Of a stretch of DNA of 55,350 nt, positions 1-55,350 are shown piece after piece (the first letter of the stretch is position 1; every line of letters begins with the position of its first letter). Source of the DNA: Dehalococcoidia bacterium (GTDB lineage: Bacteria > Chloroflexota > Dehalococcoidia > GIF9 > AB-539-J10). The DNA lies in assembly GCA_030605765.1 (NCBI GenBank), contig JAUWHP010000045.1, forward strand, positions 1 to 55,350, written 5' to 3'. The position numbers were made by a program, and so were the translations under genes. The notes beneath the pieces are model-generated. The model was not told the DNA's origin, searched no databases, and saw nothing but the letters and a program-made list of their open reading frames with translations.

Positions 1-1092
1 ACAGGGAATACCAGCATAGTCAACATCACTGTTATCTATCTGGAATACGCGACCAATCTCCCCAAGGTCAGGGTCGTCGTAATCCACATATATCCAGGAG
101 TAGCGGAGGTTGCCTTTACGACCATCGTAATCAGCAGACAAAGCTATGCCGGTAGCACCTCCCACAACAACATCTCGGGGCCAATCGGGCGGAGCGGCAA
201 TCCACAGGGGCGGAGCATCCACAATCTCCACGGCATCCGGGAAAGCCGAGCCAGCAATGGCATTCCACTGGTCAACGTTTCCCAGCCTGCCTGTCTGCAG
301 GTAAGTAGCAACGCCATCAGTGGTGATAGCCAGTATGGTGTCATCAGAATCGAACTTGTGAGAGAGCGCCACTGAAGTTACAGCAGTTGTAGTCATAGAT
401 GGAAACAGTCCGTCTACATCACTGTCATCCCAACCAGGATAGTCAGCGACGCCGGCATCATATCCTCCAATCATCTTCCATGCTCCACCCAGGAAACCAC
501 CGGTGACCAGTCGCCAAATATTGCCGGCATCGGTGCCAACAGCGATAGTGTAATCGTCATCCGCCTCACACGAGACAGCCAGACAGAGTATCGTCCCGGC
601 TAACTCATCGTCGAGGTCGCTGTCGCCAAAGTCATCGCCAGCCTCGTCCGAGCCATAAACTTCGGTCTGTGTAGCCACGAATACCATGTCGGAATTGTCA
701 GGAGCTATGGCCACGTGAAGCAGGTCTTCGCCCGCATCGAGGAACTCGTCAGGAAGTTCGTCGGTGATGTCACTCCAGGTGATTGCGCCATCTTCGGTTT
801 TCCATAGCCTGGACACGGGGTCTTCCCACATTTCATCTCCATAGAGCCGATGGTCCTCAATTCCCATGCCCACGGCATAGATGATATCGCCATCGGGATC
901 CGCAGCGAAGTCATAGATGGCAGAATTCGGGGCAATAACCCAGTCAGGGCCATTGACTTCCGGCTGCCATTCCTCCCACCACTCTGTGTCTGGGTCGGCG
1001 CTTACCGTCGCTCCGCCTACCAGACTAAGAGATAGTGCTAAGGCAATAGCCAGGGAAAATACCCGGCTTTGCCACTTTTTTCTCGTATTCAT
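1..1092 (-). CDS. Secreted acidic Asp-box/BNR-repeat protein, probable S-layer protein (5' part; runs off the window edge)
   Basis: Not in the ORF track because there is no stop inside the window. My translation: MNTRKKWQSRVFSLAIALALSLSLVGGATVSA-DPDTEWWEEW... (signal peptide), Asp-box-like LWKTEDGAITW and YGSDEAGDDF, very D/E-rich. RBS AAGGAG upstream; frame open to base 1. Confidence 0.8.
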   Translation of the reverse strand, partial: MNTRKKWQSRVFSLAIALALSLSLVGGATVSADPDTEWWEEWQPEVNGPDWVIAPNSAIYDFAADPDGDIIYAVGMGIEDHRLYGDEMWEDPVSRLWKTEDGAITWSDITDELPDEFLDAGEDLLHVAIAPDNSDMVFVATQTEVYGSDEAGDDFGDSDLDDELAGTILCLAVSCEADDDYTIAVGTDAGNIWRLVTGGFLGGAWKMIGGYDAGVADYPGWDDSDVDGLFPSMTTTAVTSVALSHKFDSDDTILAITTDGVATYLQTGRLGNVDQWNAIAGSAFPDAVEIVDAPPLWIAAPPDWPRDVVVGGATGIALSADYDGRKGNLRYSWIYVDYDDPDLGEIGRVFQIDNSDVDYAGIPC

Positions 1093-1247
1093 TTAATTTT
1101 AATCTCCTTATTAAAAATTTCTTAATTCCTCCGAACCTTTACTTGAAATCGACCGGCTTCAAATTCAGGTTCTTCAGATTCTGTTTTCCAGTTAAAGCTA
1201 AGTTCTCAAGCCTGTAGCTTCAGCAGACTACCCTCTTATGCCCGGGG

Positions 1248-1298
1248 TCAAGGCTCTTGCTTTACTCCCCTCCGGTATTTCCTTCGGGACTGTTCCAT
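1248..1298 (-). CDS. Putative 16-aa upstream ORF (MEQSRRKYRRGVKQEP) in the S-layer leader
   Basis: Near-perfect SD AGGAGGTGA followed by ATG in GAGGAGGTGATGCCTATG; TGA at 1250-1248. Confidence 0.4.
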   Translation of the reverse strand: MEQSRRKYRRGVKQEP

Positions 1299-1350
1299 AG
1301 GCATCACCTCCTCTAGCCAGTGCCCTGTTAAGGGTTTACTAGCTTTCCTT

Positions 1351-1380
1351 ATATTAAATGGTATCCTCAATATTTGTCAA
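1351..1380 (-). promoter_or_regulatory. Sigma70-type promoter of the S-layer-like gene
   Basis: TTGACA (1380-1375), 18 nt, TAATAT (1356-1351). Confidence 0.6.
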
Positions 1381-1494
1381 GAGGGAGTCTCTTCCAATAC
1401 ACCATAAGTCCTACTCTTTCAGCGGCTGGAATTGGAATCTGTGCCAAGGTTTCCTAGTCTAAGCAGTTTTGACCCGCTGTCACCTGAATACTTT

Positions 1495-1665
1495 TCAATC
1501 CCGCTTCTTAGTGCCGTTGATGAGCCATGCCACGGTGACAATAAGAACTACGGAAATGATGATGGTGGTAATCAAGCCTGTTTTGCCCAGGCCCCAGAAC
1601 CTCTCGGGGTTAGCCACATAAGCCCCAGGGCTCGTTTCTATCCAAGTTGACAACATAAGCATCAT
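1495..1665 (-). CDS. Small single-pass membrane protein, 56 aa
   Basis: MMLMLSTWIETSPGAYVANPERFWGLGKTGLITTIIISVVLIVTVAWLINGTKKRD: one TM helix plus a basic tail; AAGGGG RBS; below the ORF-track length cutoff. Confidence 0.55.
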   Translation of the reverse strand: MMLMLSTWIETSPGAYVANPERFWGLGKTGLITTIIISVVLIVTVAWLINGTKKRD

Positions 1666-1706
1666 CTAATTTAACCCCTTGGTACCAGCCTCAGGAAACA
1701 AGGCAA

Positions 1707-1746
1707 CCCTCTCTCCCCCTCTGGGGGAGAGATAAAGTGAGGGGGC
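1707..1746. repeat. Palindromic REP-like element (CCCTCTCCC...GGGAGAG...GTGAGG type); may also terminate clpP transcription
   Basis: 10-bp perfect stem TCTCTCCCCC-tct-GGGGGAGAGA (1710-1732) followed by TAAAGTGAGGGGG. Confidence 0.7.
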
Positions 1747-1765
1747 CTCTCCAATGACAGACATG

Positions 1766-2371
1766 TCATTTCTTCTCTGGCTTAACAAGTATCTCATCAA
1801 TCAGGCCATACTCCACCGCCTGCTGTGGGTCAAGGTAGAAGTCTCTATCGGTATCCTGGGCAACTTTCTCTACATTCTGGCCGGTATGTTTAGCCACGAT
1901 ATTGCGGATTCTCTCCTGCATCCTCATAATCTCCCGGGCTGCTATTTCAATATCGGCTGCCTGGCCCTGAGCACCGCCAATCGCCTGATGCAGATGAATG
2001 GTGGAGTTGGGCAAAGCATATCTCTTGCCTTTAGTCCCGGCACAAAGCAGCAGGGTGCCCATGCTGGCCGCCAGGCCAACACAAATAGTGGACACGGGGC
2101 AACGAACAAGCTGCATGGTGTCATATATGGCCAGCCCAGCGCTGATTACCCCACCGGGGCAATGAATGTAAAGGCTTATGTCTTTGTCGGGGTCCTCTCT
2201 TTCCAGATAAAGGAGCTGAGCAATAATAAGATTAGCTATCTGGTCATTGATAGGCGTGCCCAGAAAAACAATCCTCTCCCGCAGTAAAAGGGAGTATATG
2301 TCAAAGACACGCTCCCCACGAGTACCTGTTTCAGTTACCGTGGGAATTATTACTTGAGATACTGTGTCCAT
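1766..2371 (-). CDS. clpP: ATP-dependent Clp protease proteolytic subunit
   Basis: [22 protein letters not shown] (catalytic Ser), HQ, DRD motifs. Start moved to the ATG after GGAGG. Confidence 0.95.
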
Positions 2372-2402
2372 CATCCCTCCTTGGCTCATTTTGTTATTTA
2401 TC

Positions 2403-2437
2403 AACCTCACCCCCTCTAAAGGGCCATGCCCCTTCAA
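2403..2437. repeat. Degenerate copy of the CCTCACCCCCT-type repeat between tig and clpP
   Basis: Reverse complement TTGAAGGGGCATGGCCCTTTAGAGGGGGTGAGGTT resembles the copies at 35444 and 54679. Confidence 0.45.
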
Positions 2438-2443
2438 ACTTCC

Positions 2444-3739
2444 CTATGATACACTCCCTTTTCTTTCCTTTCCCTGCTTTCCGCTGGCTATTTGCACCAA
2501 TCGCTGTAGCGTTTTCTCCTGGCGTAACGATTGCTCAATTGACTGTCTAACCTGAGACACGGCAAGAAATTTTCGCATTTTCTCCTTATCTTCAGCCTTC
2601 TTAAGAATTTCCTCCACCCTATTATCTACTTCCGAGGAGGAAATTTCAATTTTCTCCTCGACGGCCACTTTATCCAGAACCAGGGTATTGGTAACCCGCA
2701 TCTTCGCCGCAGGACGCAATCTCTGACTGACCTCTTCTTCCGTGCGGTTAATTCTCTTCAGGTAGTCTTCCACCTCGCGGTAGCCCAGGCGTCGCGCTTC
2801 ATCCCTGAGAAAACCATCGATCTCACTGTCTTCCAGAATAGGAGGGTAGTCCACCTGGCTCAGTTCAGCAACAGCGTCGATAACTTTTTGCTCCAGCTCG
2901 CGGCGACTTTTCCCCTCAGCCGCGTCCCTCAAATAGGTCCCCATCTGTTCCCTCAGTTGAGTTAAATCAGCATAACCACAGCTTTGAGCAAAGTCGTCAT
3001 CCACCTCAGGCAATTGCTTCTCCTTTATCTCAGTAACCATGACTTTAAAGGGACACTCTTTGCCACCAAATTCCTTAATGCTGTAATCGGCAGGAATCTC
3101 AAGGCTGAAAGTCTTCTCCTCTTTCTTGTTCAGGCCCAGCAAATTTGTAGCAAATCCAGTTAAGGGAAAGCTTGAATTGCTATCCACCTCATATAGTAAA
3201 TCTTTATGGTTCAAGAATGGCTTGCCCTCCACGCTCGCTTCGATATCGATGGTGGCGAAATCACCAGACTGGACAGGGCGCTCGACAGGCAGCAATACGG
3301 CGTGCTCCTGCCGCAGATTCTCAATAGCCGCTTCGATGTCTTGCTTAACGATTTTTACAGGCTCAGGTTTTAGCTTTATTTTGTGATATTCGCCAAGCTT
3401 GACTTCCGGCTTAAGAGGCACAATGGCTTTGAAAACTAAAGGCTCATTTTGAATAAGCTCTATTTGCCCTGGAGCGATAGGTTCAATCTTCTCCGCTTCA
3501 ACCGCCTGCTGATAAAGCTGCGGCACCAGGCGCTCCAACGCTTCACTCAGCAAAGTGTCTTTGCCTACATGCCGCTCCAGAAGGGCTCGTGGCGCTTTTC
3601 CCTTACGGAATCCAGAGATAGAAACCCGGCTCACCAGGCGGTGGTAAGCTTCGTCCAGAGATTTTTCCAGCTCACTGGCTTCAGCCTCTACTTTGAGCGA
3701 TACCTGGCAATTTCCCAGCTTTTCACTGCTTACTTTCAT
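2444..3739 (-). CDS. tig: Trigger factor
   Basis: GFRKGKAP ribosome-binding motif, FKBP-like middle domain, directly upstream of clpP. Confidence 0.95.
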   Translation of the reverse strand: MKVSSEKLGNCQVSLKVEAEASELEKSLDEAYHRLVSRVSISGFRKGKAPRALLERHVGKDTLLSEALERLVPQLYQQAVEAEKIEPIAPGQIELIQNEPLVFKAIVPLKPEVKLGEYHKIKLKPEPVKIVKQDIEAAIENLRQEHAVLLPVERPVQSGDFATIDIEASVEGKPFLNHKDLLYEVDSNSSFPLTGFATNLLGLNKKEEKTFSLEIPADYSIKEFGGKECPFKVMVTEIKEKQLPEVDDDFAQSCGYADLTQLREQMGTYLRDAAEGKSRRELEQKVIDAVAELSQVDYPPILEDSEIDGFLRDEARRLGYREVEDYLKRINRTEEEVSQRLRPAAKMRVTNTLVLDKVAVEEKIEISSSEVDNRVEEILKKAEDKEKMRKFLAVSQVRQSIEQSLRQEKTLQRLVQIASGKQGKERKGSVS

Positions 3740-3742
3740 AAT

Positions 3743-5551
3743 TCACACCCTGTCATTCTGGGGTTGTCTGAGAATCTCATGTTTCAACTTAAGATTTAGC
3801 TCGTCAAGTTGATTCTTATCCACGTACGAAGGAGCATCGAACATCACGTCAACAGCGTTTTGATTCTTAGGAAAGGCGATAACCTCCCTTATAGTTTGCT
3901 CTCCAGCAAGCAGCATCACCAGGCGGTCCAGGCCGATAGCAATGCCGCCATGAGGCGGTGCTCCATATTCCAATGCAGTGAGAAAATGCCCAAAACGGCC
4001 TTCTATCTCCTCTTGGCTATAGCCAAGGAGTTTGAATATTTTCTCCTGCAGCTCACGCTTATGCATCCTGATACTGCCGCTGCCGAGCTCACAGCCGTTG
4101 CACACCACATCATAATGGTGGGCATGGGCTTTAGCCGGCTCTGTATCCAGCAGTGGTATATCCTCCTGTCGAGGAGCAGTGAAAGGATGATGCATGCTCT
4201 CCCAGCAGCCTGTGGTCTCGCTCCATTCCAGTAAAGGGAAATCAACTACGAAAGCCAGCGCCAGCAAATTAGCATCGGCTAAACCAAGGCGCTTTGCCAT
4301 TTCGCCACGTAGCTCACCAAGCGCTTTATCGGCCAGCTCCGGCTTAGCGGCCACAATGAGCAGAAGGTCGCCGGGCCTGGCTTCCAGCCTGTCACATATA
4401 TCTTTTAACTGAGCCGAAGTCAGGTACTTCGCAGCCGCTGACTTAACTTTATCCAGCGCTGCGGTTTCTCCCGACAAAGATACAGTGGTTAAACCCTCCA
4501 CGCCACAAGTCCTGGCCAGGCTGATTAGCTCATCCAGTTGACGACGGCTGTAGTGGGCACAGCCAGGAACACATATACCCTTTACCCTGCCACCCATGGC
4601 AACTGCGGAGCGGAAAACAGCAAAATCTGTCTGAGCAGCAATGTCAGAGAGGTCTTTAAGCTCCAACCCGAACCTTACATCCGGTTTATCCGTGCCATAG
4701 CGTTCCATCACCTCTCCATAGGAGAAACGTGGGAAGGGCCTTAACACCCGCATTTCTGGCCTGACAGTCTCCACAAGCGAGGTAAAAAGCTCCTCCATAA
4801 GTTGCAATATGTCATTCTCCTCCACAAAGCTCATTTCTAAGTCCAGCTGAGTGAATTCGGGCTGTCGATCAGCCCTTAAATCTTCATCCCGAAAGCATTT
4901 TGCTATCTGAAAATACTTTTCCACACCAGCCACCATAAGGAGCTGTTTGAGTTGCTGTGGGGATTGCGGCAGGGCGTAAAACTTGCCCGGGTTGAGGCGA
5001 CTGGGCACCAGATAATCCCGGGCCCCCTCCGGAGTGCTCTTAATCAAAATGGGCGTTTCCACCTCAATAAAGCCCCTGGCATCGAGGAAATCCCGTATGA
5101 ACTTTATTACCCTGTGACGCAGGACAATGTTATCCCTCATTCTAGGCCTTCTTAAATACAAGTAGCGGCTCTTCAGACACAGGCTTTCCTCTATCTCTAT
5201 ATCCTCATTTATATAGAACGGCGGTGTTTCCGATGCGTTAAATATGACAGCCTTTTCCACTATGACCTCAATCTCTCCAGTAGCCAATTTAGGGTTCTCT
5301 GTGCCCTCAGGGCGGGAAACAATCTCCCCCACAACCTGAATCACATATTCGTGGCGCAGTGAGCCAGCCACCTGATATGCCTGTGGCCATATCTGCGGAT
5401 TGAACACTACCTGGACTATGCCACTGCTGTCTCGCAGGTCAATGAATGCTATGCCACCGTGGTCGCGACGTCGGTGCACCCAGCCAGCTAAAGTAACCTT
5501 CCGCCCCACATCTTTTTTTCTTAACTCAGCACAGCTATGACTCTTAAGCAA
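3743..5551 (-). CDS. aspS: Aspartate--tRNA ligase
   Basis: GWVHRRRDHG, EGARDYLVP, FRDEDLRADRQPEFTQLD, GAPPHGG; TTG start after GGAGGAGG. Confidence 0.97.
   Translation of the reverse strand: MLKSHSCAELRKKDVGRKVTLAGWVHRRRDHGGIAFIDLRDSSGIVQVVFNPQIWPQAYQVAGSLRHEYVIQVVGEIVSRPEGTENPKLATGEIEVIVEKAVIFNASETPPFYINEDIEIEESLCLKSRYLYLRRPRMRDNIVLRHRVIKFIRDFLDARGFIEVETPILIKSTPEGARDYLVPSRLNPGKFYALPQSPQQLKQLLMVAGVEKYFQIAKCFRDEDLRADRQPEFTQLDLEMSFVEENDILQLMEELFTSLVETVRPEMRVLRPFPRFSYGEVMERYGTDKPDVRFGLELKDLSDIAAQTDFAVFRSAVAMGGRVKGICVPGCAHYSRRQLDELISLARTCGVEGLTTVSLSGETAALDKVKSAAAKYLTSAQLKDICDRLEARPGDLLLIVAAKPELADKALGELRGEMAKRLGLADANLLALAFVVDFPLLEWSETTGCWESMHHPFTAPRQEDIPLLDTEPAKAHAHHYDVVCNGCELGSGSIRMHKRELQEKIFKLLGYSQEEIEGRFGHFLTALEYGAPPHGGIAIGLDRLVMLLAGEQTIREVIAFPKNQNAVDVMFDAPSYVDKNQLDELNLKLKHEILRQPQNDRV
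3751..3778. repeat. GTCATTCTG...GAATCTC REP-like element forming the aspS C-terminus
   Basis: TGTCATTCTGGGGTTGTCTGAGAATCTC, read as EILRQPQND after the normal AspS end. Confidence 0.55.
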
Positions 5552-5665
5552 AATGACCTCCTCCTGCGTGAACAGCGATTATAGCTTATGCAGGGCTTTC
5601 ATTCAATATGCACATGCCTGGTCATAACAGGCTCCACCGCCACTACAAAATCTTCAATTAAATAA

Positions 5666-7327
5666 CTATGACTGTGATAATTTTCGAAGAACGCTCACTA
5701 CATCCTCTTGAGGCACATCACTGCGAATCGTTGTCTTGCCTATGTCCCGCAACAACACCCAGCGAATGGCTTTGGTTCTGATCTTCTTATCCAGCTCCAT
5801 TGCCTTTTTTACATCCACCAAAGCTAATCCAGAAAAGGTAACAGGCAAGCCGAATCTTTGTAACAGCGATTGCTGTCGCTCGACCGCTTCCACAGATAGA
5901 AGACCCAGCCTCTGGCTGAGCTTGGCCGCTCCCATCATACCAATAGCCACCGCCTCGCCGTGGAGGAATCGCCTGTACTGGCTGGCTACTTCCAGGCCGT
6001 GAGCAATGGTATGCCCATAGTTCAGTATGATGCGCTTTCCCCTTTCCTTCTCATCCTCACTTACAACTTGAGCCTTGATAGCAGCGCTACGGGCAATAGC
6101 CTGGCGAACCGTGGCCGGCTCCAGTCCGATAAGCTTATCTACGTTAGCCTCCAGAAATTCGAAGAAATCCTTATCTAATATGAGGCCATACTTAATGACT
6201 TCAGCCCACCCTGAGGTTAATTCCCGCTCTGGTAAACTGGTAAGCGTCTGGCAATCGGCCAGGACAAAGTCAGGTTGATAGAAAGCGCCGATGAGATTCT
6301 TGCCTTGAGGGTGATTAATGCCCACTTTGCCGCCGATGCTGGCATCAACCATGGCTACTAAACTCGTTGGCACCTGTGCCCAGGATATGCCGCGCAAGAA
6401 AGTAGCGGCCACGAATCCAGCTAAATCACCCACCATGCCACCACCCAAAGCAATGAGAATATCTCCCCTCTCCACCCGCCTCTCCACCAGAAAGTCGTAA
6501 ATTCTGATGGCGGAATCGATATTTTTATTTTCCTCACCTGGTGACACTGCAAAGGAGTTGACTGTAAAACCAGCATCTCGTAAGGCTTCCTCAACCTTAC
6601 GGCCATAAATGGAAGCCACAGTTTCATCGCTGATTATGACAACCCTGCCAGACAAACCAAGCTCTTCTATCTTTTCACCCAACTTGTCCAAGAGACGGTA
6701 GCCAACGAAAACAGGATAACTTTGAGTAGCCGTTCTCACCCAGCAGGCAGCATCTTTATCAGTACCATTGCGAGCAGAGCAAAGCAACCTCCAACCCCTT
6801 ATTACTTCATCGGCCACCTGGCTTATGTTCAACCTATCGGTATGAACTGTCCAATCCACATTGGCGTAGTAAGGCTGTCTCGAGGCCTTAAGCTGCCTGA
6901 TGCTCTCCAGCGGGCTTTCGTCAGCCAGAAGAGGACGAACTTCAGGCCCGGAGCCATAAGTGGCATTTTGAAATAGGCGCTGGTAGATTGTTTCCGCTTT
7001 GGCTTCAAGACAAAAAATAAACCCACTCCTAGCTAGCAGTTCATAGTTGCGAAGATTAACGATGGCGCCGCCACCGACAGCTATAACCGATTGCTTCTGC
7101 TGGCAAGCTTTCTCTATCACCTGCCGCTCCAATTCTCTGAATCGGCTCTCTCCATCCTGCCTGAAAATCTCAGCGATGGGCTTGCCAGCCAGCTTGACTA
7201 CCTCATCATCAGTATCAATGAAAGCCCAACTTAACCGTTGGGCTACCTCCCTGGCCACCAGAGATTTACCCGTGCCTGAAAAGCCTGTGAGGATGATATC
7301 AGTTGTTTGACAGTTCATTTTCGCCAA
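5666..7327 (-). CDS. aroKB: Bifunctional shikimate kinase / 3-dehydroquinate synthase
   Basis: N-terminal GFSGTGKS P-loop and RPLL; C-terminal GGGMVGD, DASIGGK, LNYGHT, HGEAV. The start may be the ATG at 7318. Confidence 0.95.
   Translation of the reverse strand: MAKMNCQTTDIILTGFSGTGKSLVAREVAQRLSWAFIDTDDEVVKLAGKPIAEIFRQDGESRFRELERQVIEKACQQKQSVIAVGGGAIVNLRNYELLARSGFIFCLEAKAETIYQRLFQNATYGSGPEVRPLLADESPLESIRQLKASRQPYYANVDWTVHTDRLNISQVADEVIRGWRLLCSARNGTDKDAACWVRTATQSYPVFVGYRLLDKLGEKIEELGLSGRVVIISDETVASIYGRKVEEALRDAGFTVNSFAVSPGEENKNIDSAIRIYDFLVERRVERGDILIALGGGMVGDLAGFVAATFLRGISWAQVPTSLVAMVDASIGGKVGINHPQGKNLIGAFYQPDFVLADCQTLTSLPERELTSGWAEVIKYGLILDKDFFEFLEANVDKLIGLEPATVRQAIARSAAIKAQVVSEDEKERGKRIILNYGHTIAHGLEVASQYRRFLHGEAVAIGMMGAAKLSQRLGLLSVEAVERQQSLLQRFGLPVTFSGLALVDVKKAMELDKKIRTKAIRWVLLRDIGKTTIRSDVPQEDVVSVLRKLSQS
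6763..6791. repeat. GTCATTGCGAG...GCAATCTC-type element, in frame in the AroK-AroB linker
   Basis: TACCATTGCGAGCAGAGCAAAGCAACCTC, read as RLLCSARNG on the minus strand. Confidence 0.55.
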
Positions 7328-8510
7328 GCAAGATGCGGTTCAGGTAATTATGGTAATTTGCCAGCGTCTCTTTCAGGTTATCGCCGCCGAATTTGTCCAG
7401 GCAAGCATCGGTTAAAACGATGGCCAGCATCGCCTCGCCAATCACACCAGCAGCAGGGACGACACAAACATCGCTGCGCTCATAGTGAGCCCCGGCTATC
7501 TCGCCACTGCGGAGGTCTATGGAGGGCAGGGGATTTGCTAGAGTAGCAATAGGTTTAACCACAGCTCTGATTACTATTTCTTCGCCATTGCTCATCCCGC
7601 CTTCAATGCCACCAGCGCGGTTACTGGCATGACGCCAGGGAAGAGATTGCCTCGCCGCTTCGTTTTCCGCAGTGGCAAGGGAAGGATTGAGTTCAATAAT
7701 ATCATGAGCTTGAGAGCCACTGAGCCTGGCCAGGGCAAATCCAGAGCCGATTTCCACTCCCTTCACAGCATTGATGCTCATAATCGCTTGAGCAATCCTG
7801 CCGTCAAGGCGGCGTTCCCAGCCAGCATGGCTGCCTAAACCAACAGGCACACCAGCGGCGACTACCTCAAAAACTCCTCCCAAAGTATCCCCATCGGCTC
7901 TGGCTTTATCTATAGCTGCCATCATCTCCCTCTCCAATTCAGCATCAGCGCAGCGCAGCGGAGAAGCTTCCACCTGCTCCCAATCTATGGTTCTACCACC
8001 TTCCAGGCGGTGTTCACCAACAGCTAAAGTATGGCTATGAATAACAATGCCGAACTCCTGCAAGAACCTTTTGGCGATAGCTCCAGCAGCCACTCTGGCA
8101 GCGGTCTCTCGAGCACTGGCTCTCTCCATTATGGGTCTGATGTCTTTAAGGTTATATTTGGTCACCCCGGCTAAATCAGCATGTCCAGGGCGAGGATGAG
8201 TTATGGGTTCAGCCTCCTTTTCCACAGGCGCAACGCTCATTATTTCCTGCCAGTTTTGCCAATCCCGGTTAGGGATAAAAAGAGCAACGGGGCTACCTAT
8301 TGTCAGTCCATAACGGACACCCGAGATGATTTCCGCTTCATCCTTCTCTATTTCCATGCGGGGACCGCGTCCATAGCCTGCCTGGCGGCGCTTGAGCTCT
8401 TTGTTGATATCTTCAGCTTCCAGGGGAAGGCCAGCCACCATCCCCTCAACTATGGTCACCAATCCCTTCCCGTGGGATTCTCCAGCGGTGGTAAAGCGAA
8501 ATTCTCCCAT
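7299..8510 (-). CDS. aroC: Chorismate synthase
   Basis: TAGESHG, PRPGHAD, ERASARETA, GGIEGGMSNG, RSDVC. Confidence 0.97.
   Translation of the reverse strand: MGEFRFTTAGESHGKGLVTIVEGMVAGLPLEAEDINKELKRRQAGYGRGPRMEIEKDEAEIISGVRYGLTIGSPVALFIPNRDWQNWQEIMSVAPVEKEAEPITHPRPGHADLAGVTKYNLKDIRPIMERASARETAARVAAGAIAKRFLQEFGIVIHSHTLAVGEHRLEGGRTIDWEQVEASPLRCADAELEREMMAAIDKARADGDTLGGVFEVVAAGVPVGLGSHAGWERRLDGRIAQAIMSINAVKGVEIGSGFALARLSGSQAHDIIELNPSLATAENEAARQSLPWRHASNRAGGIEGGMSNGEEIVIRAVVKPIATLANPLPSIDLRSGEIAGAHYERSDVCVVPAAGVIGEAMLAIVLTDACLDKFGGDNLKETLANYHNYLNRILLGENELSNN
7643..7677. repeat. GAGATTGC...GCAATGAC-type element, in frame in aroC
   Basis: GAGATTGCCTCGCCGCTTCGTTTTCCGCAGTGGCA encodes ATAENEAARQS in the variable loop before NRAGGIEGG; flanked by AGGGAAG at 7637 and 7678. 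Confidence 0.6.
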
Positions 8511-8559
8511 TAGCGTCCTTCACCCTCACATAAGCTTCATGTAAGGAAGTCCCTTTTCC

Positions 8560-9513
8560 TTACAAGAAAGCAGTAAGTGAGACAAGATATTGAGGTTCAG
8601 GGAAAGTATGGCTTAAAGCCTGCAGCAGAGCTATGTCTTGCCCGCTCAATCCCAACAACCTCATTTGTACAGCGTAAACCAGGCTGCCGAGATTAAGTCC
8701 TAGCAGCGATTCTAACAATGACTTTTGGGGTCTGTAATACTCTATTTGAGGAGCCGTAACACCAGACAGCTCTGCCGCCAAATCTATAGCTGTATCCAGC
8801 CCGCCTAATTCGTCAACTAATCCCAATTCCCTGGCTTGGTCGCCAGTATAAAGCTGGCCGGTAGCTAAATTTCTGACCTCTTCTTTGCTCAACCCTCTAC
8901 TTTCAGCTACCATCCCCACGAATTGCTCATAATAGTCATCCACCATTTGTTGCATGATTTCTTCTTCCTCAGGCGTTAATTCCCTGAGCCCCGAGTACAT
9001 ATCTTTATATTTCCCGCCGGTGAAAATTTGCATTTCAATTCCCAGTTTGTCGTAAAGTCCTTTAACATTCGGTATCGTAGAGATAACACCGATGCTCCCG
9101 GTAGATGTGCCCGGAAGAGCCACGATCTTATCCGCTCTGGCTGAGATATAATAGCCACCAGAAGCAGCCATGCTCCCCATACTGACCACGACGGGTTTGG
9201 ATTGCTTAACCTTCTCTATTTCTGCCGAGATTTCCTGGCAAGGCGCCACTGCACCGCCAGAACTATCCACTCGCAGAACAATTGCCTTTACTGCAGCATC
9301 CATCTCTGCCTTATTCAGTTGCTCCCTCACCAAACTGGGAGTGATAGCCGAACCCCAAAACAAAGAGCTGCCTCCTGCTGTAATAGACCCAGTGAGAGAA
9401 ATCACCGCTATTTTATCTCCTGCCGGCATTACTGATATGCAGCCAGTAGGAATCAACATTGTAGCCAGCAATAACATGGCCAGGGCAATAGCTGTCACCT
9501 TTTTCTTCCTCAT
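8560..9513 (-). CDS. sppA: Signal peptide peptidase SppA (S49, 36K type), probable lipoprotein
   Basis: LRVDSSGG, SMGSMAASGGYY, TGSIGV; N-terminal hydrophobic stretch ending PTGC. Confidence 0.92.
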   Translation of the reverse strand: MRKKKVTAIALAMLLLATMLIPTGCISVMPAGDKIAVISLTGSITAGGSSLFWGSAITPSLVREQLNKAEMDAAVKAIVLRVDSSGGAVAPCQEISAEIEKVKQSKPVVVSMGSMAASGGYYISARADKIVALPGTSTGSIGVISTIPNVKGLYDKLGIEMQIFTGGKYKDMYSGLRELTPEEEEIMQQMVDDYYEQFVGMVAESRGLSKEEVRNLATGQLYTGDQARELGLVDELGGLDTAIDLAAELSGVTAPQIEYYRPQKSLLESLLGLNLGSLVYAVQMRLLGLSGQDIALLQALSHTFPEPQYLVSLTAFL

Positions 9514-10427
9514 CTTTTTCCTCCTATCAGTACCTTCCTCGCCTTATCCAACATTATGTCAACTGGGGCTTTCTTGCCCGTCCATAATTCAAAGGAGGCC
9601 GCTCCCTGATATACTAGCATGGCCAGGCCACCAAGTATATTTGCTCCCGCCTTCCCAGCCAACTCTAACAAGCGTGTGGGATAAGGATTATATACCAGGT
9701 CATAAACCAGGACACCCGGCGGAATCACCTCAATATCAAAAGGGGACTTGCTTTCTTGAGGGCTATGCTTCATTCCCACGCTGGTGCAATTAACTATTAA
9801 ATGGCAGTGAGTAAAAGTCTCACCTGAGCTTAGATTTTGACCGGGCAAAGTAATCACCTCTGTGCTCAATCCTTCCGAGCCTGCGGGTCGAAGCCCCGAA
9901 TAAAGTGAAGGGGAAGAATCTCCAATATAGCTTCTCAAGGTCTCTGCTAATGTTTCAGCTCGCACGGGCGTTCGATTGATGATAATGAGCGAGCTTACTT
10001 TCTCCCGCACCAGGGCGAAACATACCGCCCTCGCAGCCCCACCTGCACCAAGAACCACCACTCGTTTACCTTCAGGGTCAAAATGGCCTTCCTGCCGTAA
10101 GCCCTCAAGGAAACCATGAGCATCGGTATTGAAACCCAAAAGCCTATTATCCCTCTTAACTATGGTATTGACAGCACCAATCAAGCCCGCCAGGTCATCA
10201 ACCTCGTCCAATAAAGGTAAAACTGCTTCCTTATAAGGCACAGTTACATTGGCTCCCAGATTTCGAGGCTCCCTTAGTCCAGTTACCACAGCCTCAAGTT
10301 TCTCCGGGCTTGTTTCCCAGGCTTCATAGCGAATATCAAGGTGGTAGGAATCCAGAGCCGCTTGCTGAAAATATGGAGAGACGGAATGTTTGATGGGATA
10401 ACCAATGAGGCCAATGAATTTTGTCAC
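9510..10427 (-). CDS. aroE: Shikimate dehydrogenase
   Basis: HSVSP, NVTVPYK, GAVNT, NTD, GAGGAARA, DLVYNP, GLAMLVYQG. Confidence 0.95.
   Translation of the reverse strand: MTKFIGLIGYPIKHSVSPYFQQAALDSYHLDIRYEAWETSPEKLEAVVTGLREPRNLGANVTVPYKEAVLPLLDEVDDLAGLIGAVNTIVKRDNRLLGFNTDAHGFLEGLRQEGHFDPEGKRVVVLGAGGAARAVCFALVREKVSSLIIINRTPVRAETLAETLRSYIGDSSPSLYSGLRPAGSEGLSTEVITLPGQNLSSGETFTHCHLIVNCTSVGMKHSPQESKSPFDIEVIPPGVLVYDLVYNPYPTRLLELAGKAGANILGGLAMLVYQGAASFELWTGKKAPVDIMLDKARKVLIGGKR
9868..9922. repeat. Composite REP-like element, in frame in aroE
   Basis: CCGAGCCTGCGGGTCGAAG-CCCCGAATAAAGTGAAGGGG-AAGAATCTCC encodes GDSSPSLYSGLRPAGSEG; it ends in GAATCTC like the aspS copy. Confidence 0.6.
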
Positions 10428-10876
10428 TAAACAGTCCCTTCCTTTTGCTCAGAATGCCTGCTATCCAGAAACCCCTGCAGAATAAAAGAAGCAGCTATGG
10501 CATCTCGGCGCTGATTTCTCTTTTTCCTCTTCGTACCCACCTCAGCCATCAACTGCTCAGCAGCTACAGTGGAGAACCGTTCATCCCACAATTCTATATC
10601 AATTTGGCCAATATTGCTCTGCTGTACTCGTAACGATAGTTTGTCAGTGAAAGCTGTTGTCTTATTAGCTTGTTGTCCAAGGCCACCATTCAAGGAGCGA
10701 GGCAAACCAATCACGATTCGCTCTATCCTGTGCTGTTTAACAAGCTTGATAATATCGTCTATAGCTGCATCTTCGCTTTTGGCAATCACAGTTAAAGGAA
10801 CAGCCAGAAGTCCATGCGGGCCACTTATGGCTACCCCTGTCCTTCTATCTCCAACATCTAACCCTAAGCTACGCAT
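10427..10876 (-). CDS. ruvX: YqgF/RuvX family nuclease (pre-16S rRNA processing)
   Basis: MRSLGLDVGDRRTGVAIS, IGLP, WDERFST, DAIAASFILQ; start placed right after the alaS stop. Confidence 0.93.
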   Translation of the reverse strand: MRSLGLDVGDRRTGVAISGPHGLLAVPLTVIAKSEDAAIDDIIKLVKQHRIERIVIGLPRSLNGGLGQQANKTTAFTDKLSLRVQQSNIGQIDIELWDERFSTVAAEQLMAEVGTKRKKRNQRRDAIAASFILQGFLDSRHSEQKEGTV

Positions 10877-10877
10877 A

Positions 10878-13511
10878 TTAGACCTGACGAGCTCGCTTAG
10901 CTTGGCTGGCAACAACGCTTTTAACTAAACTCAAGGCTTCATCAAGCTTAGCTGCATCCTTGCCACCTGCTTCAGCCATAGTTGCTTTGCCTCCCCCTCC
11001 ACCACCAGCCACCTTAGCCACCTGCTTAACAATATCACCGGCATGAAGCCCCTTAGCCACGAGATCAGGAGTAACCATAGCCAGAAAGTTAGGCTTGCCC
11101 CTATAAACCGTAGCTAGAACTACCACGACACTCCTCAATTTGTCCCGCAATATATCACCCATTTCCCTGAGAACAGGCATAGTCAACAGCGGCACTTTAG
11201 CCGTTAAAACTGTTACCCCATTAACCTGCACTGTTTGCTTAAGCAAGGATTCCGCTATTTTGCGTGACAGCTCCCTTTCCAATAACAACAATCTCTTATG
11301 TTCTATTTCTCGCTCGCCAATAAGAGCACTTACTTTAGTGGAAACTTCCTCAATAGAACTCCCTACTTCCTTAGCCACATCTTGCAAAGCAGAAAGACGC
11401 TTTTCAAACAATAATTCAGCAGCTCTTCCGGTCACAGCTTCAATGCGACGCAGGCCAGTGCCAATGCTGCTTTCACCACATATAAGGAAAAGACCAATTT
11501 CACCTGTTGATTTAACGTGTGTGCCACCACAAAGCTCCTTGCTTATTGGCGGCTCGCCAAGTTCGACCAGGCGAACTTCCTCCCCATATTTCTCTTCAAA
11601 TAAAGCAATAGCACCTTCAGCGATAGCCTGCTTATAAGGAATGACTCTTGACTTTACCGGTAAGTTTTGACGTATTTTGTCATTAATCCATCTTTGAATC
11701 TCTCCAAGCTGTTCTTCAGTTATAGCTGCCAGCCAGGAGAAATCGAATCTGAGCCTATTTGACTCTACTAACGAACCTCTTTGAGAAACGCGGTCGCCCA
11801 ATATTTGTCTTAAAGCAGCTTGAAGAAGATGCGTAGCGGTATGATTGCGAGCGATATCCAGACGACGAGCTACATCAACGCTAGCCTCTACCTCGTCGCC
11901 CACAGAGATCTCGCCTCCAGAAATTTTCCCCCGGTGGACTATCATATCGCCAGCACTTCTAACAGTATCAGTTATGATAACTTTTCCTTTGTTGCTGCTT
12001 ATTTCACCGCTGTCCCCTACTTGCCCTCCCATCTCACCATAAAAAGGAGTCTTGTCAAGAATTATGTCAATCCCATCTCCTTGAGCAGCAGTTTTTTTAG
12101 GCTGCCCTTGAACCCTTAACTCAAGGATTTTAGATTGCGCGGTGTTTGTTTCATACCCAACAAACTCTGTGGGTGTAACGATTCTCGCCCTGGCGGTGGC
12201 TGTCTTAGTAAAAGTCTGAGCTGCCTTGGCTCTCTCTCTCTGCTTTCCCATCTCAAATTGGAAGCCTTCCCAATCTATAGATAGGCCTCGCTCCTTAGCA
12301 ATTTCAGCGGTTAGTTCTTTAGGAAAGCCATAAGTATCATAAAGTCTAAACACCTGCTCTCCCGGCAGCCATTCTCCTCCCCGACTTAGAGCTTCCCCTA
12401 CGAGCTCTTCCACCAAACCAAGCCCTGCATCCAGGGTAGCAATGAATCTCTCCTCTTCTGCTCTGGTAACTTCGCTAATTAAGCTTCGGTTAGTTATCAA
12501 TTCAGGATACACATGACTCATATTATCGATAACAACCTCTGCAACTTCGCCAAGAAAAAGCCTATCCAGGCTCAATCTTCTGCCAAAAAGAGAGGCGCGG
12601 CGCAATAGTCGCCGTAAGACATAGCCTCTTCCCTCATTAGAGGGTAAGACTCCATCAGCAATAAGGAATGTGATGCCCCGAGTATGCTCGGCAACGATTC
12701 TAATAGCCCTGTTATCACCCCCATCCTCACCATAACTCTTACCTGTTAACTGGCAAACCCGTTGCATCAACGGTGAAAAAATGTCTGTTTCATAAACTGA
12801 GGCCTTACCCTGCACTGCCGCTGCAATCCTTTCCAGCCCCATTCCAGTGTCAATATTCGGCTTGGGCAGAGAATTACGACTACCATCGGGGTTCTGGTTA
12901 TACTGGGTGAACACCAGATTCCATATCTCAAAGAAACGGTCACAATCGCAATTAGGTTTGCACTCAGGCCTACCACAGCCAATTCCCTCGCCCATGTCAT
13001 AGTGTATTTCGCTGCACGGCCCGCAGGGCCCAGAATCGCCAGCCGGACCCCAGAAATTGTCCTCATCGCCAAAGCGTAATATCCTATCAGCAGAAACTCC
13101 AACTTGGCGCCAACAAGCGAAGGCTTCATCATCATCGAGGTAAATAGTCACCCAGAGCCGCTCTTTGGGTAGTTTCAACTGCTCCGTGACAAATTGCCAT
13201 GACCAGAAAATAGTTTCTTTTTTGAAATAATCACCCACACTGAAGTTTCCCAGCATCTCAAAGAAAGTAAGATGCTTCCCATCGCCTACTGCATCTATAT
13301 CGGTAGCACGAAAACACTTTTGGCAGGAGGTCAACCGCGAGTTGGGAGGCTTCCCCAGTCCCAGGAAGTAGGGTTTGAACTGCACCATACCAGCGCTGGT
13401 CAGCAGTAGAGTAGGATCTCCATGGGGAACTAAAGATATACCAGGGACGACCTTATGCCCCCTGTTCTCGAAGAATTTCAGGAAAAGTTGTCTGATCTCG
13501 TCGCTAGTCAC
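10878..13511 (-). CDS. alaS: Alanine--tRNA ligase
   Basis: AGMVQFK, HLTFFEMLGNFS, IDTGMGLER, HTATHLL and ELCGGTH editing motifs, GGGGGG C-terminus. Confidence 0.98.
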   Translation of the reverse strand: MTSDEIRQLFLKFFENRGHKVVPGISLVPHGDPTLLLTSAGMVQFKPYFLGLGKPPNSRLTSCQKCFRATDIDAVGDGKHLTFFEMLGNFSVGDYFKKETIFWSWQFVTEQLKLPKERLWVTIYLDDDEAFACWRQVGVSADRILRFGDEDNFWGPAGDSGPCGPCSEIHYDMGEGIGCGRPECKPNCDCDRFFEIWNLVFTQYNQNPDGSRNSLPKPNIDTGMGLERIAAAVQGKASVYETDIFSPLMQRVCQLTGKSYGEDGGDNRAIRIVAEHTRGITFLIADGVLPSNEGRGYVLRRLLRRASLFGRRLSLDRLFLGEVAEVVIDNMSHVYPELITNRSLISEVTRAEEERFIATLDAGLGLVEELVGEALSRGGEWLPGEQVFRLYDTYGFPKELTAEIAKERGLSIDWEGFQFEMGKQRERAKAAQTFTKTATARARIVTPTEFVGYETNTAQSKILELRVQGQPKKTAAQGDGIDIILDKTPFYGEMGGQVGDSGEISSNKGKVIITDTVRSAGDMIVHRGKISGGEISVGDEVEASVDVARRLDIARNHTATHLLQAALRQILGDRVSQRGSLVESNRLRFDFSWLAAITEEQLGEIQRWINDKIRQNLPVKSRVIPYKQAIAEGAIALFEEKYGEEVRLVELGEPPISKELCGGTHVKSTGEIGLFLICGESSIGTGLRRIEAVTGRAAELLFEKRLSALQDVAKEVGSSIEEVSTKVSALIGEREIEHKRLLLLERELSRKIAESLLKQTVQVNGVTVLTAKVPLLTMPVLREMGDILRDKLRSVVVVLATVYRGKPNFLAMVTPDLVAKGLHAGDIVKQVAKVAGGGGGGKATMAEAGGKDAAKLDEALSLVKSVVASQAKRARQV

Positions 13512-13643
13512 TTGCAGTTACCGATTCGGACTTCAAAACATGCCAGTTTAGCCATCAATTGATGCTTTAGCTCAACTATGCTAGCATAAACGTTGCTCTC
13601 GGGCAAAGAGGCTTTGTGAATACGTAATTTCAAGAGGATAAAC

Positions 13644-14540
13644 ATGACTGACTGGTTCATGGTGCACGGCATCCGGATTCTAGCAATTATTTTAATCTCC
13701 ACCGTCATATGCCTTTTGTTGCGACACTTTGTGCGCCTGTTGATTAAGAAGTCTGTGTCTCGACAAATGAAGGGGCAGCCTGAGGGGGAAATAAAAAAGA
13801 GAACTGATACCTTATGCTCGATTTTTGTTAATACAGGCATAGCCATCGTTGCCACTCTCGCCATCTTCACCATACTTCCTGAATTTGGAGTTAATACTGC
13901 TGCTGCACTGGCTTCTCTGGGCATAATCGGGATTGCTGTGGGCTTTGGCGCTCAATACCTGATTCGTGACCTTATTGCCGGATTCTTCATCTTACTCGAA
14001 AATCAATTCAATGTGGGTGATGTTATACGGACGGGTACTATTGCTGGCGGGGTAGAGGAGATATCTATCAGGAGGACTATCCTGAGAGATCTTGATGGGG
14101 CGCGCCACATGATCCCCAATGGGGAGATCAGAACAGTGAGCAACCTCACCCAAGGGTGGTCGAGGGCCCATCTCAATATAAGCGTGGCCTACAAGGAAGA
14201 CCTTGATAGGGTTATGGGTTTAATGAGGAAGACATGGGAGGAAATGGCACAGGATCGGAACTGGTCTCCCTTTATGAAAGTGGCAACCCCCTGGCTTCTG
14301 AGAGTAGATGAATTCGGGAATTCAGGCATAATCATAAAGATGGTAGGGGAGACTGAGCCTATCAAACAATGGGATGTTATGGGGGAATTCAGAAGAAGGA
14401 TAAAGAAGGTCTTCGACCAGGAAGGTATTGAAATTCCCTGGCCCCACACCAAGGTCTACTTCGGCAATGCCCCTCCTGCTGCAGAGGGAACTCAGCCAAT
14501 GCCAGAGAAATCTACAAATACGAAGGCTGGGCCACCTTAA
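13644..14540 (+). CDS. mscS: Small-conductance mechanosensitive channel family protein
   Basis: Three TM helices, GIAVGFGAQ, ENQFNVGD, IPNG, GIEIPWP. Confidence 0.92.
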   Translation: MTDWFMVHGIRILAIILISTVICLLLRHFVRLLIKKSVSRQMKGQPEGEIKKRTDTLCSIFVNTGIAIVATLAIFTILPEFGVNTAAALASLGIIGIAVGFGAQYLIRDLIAGFFILLENQFNVGDVIRTGTIAGGVEEISIRRTILRDLDGARHMIPNGEIRTVSNLTQGWSRAHLNISVAYKEDLDRVMGLMRKTWEEMAQDRNWSPFMKVATPWLLRVDEFGNSGIIIKMVGETEPIKQWDVMGEFRRRIKKVFDQEGIEIPWPHTKVYFGNAPPAAEGTQPMPEKSTNTKAGPP

Positions 14541-14542
14541 GC

Positions 14543-15541
14543 TCAGGAAGTAGTGAGCTCAGCTACTAAAAATTCGAGAGCTAACTGGTCATCACATTTG
14601 CCAGTTTTAATAGCCAGATCAGTCTCCAGAAGCTTATCGTAAGCTCTTTTTATATGTTCCACGTCATACAGTTTAGCCTGGCTGAGTGTTCTATCCACAG
14701 CAAAAGGCTTTAATCCTAATTTGCTCTGGATTTGCTTCCGAGATAATCCTGAACTCAATTCTTTGGCTTGCGCTATTAAACGGAACTGCCTGGTAACCAT
14801 AGTTAGAATGTAGGTCGCCGGGTCACCTTCTTGATAGCACCGGTGGAGTATCCGTTGGGCTATCTCAGTCTGACCTTCGACAATTGCATCTGCCAGGGCA
14901 AAAATGTTAGCCTCTTGAGCATAGCTCGCCAATTGCCTCACATCATCTTCACTGATAGTACGCCCGTGAGCATAAAGGAGCAGCTTCAGTATTTCATTAT
15001 TCATCGCCCATAAATTTCCACCTATGAGCTCAGCAAGCAAATCCAGAGCCTCAGGAGTAATGCTACCACTCTCCTCTGTTACTCGTTGTCGCACCCAATC
15101 TGCTAATTTCTTACCTCGCAGCAACGGGAAAGTCTTTACCTGGGCTAATGGCAAAAGCCTTTTCAACAAGGGATTATACTCAGCTATTTTGCCATCAACT
15201 AATATAAGCACAGTGGTTGATGCCATTTGTTTGATGCAAGGAGCTAAATTTTCCCACTCTCCTAGCTCGTTTGCGGATTTGCTGATGGCACGTTTACCAG
15301 GCTGCTTCTTGCCTGGCTTCAGTTCAAACTTCCCCAGCAAACCATCAACTATAACTAACCGATACGAGGATAAGAAAGGAACAGCACCACAGTTTTCTCT
15401 AAGCTCACTCAAAGTTAGCTTTTGGCCATCCAGCCTGGCGGTACTAACTGCCAGCATTTGTGGATCACCTAAGCCAGCTTTAATCTTCTCAGCAGCCTGA
15501 TTAAGAGAGAAATCATCCTGTCCATAAAGAATATGAAACAT
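14543..15541 (-). CDS. holA: DNA polymerase III delta subunit
   Basis: ILYGQDDF start, VPFLS, EILKLLLY, IFALAD, DLAIKTG. Confidence 0.9.
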   Translation of the reverse strand: MFHILYGQDDFSLNQAAEKIKAGLGDPQMLAVSTARLDGQKLTLSELRENCGAVPFLSSYRLVIVDGLLGKFELKPGKKQPGKRAISKSANELGEWENLAPCIKQMASTTVLILVDGKIAEYNPLLKRLLPLAQVKTFPLLRGKKLADWVRQRVTEESGSITPEALDLLAELIGGNLWAMNNEILKLLLYAHGRTISEDDVRQLASYAQEANIFALADAIVEGQTEIAQRILHRCYQEGDPATYILTMVTRQFRLIAQAKELSSGLSRKQIQSKLGLKPFAVDRTLSQAKLYDVEHIKRAYDKLLETDLAIKTGKCDDQLALEFLVAELTTS

Positions 15542-15549
15542 CTTCCGTT

Positions 15550-15606
15550 ATTCTATCACAGCGTAAACCTTCTCTAATGGGAAGCTGAAAATAAACGTGG
15601 TAAAAT
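15550..15606. promoter_or_regulatory. Divergent extended -10 promoters for holA and ychF
   Basis: Minus strand TGaTAGAAT 8 nt before the holA ATG; plus strand TGgTAAAAT 6 nt before the ychF ATG; no clear SD. Confidence 0.5.
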
Positions 15607-15612
15607 ATAAAT

Positions 15613-16704
15613 ATGAAAGTCGCTATTATTGGGTTACCCAAGAGCGGCAAAACAACGATTTTTAATGCCTTAACCAGCGGCAAAGCCGCAACTGCCGCTT
15701 ACTCCCCTTCCCTCACTCCCAATATAGGTGTGGCTAAAATACCTGACTCACGATTACTGATACTGGAAAGCATATTCCATCCCAAGAAAACCATTCCCGC
15801 TGAAGTAAGCTATGTAGACATTGCGGGTTCGGCCAAAGCCTCCAGTGGCAAGGGAGAGATAAAAGGAGAACTTTTGGGCTACTTGACCACTGCTGATGCT
15901 TTACTTCAGGTAGTTAGAGTTTTTGAAGATGCAAAAATCCCCCATCCTGAGGGAAGCATTAATCCTGAGAGAGATATAGCAACTCTGGATTTGGAACTTG
16001 CCTTTTCCGATTTAGCCATCATTGAAAGGAAGTTGGATAAACTGAAAGAGGCATTAAAAGCGGCTAAAGTACCGGACCGTGGACCGCATTTAAAGGAGCA
16101 AACTCTGTTACAGAAAATCAAAGCAGCATTGGATAATGATATACCCGTGAGGCAGCAGAGCTTAACCGAGGATGAACTTAAACTGCTGTCCAATTATCAA
16201 TTTCTCACTGCTAAGCCCACTCTAATTATTCTTAACATCGGAGAGTCACAAATACCAGAAGTCCCTCAACCGGAAACCGAGATAAAGTCACTTTATCCCC
16301 AATTTGCAGTGGTAGCTTTATGCGGCAAGCTGGAAATGGAATTAGGTCAACTAAATGACATCGAGGCTAAAGAATTCCGCGACGCTATGGGCCTAGCTAC
16401 GCCGGCACTTGACAAAGTTATCAACCTTTCCTATAAGCTTCTGGGGCTAATTTCCTTCTTCACGACAGCTTCCGCCGAGTTAAAAGCCTGGACCATTCCC
16501 AGCGGCACCACAACACCAAAGGCAGCAGGGAAGGTTCACTCCGATATGGAAAGAGGCTTCATCAGAGCTGAAGTAATAAACTGTAGTGACCTGGAGAGAT
16601 GCGGCAATTTGGCTGAGGCACGAAAAAAGGGCTTACTCAGGACAGAAGGCAAGAATTGCATCGTCCGTGACGGAGATGTAATCACCTTTCTATTTAATGT
16701 TTGA
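15613..16704 (+). CDS. ychF: Ribosome-binding ATPase YchF
   Basis: GLPKSGKTT, DIAG, AAGKVHSD, GFIRAEV, C-terminal DGDVITFLFNV. Confidence 0.95.
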   Translation: MKVAIIGLPKSGKTTIFNALTSGKAATAAYSPSLTPNIGVAKIPDSRLLILESIFHPKKTIPAEVSYVDIAGSAKASSGKGEIKGELLGYLTTADALLQVVRVFEDAKIPHPEGSINPERDIATLDLELAFSDLAIIERKLDKLKEALKAAKVPDRGPHLKEQTLLQKIKAALDNDIPVRQQSLTEDELKLLSNYQFLTAKPTLIILNIGESQIPEVPQPETEIKSLYPQFAVVALCGKLEMELGQLNDIEAKEFRDAMGLATPALDKVINLSYKLLGLISFFTTASAELKAWTIPSGTTTPKAAGKVHSDMERGFIRAEVINCSDLERCGNLAEARKKGLLRTEGKNCIVRDGDVITFLFNV

Positions 16705-16792
16705 GGCAATCTAAAAAGCTTGCACATTACCCGGATTCAATAAATCACCTCACTTCTGCCTCGGCGCAACTCAAGTATGCAAGTCCGTCCTG

Positions 16793-19303
16793 CTAAAGTT
16801 CAATTTTCAAGGTTACTATCTCAAAAGGCTTTACTTCCATTCTCAGCCTATTGCGATCTGGTTTCAGCTCATATTCCTCCCGCTCCAGCAAATCGGAAAC
16901 TGCTGCCCTTTTGATTTCACGGAATAGCTCGATCTCAGCTATCGTTTCCTCCCCTTTAGTTTCAAAGAATCTTAATATTACCTCATCACTATCCTCAGCC
17001 TTCTTAAGCGTGGAGAAGATGAGGTTATCGGGGGAAAGCTTTAGGAAGGAGAATTCTTCTGGGAGCTCTCCCTGGGAGTTTGCTTGAATACAACAGGGCA
17101 AGTGGTAGAAATCTTGAGCCTGTTTATATATCTTAGCTTGCCTCCAGTCACCTTCATGAGGCTGAATGGCATATTCAAAGGTGTAGGATTTAAGCTCTAG
17201 AGCATCTGGAGTGGGAATTAAGGGGCCAGATATTCCATCTGCAGAAAGCCCGTACACGCTTCTCAAAAGCCTGATGTAGACAGAGCCTTTCACTATCATA
17301 ACTGCCGGCAACCCTTTATTCATAAAGGCTACTCCTCTTATACCATCGCTCAGGTCAAACCATCTAAGGAAATTAGGTATTCCTGAAGGCTTAAATCCCT
17401 CCTCCCTACTGATGAAGTATTCTGTGGGTTCAGAAACAACCCCAAATTGCATCTCCCGAAAGTAGACTTTCCGCTCCATTCCCGTATCAAACTTAACACT
17501 AAGCCTTATGTTAGGATACTTATTATCAATCTTAGTGATGAACTCGATTCGGGGAAGGTCACGGAAAACTATGACCTCTTTATGGATATCCAACGTTTTA
17601 TATTTATAAAGCATGGGAGGAAACCTTTTCTTTAATCTGTACGGCCAGGTGAGGCAATAATACTCATCCTCAAAAATTATCTTCGCCTGCAAAGCTCCCT
17701 TCTCTATCCTGAAGTTCTTGGGTTTAAAACTCCCATATTCAAATCCTTCCCCGGATTCGCTTTTTATAAGGTCAGCAAACCTGGCTCGATGGTAATAAAG
17801 GTCCCCTATCTCGTCATCTATGAAGATCTCGTTCCCTTTAACCAGAAGTTCACCTTCCCTACTGCGGACTTCGATTATGCCGGTCTCTTTATCCACAGTC
17901 ACTTTATAGAACGGAGTTTCTATGCTTTCTTCCTCAACCTTTATCTTGGCTTCAGGCTTTTTTGTTTGCGATGTTAGTTTATACGCTTTGTAACCTAACG
18001 GCGGAAGATCAGCCATAAAACCTATCCTTGCTCCTTCAATCTTGCCTTCTTCATCTTTTTTTATCTCTATGACCTCACTCTCTACCTCTTTTGCTTCCTT
18101 TATGCCAGGAGTTCCCTTAAATTTCGGAGCTAATTTCAGGTCAGCTTCACCATGATTCAATATCCCCCACGGCATCGAGTTGAAAGCCAGGAGTGCTTCT
18201 CCACCAGTGTTAACCCTCCCCGCAATATAAGACAGGGATTGATTTAAGCTACCAATAAGTTCTGCTTTAAGAGAGGTGCAAATCTGCTTTACCTCTTCAT
18301 AAATCCCATCCACTCCACAGCCGGTGATGATATCGTGGAAGGCAATGTATAAGATTCCCTCCCACGCTTGGTGTAATTCATTGGCAGGATACTCACCGCC
18401 GAGCAGCCAGGCTATGGTGGCAAATTCCTCTGCTTCCATGAGCAAGTTCTCGCATTCCCTGGAGCTTTGCACTATCCACAGCCGGCTGGTGCAAACCTGT
18501 GGAAATACATCTACAAGTTCATTGTCATACAGTTCCCCCTCCACAATCTGGAATTTCTTTTCCGTCTTTTCCAGGCGCTGGAAGAATTCCCTGGGAGTAG
18601 CAATCTTCATTTCAATAGTAGAATGAGCTTTATTCCAATCTTTTACCGCTTGAAGAATTTCCGTCTGTGGAGGCATTGAGCCACTCCCACAGGGCATGAG
18701 GATATGAGAAGTAGCAGCATATTTATCAAGACCGCTGAATGATTGCTCCAATTCATCCAGGTCAAGGCCAGCTCTATAGCCGCGTGGCATCCAATGAGCC
18801 AGGATAGTTGACCCATCCAATCCTTTCCAAATGAACTCGCTTTGTGTTATCTCCGCTCTTGCCCCTCTCCTGAAAGCCAGCCACTTATACCCAGATTTCT
18901 TATAAATCTGAGGAAGTTGAGCATTCATGCCAAAGCTATCCGCACACCAAGCCACAGGGACATCTACAGCGAATTTCTCCTTGCAGTACCTCTTGCCAAA
19001 AAGTATCTCCCTCACCAGCACTTCACCAGCCGGAAGCATAGCATCAGGCATGAGATACTGCCCATCAACTATTTCAAGCTTTCTCTTCTCTATCATCGTT
19101 TTCAAGCCTTGCCAAAGCTCAGGATTCCTCTTTTCCATCTCCTGAAGCAGGAAAGTTTGTTCCAGAGAAAACCTAAATTCTGGAACCGCCATTAGGCCCA
19201 TGACTTCCTTCAATATCTCTTCATTTATTTTAAGATAGTCCTCTTTAGAAAAAGCCCAGGCAACGTCATAATGAGTATGGGGCACCAAATATATTGTTTT
19301 CAT
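16793..19303 (-). CDS. Glycoside hydrolase family 38 (alpha-mannosidase-like)
   Basis: HTHYDVAW Zn ligands, WCADSFG nucleophile, FHDIITG, C-terminal LKKAED...LRFFE...PFEIVT. Confidence 0.9.
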   Translation of the reverse strand: MKTIYLVPHTHYDVAWAFSKEDYLKINEEILKEVMGLMAVPEFRFSLEQTFLLQEMEKRNPELWQGLKTMIEKRKLEIVDGQYLMPDAMLPAGEVLVREILFGKRYCKEKFAVDVPVAWCADSFGMNAQLPQIYKKSGYKWLAFRRGARAEITQSEFIWKGLDGSTILAHWMPRGYRAGLDLDELEQSFSGLDKYAATSHILMPCGSGSMPPQTEILQAVKDWNKAHSTIEMKIATPREFFQRLEKTEKKFQIVEGELYDNELVDVFPQVCTSRLWIVQSSRECENLLMEAEEFATIAWLLGGEYPANELHQAWEGILYIAFHDIITGCGVDGIYEEVKQICTSLKAELIGSLNQSLSYIAGRVNTGGEALLAFNSMPWGILNHGEADLKLAPKFKGTPGIKEAKEVESEVIEIKKDEEGKIEGARIGFMADLPPLGYKAYKLTSQTKKPEAKIKVEEESIETPFYKVTVDKETGIIEVRSREGELLVKGNEIFIDDEIGDLYYHRARFADLIKSESGEGFEYGSFKPKNFRIEKGALQAKIIFEDEYYCLTWPYRLKKRFPPMLYKYKTLDIHKEVIVFRDLPRIEFITKIDNKYPNIRLSVKFDTGMERKVYFREMQFGVVSEPTEYFISREEGFKPSGIPNFLRWFDLSDGIRGVAFMNKGLPAVMIVKGSVYIRLLRSVYGLSADGISGPLIPTPDALELKSYTFEYAIQPHEGDWRQAKIYKQAQDFYHLPCCIQANSQGELPEEFSFLKLSPDNLIFSTLKKAEDSDEVILRFFETKGEETIAEIELFREIKRAAVSDLLEREEYELKPDRNRLRMEVKPFEIVTLKIEL

Positions 19304-19337
19304 CTCACACTCCTATTATTTTTAAATCCCAAAATTT

Positions 19338-20423
19338 TCAGGGCGAAATGCTATTCGCCTCAATAGATTTATCAGGCCAAACTCTGACACCTTGCGGTAG
19401 TTTATTACCTTCTCCAATCATTACATTGTCACCTAAAACACAGTTATCCAAAATTTCAGTCTCATCACCAACATAACAATTGAAGGCGAGCGTACAGTTC
19501 TTTAGCTTAGCACCCTTGCCAATTTTACAATCCCGCCATAACAGTGCCCCTTCCACTATAGCACCTTCTGCTATCTGGCATCCTGGTCCTAAGGCAACAG
19601 GCCCTTTTATTACACAATTTTTATCAACAGCGCAACCCCCACCAATTACCACCGGTCCCTCAATTCGAGCCGTGGGATGCACAAAACCTTCATTCTCAAA
19701 TTCCACGCCCTTACTGAAATAGCGACGGAGCAAATCATGGTTTAGTTTCAGGTATTTCTCCGGCGTGCCTATATCAATCCAATAACCCTCAAATGGGTAG
19801 CCATAAATAATCTGCCCTCCTTCTATAGCCACAGGAAAGATATCACGTTCAAAAGTGAAGAAGACTTCGGAGGGGATATAGTCTAGAATTTCCGGTTCCA
19901 GAACGTAAACGCCAGCATTAATCATATTGGTAGTTACTTCCTCCCATCTTGGTTTTTCCTTGAAACATTTAACCCTGCCCTGGCTGTCTGTCTCCACTAC
20001 CCCATAGATAGTGGGGTTGTCTACAGGAGTCAAGGCTATAGTCATGCGGGCTTTTCTCTCACGGTGCAGGCTCACCATAGCAGTCAGGTCAAGGTCAGTG
20101 AAAATATCACCGTTAAGAACGATAAATGGGCTACCCAGGGATTCTTCAGCATTTTTCACTGCTCCTGCTGACCCCAGCGGTAAATCTTCCACCACGTAGC
20201 TTATTTTTACGCCAAACTTGCTACCATCACCAAAATAAGTTCTGATTTGCTCTGGCCTATGGCTCAAGGTAAGAATAATATCATTGACATCGTGTTTCTT
20301 GAGATAACCGATAAGGTGCTCCAGGAAAGGATGATTTAATACAGGCACCATCACCTTACTCGTATTGCAGCTAAGAGGACGTAGCCTGGTTGCTTGCCCA
20401 CCGGCTAAAATAATAGCTTTCAT
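19338..20423 (-). CDS. NDP-sugar pyrophosphorylase (mannose-1-phosphate guanylyltransferase-like) with left-handed beta-helix
   Basis: ILAGGQATRLRPL, NGD, FKEKP, INAGVY, YWIDIGTP, C-terminal hexapeptide repeats. Confidence 0.88.
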   Translation of the reverse strand: MKAIILAGGQATRLRPLSCNTSKVMVPVLNHPFLEHLIGYLKKHDVNDIILTLSHRPEQIRTYFGDGSKFGVKISYVVEDLPLGSAGAVKNAEESLGSPFIVLNGDIFTDLDLTAMVSLHRERKARMTIALTPVDNPTIYGVVETDSQGRVKCFKEKPRWEEVTTNMINAGVYVLEPEILDYIPSEVFFTFERDIFPVAIEGGQIIYGYPFEGYWIDIGTPEKYLKLNHDLLRRYFSKGVEFENEGFVHPTARIEGPVVIGGGCAVDKNCVIKGPVALGPGCQIAEGAIVEGALLWRDCKIGKGAKLKNCTLAFNCYVGDETEILDNCVLGDNVMIGEGNKLPQGVRVWPDKSIEANSISP

Positions 20424-20548
20424 TGTTTCATTACTCTACAAGGCTCTTAAGATTTGCCTTTTTCACAGTTTATTTGCATGAATCGCAGTAGCCTCTGTTC
20501 GATTTTAGAAACCTCACCTAATATCATTTTCCCCTCGGATAGCAATAT

Positions 20549-21937
20549 CTAACCTCCCCTTTTGCTAAGTTTGAACCACGGGTGATAGCTAATTATAGAG
20601 TTCTTGTCCAATTCACCATTGACGAAATAATTGAAAATTCTCAGATAATCTGCCACTCTATCAGGCATAAGGAAGTGTTCCTCGACATAGTTATGAGCTT
20701 TCTCGCCCATTGATTCTGCTATACATGGGTTCCCCAACAAACGAATTACTTTCTTCGCCGCCTTTTTTGTTGAAGTAACAAAAAACCCAGTTTCGCCTCC
20801 CCTGATTTGAATAGGGATGGCTCCCACTTCCCTGGTTATCACTGGTTTACCCTTCCACATTGCTTCGGTAATAACCAACCCAAATCCTTCCTTAATGGAA
20901 GGTTGCAGCATCACTTTCGCAGCTCTCTGCAACGCATTGACCTCCAAAGCACTAACCTGTACGTCTTCAGGAAGCCTGATAACATGAATATCAAGGTCAT
21001 CTTCCGCTTCCTCGCAAGCCTGATTAAAGACCACCTCTCCTTCAGGATCGTCCGAAGCCATACCGCCAGCTATCACCAGTTGGCAATTTACCTCTCTTTT
21101 AACCATTTTATATATCTTGATACTGGTCCCAATGCCCTTCCAGGGGTCAAATCTACCTATCTGAACCAGCAAAGGGCACTCACAGTCTATTCCATATTTC
21201 TCCAATACCCTGGCAATCTCATTAGCGCTTAGCTCTTTATTTTTCGTAGAAAGCGGATCAATGAAGGGTGGAATTATATATTTCTGTAAAGGCCAACAAT
21301 CCACTACATAATGAGCACCTGAGAAGACAACAGCATCGTAAAAATCTGCCCAAAATGTAATGAATTGCCATAACACAGAGTTGGTTTCCAGAATATCTTC
21401 CTCTACATCAATATGGCTCCTCCACAGCCACTTTTCATTTTCTCCCCTTAAATAGCGAGCTAAACCAAGCGGCTGCGGGTCATGTACAATTGTTATGTCT
21501 GGACTGTAGTTCTTATAATCTCCAGCGTAGATATCGGCATTCTCCTTTAAGGCACGGTAGTATTCCTTTACCATCGGGGGGCTGAAAGTGCCTTTCTTGC
21601 CCTGTAAAAGATTATGGATAGTTTTCGTCACGCGGTAAAAGGATTCCCTACCCGACATAACTTTCCATTCATCCTCCAATCCCAACTGGTTTAAGAATGG
21701 CACCTGGGAGTAAAGCATCTCAGCTACTCCACCGCCTACCGCCGTGGAGTTAACTTCCAGTATTTTTACCCCTTTAAGTTTTTTCGCAAGTTTTTGTAGC
21801 TCTTCTACCCTCTCTTCGCCCACTATAGGAACATAACTCTCAATAGGAGATGCCGAAAAAGGTTGAAGCCCTTTTCTTCGACTATACACACTGCCATTCT
21901 GCAGAGGAAATTCCCTCTTAAGCTCTTCCTTAACCAT
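20549..21937 (-). CDS. treT: Trehalose synthase, glycosyl-transferring (GT4)
   Basis: VNSTAVGGGVAE, HDPQP, WRSHID, PFIDPLS, RFDPWKG, DDPEG, EGFGLVITEAMWK. Confidence 0.85.
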   Translation of the reverse strand: MVKEELKREFPLQNGSVYSRRKGLQPFSASPIESYVPIVGEERVEELQKLAKKLKGVKILEVNSTAVGGGVAEMLYSQVPFLNQLGLEDEWKVMSGRESFYRVTKTIHNLLQGKKGTFSPPMVKEYYRALKENADIYAGDYKNYSPDITIVHDPQPLGLARYLRGENEKWLWRSHIDVEEDILETNSVLWQFITFWADFYDAVVFSGAHYVVDCWPLQKYIIPPFIDPLSTKNKELSANEIARVLEKYGIDCECPLLVQIGRFDPWKGIGTSIKIYKMVKREVNCQLVIAGGMASDDPEGEVVFNQACEEAEDDLDIHVIRLPEDVQVSALEVNALQRAAKVMLQPSIKEGFGLVITEAMWKGKPVITREVGAIPIQIRGGETGFFVTSTKKAAKKVIRLLGNPCIAESMGEKAHNYVEEHFLMPDRVADYLRIFNYFVNGELDKNSIISYHPWFKLSKRGG

Positions 21938-21960
21938 TTTCTTTAGTTTCGCGTTCCCTG

Positions 21961-22776
21961 CTAATTATTCAGTTTAATGACCCCTCCCAGCATATTAAGA
22001 AATTGATACGCTTCACCTGGTGACCGTAAGAGATACTGAGCTTTCGGTTCAGCACTTTCCTCACCCACAAAAATAGAAATCCCTTTACCTTTATTCACCA
22101 CATGAAAACCATCATAATCGGTTATATCGTCACCCAAAAATACCACTAACAGTTTGCTTTCTTCGGCAAGTTTTCCATTAAGCCTTCGAGTGATAAATTC
22201 TATCGCTTTTCCTTTATTCCAATCCACTGCTGGCCTTATATCATATGCTTTCTTGCTTGGCGTAATTCTTATTTTGCCCGAAGCAAGAGGAGGGTTAATA
22301 ATGCGACGAAAAATTCTATCCACCTCTCCTAACTGTGCTTCATCTACAAGCCGATAATGCAAACTTAAAGTTAATCCCTTATCGTCTACTCTGGCTCCTT
22401 TAATTTCAGATAAAGCTTTACCTAGCTCCTCACATAACGAATGCAAGAATGGTTCAGCCTCTTTGGCGACCGGATTAACAAAGCTAAAATTAGGCCCCTC
22501 GATTTCCAGACCATGGTTTCCTGCATAGATAATGCCGTCGATGCCCACTCTTTCCCGTAAATCTTGCACAGTCCTACCACTTATAACTCCTAACGTCAGA
22601 TGGGAATTCTCAGCCAGTTCCTGCAGGTGCTCTTTCATTTGCGGTGATAAATCAGCTAATTCAGGTTTTTCTACGATGGGCGTTAACGTGCCATCATAAT
22701 CACTTAGCAACAATATATGTTCTGCCACTTTAATTCTTGCAGCAACAACATCCCAACAGGAAAGGAGGTTCCTCAT
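21961..22776 (-). CDS. otsB: Trehalose-6-phosphate phosphatase
   Basis: DYDGTL, ISGR, GNHG, LHYR, WNKG, GDDITD; start placed at the ATGA overlap with the otsA stop. Confidence 0.92.
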   Translation of the reverse strand: MRNLLSCWDVVAARIKVAEHILLLSDYDGTLTPIVEKPELADLSPQMKEHLQELAENSHLTLGVISGRTVQDLRERVGIDGIIYAGNHGLEIEGPNFSFVNPVAKEAEPFLHSLCEELGKALSEIKGARVDDKGLTLSLHYRLVDEAQLGEVDRIFRRIINPPLASGKIRITPSKKAYDIRPAVDWNKGKAIEFITRRLNGKLAEESKLLVVFLGDDITDYDGFHVVNKGKGISIFVGEESAEPKAQYLLRSPGEAYQFLNMLGGVIKLNN

Positions 22777-24257
22777 ACCAATTTCGTCAACTCTAAAATT
22801 ATAGCTGCAGCCCATTTATAGATGTTATTTTCTCTAACTATGTTCCTTTTTCTTCGCATCCGCTTATATCTCTCTATTCTAGGCATCTTCAGAGCTTTTT
22901 CCATCGAGGCTGCAAGATGGTCAATGTCATAAGGGTTTATCAACAGGGCATCGTTAAGTTCCTTAGCAGCTCCAGCAAAGCGGCTTAGGAGTAAAATACC
23001 ATCATTGTCACATCGGCTGGCGACAAATTCCTTGGCTACCAAATTCATGCCATCATGTAAAGAACTTACTATACACAGGTCCGCCATGCCCATCAGAGCC
23101 ATTATTGTAGTTACAGGTAAAGGACCAACCATAGTGATTATGGGTTTCCAATCTCCCGAGCCATGTTTTAGATTTATCCTTTCCACCAACGTATCTATGC
23201 TTTCTCCTAACTTCCTGTAGCTCGGGATCTCCGTGCGGCTGGGCACTGTGACCTGTATGAAGCTCACCTTACCCTTATACTCTGGGTACTTCTCAAAAAA
23301 GCGGTCTATAGCCATCAGCCGCCGTGGAATTCCTTTAATATAATCCAAACGGTCGATGCTAATCCCGACAAGTTTATCACCCAGGTTTAGCTCCCCTCTT
23401 AATCTCTCTATTTCCCCCTTTACCTCAACACTTTGAGCATCTTGGGAGAGCTGCTCAAAGTCTACGCTTATAGGAAAAGGATGCACTTCTGTTTTCCTTC
23501 CCTCTACGGTGGCCTCAGCTTTCTCGTAGCTAACTTTAGAGCCAGCAACCATTCTATTCACTGTGGTGAGGAAGTTACGGCAGTGGCGCACTGTATGGAA
23601 ACCTAAAAGGTCATTTCCTAAAAGGCCTCTCACTATTTCTTCTCCCCAGGGGCAACTTTGGAAGCTTCCTTGCCTTGGCCAGGGAATGTGCCAAAATTGT
23701 GCCACGGTAATCTCTGGGCTCATCCTCTTTATCAAGCGCGGTAGCAAGGCAAAATGATAATCCTGAATAAAAACTATTGCCTTTCTGTTTCCTATCTCCT
23801 CCAGCACACTTTGAGCAAAGACTTCATTTACCTTCTTATAAATACTCCACTGAGCCTCATCAAATATAGGTTTAATATCAACAGCATGACACAGAGGCCA
23901 AAGAGCTTGGTTAGAAAAACCATAATAGTAGCTATTTACCTCTTCATCGCTTAGCCAGACTCGTTTTAAAGTATAAAGCGGCTCCTCTGGTGGTACCATA
24001 AGCTTACGTTGAGAATCCACCATGTCCCTGTCAGCATCACCGCTGCCATGAGCTATCCAAATACCACCTATAGCGGAGATCACTGGTTCTACGGCTGTAG
24101 TCACACCACCAACTGCGGTTTCACATTTAATTTCGTTACCTTGATAGCTATGAATGTATGGCTCGCGATTGGACACAACTATAAAGAGGTAGTCAGATAA
24201 TTCTGCTTTCGCAAATTGGCATAAATTCTCCCTCTTCCATACTTGCCTTATTTTCAT
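22773..24257 (-). CDS. otsA: Trehalose-6-phosphate synthase (GT20)
   Basis: VSNREP, YYGFSNQALWPLCH, QDYH, HIPWP, DRLDYIKG, DGMNLVAKE, NPYD. Confidence 0.95.
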   Translation of the reverse strand: MKIRQVWKRENLCQFAKAELSDYLFIVVSNREPYIHSYQGNEIKCETAVGGVTTAVEPVISAIGGIWIAHGSGDADRDMVDSQRKLMVPPEEPLYTLKRVWLSDEEVNSYYYGFSNQALWPLCHAVDIKPIFDEAQWSIYKKVNEVFAQSVLEEIGNRKAIVFIQDYHFALLPRLIKRMSPEITVAQFWHIPWPRQGSFQSCPWGEEIVRGLLGNDLLGFHTVRHCRNFLTTVNRMVAGSKVSYEKAEATVEGRKTEVHPFPISVDFEQLSQDAQSVEVKGEIERLRGELNLGDKLVGISIDRLDYIKGIPRRLMAIDRFFEKYPEYKGKVSFIQVTVPSRTEIPSYRKLGESIDTLVERINLKHGSGDWKPIITMVGPLPVTTIMALMGMADLCIVSSLHDGMNLVAKEFVASRCDNDGILLLSRFAGAAKELNDALLINPYDIDHLAASMEKALKMPRIERYKRMRRKRNIVRENNIYKWAAAIILELTKLV

Positions 24258-24514
24258 ATAGCCACCGTTATAGAGCGCTCATTTACCTTATCATAACCCC
24301 TCGAAATATCCAAGACAGCCACAAAATCAAGATTCAGAGGTTATCTATCAAGTCTGGCTTGAAAGGATCAACAACTTTTATCTGATGCGCAGCACAAGAA
24401 AAAGGCTTACTTGGTAAGATTGGATTTTGTTCCACCAATGCCCTCGCAGCATTGATAAACTCTGGGGAGGGAGATATAATTTGAGCAATTTTTAACGAAA
24501 GCAAGGAACAAGAC

Positions 24515-25771
24515 ATGAGCAGTACTGAAAAAACCAGCCTTCTCAAAATGGTGGTGAGCCAAATTGATGCCGCCTGTGAACGACTAAATGTTCAAGATTC
24601 GTGCCGTTTGCGGCTGCGGAAGTGCGAGCGTGAGCTAATAGCTAATTTTCCTGTAAAAATGGACGATGGAACAGTAAGAATCTTCACTGGCTTCAGGGTT
24701 CAACATAATGATTCCCGCGGGCCATGTAAAGGTGGGATTCGCTATCACCCAGATATTACTTTAGACCAAACTCGGGCTTTGGCAGCTCAGATGACTATGA
24801 AGGCTGCAGTTGTCAATGTACCTTACGGTGGTGCCAAAGGAGCTATTATTTGCAACCCAAAGCTCATGTCTCAATCTGAGCTGGAGAGGTTAACTCGGCG
24901 TTATGCCTGCGAGATATCGCTGTTAATAGGCCCTGAGAGTGATATACCGGCTCCTGAGGTAGGCACAAATCCTCAAACCATGGCATGGATTATGGACACC
25001 TATAGCATGGCGAAGGGATATTCTATCCCAACGGTGGTCACAGGTAAGCCTATAGAAATAGGTGGTAGCAAGGGCAGGCTTGAAGCCACAGGCCATGGTT
25101 GTATGATAAGTGCCAAATTGGCAGCCAAGCAAAGACATCTCAGCCTGCGAGTAGCTACCGTAGCAATTCAGGGTGCTGGCAATGTAGCCTCCTCAGCAGC
25201 TAAGCAGCTAGCCAGAGAAGGCTGTCAAATCATAGCAATGAGCGATTCCACCGGCGGGGCCTATAACCCACAAGGCTTAGACATAGAGAGTTTGCTCAAT
25301 TACAAGAAGGAAACAGGCTCGGTGATTGGCTTTCCTGGTACTGACATCATAACTAATGCTGACCTACTGGCACTACCGTGTGATATTCTGATGGCGGCAG
25401 CTACGGAAAGACAAATAACAGCAGACAATGCAGCACAGGTAAAGGCGAAGATTGTTGTAGAAGGTGCCAATGTGCCCACTACCCCCAAGGCGTCTAAGAT
25501 TCTTTACGATAATGGAGTATTTGTTGTTCCCGATATATTAGCCAGTACAGGAGGGCTCATAATCTCGTACTTTGAGTGGGTACAAAACATACAATCTTTG
25601 TTTTGGCAGGAGTGGGAGGTAAACGATAGCCTACAAAGATTACTAACCGATGCCTTTACAGAAGTTCTGGAAATTACCCGGGCTGAGAAAACAGATATGA
25701 GAAGCGCCGCCCATATGTTAGCGGTAAAACGAGTGGTATCTGCTATGTCCGCAAGAGGAATATACCCCTAA
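24515..25771 (+). CDS. Glu/Leu/Phe/Val dehydrogenase, divergent paralog
   Basis: GPCKGGIRYHP and YGGAKG are present, but DIPAPEVGT, EGANVP and ASTGGLIISYFEW deviate from the consensus. Confidence 0.88.
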   Translation: MSSTEKTSLLKMVVSQIDAACERLNVQDSCRLRLRKCERELIANFPVKMDDGTVRIFTGFRVQHNDSRGPCKGGIRYHPDITLDQTRALAAQMTMKAAVVNVPYGGAKGAIICNPKLMSQSELERLTRRYACEISLLIGPESDIPAPEVGTNPQTMAWIMDTYSMAKGYSIPTVVTGKPIEIGGSKGRLEATGHGCMISAKLAAKQRHLSLRVATVAIQGAGNVASSAAKQLAREGCQIIAMSDSTGGAYNPQGLDIESLLNYKKETGSVIGFPGTDIITNADLLALPCDILMAAATERQITADNAAQVKAKIVVEGANVPTTPKASKILYDNGVFVVPDILASTGGLIISYFEWVQNIQSLFWQEWEVNDSLQRLLTDAFTEVLEITRAEKTDMRSAAHMLAVKRVVSAMSARGIYP

Positions 25772-25807
25772 TCACACGGAAATGCATTGTTTAAAGAGAG
25801 AATATAG

Positions 25808-26578
25808 ATGAAAGAGATAAGGATTATACCTTGCCTTGACGTGAAGGATGGGCGTGTGGTTAAAGGAGTTAGATTTGAAAACCTGAGAGATGCCCGAGAC
25901 CCCGTAGAAGCAGCGGAGACCTATTGTCACGAAGGCGCAGACGAGCTAGCCTTCCTCGATATCGCTGCTACTGTAGAGAATAGAGGGACGAGGCTAGAAT
26001 GGGTCAAGAAAGTGGCAGAAAAGATTACTATCCCTTTTACAGTAGGTGGTGGAATTAGAAATATCGAGGATATAAAGGCATTGCTTGATCTTGGTGTGGA
26101 TAAAGTCTCCATTAATACCGCAGCCGTTAGGAATCCTGACTTTATCAGAAAAGCAGCTAAAGAGTTTGGCCATGATAAATTAGTGGTTGCTATTGATGGG
26201 AAGAAAAATCCGATAGAAAGCAAATTGCCCAGATTAGAGGTAGTGGTAAAAAGCGGAGCAGAGTCCACAGGTATGGAGCTTGTCAATTGGGCAAAGAGAG
26301 TGGAGGAGCTAGGAGCTGGAGAGATTTTGCTTACCAGCAAGGATACCGATGGGACAAAAGAAGGATATGACCTGGAAATGACTAAAACCGTGGCTGAGAC
26401 AGTTAAGATACCAGTTATTGCTTCAGGCGGTGCAGGTAAACTCGAACACCTGTATGAAGCTGTAACAATTGGTAAGGCATCAGCAGTTTTAGCCGCTTCG
26501 ATCTTCCACTTCAGGGAGATTTCAATACCTCAAGCGAAACGATACCTGAAGCAACAAGGTATAGCAATAAAAGTATAA
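25808..26578 (+). CDS. hisF: Imidazole glycerol phosphate synthase cyclase subunit
   Basis: RIIPCLDVKDGRVVKG, VVAID, GAGEILLTS, DGTKEGYD, IASGGAG, LAASIFH. Confidence 0.93.
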   Translation: MKEIRIIPCLDVKDGRVVKGVRFENLRDARDPVEAAETYCHEGADELAFLDIAATVENRGTRLEWVKKVAEKITIPFTVGGGIRNIEDIKALLDLGVDKVSINTAAVRNPDFIRKAAKEFGHDKLVVAIDGKKNPIESKLPRLEVVVKSGAESTGMELVNWAKRVEELGAGEILLTSKDTDGTKEGYDLEMTKTVAETVKIPVIASGGAGKLEHLYEAVTIGKASAVLAASIFHFREISIPQAKRYLKQQGIAIKV

Positions 26579-26831
26579 GGAAAACAAAGACGCCTCTTTG
26601 TCAAATTGTGTGGAAACAGCTACGAGATAGTATAAACCCCATGAGCATTTTGCTTTCTGTATTACCTCTCTGGGCAAAACCATTGGTAAAGCCGCTGCCA
26701 GAATGGCTCAGCGTAGGCTCTCTCGGCCACTTTAGAGCATTGCTCCTCCTTACAAACTCGCCAAAACCTTGCCCCCCCCATCTAATCTCGAGCTATAATG
26801 TTTAGAATTTTTATGAAACGGAGGTACAAAA

Positions 26832-28079
26832 GTGACAGAACAACTAAACCCATTCAAGATAGCACAAGCACAATTAGATAAGGCTGCGGAGAAATTAAAT
26901 CTAGATTCACAGATGCATGCTTTCCTCAGAGAGCCAATGCGCGAGTTGTCAGTATCCATACCTGTTAAGATGGATGATGGTAGCACGAAAACATTCAAAG
27001 GCTTCAGAATTCAATATAATGATGCCAGAGGGCCAACGAAAGGAGGAATAAGGTTTCACCCGCAAGAAACAATAGATACCGTTCGTGCACTGTCAGCGTG
27101 GATGACTTGGAAATGCGCTGTGGCTGATATCCCCTACGGAGGCTCAAAAGGAGGCATTATTTGTGACACAAAACAGATGTCCCAGGGTGAAATTGAAAGG
27201 CTATCCAGAGGATATATAGACCAAATATGGAGCTTCATTGGCCCTGAAAAAGATATACCTGCGCCAGACGTTTACACAAACCCACAGATTATGGCCTGGA
27301 TGATGGACGAATACAGTAAAATAAGAGGTTACAATGTACCAGGTATAATTACGGGAAAGCCCATTCCTCTAGGAGGCTCTCTGGGCCGAGGAGACGCTAC
27401 CGCGATGGGTGTGGTCTACACCATCAGAGAAGCTGCCAAGGTTCTAGACATTGATCTCAAGGGTGCCACTGTTGCCATTCAAGGATATGGCAACGCGGGG
27501 TACCACCTTGCCAGATTGCTTACAAATCAAGGGTGCAAAATCATCGCAGTCACCGATTCCAAAGGCGGCATTTCGCGTGAAGACGGTCTGGATTGGAAGG
27601 CAGCAAAGGAACACAAGGATAGAACCGGATCCGTTATTGGTTACCCTGGAACAAAGCAACTAACAAACGAGGAATGCTTAGCTGTCAAATGTGATTTCCT
27701 GGTACCTGCGGCTTTGGAAAATCAGATAACAGGGAAAAACGCTAATAACATAAAGGCCAAAATAGTTGCCGAGGCCGCAAATGGCCCTGTAACACCAGAA
27801 GCCGATGAAATACTATACAAAAGGGGCATCTTTCAAATTCCCGACTTTCTTTGCAATGCTGGCGGAGTAACAGTTTCTTATTTTGAGTGGGTTCAGAACA
27901 TCTCTGGATACTACTGGTCTGAGGAAGAAGTGTACGAGAGACTGGATAAGAAAATGACAAAGGCATTCTATGACGTGTATGAGATGGCTAAAAAGGAAGA
28001 CGTTGATAATAGGACAGCCGCCTATATGGTTGCAGTGAACAGGGTAGCTGAAGCAATTAAACTCCGTGGGTGGATATAG
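26832..28079 (+). CDS. gdhA: Glutamate dehydrogenase (canonical)
   Basis: [49 protein letters not shown]; GGAGG RBS and an upstream TATAAT. Confidence 0.93.
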
Positions 28080-28154
28080 CAAATAGTATAGAGCAGCCTA
28101 ACATACTACCAGTACCTCAACACTGAAGTAAGTTTTCTTCGAGATTCTACTAAC

Positions 28155-28218
28155 AAAGCACCGGCTATCTTTCTCATAGTTAGTGAATTAACTCTCGATA
28201 AGGATAAGCGGTGCTTTT
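28155..28218 (+). terminator. Long imperfect hairpin with T tail after gdhA
   Basis: AAAGCACCGgcTATC...GATAagCGGTGCTTTT with an inner AGTTA/TAACT stem. Confidence 0.55.
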
Positions 28219-28246
28219 CATTCGCAATTACTCTAAATATTAAAGA

Positions 28247-29521
28247 GTGCCTATGAAAAACGATAGCCCCTGGCATAACAAAACCCTCCTCACCCTCTGC
28301 GCTGGACAGCTAGTGATGGCGATAGGGTTCGGATTTGTCAGCCCCATTTTGCCTAAATTTGTCGGCGAGCTGGGTGTTTCACCAGCACGAATAGGAACTT
28401 TGGTGGGACTGGCTATAACTGCCTATGGCATAGCCCGTGTTAGCATGGATTTACCCGCCGGTAAGTTAGCTCAACGCTGGGGGCGAAGGCCTGCCCTCAT
28501 CCTTGGCCCAGCACTGATGTCCATTGGTGCTCTTGGCTGTGGCTTGGCTACGGAATACTGGCAATTGATAGCATTCCGCCTTTTACAGGGAGTAGGTTCA
28601 TCTATTTACAATGTGACGTGCACAATTGTGGTATGCGAAATCAGTACATTATCCAACCGTGGGCAATATCTGAGCCTCGACTGGGGAAGTTTTCTCATTG
28701 GCTCAAGCCTGGGACCAACATTAGGAGGATTCGTAGGAGGGTACTTAGGTTATAGAGCTCCTTTTTTCTGTTTTTCCTTCCTTGCTTTGCTGGCCACTTT
28801 GTGGTTTTACTTCCGCATACCAGAAACCAGGAAAACACAACATGCTGGCATGTCCCAAACCTCAAATACCACACCACAGCCTAATTCATCCAAGAAAATG
28901 GCTTTCTCCTATAAGAATTTAAATTTCGTGCTTATCTGCACGGTAGCACTTCTAACCATGTTTACCATGAGCGGTCGTATAGTTCTGGTTCCCCTTCTTG
29001 GCTATGAACGTCTCGGCTTGAGCGAAATCCAAGTCGGATTGGTTCTCACTTCCGTGGCTATCATGCAGTGTGCCTTTGTTTTCCCTGCCGGCAGGCTCTC
29101 AGACAAATCAGGAAGAAAAATCATCATCGTGTCGGGAGGAGCAATATCTGCCGCAGCATTTGTTTTGTTCACCCAGAGCTATAGCTATCATCTATGCCTG
29201 CTTAGCGGAGCAATACTGGGCATAGGAAGGGGATTCGGCGGCCCAGTTATTAGTGCTTATGTTGCTGATATCGCTCCAGCGGAAGATTATGAGCACACTA
29301 TAGCATTGTACCGCACTATTACTGACGTGGGCTTTCTGATAGGACCTACCCTTTTAGGTTGGCTCAAAGATATTCACGGGCTAGATTTTCCTTTCTTTGT
29401 GGCCGCGGGGCTTCTCTTAGGAGCGATAACCTTCTTCGCTATATTAGCCGATGAGACGGTCAGTCGCAGGAAAAACCATAACAGCAAACAGACTGAAAAT
29501 CACTCCATCTATTCCACGTGA
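28247..29521 (+). CDS. MFS transporter (DHA1-like)
   Basis: About 12 hydrophobic segments; motif A GKLAQRWGRR and GRLSDKSGRK. Confidence 0.9.
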   Translation: MPMKNDSPWHNKTLLTLCAGQLVMAIGFGFVSPILPKFVGELGVSPARIGTLVGLAITAYGIARVSMDLPAGKLAQRWGRRPALILGPALMSIGALGCGLATEYWQLIAFRLLQGVGSSIYNVTCTIVVCEISTLSNRGQYLSLDWGSFLIGSSLGPTLGGFVGGYLGYRAPFFCFSFLALLATLWFYFRIPETRKTQHAGMSQTSNTTPQPNSSKKMAFSYKNLNFVLICTVALLTMFTMSGRIVLVPLLGYERLGLSEIQVGLVLTSVAIMQCAFVFPAGRLSDKSGRKIIIVSGGAISAAAFVLFTQSYSYHLCLLSGAILGIGRGFGGPVISAYVADIAPAEDYEHTIALYRTITDVGFLIGPTLLGWLKDIHGLDFPFFVAAGLLLGAITFFAILADETVSRRKNHNSKQTENHSIYST

Positions 29522-29650
29522 CAGAAAAGCTAAAAGAAGGTAAAATAAAGAGGGTAAAGGCAAATCGAGCAGTGTGGCAAGCCCGTACAGTAAATGCTTG
29601 GCCTTAGGCCCGAGCCCAAGAAATTGCTTGACTCTGTTCTTGGTAGATAA

Positions 29651-30334
29651 ATGTTGGAAATTTCTTACCTTGTTGCCTTTAGCGCTGGAATGCTGTCTTT
29701 CTTATCACCATGTGTGCTGCCTTTAGTGCCGGTATATCTTGCCAGCTTAGCCGGCCCCGACATATTTGTGACTGGAGCTTATAAAAAGAAGCGCGCCCAT
29801 GTATTCCTCCATTCCTTCAGTTTTGTAGCAGGCTTTACCACAGTTTTTGTTACCATGGGTGTTGTGGCTGGGCTTGCTGGATTTGCCATCAGTGCTCACT
29901 TAGCAGTAATTCGTCAAATAGCTGGTGCCGTGCTGATATTCTTCGGGTTATTTATGCTGGCTAGCCTAAAAATCCCATGGTTAAATTATGAGAAACGTCT
30001 ATCTGTATCCAGGGCTAATGCTACCAGTTACCTGCGCTCTTTCTCGATAGGAGCCATATTTTCCCTGGCATGGACGCCTTGTGTTGGCCCTATACTGGGA
30101 GGTATTTTAACTCTTGCCTGGAGCTCTGAAACAGCCTGGTATGGCGCCTGCCTGTTAGCTATTTACTCCCTGGGATTGGGAATCCCCTTCCTTGTGATAG
30201 GAGCTGCTTTTGGTTCAGTTACGCCGTTGTTAAAACGCTTCCAGCGTTATTCCACTGCAATCTATATCTTCGGTGGAGTATTGCTCATAACTATTGGCAT
30301 ACTTATTCTAGCCAATAAGCTAATATGGTTTTAA
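29651..30334 (+). CDS. ccdA: Cytochrome c biogenesis / disulfide transport protein
   Basis: SFLSPCVLPLVP and WTPCVGPIL. Confidence 0.93.
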   Translation: MLEISYLVAFSAGMLSFLSPCVLPLVPVYLASLAGPDIFVTGAYKKKRAHVFLHSFSFVAGFTTVFVTMGVVAGLAGFAISAHLAVIRQIAGAVLIFFGLFMLASLKIPWLNYEKRLSVSRANATSYLRSFSIGAIFSLAWTPCVGPILGGILTLAWSSETAWYGACLLAIYSLGLGIPFLVIGAAFGSVTPLLKRFQRYSTAIYIFGGVLLITIGILILANKLIWF

Positions 30335-30372
30335 ACGTAATTTAGAGGTAAGATTATATTCGGAGGTTAATT

Positions 30373-30903
30373 ATGAGTAAGCCCCTAAAAATCATGCTGA
30401 TAATAACACTGGTTTCAATTCTAACCATGGGATTCGCGGTAACTGGCTGCTCATCAAATTCTGCTCCCTCTACTCAAGGGACGGGAGTAGGCAACCTGGC
30501 GCCGGACTTCCAGCTTGATAATCTTGAGGGGGAATCTGTTTCTCTCAGTGACTTCCGTGGTAAACCTGTAATGCTCAATTTCTGGGCCACCTGGTGCCAC
30601 CCCTGTGTCTCTGAAATGCCCGATATACAGAGTGTGTACGAAGAGCAGTCAGCCGAGGGACTGGTGATATTACTTGTTAACATGGGTGGCACTTCTCCTC
30701 AGGTGAAAGAGTTTTTACAAAATCATAATCTTTCCCTTCCAGTGCTACTTGATACCACACAGGCCATTGCTCAAAAGTATAACATTCGATGGATTCCCAC
30801 TACCTTCTTCATTGATAAAGATGGCATCATTCAAGCTGTGAAGTTTGGTGCTTTCCCCAACAAGGAAGCAATAGAAAGCGACCTTAATAAAATTATACCG
30901 TAG
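30373..30903 (+). CDS. TlpA/ResA family thiol-disulfide oxidoreductase lipoprotein
   Basis: Lipobox VTGC, APDFQL, NFWATWCHPC, IPTTFFID. Confidence 0.92.
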   Translation: MSKPLKIMLIITLVSILTMGFAVTGCSSNSAPSTQGTGVGNLAPDFQLDNLEGESVSLSDFRGKPVMLNFWATWCHPCVSEMPDIQSVYEEQSAEGLVILLVNMGGTSPQVKEFLQNHNLSLPVLLDTTQAIAQKYNIRWIPTTFFIDKDGIIQAVKFGAFPNKEAIESDLNKIIP

Positions 30904-30963
30904 CCAATTTAATTCTAGTACCTACTCCCGAATATCCTCAGAAGCAAAGCTAACAAGGAGTTC

Positions 30964-31899
30964 TTACTTCCTCTCAACCACCGACTTCACTGCTTCTGCG
31001 ATATCTTTAGCAGTCAACCCACACCTTTCCAGTAACTCTTCGGCTCTACCTGATAGGGCATATCGATCTTTGAGGTTGATAAAGGACATAGGCACTGGCT
31101 TTGTCCTGGCTACTACTTGAGCAACTCGGCTGCCTAAGCCACCATGCGCCAAATGTTCCTCAGCAACAACGATGGCCCCTACCTCCGAAGCTACTCTGGC
31201 TATAGCTTCCTCATCCAAAGGTTTCAGAGTGTGCATGTTAATTACACGGCAACCTATACCTTGCTTAGCCAGTACGTCTGCTGCCTCCAGAGCCTTGGCT
31301 ACCATGATGCCCACGGCTATAACGGCAGCATCCCTGCCTTCTCTTACAGTTACCGCTTTACCTAAAGTAAAATGATAGTCCTCAGAATAGACAAGCGGCG
31401 TTCTAGGACGGCTTAATCTAATATAGAAAGGCCCATAGGTATTTGCAGCTACTTTCACCGCCTCGGCAGTCTCTATAGCATCAGCGGGAACAATCACAGT
31501 AAAGCCTGGCAGGGAACAATACAAGGCTAAGTCCTCAATGGCTTGATGAGAGGTGCCATCCTCGCCAACAGTGATGCCTCCATGAGTGGCTACAATCTTG
31601 ACATTCAACCCCGTTTGTGAAAGACACATCCTCAGTTGGTCGAAACAGCGGCAGGAGGCGAAAACGGCGAAGGTGCTGGCAAAAACGGTTTTCCCTGAGG
31701 CAGCCAGGCCAGCAGCTACGCCTATCATATTTTGTTCCTCTAAGCCACAATTAAAGAAGCGGTCGGGAAACTCCTGGCCAAAGAAGTGGGTCATAGTCGA
31801 AGGCGATAAATCAGCATCCAGGACAACAATACCCTTATTCTCTTTGCCCAGTTCTACCAGGGTTTTGCCATAGGTTTCACGGGTGGATATTTCAACCAT
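30964..31899 (-). CDS. Transketolase, C-terminal subunit
   Basis: DADL, EQNMIG, GEDGTSHQ, YIRLSR, EEH. Confidence 0.92.
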   Translation of the reverse strand: MVEISTRETYGKTLVELGKENKGIVVLDADLSPSTMTHFFGQEFPDRFFNCGLEEQNMIGVAAGLAASGKTVFASTFAVFASCRCFDQLRMCLSQTGLNVKIVATHGGITVGEDGTSHQAIEDLALYCSLPGFTVIVPADAIETAEAVKVAANTYGPFYIRLSRPRTPLVYSEDYHFTLGKAVTVREGRDAAVIAVGIMVAKALEAADVLAKQGIGCRVINMHTLKPLDEEAIARVASEVGAIVVAEEHLAHGGLGSRVAQVVARTKPVPMSFINLKDRYALSGRAEELLERCGLTAKDIAEAVKSVVERK

Positions 31900-31980
31900 G
31901 ATTTCACCTTCGCTTTGCTCTCAAATTAGCCACAGGCCATCAACCGACTACTGGCCGCCGGGCGCTAAATGCTTCTCACG

Positions 31981-32847
31981 CTATTCTAGCTCCCTCAACG
32001 CCCTTTTTGCTTCCTCTGTGGTAGGTACCTTGCCATGAAATTTCACGTTATTTTCCATAAAGCTAACACCCTTACCCTTAATGGTACGAGCAATAATAAC
32101 AATAGGCTTGGTTCTTATCTTCCGAGCTTCCTGAAAAGCTGCTAGAATTTGACTGAAGTCATGGCCATCTATATCAATGCCATGCCAGCCAAAGGCTTGC
32201 CACTTCTGGCCCAAAGGTTCAAGGTTCATAATATCTCGAGTCCAGCCGCTGAGTTGCATCTTATTACAGTCAACAATGGCTACCAGGTTATCCAATTTGA
32301 ACTGTGCTGCTGACAACGCTGCCTCCCAGATTTGCCCCTCCTCACATTCTCCATCACTAAGCAGAACATAAGTGCAATAATCCCTATGGTCGAGCTTGCC
32401 AGCTAAAGCAACCCCAACACCAAAGGATAAACCCATACCTAAAGAGCCAGTGGACATCTCCACCCCAGGAGTAAGATTCCTATCCGTATGTCCTTGAAGG
32501 CGGCTGTCTAATTTTCTCAAGGTTGCTAATTCCTCCACTGGAAAGTAACCACTCTCAGCCAGAGCAGCGTAGAGGATTGGGGCAGCATGTCCTTTACTCA
32601 ATATAAACCTATCACGATCTGCCCACTGCGTATTCTGTGGGTTATAGCGCATAATCTTAAAATAAAGTGCCGTAACGATATCGGCTGCCGATAGAGAGCC
32701 GCCAGGGTGCCCGCTACCTGCCGTAGCCGTCATAGTAATTATATGGCGACGCAATTTCTTAGCCATTTCTCTGAGTTCTGTCACAGGCAAGTCAAATATG
32801 TTGGCTTGTGGGGTAGCCTGGCGAAACACCTTGACTTGATTTGCCAT
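31981..32847 (-). CDS. Transketolase, N-terminal (TPP-binding) subunit
   Basis: SGHPGGSLS, DRFILSKGH, TGSLG, SDGECEEG, KGKGV. Confidence 0.93.
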   Translation of the reverse strand: MANQVKVFRQATPQANIFDLPVTELREMAKKLRRHIITMTATAGSGHPGGSLSAADIVTALYFKIMRYNPQNTQWADRDRFILSKGHAAPILYAALAESGYFPVEELATLRKLDSRLQGHTDRNLTPGVEMSTGSLGMGLSFGVGVALAGKLDHRDYCTYVLLSDGECEEGQIWEAALSAAQFKLDNLVAIVDCNKMQLSGWTRDIMNLEPLGQKWQAFGWHGIDIDGHDFSQILAAFQEARKIRTKPIVIIARTIKGKGVSFMENNVKFHGKVPTTEEAKRALRELE

Positions 32848-32936
32848 TTGTTGTGGGCTAAATTGTAAACTAGTGAAAGGTTACATGTCTATGGTGTTTA
32901 TGTAAATATTTGCCAATTTTGGGTATAATGCCTCAA

Positions 32937-33806
32937 GTGATTATAGATTTTCACACCCACATATTTCCTCCGTGGGTAAGGGAAAAACGCAACGAATATA
33001 TTAAACGTGACCCTTGCTTTTCGTTGCTTTACTCCCAGCCAAAAGCCAAGATGGCAACCGCTGAAGAACTAGTTGCCAGCATGAACGAAACCAAAGTTGA
33101 TTTATCTGTCGTGCTCAACATAGGCTGGGCAAGCCAAGAACTTTGTGTGGAAACTAACGACTACATCCTGGATTCCATATCACGTTATCCTGATAGGCTT
33201 ATCGCTTTCTGTAGTGTTCAACCCAAGGAAGAAGATGCTGCTATAATCGAGGTGGAGCGCTGTGCCAGGGCCGGAGCTAGAGGGATTGGAGAAATGAGGC
33301 CCGATGTGCAAGGCTTTAACCTTACAGATAAAATGATTATGCAGCCTCTGGTCGATGTAGCCGTGACGCATAACTTAATCTTTCTAACTCACTCATCTGA
33401 GCCTGTAGGACATCAATACGCTGGTAAGGGCGAAGTTACTCCCACTATCCTCTATTCCTTCATAGTAAACTTCCCTGACTTGAAAGTAGTTTGTGCACAC
33501 TGGGGAGGCGGTCTGCCTTTACATGCCCTGATGCCTGAGGTCGCCAGAGCTTTGGCCAATGTCTCTTTTGATACTGCAGCCACCATTCTCCTTTACCAGG
33601 CTGGAATTTTCAAACAAGTAAGCAATATCATTGGCAGCGATAAAATCCTTTTCGGCACCGATTATCCCCTCATTTCCCAAAATCGAATAATTGCCCAAAT
33701 TCAATCTCTCGAACTTGGCGAAGAGGATAAAGCCAAGATCTTAGGGGGCAATGCTCAAAAATTGCTATCTACAGTTGAAGGAAGTGAAATTGCCACACGA
33801 CTCTGA
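32937..33806 (+). CDS. Amidohydrolase_2 family metal-dependent hydrolase
   Basis: DFHTH, GIGE, AHWGGG, FGTDYP; GTG start 7 nt after TATAAT (32924-32929). Confidence 0.85.
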   Translation: MIIDFHTHIFPPWVREKRNEYIKRDPCFSLLYSQPKAKMATAEELVASMNETKVDLSVVLNIGWASQELCVETNDYILDSISRYPDRLIAFCSVQPKEEDAAIIEVERCARAGARGIGEMRPDVQGFNLTDKMIMQPLVDVAVTHNLIFLTHSSEPVGHQYAGKGEVTPTILYSFIVNFPDLKVVCAHWGGGLPLHALMPEVARALANVSFDTAATILLYQAGIFKQVSNIIGSDKILFGTDYPLISQNRIIAQIQSLELGEEDKAKILGGNAQKLLSTVEGSEIATRL

Positions 33807-34395
33807 GCAAATCCGTTCTTTTATCGCTATCGAGTTACCCCAGAATGTTAAAAACGAACTGGCGCAGCTAAGAAGCGAACTGGAAAAAACTGAACATCCC
33901 TTTATTAAATGGGTGAACCCGGAGAGCATTCACCTAACTTTAAAATTCTTGGGCAATATTCCCTTTAAGCAGGTGGCCGAAATAGCCAACGCTATAGAAC
34001 AAGCTGCTAAAGGGATTCTCCCTTTCCATCTGGAACTTTCAGATCTGGGAGTTTTCCCCAGCACGAAGCAGCCACGCGTTCTTTGGGTTGGCATCAAGGG
34101 AGAAATAGATAATCTACTGAACTTGCAACGAAATATTGATTCTGCGCTTGCCCCTCTTGGCTTCGCTGAAGAGAAGCGTTCTTTTACACCACATCTAACC
34201 CTAGCTCGTGTTAGAGAAGGGGCAACGCTAGCGGATAGAAAAAATTTTGGCGGACTGGTGCTATCTACCAGTTTCGCAAGCAGTTACCCCCTTAGCGTAG
34301 AAACTATTTGCCTTATGAGAAGTCAGCTAACGCCTCAGGGAGCGATTTATACTCGCTTAGTTACAGTGAAGTTACAACTTACAGAAGCTAGCTAA
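33790..34395 (+). CDS. thpR: RNA 2',3'-cyclic phosphodiesterase
   Basis: RSFIAI, two HLTL motifs, PRVLWVG; probable TTG start. Confidence 0.92.
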   Translation: MPHDSEQIRSFIAIELPQNVKNELAQLRSELEKTEHPFIKWVNPESIHLTLKFLGNIPFKQVAEIANAIEQAAKGILPFHLELSDLGVFPSTKQPRVLWVGIKGEIDNLLNLQRNIDSALAPLGFAEEKRSFTPHLTLARVREGATLADRKNFGGLVLSTSFASSYPLSVETICLMRSQLTPQGAIYTRLVTVKLQLTEAS

Positions 34396-34416
34396 GGTCC
34401 CAATAACAAATAAGAA

Positions 34417-37173
34417 TTGATGTCAGCAGAAAAGAACATACAAAATAAGAAAGAGCGCCTGTTATTGCTCTTAGACGGCACTGCTTTAGCGCATCGTGCA
34501 TTTCATGCCTTGCCTCCATTGACAGTACCTAAAACGGGGGAGGCGATAAATGCTGTTTATGGCTTTGCCAGTACATTGCTCAAGATGCTTGCTGAACTTA
34601 AACCGACTCATTGGGCTGTCGCTTTCGATCGCCCCACTCCAACCTTCAGGCACGAAAAATTCAAAGAATATAAGGCACAACGCCCCAAAGCACCAGAGGA
34701 GCTGAAAAGCCAGTTAAAACGCATTCACCAACTGGCGAATAGCTTCCACATTCCTATTTTTGAAATCGATGGCTTTGAAGCCGACGACATTTTGGGCACT
34801 TTGAGCAAGCAGTCTAATGAGCATGGCATTGAAAGTATTATCGTTACCGGCGACAATGACATACTGCAGCTTGTAGTGCCGGGAGTAAAAGCCTTGATGC
34901 CAAGGCGGACATTCAAGGACACGATTCTTTATAACGAACAGGCAGTTAAGCAAAAGTACGGCATCGCACCAGCACAAATCACCGATCTTAAGGCGCTAGC
35001 TGGTGATGCTTCAGATAACATCCCCGGCATTCCAGGCATCGGCGAGAAAACAGCCACTAAATTAATCCAACAATATGGCAGCGTTGAAGGAATCTATGTC
35101 CATATTGAACAGATAGTGCCGAGCAAGCTACAAACAACGCTGCGCCAATATCGATCCCGGGCTTTCCAAAATAAGGAACTAGTCACCATAGTTAGAGATG
35201 TTCCCATTAGTTTAAGCCTAGAAAGCTGCCAGGTAAGCGCCTATGACCGGACTGAGGTGGTAGCGCTATTCCGGGAGCTTGAGTTCATCCAACTGCTACC
35301 CAGATTGCCACAGGACAGTTATCAGCTAACAGTCGACAACTTTCAGAGAGGCACCTATCAAATAATAAACACCGAGCTTGCCCTGAGTCAGTTGTTAGAT
35401 CAACTCAAGGCAACAAATGAAATAGCCATTGACCTCGAAACCGCCCTCACCCCCTCCCTTGAAGGGAAAGGTATTAAGAGTGAGGCCATGGCAGCAAAGT
35501 TGGTGGGAATAGCAATATCTCCAGCTTCAGGAAAAGCATTTTATATGCCGCTAGGACACCGCGGCTTAAACCAACCTGAGCAACTACCACAAGCTCGAGT
35601 CATAGAGGCGCTAAAGCCAATCTTAGAAGCTAAGAACATAGAGAAAATAGCTTATAGTGGTAAACATGATATGGCCGCGTTGGCTAATTATAGAGTGAAG
35701 CTGGAAAATTTGAATTTTGACCTTATGCTTGCCGCTCACCTGCTGGGAGAAAAAAATCTGAGCCTTAAAGCAATTGCCTTCAACAAACTGGGAATTGAAA
35801 TACCGCTCCTCACTGATTTGATTGGCACGGGGAAAAAACAAGTTTCCTTAGCCACACTAGAAATGAGAAAAGTTGCCGATTATGCTTGCACAAATGCTGA
35901 TATCGCCTGGAGCTTAAAAGATAGCTTAGCGAGTGAGCTGAATCAGCAAGGATTATGTCAACTCTTCGACACAGTAGAACTGCCCTTAATTCCAGTTCTT
36001 TTAGCCATGGAGCAAAATGGCATTGCTCTCGACACTCGCTTGCTAAGAGAAATGTCTCTCGAATTAGGCAAGGAAATGATGAATCTAGAAACGCAAATCT
36101 ATAACAGCATCGGCTATAAATTCAACATCAATTCCTCCCACCAACTAGCTGGTGTGCTGTTTGAACAACTCAAACTACCCCGGTCTCGCAAAACAAAAAC
36201 CGGGTATTCCACACAGGCCTCGGTGCTTGAAGAATTAAAAGGCCTCCACCCCATAGTTGAACTTGTGTTGCAGTATCGTCAACTCGGTAAACTTAAATCA
36301 ACGTATGTTGATGCTCTACCTGCGCTTGTCAATCCTGAAACTGGCAGAGTGCACACCAATTTTAACCAAACAGGCACTTCCACGGGACGGCTTTCCTCGA
36401 ACGAGCCGAACTTACAAAATATCCCTGTAAGAGGAAAACTGGGAAATAGAATACGGCAAGCTATTATTGCCCCACCTGGTTCATATCTCTTAAGTGCTGA
36501 TTACTCCCAGGTTGACCTCAGGGCGCTAGCGCATCTTTCCCAGGATTCTGACCTTATCGCTGCCTTTGCCCACAACGAGGATATCCACACCACAACTGCT
36601 GCAAAACTTTTTGGCGTTCCCCCCGACAACGTAAATGCCGAGATGCGTCGAGTTGCCAAGACGGTTAACTTTGGCATTATTTATGGTATGAGTGATTATG
36701 GATTAGAGCAAGCCACTGAACTTAACCGTGAGGAAGCTACACAATTCATCGCTTTATACTTTGAAAGATATCCCGGGGTAAAGGAATATATTGAGAAAAT
36801 CAAAGAGCAAGCCAGGCGATCAGGCTACGTACAAACAGTGATGGGAAGACGGAGACTCATACCTGAAATCAATTCCCTAAATCGACAGATTCGAGAAGCA
36901 GCAGAGAGGATGGCCATAAATGCCCCTGTGCAAGGAACCTCTGCTGATATTATCAAAATCGCTATGATCAATATATATCGTGAAATGAAAACCCGAAATT
37001 TAAACAGCAAGATGCTCCTTCAAATTCATGATGAACTGCTCTTTGAGGTGCCTCAGGAGGAAATAGAGGAGATGAAATCCCTGCTCACTGAGCTTATGCC
37101 CGAAGCCATTAAGCTTTGTGTACCCTTAACAATAGATATCAAGCTGGGGGAAAACTGGGGTGAGATGGCATAG
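34417..37173 (+). CDS. polA: DNA polymerase I
   Basis: 5'-nuclease (FEADD, GDASDNIPG), TGRLSS, ADYSQ, AKTVNFGIIYG, QIHDEL. Confidence 0.98.
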   Translation: MMSAEKNIQNKKERLLLLLDGTALAHRAFHALPPLTVPKTGEAINAVYGFASTLLKMLAELKPTHWAVAFDRPTPTFRHEKFKEYKAQRPKAPEELKSQLKRIHQLANSFHIPIFEIDGFEADDILGTLSKQSNEHGIESIIVTGDNDILQLVVPGVKALMPRRTFKDTILYNEQAVKQKYGIAPAQITDLKALAGDASDNIPGIPGIGEKTATKLIQQYGSVEGIYVHIEQIVPSKLQTTLRQYRSRAFQNKELVTIVRDVPISLSLESCQVSAYDRTEVVALFRELEFIQLLPRLPQDSYQLTVDNFQRGTYQIINTELALSQLLDQLKATNEIAIDLETALTPSLEGKGIKSEAMAAKLVGIAISPASGKAFYMPLGHRGLNQPEQLPQARVIEALKPILEAKNIEKIAYSGKHDMAALANYRVKLENLNFDLMLAAHLLGEKNLSLKAIAFNKLGIEIPLLTDLIGTGKKQVSLATLEMRKVADYACTNADIAWSLKDSLASELNQQGLCQLFDTVELPLIPVLLAMEQNGIALDTRLLREMSLELGKEMMNLETQIYNSIGYKFNINSSHQLAGVLFEQLKLPRSRKTKTGYSTQASVLEELKGLHPIVELVLQYRQLGKLKSTYVDALPALVNPETGRVHTNFNQTGTSTGRLSSNEPNLQNIPVRGKLGNRIRQAIIAPPGSYLLSADYSQVDLRALAHLSQDSDLIAAFAHNEDIHTTTAAKLFGVPPDNVNAEMRRVAKTVNFGIIYGMSDYGLEQATELNREEATQFIALYFERYPGVKEYIEKIKEQARRSGYVQTVMGRRRLIPEINSLNRQIREAAERMAINAPVQGTSADIIKIAMINIYREMKTRNLNSKMLLQIHDELLFEVPQEEIEEMKSLLTELMPEAIKLCVPLTIDIKLGENWGEMA
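35316..35340. repeat. 7-bp periodic repeat remnant in the polA inter-domain linker
   Basis: CAGTTAT CAGCTAA CAGTCGA CAAC. Confidence 0.35.
35444..35486. repeat. Palindromic element, in frame in the polA 3'-5' exonuclease domain
   Basis: CCTCAC...TCCCTTGAAGGGA...GTGAGG nested hairpin; the 14-mer ATTAAGAGTGAGGC is identical to 54709-54722. Confidence 0.7.
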
Positions 37174-37178
37174 CTTAA

Positions 37179-37240
37179 CAAATACGAAATCTTCAACTCT
37201 AAATTCCAAATATGGGGATTTTGGATTTGTTCAGGATTTC
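37179..37240. repeat. Inverted 7-bp-periodic repeat (AAATCC(A/G)AAAT / ATTTTGGATTT) between the convergent polA and nfnB
   Basis: CAAATACGAAATCTTCAACTCTAAATTCCAAAT...GGATTTTGGATTTGTTCAGGATTT; the nfnB stop lies inside it. Confidence 0.55.
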
Positions 37241-38643
37241 CCCTGAAGATATGCATCAATATCAACCGCAGCTCGTTTGCCAGCTCCCATTGCACTAATA
37301 ACTGTAGCTGCCCCAGTAGCCATGTCACCACCACACCAAACTCCTTCCTTACTTGTTCTGCCTGTAGCATCATCAGTAATTATAGTGCCCCATCTAGTAA
37401 GTTCAAGCCCTTTAGTTGTTGAAGGGATAATCGGATTGGGTCTGGTGCCCAAAGCAACAATTGCCGTGTCTATCTCCATAATGAATTCGGTGTTTGGCTT
37501 TGGTATCGGTCGGCGTCGACCACTTTCGTCGGGTTCGCCAAGCTCCATCTCATATAATTCTACTGCCTTGACCCTGCCTTGCTCATCCCCGATAAATCTC
37601 TTAGGATTAGTTAAAAGCTTGAAAACGATTCCCTCCTCTTCAGCATTGTCTCTTTCTTCAGCTCTGGCTGGCATCTCCACTCTAGAACGTCGATAGATAA
37701 TGTATACTTTTCCGGCTCCAAGTCTTAAGGCGCACCTGGAAGCATCCATAGCTACATTTCCTCCACCAAAAACCACCACTTCTTTCCCTACTTTTATCGG
37801 AGTATCGTATTCAGGGAAGGCATAAGCCTTCATCAAATTTGTTCGAGTAAGGAATTCATTAGCGGAATAAATACCACTCAGATTCTCTCCAGGAATATTC
37901 AGAAACATTGGTGCTCCAGCTCCCGGAGCTAAGAAAACAGCATCAAACCCGTTTCCCAAAAGATCATCTACTGTAGCTATTTTGCCTATCACTTGATCAA
38001 ATTTGATCTCCTCACTCAGAGACCTGACATAATTGGCTTCGGCCTGAACGATGTCTTTAGGCAGCCTAAATTCGGGTATACCATACATCAGCACCCCACC
38101 TGCGACGTGGAGAGCTTCAAATATAGTAACCCCATACCCCAGTTTAGCCAGTTCAGCAGCGCAAGTTAAACCCGCTGGTCCAGAGCCAACCACAGCTACT
38201 CTCTTACCATTAAATCTTGCACAGTTTTTTTGCTGTCCAATAATTTCGGGGTGATATCTTTCCCAATCAGCCACATACCGTTCTAAGCGGCCTATAGCAA
38301 TAGGAGCACCTTTTTTCGCTAAAGCGCAGGTCATCTCACATTGAGTTTCCTGGGGGCAAACTCGCCCACAAATGCCAGGGAGGCTGTTCTTATCTTTAAG
38401 CACCCTCACTGCTTCAGGCATATTACCTTCACTTATCGCTCTTATGAACCCAGGAATATCTATGTCGACGGGGCAGCCATCTATGCATGAAGATTTCTTG
38501 CACTGAATGCAGCGGCTTGCTTCTCTAAGAGCTTGCTCTTCCGTATATCCCAGGGCTACTTCGCTAAAATTCTTCTTTCTTACCAAAGGTTCTTGCTTTG
38601 GCATTGACACGCGATTTAAATCTAATTTCTTCTTCTCACTCAT
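37231..38643 (-). CDS. nfnB: NfnB / GltD-like NADPH-binding subunit of electron-bifurcating transhydrogenase
   Basis: CIQC...CIDGCP, CGRVCPQETQCE, GSGPAG, YGIPEFRL, GGGNVAMD, YRR; coupled to nfnA. Confidence 0.9.
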   Translation of the reverse strand: MSEKKKLDLNRVSMPKQEPLVRKKNFSEVALGYTEEQALREASRCIQCKKSSCIDGCPVDIDIPGFIRAISEGNMPEAVRVLKDKNSLPGICGRVCPQETQCEMTCALAKKGAPIAIGRLERYVADWERYHPEIIGQQKNCARFNGKRVAVVGSGPAGLTCAAELAKLGYGVTIFEALHVAGGVLMYGIPEFRLPKDIVQAEANYVRSLSEEIKFDQVIGKIATVDDLLGNGFDAVFLAPGAGAPMFLNIPGENLSGIYSANEFLTRTNLMKAYAFPEYDTPIKVGKEVVVFGGGNVAMDASRCALRLGAGKVYIIYRRSRVEMPARAEERDNAEEEGIVFKLLTNPKRFIGDEQGRVKAVELYEMELGEPDESGRRRPIPKPNTEFIMEIDTAIVALGTRPNPIIPSTTKGLELTRWGTIITDDATGRTSKEGVWCGGDMATGAATVISAMGAGKRAAVDIDAYLQGKS

Positions 38644-39481
38644 TTACTATCGCCCCTGCCATCTTCTTTTTCCAGAGCTCTAGCGATTCCTTTTCTTCAT
38701 CTAAATAAGTACGCTGACGCTTCATCAGCAAATCCCAATCAACTTCATGCCCATCAAAATCTGGCCCATCCACACAGGCAAACTTAGTTTCACCACCTAT
38801 CGATACACGACAGCAGCCACACATTCCGGTGCCATCAACCATTATGGGGTTAAGACTGACGATGGTTTTCACACCAAAAGGCTTGGTAGTCAAGGAGCAA
38901 AATTTCATCATTACTGTAGGGCCAATAGCAATTACCCTTCCAATTCTTGTTTCTTGCAAAAGCTCCTTCAATGGCTCAGTCACAAGTCCTTTACGCTTAT
39001 ACGAGCCATCATCGGTAGTCACAATAAGCTCGTCGCTTACGCTGCCTAACCGCTCTTCCCAGAAAACGAGATCTTTCGTACGGAATCCCATAATTGATAC
39101 AACTCTGTTACCAGCTTTCCTCATCGCCCGAGCAATGGGCACTATGGTGGCAATCGCAAATCCCCCAGCAACGCAGACGACAGTGCCGAATTGTTCAATC
39201 TCTGTAGGCCGGCCTAGTGGACCAACAAAATCAACTATACTATCACCTGTATTGAGCACAGCCAATTTCCTGGTAGATGTGCCTACTTCCATGAAAACAA
39301 TGGTCACACTCCCCTCTTTTCCATCCCAATCAGCGATGGTCAACGGAATACGTTCTCCCTTTTCATCAATTCTAACAATGATGAACTGGCCCGCTTGGGC
39401 TTTCCTGGCTACCCCAGGTGCTTCAATTTTGAGCAGGTGAATTTCTGAAGTGAGATCCTCTCTGTCCAAGATCCTGTACAT
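38636..39481 (-). CDS. nfnA: NfnA / SudB-like FAD-[2Fe-2S] subunit
   Basis: GERIPLTIAD, GPLG, MVDGTGMCGCCRV, ACVDGPDF. Confidence 0.92.
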   Translation of the reverse strand: MYRILDREDLTSEIHLLKIEAPGVARKAQAGQFIIVRIDEKGERIPLTIADWDGKEGSVTIVFMEVGTSTRKLAVLNTGDSIVDFVGPLGRPTEIEQFGTVVCVAGGFAIATIVPIARAMRKAGNRVVSIMGFRTKDLVFWEERLGSVSDELIVTTDDGSYKRKGLVTEPLKELLQETRIGRVIAIGPTVMMKFCSLTTKPFGVKTIVSLNPIMVDGTGMCGCCRVSIGGETKFACVDGPDFDGHEVDWDLLMKRQRTYLDEEKESLELWKKKMAGAIVNE

Positions 39482-39572
39482 ATACCCCCCTTAGTGGCTC
39501 ATCGTAGAATCAGGCAATTATAGCACTGAAGGTTGGATTTTATAAGGTTTACGTTGTTAAACTAATCAGGAA

Positions 39573-40385
39573 ATGCCTGAGTTACCCGAAGTAGAGACGA
39601 TAAAGAATGAACTTTTACCCTGGGTACGTGGGCAAAGCTTCACTCAGGTTACCATTTTTGATCCTAAAATAGTGTTCTGCGCTTCCACCGAGGAATTTCC
39701 TCGCAACCTGGTTGCCCAGAGGGTAGAAAACCTTGAACGCCGCGGGAAATATCTCATATTCAATTTAGCCAGCAAACAAGTGCTAATCATGCACTTAAAA
39801 ATGACTGGTGTCCTCCTGCTAAATCCTAGAACGTTTGATTCATATGCCAGGGCAGCTTTTAGTTTTTCCAATGATATTCAAATTGTTTTCAGCGATCGAC
39901 GCCGGCTGGGGGCAATATGGCTGGCAGAAAATGCTGATGCTGTGGTAGGCAAACTAGGACCTGAGCCATTAAGCGACGATTTCACTCTTGATGCTCTGGC
40001 ACAGCTATTGGAAAAGCACCACATTCCTATAAAGGCAGCCCTCATTGATCAAAATCTCATTGCCGGCATTGGTAACATGTATGCCGATGAAATTCTTTTC
40101 GCTGCCAAAATTCACCCTTTGAGAAAAGCAAATGCCTTGACACCCCAAGAAATACAAATCCTACATCGCTGCATCCGTGAAATCCTATGGTCAGCTATAA
40201 ACAGCAAAGGTGCCAGCGTTAGTACCTATATTAGGCCCGAAAGGCAGATTGGCACAGCCCAGTTGGCTTTCAAGGTTGCTCATCAATACGGCAAACTCTG
40301 CCCCATTTGCGGCACATCAATCCAGCGGGTTCTGGTGCGAGGTCGGGGCAGCTACTTCTGCCCCAATTGCCAACCTCTACTATAG
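39573..40385 (+). CDS. mutM: Formamidopyrimidine-DNA glycosylase
   Basis: MPELPEVET, RRGKYL, HLKMTG, GIGNMYADE, C-terminal CPIC...CPNCQ zinc finger. Confidence 0.97.
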   Translation: MPELPEVETIKNELLPWVRGQSFTQVTIFDPKIVFCASTEEFPRNLVAQRVENLERRGKYLIFNLASKQVLIMHLKMTGVLLLNPRTFDSYARAAFSFSNDIQIVFSDRRRLGAIWLAENADAVVGKLGPEPLSDDFTLDALAQLLEKHHIPIKAALIDQNLIAGIGNMYADEILFAAKIHPLRKANALTPQEIQILHRCIREILWSAINSKGASVSTYIRPERQIGTAQLAFKVAHQYGKLCPICGTSIQRVLVRGRGSYFCPNCQPLL

Positions 40386-40416
40386 CACTCAAAATTCAAT
40401 TAACACCAATAGATAT

Positions 40417-40872
40417 TTACCAGGGCCGTTTTTCAATTGCCAGTTGCTCCCGGGAATCCTTCAATCTCGAAGAAATAAGCTCAGCCAGATTCTCCATCAC
40501 AATCGCGCCAAGGTGAGCATTAGTTCGACACAGGTTACTCATTTCACCACCATCAATAACAATAACCGTACCCTTTTCCATGCATATTGCTCCAGCTGTA
40601 AACACATGTGGTTTCACCAAGGCAGACCAGCCAAAAGCTCCGCCCGCAGAAACAGACCGCACAAGCAGTGGTTTAGTTTGCGCTTCTCTTATCTCGATAG
40701 ATATTCTCCCTTCTTTTACCACATACAGGTTTTTGGCTTTGTCACCTTCATGGAAAATAACTGCTCCTGTATCATAACTTTCTTCGTGGCAGATCCTATC
40801 TACCAATCTGATATCATCATCACCAAGTCCTTTGAAGTATTCAGCTTTCCTGAGTGTATCTATATAGCTCAT
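40417..40872 (-). CDS. Stand-alone cyclic nucleotide-binding domain protein
   Basis: IFHEGDKA, LYVVKEG, FGWSALV; no HTH. Confidence 0.85.
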   Translation of the reverse strand: MSYIDTLRKAEYFKGLGDDDIRLVDRICHEESYDTGAVIFHEGDKAKNLYVVKEGRISIEIREAQTKPLLVRSVSAGGAFGWSALVKPHVFTAGAICMEKGTVIVIDGGEMSNLCRTNAHLGAIVMENLAELISSRLKDSREQLAIEKRPW

Positions 40873-41027
40873 ATCAACCCCCTTCCCTATTCGTTATTCC
40901 TAACTATACTACCCAACCACTATATTATCAACAACTAATGCTGTAGTATAATTTTCACTCCACAAACTGAGAGGCACAGCATACTATACAAGATGAAATG
41001 ACGCTTTCTCGCCACGGCTTTACAAAG

Positions 41028-43049
41028 CTACACTGGCGCCTCAACTATTACTGACGTTCCCTTACCCGGTTCAGAGTTTATTTCCAGGTTGCCACCCAAT
41101 AATCGTACTCTCTCTTGCATGCCAACCAAACCAAGCTTGCCGTCCCGGGATAGATCGTCTATCTTTCCAAGGGCCTGAAATCCGATGCCATTATCTCTTA
41201 CGCTGGCAGTGATTTTGTTTTCCGCGAATTCAATCAACACTTCAGCGTTTGAGGCATGAGAATGTCTTCCAACATTTCTCAATGCTTCCTGGATAATACG
41301 AAAGAGAAGCAATTCAACTTCTGGTACGAACCTTCGCTCAGAGCCATGTACCTGTAAGCTGATCCTTATCCCATACGTAGTCTTGAATTCTCGGCTGACC
41401 CAGTGCAATGCAGCAAGCAAACCCACATCGTCGAGAATAGCGGGGCGTAGGTCACGACTAAGGTATCGCACTCCTTGCACTATATCTTTAACCTGTTCGT
41501 GAATAGCCCATAGCTCTCTAGCCTCCTCCAAAGGCAGATTCTCCTGACTGTCCGAGAAATTTTCCAGCCTATGGAGCAAAGCAATAAGGTTTTGAGCAGT
41601 GCTATCATGGAGTTCACGAGAAATACGCAGGCGCTCATCCTCCTGAGCTTTAGTGATCTGCCGGACATAAGAGCGCAGGCTTTCCTGCATTTTTGCCTCT
41701 TCGGTTATATCTCGAGCAATGTTTTGAAAGGCTTTGGATTGACCATCACCGTAAATTAGATTGGTGGTTAACCTCAGTGTAGCCTGAGTACCATCCTTTC
41801 GTATGAGGTGTTGTCTGTAAGGTTGTTGAACGGGTTCGCCATGAAGCAAGGAACGCCGCACCTCATTTGCTGTTTCCAAGTCCTCCGGCGAAAGAAAATC
41901 TTTCGTCTTCATATTGGACAATTTCTCTTTACTAAACCCCGTGAGCATTTCGCTTGCTCTGTTAGCGGATATGATATTACCCTCCAGGTCATCGATCCAG
42001 ATGGCATCGTGAGCATTCTCGAATAGCTCGCGGTAGTGCTTTTCGGACCGACGCAGTTGATCCGTTATTATTAACTGGTCCTGGTGGAGGCGAGCATTAT
42101 CAATGGCGGTGCCAACTTCATTACCCATAACTGTAAGCAGGGCTATGTCCTTAGCAGTAAATTGTCTATATTGATGCATACCTATGCATAGTGTGCCCAC
42201 AACTCGAGCTCTGGATCTCATAGGGACTATAAGTTGCGAATGAAGCCCTTCTTTCCTCACCACTTCCCTGCTCAATCTGGGATCCAGGGACGCATCTTCT
42301 ACTACTAAGGGCTCCCCTGTTTCCGCAACACGTCCATTAAAGCCTTCCCCCAGTTTCATCCTCTCCACGCCACCGGCAAATTCTAAAGATACCCCTTCAC
42401 TGGATATGAGCATCAAGGCATTTGCCTCTTCCTCAAGACTAAATACGAGGACGATGTCCACTCCCATTACGCTCATGATCATAACGGTAGCAGAACGTAG
42501 GAGCGGCTCCAACTCTGGAGATTGTGTGAGTAAGTTAGATAATCTGCTCAGGGCAGCTAGGTCTTTCTCATGTTTCATTGTGCTTCGAATTTGAGTGCGG
42601 AGCTTGCCTTGAGATATCGCCACTATTTCTCTAACCTGTTCTCGTTGCTCTATGGCCTGCATCCGCTCGCTTCGCGCCTTGAACCAGAGATTTGTCGTGA
42701 CGCCTGCCAAGATTACAATGGTCGTCTCAAACAAAGCATCAACGGGATTCACGGAAATGAAAACAGCTCGAGGTAACATAAGAAGCAAAACAGCGGAGCT
42801 TGCAACTAACCCAGTTGTGGCGCCGAAGGTATAGCCAGCATAGACTATAAGAGCAAGATAAAACACGCGATCTGCTGTGTGGCGGCTCAAACCAAAGAGC
42901 GAATTGTACGATAACAGAGTGGGTATACCCATCTGCTCAAAATAGTGATTAGCCGTACAAAGCATAAGAAGAGTCAATATAATCCAGAAATGGTAGCTTC
43001 GTACGTCTATCTTGGCTTTTGGGAGCATTTTCGATGGTATATCACTCAA
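41028..43049 (-). CDS. Membrane sensor histidine kinase (TM-GAF-PAS-HisKA_3-HATPase)
   Basis: N-terminal TM helices, GEGFNGRVA GAF, ENAHDAI PAS, RELHD, QEALRNVGRH, DNGIGF, GLVGMQER. Confidence 0.93.
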   Translation of the reverse strand: MSDIPSKMLPKAKIDVRSYHFWIILTLLMLCTANHYFEQMGIPTLLSYNSLFGLSRHTADRVFYLALIVYAGYTFGATTGLVASSAVLLLMLPRAVFISVNPVDALFETTIVILAGVTTNLWFKARSERMQAIEQREQVREIVAISQGKLRTQIRSTMKHEKDLAALSRLSNLLTQSPELEPLLRSATVMIMSVMGVDIVLVFSLEEEANALMLISSEGVSLEFAGGVERMKLGEGFNGRVAETGEPLVVEDASLDPRLSREVVRKEGLHSQLIVPMRSRARVVGTLCIGMHQYRQFTAKDIALLTVMGNEVGTAIDNARLHQDQLIITDQLRRSEKHYRELFENAHDAIWIDDLEGNIISANRASEMLTGFSKEKLSNMKTKDFLSPEDLETANEVRRSLLHGEPVQQPYRQHLIRKDGTQATLRLTTNLIYGDGQSKAFQNIARDITEEAKMQESLRSYVRQITKAQEDERLRISRELHDSTAQNLIALLHRLENFSDSQENLPLEEARELWAIHEQVKDIVQGVRYLSRDLRPAILDDVGLLAALHWVSREFKTTYGIRISLQVHGSERRFVPEVELLLFRIIQEALRNVGRHSHASNAEVLIEFAENKITASVRDNGIGFQALGKIDDLSRDGKLGLVGMQERVRLLGGNLEINSEPGKGTSVIVEAPV

Positions 43050-43050
43050 G

Positions 43051-43740
43051 TCATTTACCAGAGGAAATATCTTCTAACGTGAACCAGTCATGTCTCAGCC
43101 CTTCCATAACTGCCTCAATACGGGACCCAACACCCAATTTATTGAAGATGCTTGTCAAATGGCTTTCGATAGTATGTACGCTAAGGAAGAGCTCGCTGGC
43201 AATCTCCTTGTTGCTCATCCCCGCAGCAGCCATTTTCAATACTTCAAGCTCTCGATCAGTCAATCCTTCCAGTTCTTTCTCAGGTTCCTCTTTCACACTC
43301 TTCTTCCTAAAACGCTCTACCAGCTTCCGGGCTACTGCAGGATGAAGCACTGTCTCCCCCCTATACACAGTGCGAATGGCGTCGACGAGCTCGTGCCCGC
43401 TCATATCCTTCAATAGATAACCAGCAGCGCCTGCCTCTAAGATAGGGAAAATGTACTCCTCATAATCATAAGCAGTAAGTATCAACATGATTGTGCGGGG
43501 ATCAAGTTGTTTTATCTGCTTCGCAGCTTCGATTCCATTAAGCTTGGGCATAGAAATATCTAAGATGACAATATCAGGTTTGAGTTCTCCTGTTAACCGT
43601 ACAGCTTCTTCACCATCACTAGCTTCACCCACCACCTTAATATCCCGCTCACGATCTAGAAACTGGCGGATGCCCTGGCGAACTACCTTATGATCCTCAG
43701 CAAGCAAAACAGTAATCTTCCCCATGCGCATACTCTCCAT
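43051..43740 (-). CDS. NarL/LuxR family response regulator
   Basis: AEDH, LDISMP, GYLLK, LTDRELEVL...SNKEIA HTH. Confidence 0.95.
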   Translation of the reverse strand: MESMRMGKITVLLAEDHKVVRQGIRQFLDRERDIKVVGEASDGEEAVRLTGELKPDIVILDISMPKLNGIEAAKQIKQLDPRTIMLILTAYDYEEYIFPILEAGAAGYLLKDMSGHELVDAIRTVYRGETVLHPAVARKLVERFRKKSVKEEPEKELEGLTDRELEVLKMAAAGMSNKEIASELFLSVHTIESHLTSIFNKLGVGSRIEAVMEGLRHDWFTLEDISSGK

Positions 43741-43996
43741 CGTGAGTTATATTCCTAGTGTCCCTCTCCTATCTCGTATTCTAACTTATTTGACTATTTG
43801 CTTCAACGCGCAATAAGAAGAACCAGTGATGTTTACTTTGCATCAATGAAAACCCTGTATGTGGAGTAGTCAAACCACCTGGCATCAAGGTTCCTTATTT
43901 CAGGGTTTCCTGGGAGTCAAGAAAGGTTGAATGCAGGGATGCTGGCCGGTATGAGAAATGGTTGAATTAAAGTACAAAAAATAAGGAGGGAAAGAA

Positions 43997-44296
43997 ATGG
44001 GTTTAAGAGCATATCTTCTAGTTAATGTAGCTGATGACGTAGAGCAGCAGGAGTTTGTTGAGATGTTAAGAAAACTGGAGGAGGCACCAGGGGTGGATTT
44101 TGTCGACCCGGTTATTGGATCCCGCGACATAGTAATCATGGTAGATGCACCGGTAACAGTGGAGGCCATAGCCAACAGAATACAGGCTACGGAGGGTATT
44201 AAGAATATGGAGATATTGAGGATTGTTTCCATGTTTGAACGCCACCGGGCTTCGAAAAAAGAACTTCTTAAATCTCTGGCTCACAGTGGAGTGTAA
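43997..44296 (+). CDS. Stand-alone Lrp/AsnC ligand-binding (RAM-like) domain protein
   Basis: RAYLLVNV...VIGSRDIVIMV ferredoxin-like fold pattern, no HTH; AGGAGG RBS. Confidence 0.65.
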   Translation: MGLRAYLLVNVADDVEQQEFVEMLRKLEEAPGVDFVDPVIGSRDIVIMVDAPVTVEAIANRIQATEGIKNMEILRIVSMFERHRASKKELLKSLAHSGV

Positions 44297-44351
44297 TTCT
44301 TAGGTCTGATCATTCATCCCACTGTGCTCAATTCCCAGCAAAAGGAGCAAT

Positions 44352-44879
44352 ATGAATGACGAAATTAACTTGATTACCGAAGCTAGAGAAGAGCCGAATT
44401 TGGTGGTGATTGATGCCATATCCCACAAACACAATAGTCAGCCTGGCGCTACGATTCCTATTCTCCAGGAAATTCAAGACTCCTACGGATATATCCCCCC
44501 CTTCACTATCCAAAAGATAGCCGAGAACATTAACATCCCCGCCAGCGAGCTATTTGGCATAGTCACCTTCTATGCTCAATTTAGACTCCATCCACTCGGC
44601 AAGAATGTAATCAAGGTTTGCCATGGGACTGCCTGCCATCTGAGCGGGACAGAAAAGATATCCCAGGCATTATCTCAGGAAGTAGGTGCCAAAGAAGGTG
44701 AGACAAGCACTGATGGGCTGTTTACCGTGGAACGGGTAGCCTGCCTTGGCTGTTGCAGTCTAGCTCCCTGCGTGATGGTTAATGGCGAAGTTCATGGGCG
44801 GCTTGCTCCTGAGGATATTCGTAAGATAGTGAATCAACTTCGGGAAACAGAGAGGAAAACAGAAGCTGCCACTACCTGA
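44352..44879 (+). CDS. NuoE/HydC-like [2Fe-2S] subunit (StnA-like)
   Basis: LQEIQDSYGY, TFYAQF, CHGTAC, CLGCC. Confidence 0.92.
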   Translation: MNDEINLITEAREEPNLVVIDAISHKHNSQPGATIPILQEIQDSYGYIPPFTIQKIAENINIPASELFGIVTFYAQFRLHPLGKNVIKVCHGTACHLSGTEKISQALSQEVGAKEGETSTDGLFTVERVACLGCCSLAPCVMVNGEVHGRLAPEDIRKIVNQLRETERKTEAATT

Positions 44880-44903
44880 AACGAGCCTTGTGATGAAGGC
44901 TCA

Positions 44904-45188
44904 ATGGCAAATTTGGCAACGATTACTGCTCTCAAAGAAACATAGCAACAGGGCTGGGCTATGAGAATTTGTCCTTATCTCCTATGGTATTACTGCTTGT
45001 GGGCCCCGCCTATCTATATAGCTTCAAGACCAGGAGAGGGCGGCCATAGATTTGAGAAACAAGGCGGCTGTGCTAGCATCTGCTACAATAATATGGTGGC
45101 TGCGGTATCTTTGCCTGGGTATAAGCATCTATTATGGGGTAAGGCTACACCTGATAAACTCGGCCATGTAATCGGAGAATATGCTTAG
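44904..45188 (+). pseudogene. Decayed thioredoxin-like [2Fe-2S] ferredoxin domain, paralogous to the NuoF-like N-terminus
   Basis: GCASICYNNMVAAVSLPGYKHLLWGKATPDKL aligns to GCMGMCYNEVLVEVSSPEHGRVFYGKVTPDRL; the upstream LISYGITACGPR (vs LASCGIAAGGLR) is in another frame; early in-frame TAG. Confidence 0.7.
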
Positions 45189-45196
45189 GAGCGATC

Positions 45197-46996
45197 ATGC
45201 TTCCGCAAAGGGATAAAGAAAACAGAAAATGGGTTATCAGGGTCGGGCTTGCCTCCTGCGGCATCGCTGCTGGTGGACTGCGCATATATGATGCCTTAAA
45301 AACCAAGCTTCAGGAGAAGGATTTAGCCATAGAGGTGAAGCAAACCGGCTGTATGGGCATGTGTTACAACGAGGTATTGGTTGAGGTCTCTTCGCCGGAG
45401 CATGGACGTGTGTTTTACGGCAAAGTCACACCTGATAGGCTAGATCGCATAATCGAAGAACACATTATCGGCGGGCAACCCGTTACCGAGTGGATTGTTC
45501 TTGCTGATTGGATGAAGACCGAGGGTTCTGATTTCCTGGCTAAGCAAGTAAGAATCGTTCTTCGCAACTGTGGCACCATCGACCCCGAATCCATCGATGA
45601 TTATCTAGCAGCGGGCGGCTATGAAGCATTAAGAAAGGTATTATTCAACATGTCGCCACAGGAGGTGATTGATGAAGTCACCAGATCTGGCTTGAGGGGA
45701 AGGGGCGGGGCAGGCTTTCCCACCGGCGTCAAGTGGAGCTTCGCCAAAAAGGCCTCAGGCAATCCTAAATACCTAATATGTAATGCTGACGAAGGAGACC
45801 CTGGCGCTTTCATGGACAGAAGCGTCCTGGAAAGCGACCCTCACAGCGTTATTGAAGGGATATTAATAGCCGCTTACGCCATTGGCGCCTCGGAGGCTTA
45901 CATTTATGTCCGAGCAGAGTATCCACTGGCAGTCCGCCGATTGAAGATAGCTCTCGCCCAGGCTAAAGAAAAAGGATTTATAGGTGAGGACATCCTGGGC
46001 TGCAAATTCAGCCTCGATACAAAGATCAGGCTGGGGGCCGGAGCTTTTGTCTGCGGTGAGGAGACAGCTCTTATCATGTCCATAGAGGGGCACAGGGGGA
46101 TGCCCAGACCCCGCCCTCCTTTCCCAGCGCAATCCGGCTTATGGGGCAAGCCTACCAATATCAATAATGTTGAAACTTTGGCCAACGTGCCTTGGATTAT
46201 ACTCAATGGAGCAGATGCCTATAGTGTCTATGGGACTGAGAAAAGCAAGGGCACCAAACTCTTCGCTCTGGCAGGCAAGGTCGCTCATGGCGGGCTAGTG
46301 GAGGTTCCTATGGGCATAACCCTCAAGGAGATTGTGTTCGACATCGGCGGTGGAACTTCTTCAGGTCAAAAATTCAAGGCAATTCAGATTGGGGGGCCAT
46401 CCGGTGGATGCATTCCAGCAAGACTTGCTGACACCCCTGTAGATTATGAATCTGTGACCAATACAGGCGCCATCATGGGCTCAGGGGGTATGCTGGTAAT
46501 AGACGAGAGCACCTGTATGGTGGATGTCGCCAAGTTCTTCATGAATTTCATCCAAGACGAGTCCTGTGGCAAGTGCACTTTCTGCCGCATAGGAACTCTA
46601 CGCATGTTAGAGATTCTACAACGAATTACTGACGGTCAGGGAAAAGAGGGAGATATAGAGCTATTGAAGGAACTAGCAGAGAAAGTAAAGGAGGCTTCTC
46701 TATGCGGGCTAGGGCAAACCGCACCCAACCCCGTGCTTACTACGATCAGGTACTTCCGCGATGAATATGAGGCTCATATCTATGAAAAGAGATGCCCCGC
46801 AAAGAAATGCAGGAGCCTGATAAGGTATGAAATCATACCCGAAAAATGCCCTGGCTGTGGGCTTTGTGCTAAATACTGCCCGGTAGAAGCTATATCTGGA
46901 GAGAGAAAAAAACCTTATGTTATCGATTCTGAGAAGTGTATTCGCTGCGGATTATGCGTAAGCGCATGCCGGCTCGATGCTATAGTCGTCGAGTGA
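45197..46996 (+). CDS. NuoF/HydB-like FMN/NADH subunit (StnB-like)
   Basis: GRGGAGFPTG, NADEGDPGAFMDR, GEETAL, GGPSGG, CGKCTFC, C-terminal 2x[4Fe-4S]. Confidence 0.93.
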   Translation: MLPQRDKENRKWVIRVGLASCGIAAGGLRIYDALKTKLQEKDLAIEVKQTGCMGMCYNEVLVEVSSPEHGRVFYGKVTPDRLDRIIEEHIIGGQPVTEWIVLADWMKTEGSDFLAKQVRIVLRNCGTIDPESIDDYLAAGGYEALRKVLFNMSPQEVIDEVTRSGLRGRGGAGFPTGVKWSFAKKASGNPKYLICNADEGDPGAFMDRSVLESDPHSVIEGILIAAYAIGASEAYIYVRAEYPLAVRRLKIALAQAKEKGFIGEDILGCKFSLDTKIRLGAGAFVCGEETALIMSIEGHRGMPRPRPPFPAQSGLWGKPTNINNVETLANVPWIILNGADAYSVYGTEKSKGTKLFALAGKVAHGGLVEVPMGITLKEIVFDIGGGTSSGQKFKAIQIGGPSGGCIPARLADTPVDYESVTNTGAIMGSGGMLVIDESTCMVDVAKFFMNFIQDESCGKCTFCRIGTLRMLEILQRITDGQGKEGDIELLKELAEKVKEASLCGLGQTAPNPVLTTIRYFRDEYEAHIYEKRCPAKKCRSLIRYEIIPEKCPGCGLCAKYCPVEAISGERKKPYVIDSEKCIRCGLCVSACRLDAIVVE

Positions 46997-47008
46997 GAGG
47001 ATAAGGAG

Positions 47009-50000
47009 ATGCCCACAGTATCACTAATAATCGACGGAAAAAGAGTTGAGGTAGATAAGGGAAGCACTATTCTCGAAGCCGCCTCCCAGACCGGCATTGA
47101 GATTCCTACGCTGTGCCATGACCCTCGCCTAAAACCATATGCTGCCTGCCGTACCTGCTTAGTGGAGGTAGAGGGCGCAAAAGGCCCTTTGGCAGCATGC
47201 TCCACACCGGTGCAAGAAGGCATGGTGGCAAGGACAAAGACCGACAACATTACTGAGCTTCGTCGGACAGCACTGGATTTGCTTCTCTCAGATCACTATG
47301 GTGATTGTGTAGCTCCCTGTAAACTGGCCTGCCCTGCTGGAATAGACATTCAGGGTTACATTGGATTCATTGCCAATGGGCAATATGCAGAGGCACTGAA
47401 ACTGATTAAAGAGACTAATCCCTTACCCCTGGTTGTTGGTCGAGTGTGCCCACGGCTTTGCGAGGCAAAATGCCGCAGAAGCCTTGTAGATGAGCCAGTG
47501 GCCATAAATGCACTTAAGAGGTTTATAGCTGATTTTGACCTGAATAACAGGGATCCCTGTACACCTGAGCCAGGGCCTGCCACAGGGCACAGCGTGGCAA
47601 TTGTGGGTGGAGGCCCAGCCGGTTTATCAGCAGCCTATTACCTCGCTCTAGAGGGACACGAAGTAACCATTTTCGAGGCAAACCCTCAGCTTGGTGGGAT
47701 GCTCAGATATGGAATCCCAGAATATCGCCTTCCCAAAGCAATCCTGGACAAGGAGATATCTGGCATCACCCGTTTTTGTCGTCAAATCCGCTGCAATGTA
47801 TCTCTGGGGCGAGATTTCACCATCGAAAGTCTGAAAGGCAAGGGCTATGAAGCTATCTTCCTTGGCATTGGCGCCTGGGTCAACCAGAAGATGAGGATTG
47901 CAGGGGAGGATTTGCCCGGCGTCCTCTCTGGGATAGGATTTCTGCAAGACGCAGCTACGCACAAAGAAGTAAACCTGGGACAGAAGATAGCGGTTATTGG
48001 TGGCGGCAACACAGCAGTTGATGCAGCGCGAACTGCTCTGAGGCTAGGTGCTGCGGAGGTAACTATTGTCTACAGGCGCTCGAGAAAGGAGATGCCTGCA
48101 AACGAAGAGGAAGTAGAACAAGCCGAGCAGGAAGGAGTAAAAATTCACTTCCTAGCGGCGCCGCTAAAATTAACTGCCCAGAATGGCACTGTCGCCTTCA
48201 TGGAATGCATCAAGATGGCATTGGGAGAACCAGATAGCTCAGGCAGACGAAAGCCGAAGCCAATAGAAAACTCGGAATTCACCATGCACGTGGATACAGT
48301 AATTGCTGCCATCGGCCAAACCATTGATACCTCCGGATTCCTTAAAGATGGTGGGCTGGAGCTTAACCATAAGGGATATGTGATAACCGATGAGGAAACG
48401 ATGCGAACTTCCCTTGAGGGGGTTTTCGCCGCAGGTGACTGTGCCACAGGTCCAGCCACTGTGATCCAGGCGGTAGCTGCGGGACGAAGAGCGGCCCTTT
48501 CCATAAACCAGTATGTCAGCGGGCAACCAGTGACATGTATCGAAAAGCCATTCAACTGCACTAAGGGAGAATTGGGTGAGATCGATATCACCGACTATAA
48601 AGATGTAGTGCGCACTCCTAGAACAGGAATGCCCGTCCTGAGCCCCAAAGCGCGAAAGAGTAATTTCGACGAAATCGAGCTCGGGCTCACTAAGGAAATG
48701 GCAAAAAAGGAAGCTGAGCGCTGCTTGGCCTGCGGTTGCCAAGATGTATTTGAATGTGAGTTACGGAAGCTGGCCACTGAATATGGTGTGAGAGGAGATA
48801 GATATACTGGGCACAAACACCACTTCTCCATAAGTAAGGATGACCACCCTTATATTATTAGAGAACCAAACAAATGTATTTCGTGTGGCGGCTGCGTAAG
48901 AATATGTAGCGAGGTTATGGGCATCAGCGCCTTAGGCTTTGTCGGACGCGGTTTCGATACCGCTATAAAGCCTTCCCTAGATCTACCTCTCTGGTTAACA
49001 GACTGTGTATCGTGTGGCCAGTGCATTTCCGTTTGCCCTACAGGCGCCCTGACAGCCAGAGTTTGCCTGCCTAAACAGGGACCATGGAAAACCAAAACTG
49101 TGTCTAGCGTCTGCCCCCACTGTGGTATTGGCTGCAATATAGAATTGAATGTAATTGGTGAAAAATTAGTGAATGTCACCTCCCCTGCTGGGAGTATAGT
49201 AAATAACGGTAATCTCTGTAGAAAGGGAGCTTTTGGCCATTGCGACAGCCACGATTCAAAGCGACTCACAACACCTCTCATCAAAGAAAACGGCCATTTG
49301 GCCCAAGTAACGTGGGATAAGGCAATATCCATGGCAAGTGAGGGGCTGAGGCAGATTAAGAACCAGAGTGGCGGAGAAAAGCTGGCGGTCCTTGTATCCC
49401 CTCAATTGACGAATGAAGAAATTTACCTGGCCCAAAAGTTTGCTCGGGTTGTTTTGGGAACCAATAACATAAGTAGCCTAACTTCCTCCGTGATGAAGGA
49501 AGGTTTAGCCCAAAGCTTTGGCATAAATGCCTCCACTTGCTCTTATAGCGACATCCTAGCCAGTGATCTTACGCTCGTTTTCGGCTGTGACATCACCGAG
49601 GATTATCCTATAATTGGCTTGAAAATCAGGGAAGCAGTTGGAAAAGGCGGCAAACTAATCACTATCAATCCCAGAGCAACGAGGATAGACCCCTTGGCGC
49701 AAATAACTTTAGCAGTCAACCCGAGAACAACTGTGCCACTGCTTAAAACGATGTTGAACTACATCATATCTTACGACTTGGTAGATCATGATTGTGTTCA
49801 TTCACGCATCAGTAGCTTTGAGGATTTTGCCCAGCAGATAAGGCCATACCACCTCGAAGACATTGTCGATGAACTATGGATCAGGCCTTCAAAGGTCATT
49901 GAGATAGTGCACCTTTATCTTCGAGCCAAGAAACCCGTGATCATAATCGACGCCGAGAACATTACATCCTCAGAGCTTGCCCTGATAAATGATTTAGCCT

Positions 50001-50668
50001 TGGTTACAGGCAATGTAGGAACAGATGCCTCTGGGATTATAGCCCTACATTCTCCAGGCAATGCACAGGGCCTTATTGATATGGGGGGAAGCGCCCAATA
50101 TCTCCCTGGACAACAGGCAGTGGCAGATGCAGCTACGAGGCAAAAATTTGAGACAGCCTACCAAAGGGCCCTACCCATTGAGAAGGGAAGAGATGCTATT
50201 GGTATTATTAAAGGGCTGCAAAAAGGAGATATCAAGGGTATTCTCGTTATCGGCGTTGATGCTGTAGCTAAGACAGGGAAAACTGTCTTTGATAACCCAA
50301 GTTTTTCCGTGCTTATAGATACTGTATTTCCCCAAAACCCTCCTTACGCTGATGTGGTTTTCCCTGGATCCATGTTCACCGAAACTGAGGGCACCTTTAC
50401 AAATTGTGAGCGGCGTATTCAACGCATTCACCGTGCCATCCCATCTCCATCCGGTAAGGATAACTGGCAAATCATCTCAGCCCTGGCAACTGCTCTAGGT
50501 CATCCAATGAGCTATGCTTCAGTTTCAAGCATCTATGCTGAAATAGCCAGTCTGGCCCCTATTTATGCAACCACGTATGGCAAACAATGGCCCTTCTTGA
50601 ACAACGGCAGATTCAGATTCAAAGATGGCCTAGCCCGGCTTCATCTCGCTGAGCCCAGGAATTTCTAG
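47009..50668 (+). CDS. Fusion of [2Fe-2S], GltD/NfnB-like, 2x[4Fe-4S] and molybdopterin-oxidoreductase-like domains (StnC-like)
   Basis: N-terminal ACRTCLVE, GGGPAG, GGGNTAVD, YRRS, CISCGGC, CVSCGQC, CPHCGIGC; no catalytic Cys/Sec-His in NNISSLTSSV. Confidence 0.85.
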   Translation: MPTVSLIIDGKRVEVDKGSTILEAASQTGIEIPTLCHDPRLKPYAACRTCLVEVEGAKGPLAACSTPVQEGMVARTKTDNITELRRTALDLLLSDHYGDCVAPCKLACPAGIDIQGYIGFIANGQYAEALKLIKETNPLPLVVGRVCPRLCEAKCRRSLVDEPVAINALKRFIADFDLNNRDPCTPEPGPATGHSVAIVGGGPAGLSAAYYLALEGHEVTIFEANPQLGGMLRYGIPEYRLPKAILDKEISGITRFCRQIRCNVSLGRDFTIESLKGKGYEAIFLGIGAWVNQKMRIAGEDLPGVLSGIGFLQDAATHKEVNLGQKIAVIGGGNTAVDAARTALRLGAAEVTIVYRRSRKEMPANEEEVEQAEQEGVKIHFLAAPLKLTAQNGTVAFMECIKMALGEPDSSGRRKPKPIENSEFTMHVDTVIAAIGQTIDTSGFLKDGGLELNHKGYVITDEETMRTSLEGVFAAGDCATGPATVIQAVAAGRRAALSINQYVSGQPVTCIEKPFNCTKGELGEIDITDYKDVVRTPRTGMPVLSPKARKSNFDEIELGLTKEMAKKEAERCLACGCQDVFECELRKLATEYGVRGDRYTGHKHHFSISKDDHPYIIREPNKCISCGGCVRICSEVMGISALGFVGRGFDTAIKPSLDLPLWLTDCVSCGQCISVCPTGALTARVCLPKQGPWKTKTVSSVCPHCGIGCNIELNVIGEKLVNVTSPAGSIVNNGNLCRKGAFGHCDSHDSKRLTTPLIKENGHLAQVTWDKAISMASEGLRQIKNQSGGEKLAVLVSPQLTNEEIYLAQKFARVVLGTNNISSLTSSVMKEGLAQSFGINASTCSYSDILASDLTLVFGCDITEDYPIIGLKIREAVGKGGKLITINPRATRIDPLAQITLAVNPRTTVPLLKTMLNYIISYDLVDHDCVHSRISSFEDFAQQIRPYHLEDIVDELWIRPSKVIEIVHLYLRAKKPVIIIDAENITSSELALINDLALVTGNVGTDASGIIALHSPGNAQGLIDMGGSAQYLPGQQAVADAATRQKFETAYQRALPIEKGRDAIGIIKGLQKGDIKGILVIGVDAVAKTGKTVFDNPSFSVLIDTVFPQNPPYADVVFPGSMFTETEGTFTNCERRIQRIHRAIPSPSGKDNWQIISALATALGHPMSYASVSSIYAEIASLAPIYATTYGKQWPFLNNGRFRFKDGLARLHLAEPRNF

Positions 50669-50845
50669 ACAGTGTCAAAATCATTCATAAAACATATTAG
50701 GAACTGGTTTCATATCCGCGAGGCTTAATACTCCTGCCTGGCAGTGCTCCGGTTCACCGCTGTGCTCTGCTCCCTGAGTTTCCAGATTCTCTTTTTGCTG
50801 CCCCGAGTCCTAAGTGAAGAAAAGAAGAAGGGGGCCAACGATTCT

Positions 50846-51796
50846 TCACATTTCACGACACCCAGCAATAGTTATTTTTTCCCCCACCTTGACATCTCTA
50901 TAGGCATTCGGGAAGGCGTTACGAAATGCTGCAATACTGGCATCACAGCTATCGTGAGCCGAAAGCCCCACAACTCCGGGGCTCAGCTTCTTCAAATAAT
51001 CGATGGATTTCTGCACATCCCCCATTGTAATTGGTTTCCATGGAAGCCTGCATGTACCTGCATATTTCTGTATCTTAATTCCCATCATCTTCTCCCGTGA
51101 ATCCGTGACCGGGTAATGAAGACCTCCAATAACACCGTAAATTGGCTCTTCAAACAAGGCTTCAGTGCGCCTTATAATTTTGGATAAAGTCTGATGGCCA
51201 CATCCCATAATAACGACAATACCCTTTCCCTCGACATTAACCGCTAACGCCTGTTCCAGTATCCAGCCCAGGAAGAAATCCTGATTCGCTATCGCCCCAA
51301 TAGTCGCAACTCCCGTTGCAATAACAGTTGGGGTTTCCGTACAAAGAGGGTTAAGCCCCGGATACGTCATCGGTATGGGAGTATAAGCTGCTTTCCCTGC
51401 CAAATTAACCTGATGGCTTGCCAAAGAAAATGACTTGCGTTTCTCCCACTTCGTTCCCCCTACATGGTCACAATGATTGTGCGAAATTACAATAGCATCG
51501 AAATCATCCATACCAATCCCTAACAGTTTCATATTATGTAATAAAGGCGATGGGTCACTTTGTTCAACGTTATAGCCTACATCAAACAAAATCGAGTTGC
51601 TATCAGTTTGGATAAGGTAAGAAACACCAGCTTCACCCTTCAACTCTTCACTACTTGTATACCAGTCAATGAGAGGTAATATGGCGAGAGATTTCGTCGT
51701 TCCTAGACCTGTTATCCTCCGAACGCTGGACCGCTGCCAATATTCCTCTGCCTTTCGCTTGCCCCTACTAAAACGAATCAGCAGACACATCTTCAT
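50846..51796 (-). CDS. Metallo-beta-lactamase fold hydrolase
   Basis: ILFDVG, SHNHCDHVGG, GCGH, GGLH, AHDSC. Confidence 0.87.
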   Translation of the reverse strand: MKMCLLIRFSRGKRKAEEYWQRSSVRRITGLGTTKSLAILPLIDWYTSSEELKGEAGVSYLIQTDSNSILFDVGYNVEQSDPSPLLHNMKLLGIGMDDFDAIVISHNHCDHVGGTKWEKRKSFSLASHQVNLAGKAAYTPIPMTYPGLNPLCTETPTVIATGVATIGAIANQDFFLGWILEQALAVNVEGKGIVVIMGCGHQTLSKIIRRTEALFEEPIYGVIGGLHYPVTDSREKMMGIKIQKYAGTCRLPWKPITMGDVQKSIDYLKKLSPGVVGLSAHDSCDASIAAFRNAFPNAYRDVKVGEKITIAGCREM

Positions 51797-51983
51797 TTAT
51801 CCTTTATTAACTCACCGCTGAGCTTAGCAACCACACAGGCGGACCTTGAATTCGCCTAATCCCCCTGGTTTGTCAAATTCAGGCTCCACCGTAGCATGTC
51901 TAGCCTGAGCATGCAGAATCTCCCCCCTGTTGCCCTATGCTACATATCATATACCCCATAGATTTGAGGATGTCTAAAATACA

Positions 51984-53282
51984 TTAACTGATTCCTTTAG
52001 TGCTGTCATAAAGGTTTAGATGTGGATTCAATGCTTTTGGAGGTCGAGCCAGGAGAGCACAGACCCCACCGAGAGCACAAAAGCCCGCGCATACACTAAA
52101 AGGAATCGTGTAACTGTGAACAGCATCATACACATATCCGCCAAGGATAGGGGAGCTAGCTAAAACAGGAGTGGCGATAAGCCAGATTATCGCCTGGAGC
52201 CTGGCGAAGCCTTTCGCACCGTAGTACGCTGCTATGATTACTGGCTGCAGCACCAGCATCGCCCCATATGCAAGTCCAAATAAGAGCACATATGCATAAA
52301 CTAGCCCCATAGTCTGCACACGGGTAAAAATAATCAGCCCTATCACCTGCATTAGACAGGCAATAGCAATCAAAAACCTTTGCTCTATCCTGTCTCCCAG
52401 CACACCGCCTATTAGCCTGCCTAAAGTGCTCACGCCAACTAGCAAGCCCAGTGCCCTGGCCGCAACAACTGAGGATATTCCCATATCAGTGAGGTAGGCC
52501 ACTTGATGTGCGCTCGCCATGTTCAAAGCGAACATATTGGCACACCCGGACACTACCAGTAACCATAGTGCTGGCGTTCTCAGCGCAGCCCTTGCCTCCC
52601 ATTCCACAGGCGTGATATAGACTTCTTTTACTAAGGGTCTTACGGATTGTTCAGTTGACGCCGTGCCGGTAGACCCGTCTGGCAATTGCTCTATATCTTC
52701 TGGTTTGTCTCTAGCCAGGATAAGGGGTGGGACAGCGCCAATTACCAATACTATCCCTGCTAACGCCACCCAACCTGCTCGCCAGCCAAGGGAATCAATC
52801 AGGTGAGCAATAACCTGGGCAAGCACAAAGGTTCCAACACCAACCCCCGATGCAACAATACCCATTGCCAGGGCCCTTCTCCTCACGAACCAGAAGTTTA
52901 TCATTGTATACAAAGGAAGAAAGGTTCCAAACGCCATTCCCACTCCCACTACAACCCCAAAAGTCAGCCATAGGTGCCAAATCTGGCTGACCATACTTGA
53001 TAAGAAGACGCCAATGGCTGCCAGAATCATGCCAGCCGGCATTATTTTCCTTGCTCCAAACCTGGACAGGGCAGCAGCGACCGCAGGGCCAAGCACGCCT
53101 CCGGTGATCATCATTATGGAGAAGGCTATATTTGCTTCACCCCTCATCCATCCCAGGTCAGTTATCATCGGCTTCAAGAATATGCCAAACGAATAATAGA
53201 CACCCCCCATAGCAAAGTTCACTAGAAAGCCCATCCCCACTATTACCCACCCGTAGAAAAATCTCTTCTCAGTTGTAGCCAT
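51984..53282 (-). CDS. MFS transporter (OFA/MCT-like)
   Basis: FFYGWVIV, WFVRRRALAMGI, GVLGDR; about 12 TM segments. Confidence 0.9.
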   Translation of the reverse strand: MATTEKRFFYGWVIVGMGFLVNFAMGGVYYSFGIFLKPMITDLGWMRGEANIAFSIMMITGGVLGPAVAAALSRFGARKIMPAGMILAAIGVFLSSMVSQIWHLWLTFGVVVGVGMAFGTFLPLYTMINFWFVRRRALAMGIVASGVGVGTFVLAQVIAHLIDSLGWRAGWVALAGIVLVIGAVPPLILARDKPEDIEQLPDGSTGTASTEQSVRPLVKEVYITPVEWEARAALRTPALWLLVVSGCANMFALNMASAHQVAYLTDMGISSVVAARALGLLVGVSTLGRLIGGVLGDRIEQRFLIAIACLMQVIGLIIFTRVQTMGLVYAYVLLFGLAYGAMLVLQPVIIAAYYGAKGFARLQAIIWLIATPVLASSPILGGYVYDAVHSYTIPFSVCAGFCALGGVCALLARPPKALNPHLNLYDSTKGIS

Positions 53283-53613
53283 AGCAGTTACTCTTCTATT
53301 CTGAGCTCCTTAAGCTGGCAAAATTGTCCAGGGAATATCCTACTGCCCCCTGCCACCGAAGCAGTTCTTTAAACTCTTGCTTCATTTTCGTGCTGGGCGG
53401 CGTAGGGTCTTCTGCTGAGGGTTTCTAAAGGCTGGCCTATTTTTCCTGGAGGTATTTTACACTATACATGTTTTTAGAGGAAGTGCCGAAATGATAGCAG
53501 CATATCCAAAGACGATTTTCAACCAGCAACTGCCGCTGGTATAATGGATGGCAGCTAATTATCATGCTCAGTACTGTTTACTAACGAGTCTTCAGGATTT
53601 CCTCGGACAAGAC

Positions 53614-54672
53614 ATGCAAAATCTGCCCCGGCGGAGGATAGCTTTTCTGGGCATTATTATCGCCCTCATAGCTGTAATTCTAGTTTCCACTGCAAGTATA
53701 GGCTGTAAAGAAGATAGATATCACCAATTGCAGCAGATAGCTAAGCCCTACGCCTTTGATTTTGTTTCCTGGGAGCTGCACGCACTGTCCTCCCTACCAA
53801 AGGAAATGTTCTGTAAAGAAGGTAAAGCCAGTCAAGAAACAATGCTGCGTAGCCAAATCAAGAATGTATTGACAGATAATGCCATATCCGCGTTTCCACC
53901 CATCATCTTTAAACTGGAAAAACCACCTCATCTGCTGGTGGTATCCCCGCGAGAGAAGATAGTTTATTTGGACAGGATGATGCTGCGACAGGAGCTCAGC
54001 GTGGAGGAGATGGAGAGGCTTGAGGTTCAGATTGACGAGTTAGGCTTCTCATCCCTTGTTGTGAAGCTTGGAGGCCTCGGAGCTACTTACCCACCAATAG
54101 TCGGTGACAATATGGCTCTGCCCTACACCATCAATACGGCAGTGGAGGAATGGCTTCACCAGTACCTTGCCTTTAGACCGCTTGGGTTTCTCTACCTGCT
54201 TGACTCAGTTGGCATCAAACGGAACCCTGATGTGGTAACTATGAACGAAACTCTGGCTGGCATCATTAGCAAAGAAATCGGCGCCCAGGTGTACGCAAGA
54301 TACTACAAGAATCAGGAAGAGGCTAAGCTAAGCCCTGATACTCTGGAGTTCGATTTTGACGCTGAAATGAGAGAGACCCGCAAAACTGTGGATTGCTACC
54401 TTTCTCAGGGAAAGATTGAGGAGGCGGAGCGCTACATGGAGGAGCGAAGAAAGGAATTCGTAGCACATGGTTACTACATCAGGAAACTGAACCAGGCCTA
54501 CTTCGCCTTCCACGGCATCTATGGCCAGGACCCAGCTTCGGTTAGCCCAGTCTATAGAGATCTGGAGCAACTCAGGGCTCAAAGCCCTTCACTCAAATAT
54601 TTCCTGGATGAGGTAGCTTCGATGAGGAACTATGCCGAGCTAACAGAAGCATTGGAGGAATTCAAAGAATAG
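53614..54672 (+). CDS. Conserved-looking hypothetical exported protein with zincin-like motif
   Basis: Signal/lipobox-like SIGC, GGLGATYP, EEWLH...NET, YIRKLNQAYFAFHG. The 53548 start is unlikely because it abuts TATAAT. Confidence 0.7.
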   Translation: MQNLPRRRIAFLGIIIALIAVILVSTASIGCKEDRYHQLQQIAKPYAFDFVSWELHALSSLPKEMFCKEGKASQETMLRSQIKNVLTDNAISAFPPIIFKLEKPPHLLVVSPREKIVYLDRMMLRQELSVEEMERLEVQIDELGFSSLVVKLGGLGATYPPIVGDNMALPYTINTAVEEWLHQYLAFRPLGFLYLLDSVGIKRNPDVVTMNETLAGIISKEIGAQVYARYYKNQEEAKLSPDTLEFDFDAEMRETRKTVDCYLSQGKIEEAERYMEERRKEFVAHGYYIRKLNQAYFAFHGIYGQDPASVSPVYRDLEQLRAQSPSLKYFLDEVASMRNYAELTEALEEFKE

Positions 54673-54678
54673 TTCATA

Positions 54679-54722
54679 CCATCTCCATCCTTTGAAGCGA
54701 CGAAGGCAATTAAGAGTGAGGC
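54679..54722. repeat. Intergenic copy of the element found inside polA
   Basis: CCATCTCCATCCTTTGAAGCGACGAAGGCAATTAAGAGTGAGGC versus polA CCCCCTCCCTTGAAGGGAAAGGTATTAAGAGTGAGGC. Confidence 0.6.
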
Positions 54723-55207
54723 AACACGGGTATTATGTCTATACTGGTGGCATCTCGATGATATTCTAGCTGGTAGGTGAAAATGACCAAATATATGGTA
54801 TCATATCGTCCAGGGCGAACTCAGCGGCAAAACCAGCACTTTTTCAGTGCCCTCATCGTAATATTTATTCGCAGATTATACCGTTCTTCTCTCAATGCAT
54901 TATTTAGTAGAGCTAGCAATCAGAGTAACAACAATCTATGGGGGAATTACAGCAGGCTTCATCCTGCAAAGATGGTCCAACGCTGACAAAGCAGGAAAAT
55001 GGCTATCCGAGTCAGAACAGGTCTTTCCAACCCTGAAAAAGGGGCTGAAATCATTGCTCTCACTTTATTGAACTTGGGCTACTATTGTGGTGGAAATCAA
55101 TCGGATAGATGAGCTCTTTGCCAAAGCCCGGGGTTCTTTCCTATAATAGTTGCGCAAATGTTGTTAATTGAAGCAATCACCCTATCAACATCAGATAGGG
55201 GCAAGCA

Positions 55208-55350
55208 ATGAAAGTGGTAGCAATTGTTGGTATGGCAGGTGCGGGCAAATCGGAAGTAGCCAGAATATTTGAGAAAAGTGGCTTCAGGAAAGTTCGCTTT
55301 GGAGATATTACAGAGGAGGAAATCGAGAACAGGGGACTTGAACTGGATGA
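55208..55350 (+). CDS. P-loop nucleotide kinase (UPF0200 / dephospho-CoA kinase-like), partial
   Basis: MKVVAIVGMAGAGKSEVARIFEKSGFRKVRFGDIT...; runs off the window. Confidence 0.75.
   Translation, partial: MKVVAIVGMAGAGKSEVARIFEKSGFRKVRFGDITEEEIENRGLELD

What the first reader, a model, noticed from the sequence alone, without database searches (positions are those of the whole stretch)
3751..35486. Short palindromic repeats translated in frame inside core genes (Rickettsia-RPE-like process)
Seen: five essential-type genes (aspS, aroKB, aroC, aroE, polA) each carry a 28-55 bp insert at a terminus, linker or loop. Each insert resembles an intergenic repeat type (GTCATT...GAATCTC, GTCATTGCGAG...GCAATCTC, CCTCAC...GTGAGG), and the reading frame stays open. 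The polA insert has free intergenic relatives in this window (1707, 2403, 54679). Known: Rickettsia palindromic elements insert in frame into genes and create new peptide sequence. Inference: the same process runs here through several repeat families and adds new loops to enzymes. I am not aware of it being described in Dehalococcoidia. No mobilising nuclease is in the window, and the repeat consensus shapes are from my memory.
Basis: partly seen in the sequence, partly recalled or inferred. Interest (0 to 1): 0.8.

Follow-up and report, generated by a model that had tools for sequence, protein, structure and literature searches.

The report
Repeat relics translated inside core genes
Several housekeeping enzymes of this sediment Dehalococcoidia bacterium carry short extra loops, a linker and a tail that are old copies of small dispersed DNA repeats read as protein, a known kind of selfish-DNA behaviour whose likely partner nucleases survive only in relatives.

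Summary
polA, aroC and aroE carry in-frame loop inserts (+10, about +9 and +14 residues) that most orthologs lack. The aroK-aroB linker is encoded by a repeat copy but has no net length gain. The aspS tail (+5 to 8 residues) has the repeat's shape but no statistical support.

The inserts derive from three short repeat families: A (GTCATTGCGAG core), A' (GTCATTCYGAG core) and B (a C-run/G-run hairpin). Relatives hold clean copies at the same protein sites, so these sites are hot spots.

In this genome the process is fossil. Its genus has 0-7 exact cores per genome against 100-178 in some relatives. The copies are degenerate.

The predicted nucleases appear only in relatives. A 95-residue GIY-YIG gene has family A cores within 300 nt in 80 of 80 loci across many phyla. 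Small DUF559 genes are flanked by family B.

This matches intragenic REPs/RPEs (Di Nocera 2013) and Ssn nucleases with their hairpin repeats (Chenal 2025). This scan had already found the phenomenon in other Dehalococcoidia genomes. Verdict: real, a new member of a known kind, moderate interest.

The parts
35445..35485 (+). Family B hairpin repeat in frame in polA (residues about 343-357, LTPSLEGKGIKSE), directly after the ExoI DxE motif; net +10 residues
   Evidence: (E=0.0026)
9873..9923 (-). Family A'-type repeat in frame in aroE (residues 169-185); net +42 nt compared with the 92%-identical ortholog
   Evidence: low-confidence coil; copies elsewhere
7643..7685 (-). Degenerate family A copy in frame in an aroC loop (residues 276-289, SLATAENEAARQS); ends in GCAATCTC
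   Evidence: pLDDT below 50 at 275-289
6762..6791 (-). Family A copy (reverse orientation) encoding the aroK-aroB linker WRLLCSARNG; no net length gain
   Evidence: (E=0.068)
3752..3778 (-). A'-shaped element forming the C-terminal tail of aspS (EILRQPQND; stop at 3743-3745)
   Evidence: no HMM or BLAST support
1705..1743 (+). Intergenic family B copy near one end of the ORF at 1766-2437(-), which I read by eye as clpP
   Evidence: E=0.015; hairpin -15 kcal/mol
54679..54720 (+). Intergenic relative of the polA insert, just after the stop of ORF 53548-54672
   Evidence: score 38 against null 99th percentile 20

Best explanation
The five segments are copies of short dispersed repeats that landed in loops, a linker and a terminus of housekeeping genes. 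Only copies whose net length kept the frame open survived. They are now inherited as coding sequence.

Three families are involved. Families A and A' carry a GTCATT tag, a weak 5-bp stem and an AATCTC tail. Family B is a strong C-run/G-run hairpin followed by TTAAGGTGAGG-like sequence.

Most insertions are old. The polA copy dates to the common ancestor of this genus and G017. The aroC copy is shared by all four genomes of the genus. In this genus the families have nearly died out, so the copies are decaying relics predicted to sit in disordered surface loops.

Inferred, not shown: the repeats were spread by small nucleases whose genes they flank in relatives. Family A would be spread by a 95-residue single-domain GIY-YIG enzyme of the Ssn type, which in Neisseria cuts ssDNA next to such hairpins. 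Family B would be spread by a small DUF559 endonuclease. Recurrent hits at the same protein sites would reflect both target preference and what the proteins tolerate.
For: - Delimitation by orthologs.
- Links to the repeat families: polA E=0.0026; aroKB E=0.068, the best non-seed hit; the G001 aroKB linker is among 22 hits at E<=0.01 in 727 kb; aroE 31/34, 20/20 and 19/19; aroKB 27/30 to a GIY-YIG flank.
- Clean copies at the same sites in relatives: aroC in L035, L036, L044, L045, L049, L055; aroE in L063; polA in L003; the aroKB linker in L094, L096, L097, L112, L113.
- The polA tree groups G017, G002, G003, G000 and G001 as one insert-bearing clade. G015 lies apart with a different hairpin at the same site.
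- More in-frame copies exist elsewhere in this genome: carA linker, ABC-F linker, recG, thiD2-thiE.
- The inserts are low-confidence coil in models of aroE and aroC.
- Contigs of 4 runs from 4 studies bridge four of the sites without gaps.
- Nucleases: family A cores lie within 300 nt of the GIY-YIG gene in 80 of 80 loci, and on both sides in 67 of 80. Density is 7.9/kb inside that zone against 0.73/kb further out.
- The gene was found in 12 of 41 genomes. None of the 14 genomes with 12 or fewer cores has it; 9 of the 14 with 90 or more do.
- Family B HMM hits flank all 5 distinct small, strongly matching DUF559 loci.
- Chenal 2025 (PMC11893778; sections 6, 7, 10 and passages read) shows that Ssn cuts ssDNA near its repeats.
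Against: - The aspS tail has no HMM or BLAST support.
- The window's aroC copy gives no hit with my family A HMM at E<100. Its assignment rests on relatives at the same site.
- The aroKB linker shows no length gain.
- Neither the small GIY-YIG gene nor DUF559 was found in this genome or its three genus mates, and this genome also has no Y1_Tnp match. All are incomplete MAGs (68-96% complete).
- Some repeat-rich relatives also lack the GIY-YIG gene: G007 has 192 cores and G024 has 248.
- Family A does not fit the published SRM search pattern: 0 matches in G000 and 1 of 80 loci.
- No one has shown that Ssn or DUF559 moves repeats.
- Two of my 10 family A seeds and some family B seeds turned out to lie inside ORFs.
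- The related genomes are not independent, so the rank test overstates the association.
Confidence: 0.8

Rival explanations
1. The segments are ordinary lineage-specific indels in variable loops. Their likeness to repeats is chance or composition.
For: The aspS tail and the window's aroC copy lack direct HMM support. The loops concerned vary in length among orthologs anyway. Family A is short, so E-values are weak.
Against: The polA hit has genome-wide E=0.0026. The aroKB and aroE segments match copies next to GIY-YIG genes in other classes. Relatives carry canonical GTCATTGCGAG-bearing DNA at exactly the same sites. The reversed-pattern control gives 0-2 per genome against up to 178.
Confidence: 0.07
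2. The repeats are host-selected functional modules, such as RNA or DNA structures for termination or mRNA stability, or useful peptide loops. They would be kept in genes by selection rather than as tolerated selfish DNA.
For: The polA insert has kept its length over about 25% protein divergence. The inserts are fixed in four populations. Intergenic copies sit just past gene ends, like terminators. Di Nocera 2013 (passages read) discusses RNA roles for REPs.
Against: The hairpin is lost in G002 and G003 polA while the length is kept. The peptides differ by reading frame and orientation between genes. Close relatives do without the aroE insert. The inserts are modelled as disordered.
Confidence: 0.1
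3. The in-frame copies are artefacts of metagenome assembly or binning at repeats.
For: The genome is a MAG of 47 contigs. Repeat clusters lie at contig ends (C32, C37). G001 holds two versions of the aro genes.
Against: The same inserts occur in independently assembled genomes G001, G002, G003 and G017. They also occur in contigs of four other runs that bridge the sites with 0 gaps.
Confidence: 0.02

Closest known systems
Rickettsia palindromic elements (RPE) and intragenic REPs in general (Ogata 2000, as summarised in PMC10969869, passages read; Di Nocera et al. 2013, PMC3733652, abstract, section 6 and passages read)
   Same: Small dispersed repeats found both between genes and in frame inside unrelated housekeeping genes, often replication and repair genes. 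They add peptide segments in loops, linkers and termini.
   Different: These elements are 27-57 nt, against about 150 bp for the classic RPEs. Several families coexist, and the lineage is Dehalococcoidia. Family A has the TGTC/CGTC-type tag and an AT-start stem, but a 5-bp stem, a long loop and a CTC tail. CGTC REPs have an 8-9 bp stem, a 4-5 nt loop and a CCA tail.
Ssn single-domain GIY-YIG ssDNA nucleases with NTS/SRM hairpin repeats (Chenal et al. 2025, PMC11893778)
   Same: A nuclease gene of about 95 residues with only a GIY-YIG domain, bracketed by hairpin repeats that begin (C/T)GTCATT and end AATC. The repeats are scattered through the genome in tens to hundreds of copies. Gene presence tracks repeat number.
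   Different: Family A does not match the published SRM search pattern. Membership of the nuclease in cd10448 could not be tested. The gene was not found in this genome or its genus. The paper does not treat in-frame copies; my term search of it for 'coding' found 2 unrelated uses.
REP/RAYT (REPIN) systems
   Same: Short hairpin repeats whose copy number depends on a single-copy enzyme gene that they flank.
   Different: No Y1 transposase was found in this genome. The flanked genes here are GIY-YIG and DUF559 nucleases.

Membership tests
RPE-like intragenic repeats (as a behaviour) | The same repeat family has both intergenic and in-frame intragenic copies in unrelated housekeeping genes | tested here: met
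   Family B: polA, recG and thiD2-thiE, plus about 16 other places. Family A: aroKB, carA and ABC-F, plus intergenic copies.
RPE families of Rickettsia (membership) | Element size of about 100-150 bp and sequence homology to RPE-1..10 | tested here: not met
   The elements are 27-57 nt. Homology was not tested because no RPE sequence was on hand.
CGTC-tagged REP superfamily (Di Nocera 2013) | Unpaired CGTC/TGTC/CCTC tag at one end | tested here: met
   7 of 10 family A seeds read xGTCAT. The 22 harvested copies mostly read TGTC or CGTC.
CGTC-tagged REP superfamily (Di Nocera 2013) | Stem of 8-9 bp starting with AT, loop of 4-5 nt, CCA tail | tested here: not met
   The stem is ATTGC/GCAAT (5 bp) with a loop of about 12 nt, folding at -2.7 kcal/mol, and the tail is CTC.
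SRM/NTS repeats of Ssn | Match to the published degenerate SRM search sequence | tested here: not met
   0 matches in G000 against 2-9 in shuffles. 1 of 80 GIY-YIG loci matches: L244, an NTS-like copy.
SRM/NTS repeats of Ssn | Repeats flank a single-domain GIY-YIG gene on both sides, and genome copy number tracks the gene | tested here: met
   80 of 80 loci have a core within 300 nt, and 67 of 80 on both sides. All of this is in relatives, not in G000.
Ssn nuclease family | Assignment to CDD cd10448 and site-specific ssDNA cleavage | not testable with these tools
   Pfam GIY-YIG hits only. Weak PDB matches to UPF0213 proteins 1zg2 and 1ywl.

The most novel reading that the evidence does not exclude
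Families A/A' and B are the gene-less offspring of two kinds of tiny one-gene mobile elements: an Ssn-type GIY-YIG nuclease and a DUF559 nuclease, each bracketed by its own hairpins. These elements move between phyla and seed ssDNA-prone sites. The same loops of core enzymes are therefore hit again and again, and the copies become raw material for new loops, tails and fusion linkers. A lineage that loses the nuclease, like this genus, keeps a dated fossil record of the copies.
Probability: 0.35. Interest if true: 0.7.

Novelty: new member of a known kind. Interest (0 to 1): 0.4.

Why it matters
The case shows that short selfish repeats have shaped loops, a domain linker and perhaps a terminus of essential enzymes in an abundant group of sediment bacteria. 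The same protein sites are hit independently in different lineages.

The genus studied here is a natural end-state. No nuclease gene was found in it, its repeat families are nearly extinct, and the in-gene copies are frozen and decaying. That could be used to date insertions and to measure how fast such peptides are remodelled.

The results also extend the published Ssn-repeat association. A repeat variant that the published search pattern misses is tied to the nuclease gene in 80 of 80 loci across many phyla. The results also point to an analogous DUF559-repeat pairing, for which my one search (titles and abstract openings only) turned up no paper.

Tried and rejected
- The literal search for GTCATTGCGAG in the window found nothing at up to 1 mismatch. 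The window's copies differ at 2 or more positions.
- The repeat finder on the window gave only chance-level pairs. The families became visible only genome-wide, through k-mers.
- My family A HMM did not detect the aroC, aspS or aroE segments.
- Rfam and tRNA scans of the window found nothing.
- DUF559 and Y1_Tnp searches of this genome found nothing, and its only GIY-YIG is a 612-residue frame that I take to be uvrC.
- NCBIfam gave no useful name for the small GIY-YIG protein.
- Literature searches for GIY-YIG with REP, for Dehalococcoidia with in-frame repeats, and for DUF559 with repeats returned nothing relevant by title or abstract opening.
- Read laying showed no indel polymorphism at the insert sites. 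These were contigs, which can hide rare variants.
- A second GTCATT..GAATCTC match inside alaS (11679-11702) was not examined.
- I did not test the BoxC lead from earlier notes.
- Supplementary tables of Di Nocera 2013 and Chenal 2025, which list intragenic REPs and SRM-bearing genomes, could not be seen. They may already include Chloroflexota.

Full report
**Context.** The window is contig C29 of a 951-kb, 47-contig MAG that is 87.6% complete. A 100%-identical match of a relative's gene is titled "Dehalococcoidia bacterium". That places the family in Dehalococcoidia, as earlier notes on this genome also say. Near-identical DNA occurs in cold-seep and marine-sediment metagenomes from six studies.

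**The genes.** Pfam confirms the five genes:
- aspS, 3743-5551(-)
- an aroK-aroB fusion, 5666-7327(-)
- aroC, 7299-8510(-)
- aroE, 9510-10427(-)
- polA, 34417-37173(+)

**The repeat families.**
- The window alone shows no repeat families, and GTCATTGCGAG is absent from it at up to 1 mismatch.
- Genome-wide k-mer counts reveal small families.
- Family A begins (T/C)GTCATTGCGAG and ends GCAATCTC. Family A' begins GTCATTCYGAG and ends GAATCTC.
- Family B is a C-run/G-run hairpin followed by TTAAGGTGAGG-like sequence. These families often sit side by side in intergenic clusters.
- As DNA, family A folds weakly (-2.7 kcal/mol, 5-bp stem). Family B folds well (-10 kcal/mol).
- HMMs built from 10 family A copies and 8 family B copies find 11 places (E<=0.3) and 22 places (E<=0.05) in the genome.
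- Two of my family A seeds and some family B seeds later proved to lie inside ORFs.

**polA.**
- The element at 35445-35485 follows the ExoI DxE motif.
- Among 30 orthologs, 23 lack it, 1 (G019) has a 4-residue remnant and 6 have it.
- G017 has the cleanest family B copy. The window's copy is 6 nt shorter. In G002 and G003 the hairpin has decayed but the length is kept.
- The family B HMM, which contains no window sequence, hits the element at E=0.0026 against the whole genome.
- In a FastTree of polA with the insert masked and L022 left out, G017, G002, G003, G000 and G001 form one clade. G015 lies elsewhere and has a different hairpin at the same site, so the site was hit at least twice.

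**aroC.**
- The window's residues 276-289 (SLATAENEAARQS) precede the conserved LPWRH.
- Baseline orthologs have about 4 residues there.
- Six relatives outside the genus have plain family A translations and canonical DNA with GTCATTGCGAG...GCAATC at this site. These are G009, G019, G022, G007, G020 and G024 (the last with about 75 residues).
- The four genomes of the genus share a degenerate version of the same length as in G019 and G020. It ends in GCAATCTC.
- A second aroC site, empty in the window, carries inserts in G009, G008, G010 and G024.

**aroE.**
- Residues 169-185 are a net +14 residues compared with the 92%-identical G001 ortholog.
- G009 has a clean 27-nt A' element at the same place. 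G003 and G012 have shorter versions.
- Part of the window's insert matches three copies elsewhere: 31/34 to the composite aroC insert of G024, 20/20 next to the GIY-YIG gene of G013, and 19/19 on contig C23 of this genome.

**aroK-aroB linker.**
- Positions 6762-6791 (WRLLCSARNG) are 24/30 identical, by my count and without gaps, to a family A copy read in reverse. blastn-short gives 24/27.
- This is the best non-seed hit of the family A HMM (E=0.068).
- The G001 version is among 22 hits at E<=0.01 in 727 kb of relatives' loci.
- It also matches GIY-YIG flanks in other classes at 27/30.
- The linker is no longer than in outgroups. Five relatives (G009, G019, G008, G010, G007) have much longer repeat-built linkers here.

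**aspS.**
- The genus ends ...KHEILRQPQNDRV, whereas several relatives of the family end ...KHEIL/IRSE or shorter. G004 ends in a typical repeat-type tail.
- The DNA has the A' shape, but there is no HMM or BLAST support. This is the weakest case.

**Other in-frame copies in this genome.** These are the carA inter-domain linker, an ABC-F linker, the recG N-terminal region and a thiD2-thiE fusion.

**Structure and population.**
- AlphaFold models place the aroE insert in coil, with block pLDDT values of 58 and 71 in a model averaging 92.6.
- The aroC insert falls in a segment with pLDDT below 50.
- Contigs from four runs of four studies bridge the aspS tail, the aroKB linker and the aroC and aroE inserts with no gaps.

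**Abundance.**
- Exact GTCATTGCGAG counts are 7, 3, 0 and 2 in the four genomes of the genus. Counts are 100-178 in G009, G024, G017, G040, G012 and G007.
- The reversed control gives 0-2 per genome.
- GTCATTCYGAG gives 1-4 in the genus (control 0-3) and up to 148 elsewhere.

**Nucleases.**
- This genome has no DUF559 or Y1_Tnp match, and only one large GIY-YIG frame.
- A subfamily of 95-residue GIY-YIG genes was found in 12 of 41 related genomes and in none of the genus.
- Family A HMM hits lie within about 350 nt of the gene in 4 of its 7 fetched loci, and beside none of the 7 small GIY-YIG genes of other subfamilies.
- A scan of species genomes found at least 576 relatives. The best 80 share 63-100% identity and span Dehalococcoidia, Desulfobacterota, Nostocales, anammox Planctomycetota, CPR, Nitrospirota and others.
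- All 80 have a family A or A' core within 300 nt, and 67 have one on both sides. A common layout is forward upstream and reverse downstream. Density is 7.9/kb inside that zone against 0.73/kb further out.
- Core counts have a median of 101 where the gene is present and 37 where it is not. None of the 14 genomes with 12 or fewer cores has the gene. The genomes are related, so this is descriptive only.
- Small DUF559 genes were found in relatives (10 of 41 genomes have any match). Family B hits flank all 5 distinct small, strong loci and none of the 5 weaker or larger ones. Background in housekeeping loci is 6 places in 294 kb.

**Comparison with the literature.**
- Di Nocera et al. 2013 describe tagged REPs, including intragenic ones that often lie in replication and repair genes. 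They equate RPE-4 and RPE-6 with CGTC REPs.
- Chenal et al. 2025 show that single-domain GIY-YIG Ssn enzymes cut ssDNA near NTS/SRM hairpins, which begin CGTCATT. The repeats flank ssnA like an insertion sequence, and repeat-rich genomes usually have the gene.
- Family A shares the tag, the tail and the gene association. It fails the published search pattern: 0 matches in G000, and 1 of 80 loci, the one match being NTS-like. It also fails the CGTC stem, loop and tail rules.
- I found no paper on this phenomenon in Dehalococcoidia or on a DUF559-repeat pairing (listing only).
- Earlier notes of this scan report the same behaviour in other Dehalococcoidia genomes, including aroC and polA.

**Verdict.** This is a real RPE-like record of in-frame repeat insertions. 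In this genome it is mostly ancient and decaying. It is a known kind of event in a lineage where I found no published description.

Noticed in passing
window 1387-1400, and G000 C15:6603, C18:6900, C19:36193, C31:3959, C3:15534: A 14-mer (GTCTCTTCCAATAC) recurs 5-6 times in the genome. In several copies it is followed by a similar ...GATGAGCCTGGAGGGA... stretch. It could be a shared leader, promoter or small-RNA motif. Rfam finds nothing in the window.
   Followed up: no
G000 C17:735-781 and C17:3228-3274: A third, longer C-run/G-run hairpin module sits next to family A+B clusters. The whole A+B+C cluster is duplicated 2.5 kb apart on C17.
   Followed up: no
window 6765-6789: Four single-base differences cluster inside the 30-nt repeat-derived aroK-aroB linker in contigs of three other runs. 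They make the linker more like the G001 allele (K for R, D for G).
   Followed up: partly
polA ExoI motif, window about 35431-35442, and loci L004-L007, L022-L025: The ExoI DxE motif is DLE in the window but reads SFE, ELE, ALE, LQA or VVP in relatives. The 3'-5' exonuclease may be inactive in parts of this order, which would relax constraint at the insert site.
   Followed up: no
window 11679-11702 (inside alaS): A second GTCATT..GAATCTC pattern match in the window lies inside alaS. It was not compared with orthologs.
   Followed up: no
window 24515-28079: Two paralogous Glu/Leu/Phe/Val dehydrogenase genes (418 and 415 residues) bracket hisF.
   Followed up: no
G001 contigs C61 and C77: The genus mate G001 holds two versions of aroC, aroE and aroKB (about 92-94% and 74-80% identity to the window). 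This MAG probably mixes two species.
   Followed up: no
L244 (Planctomycetota record): One of the 80 GIY-YIG loci is flanked by a canonical NTS-type repeat that fits the published SRM pattern. This ties the GIY-YIG subfamily to the Ssn system.
   Followed up: partly
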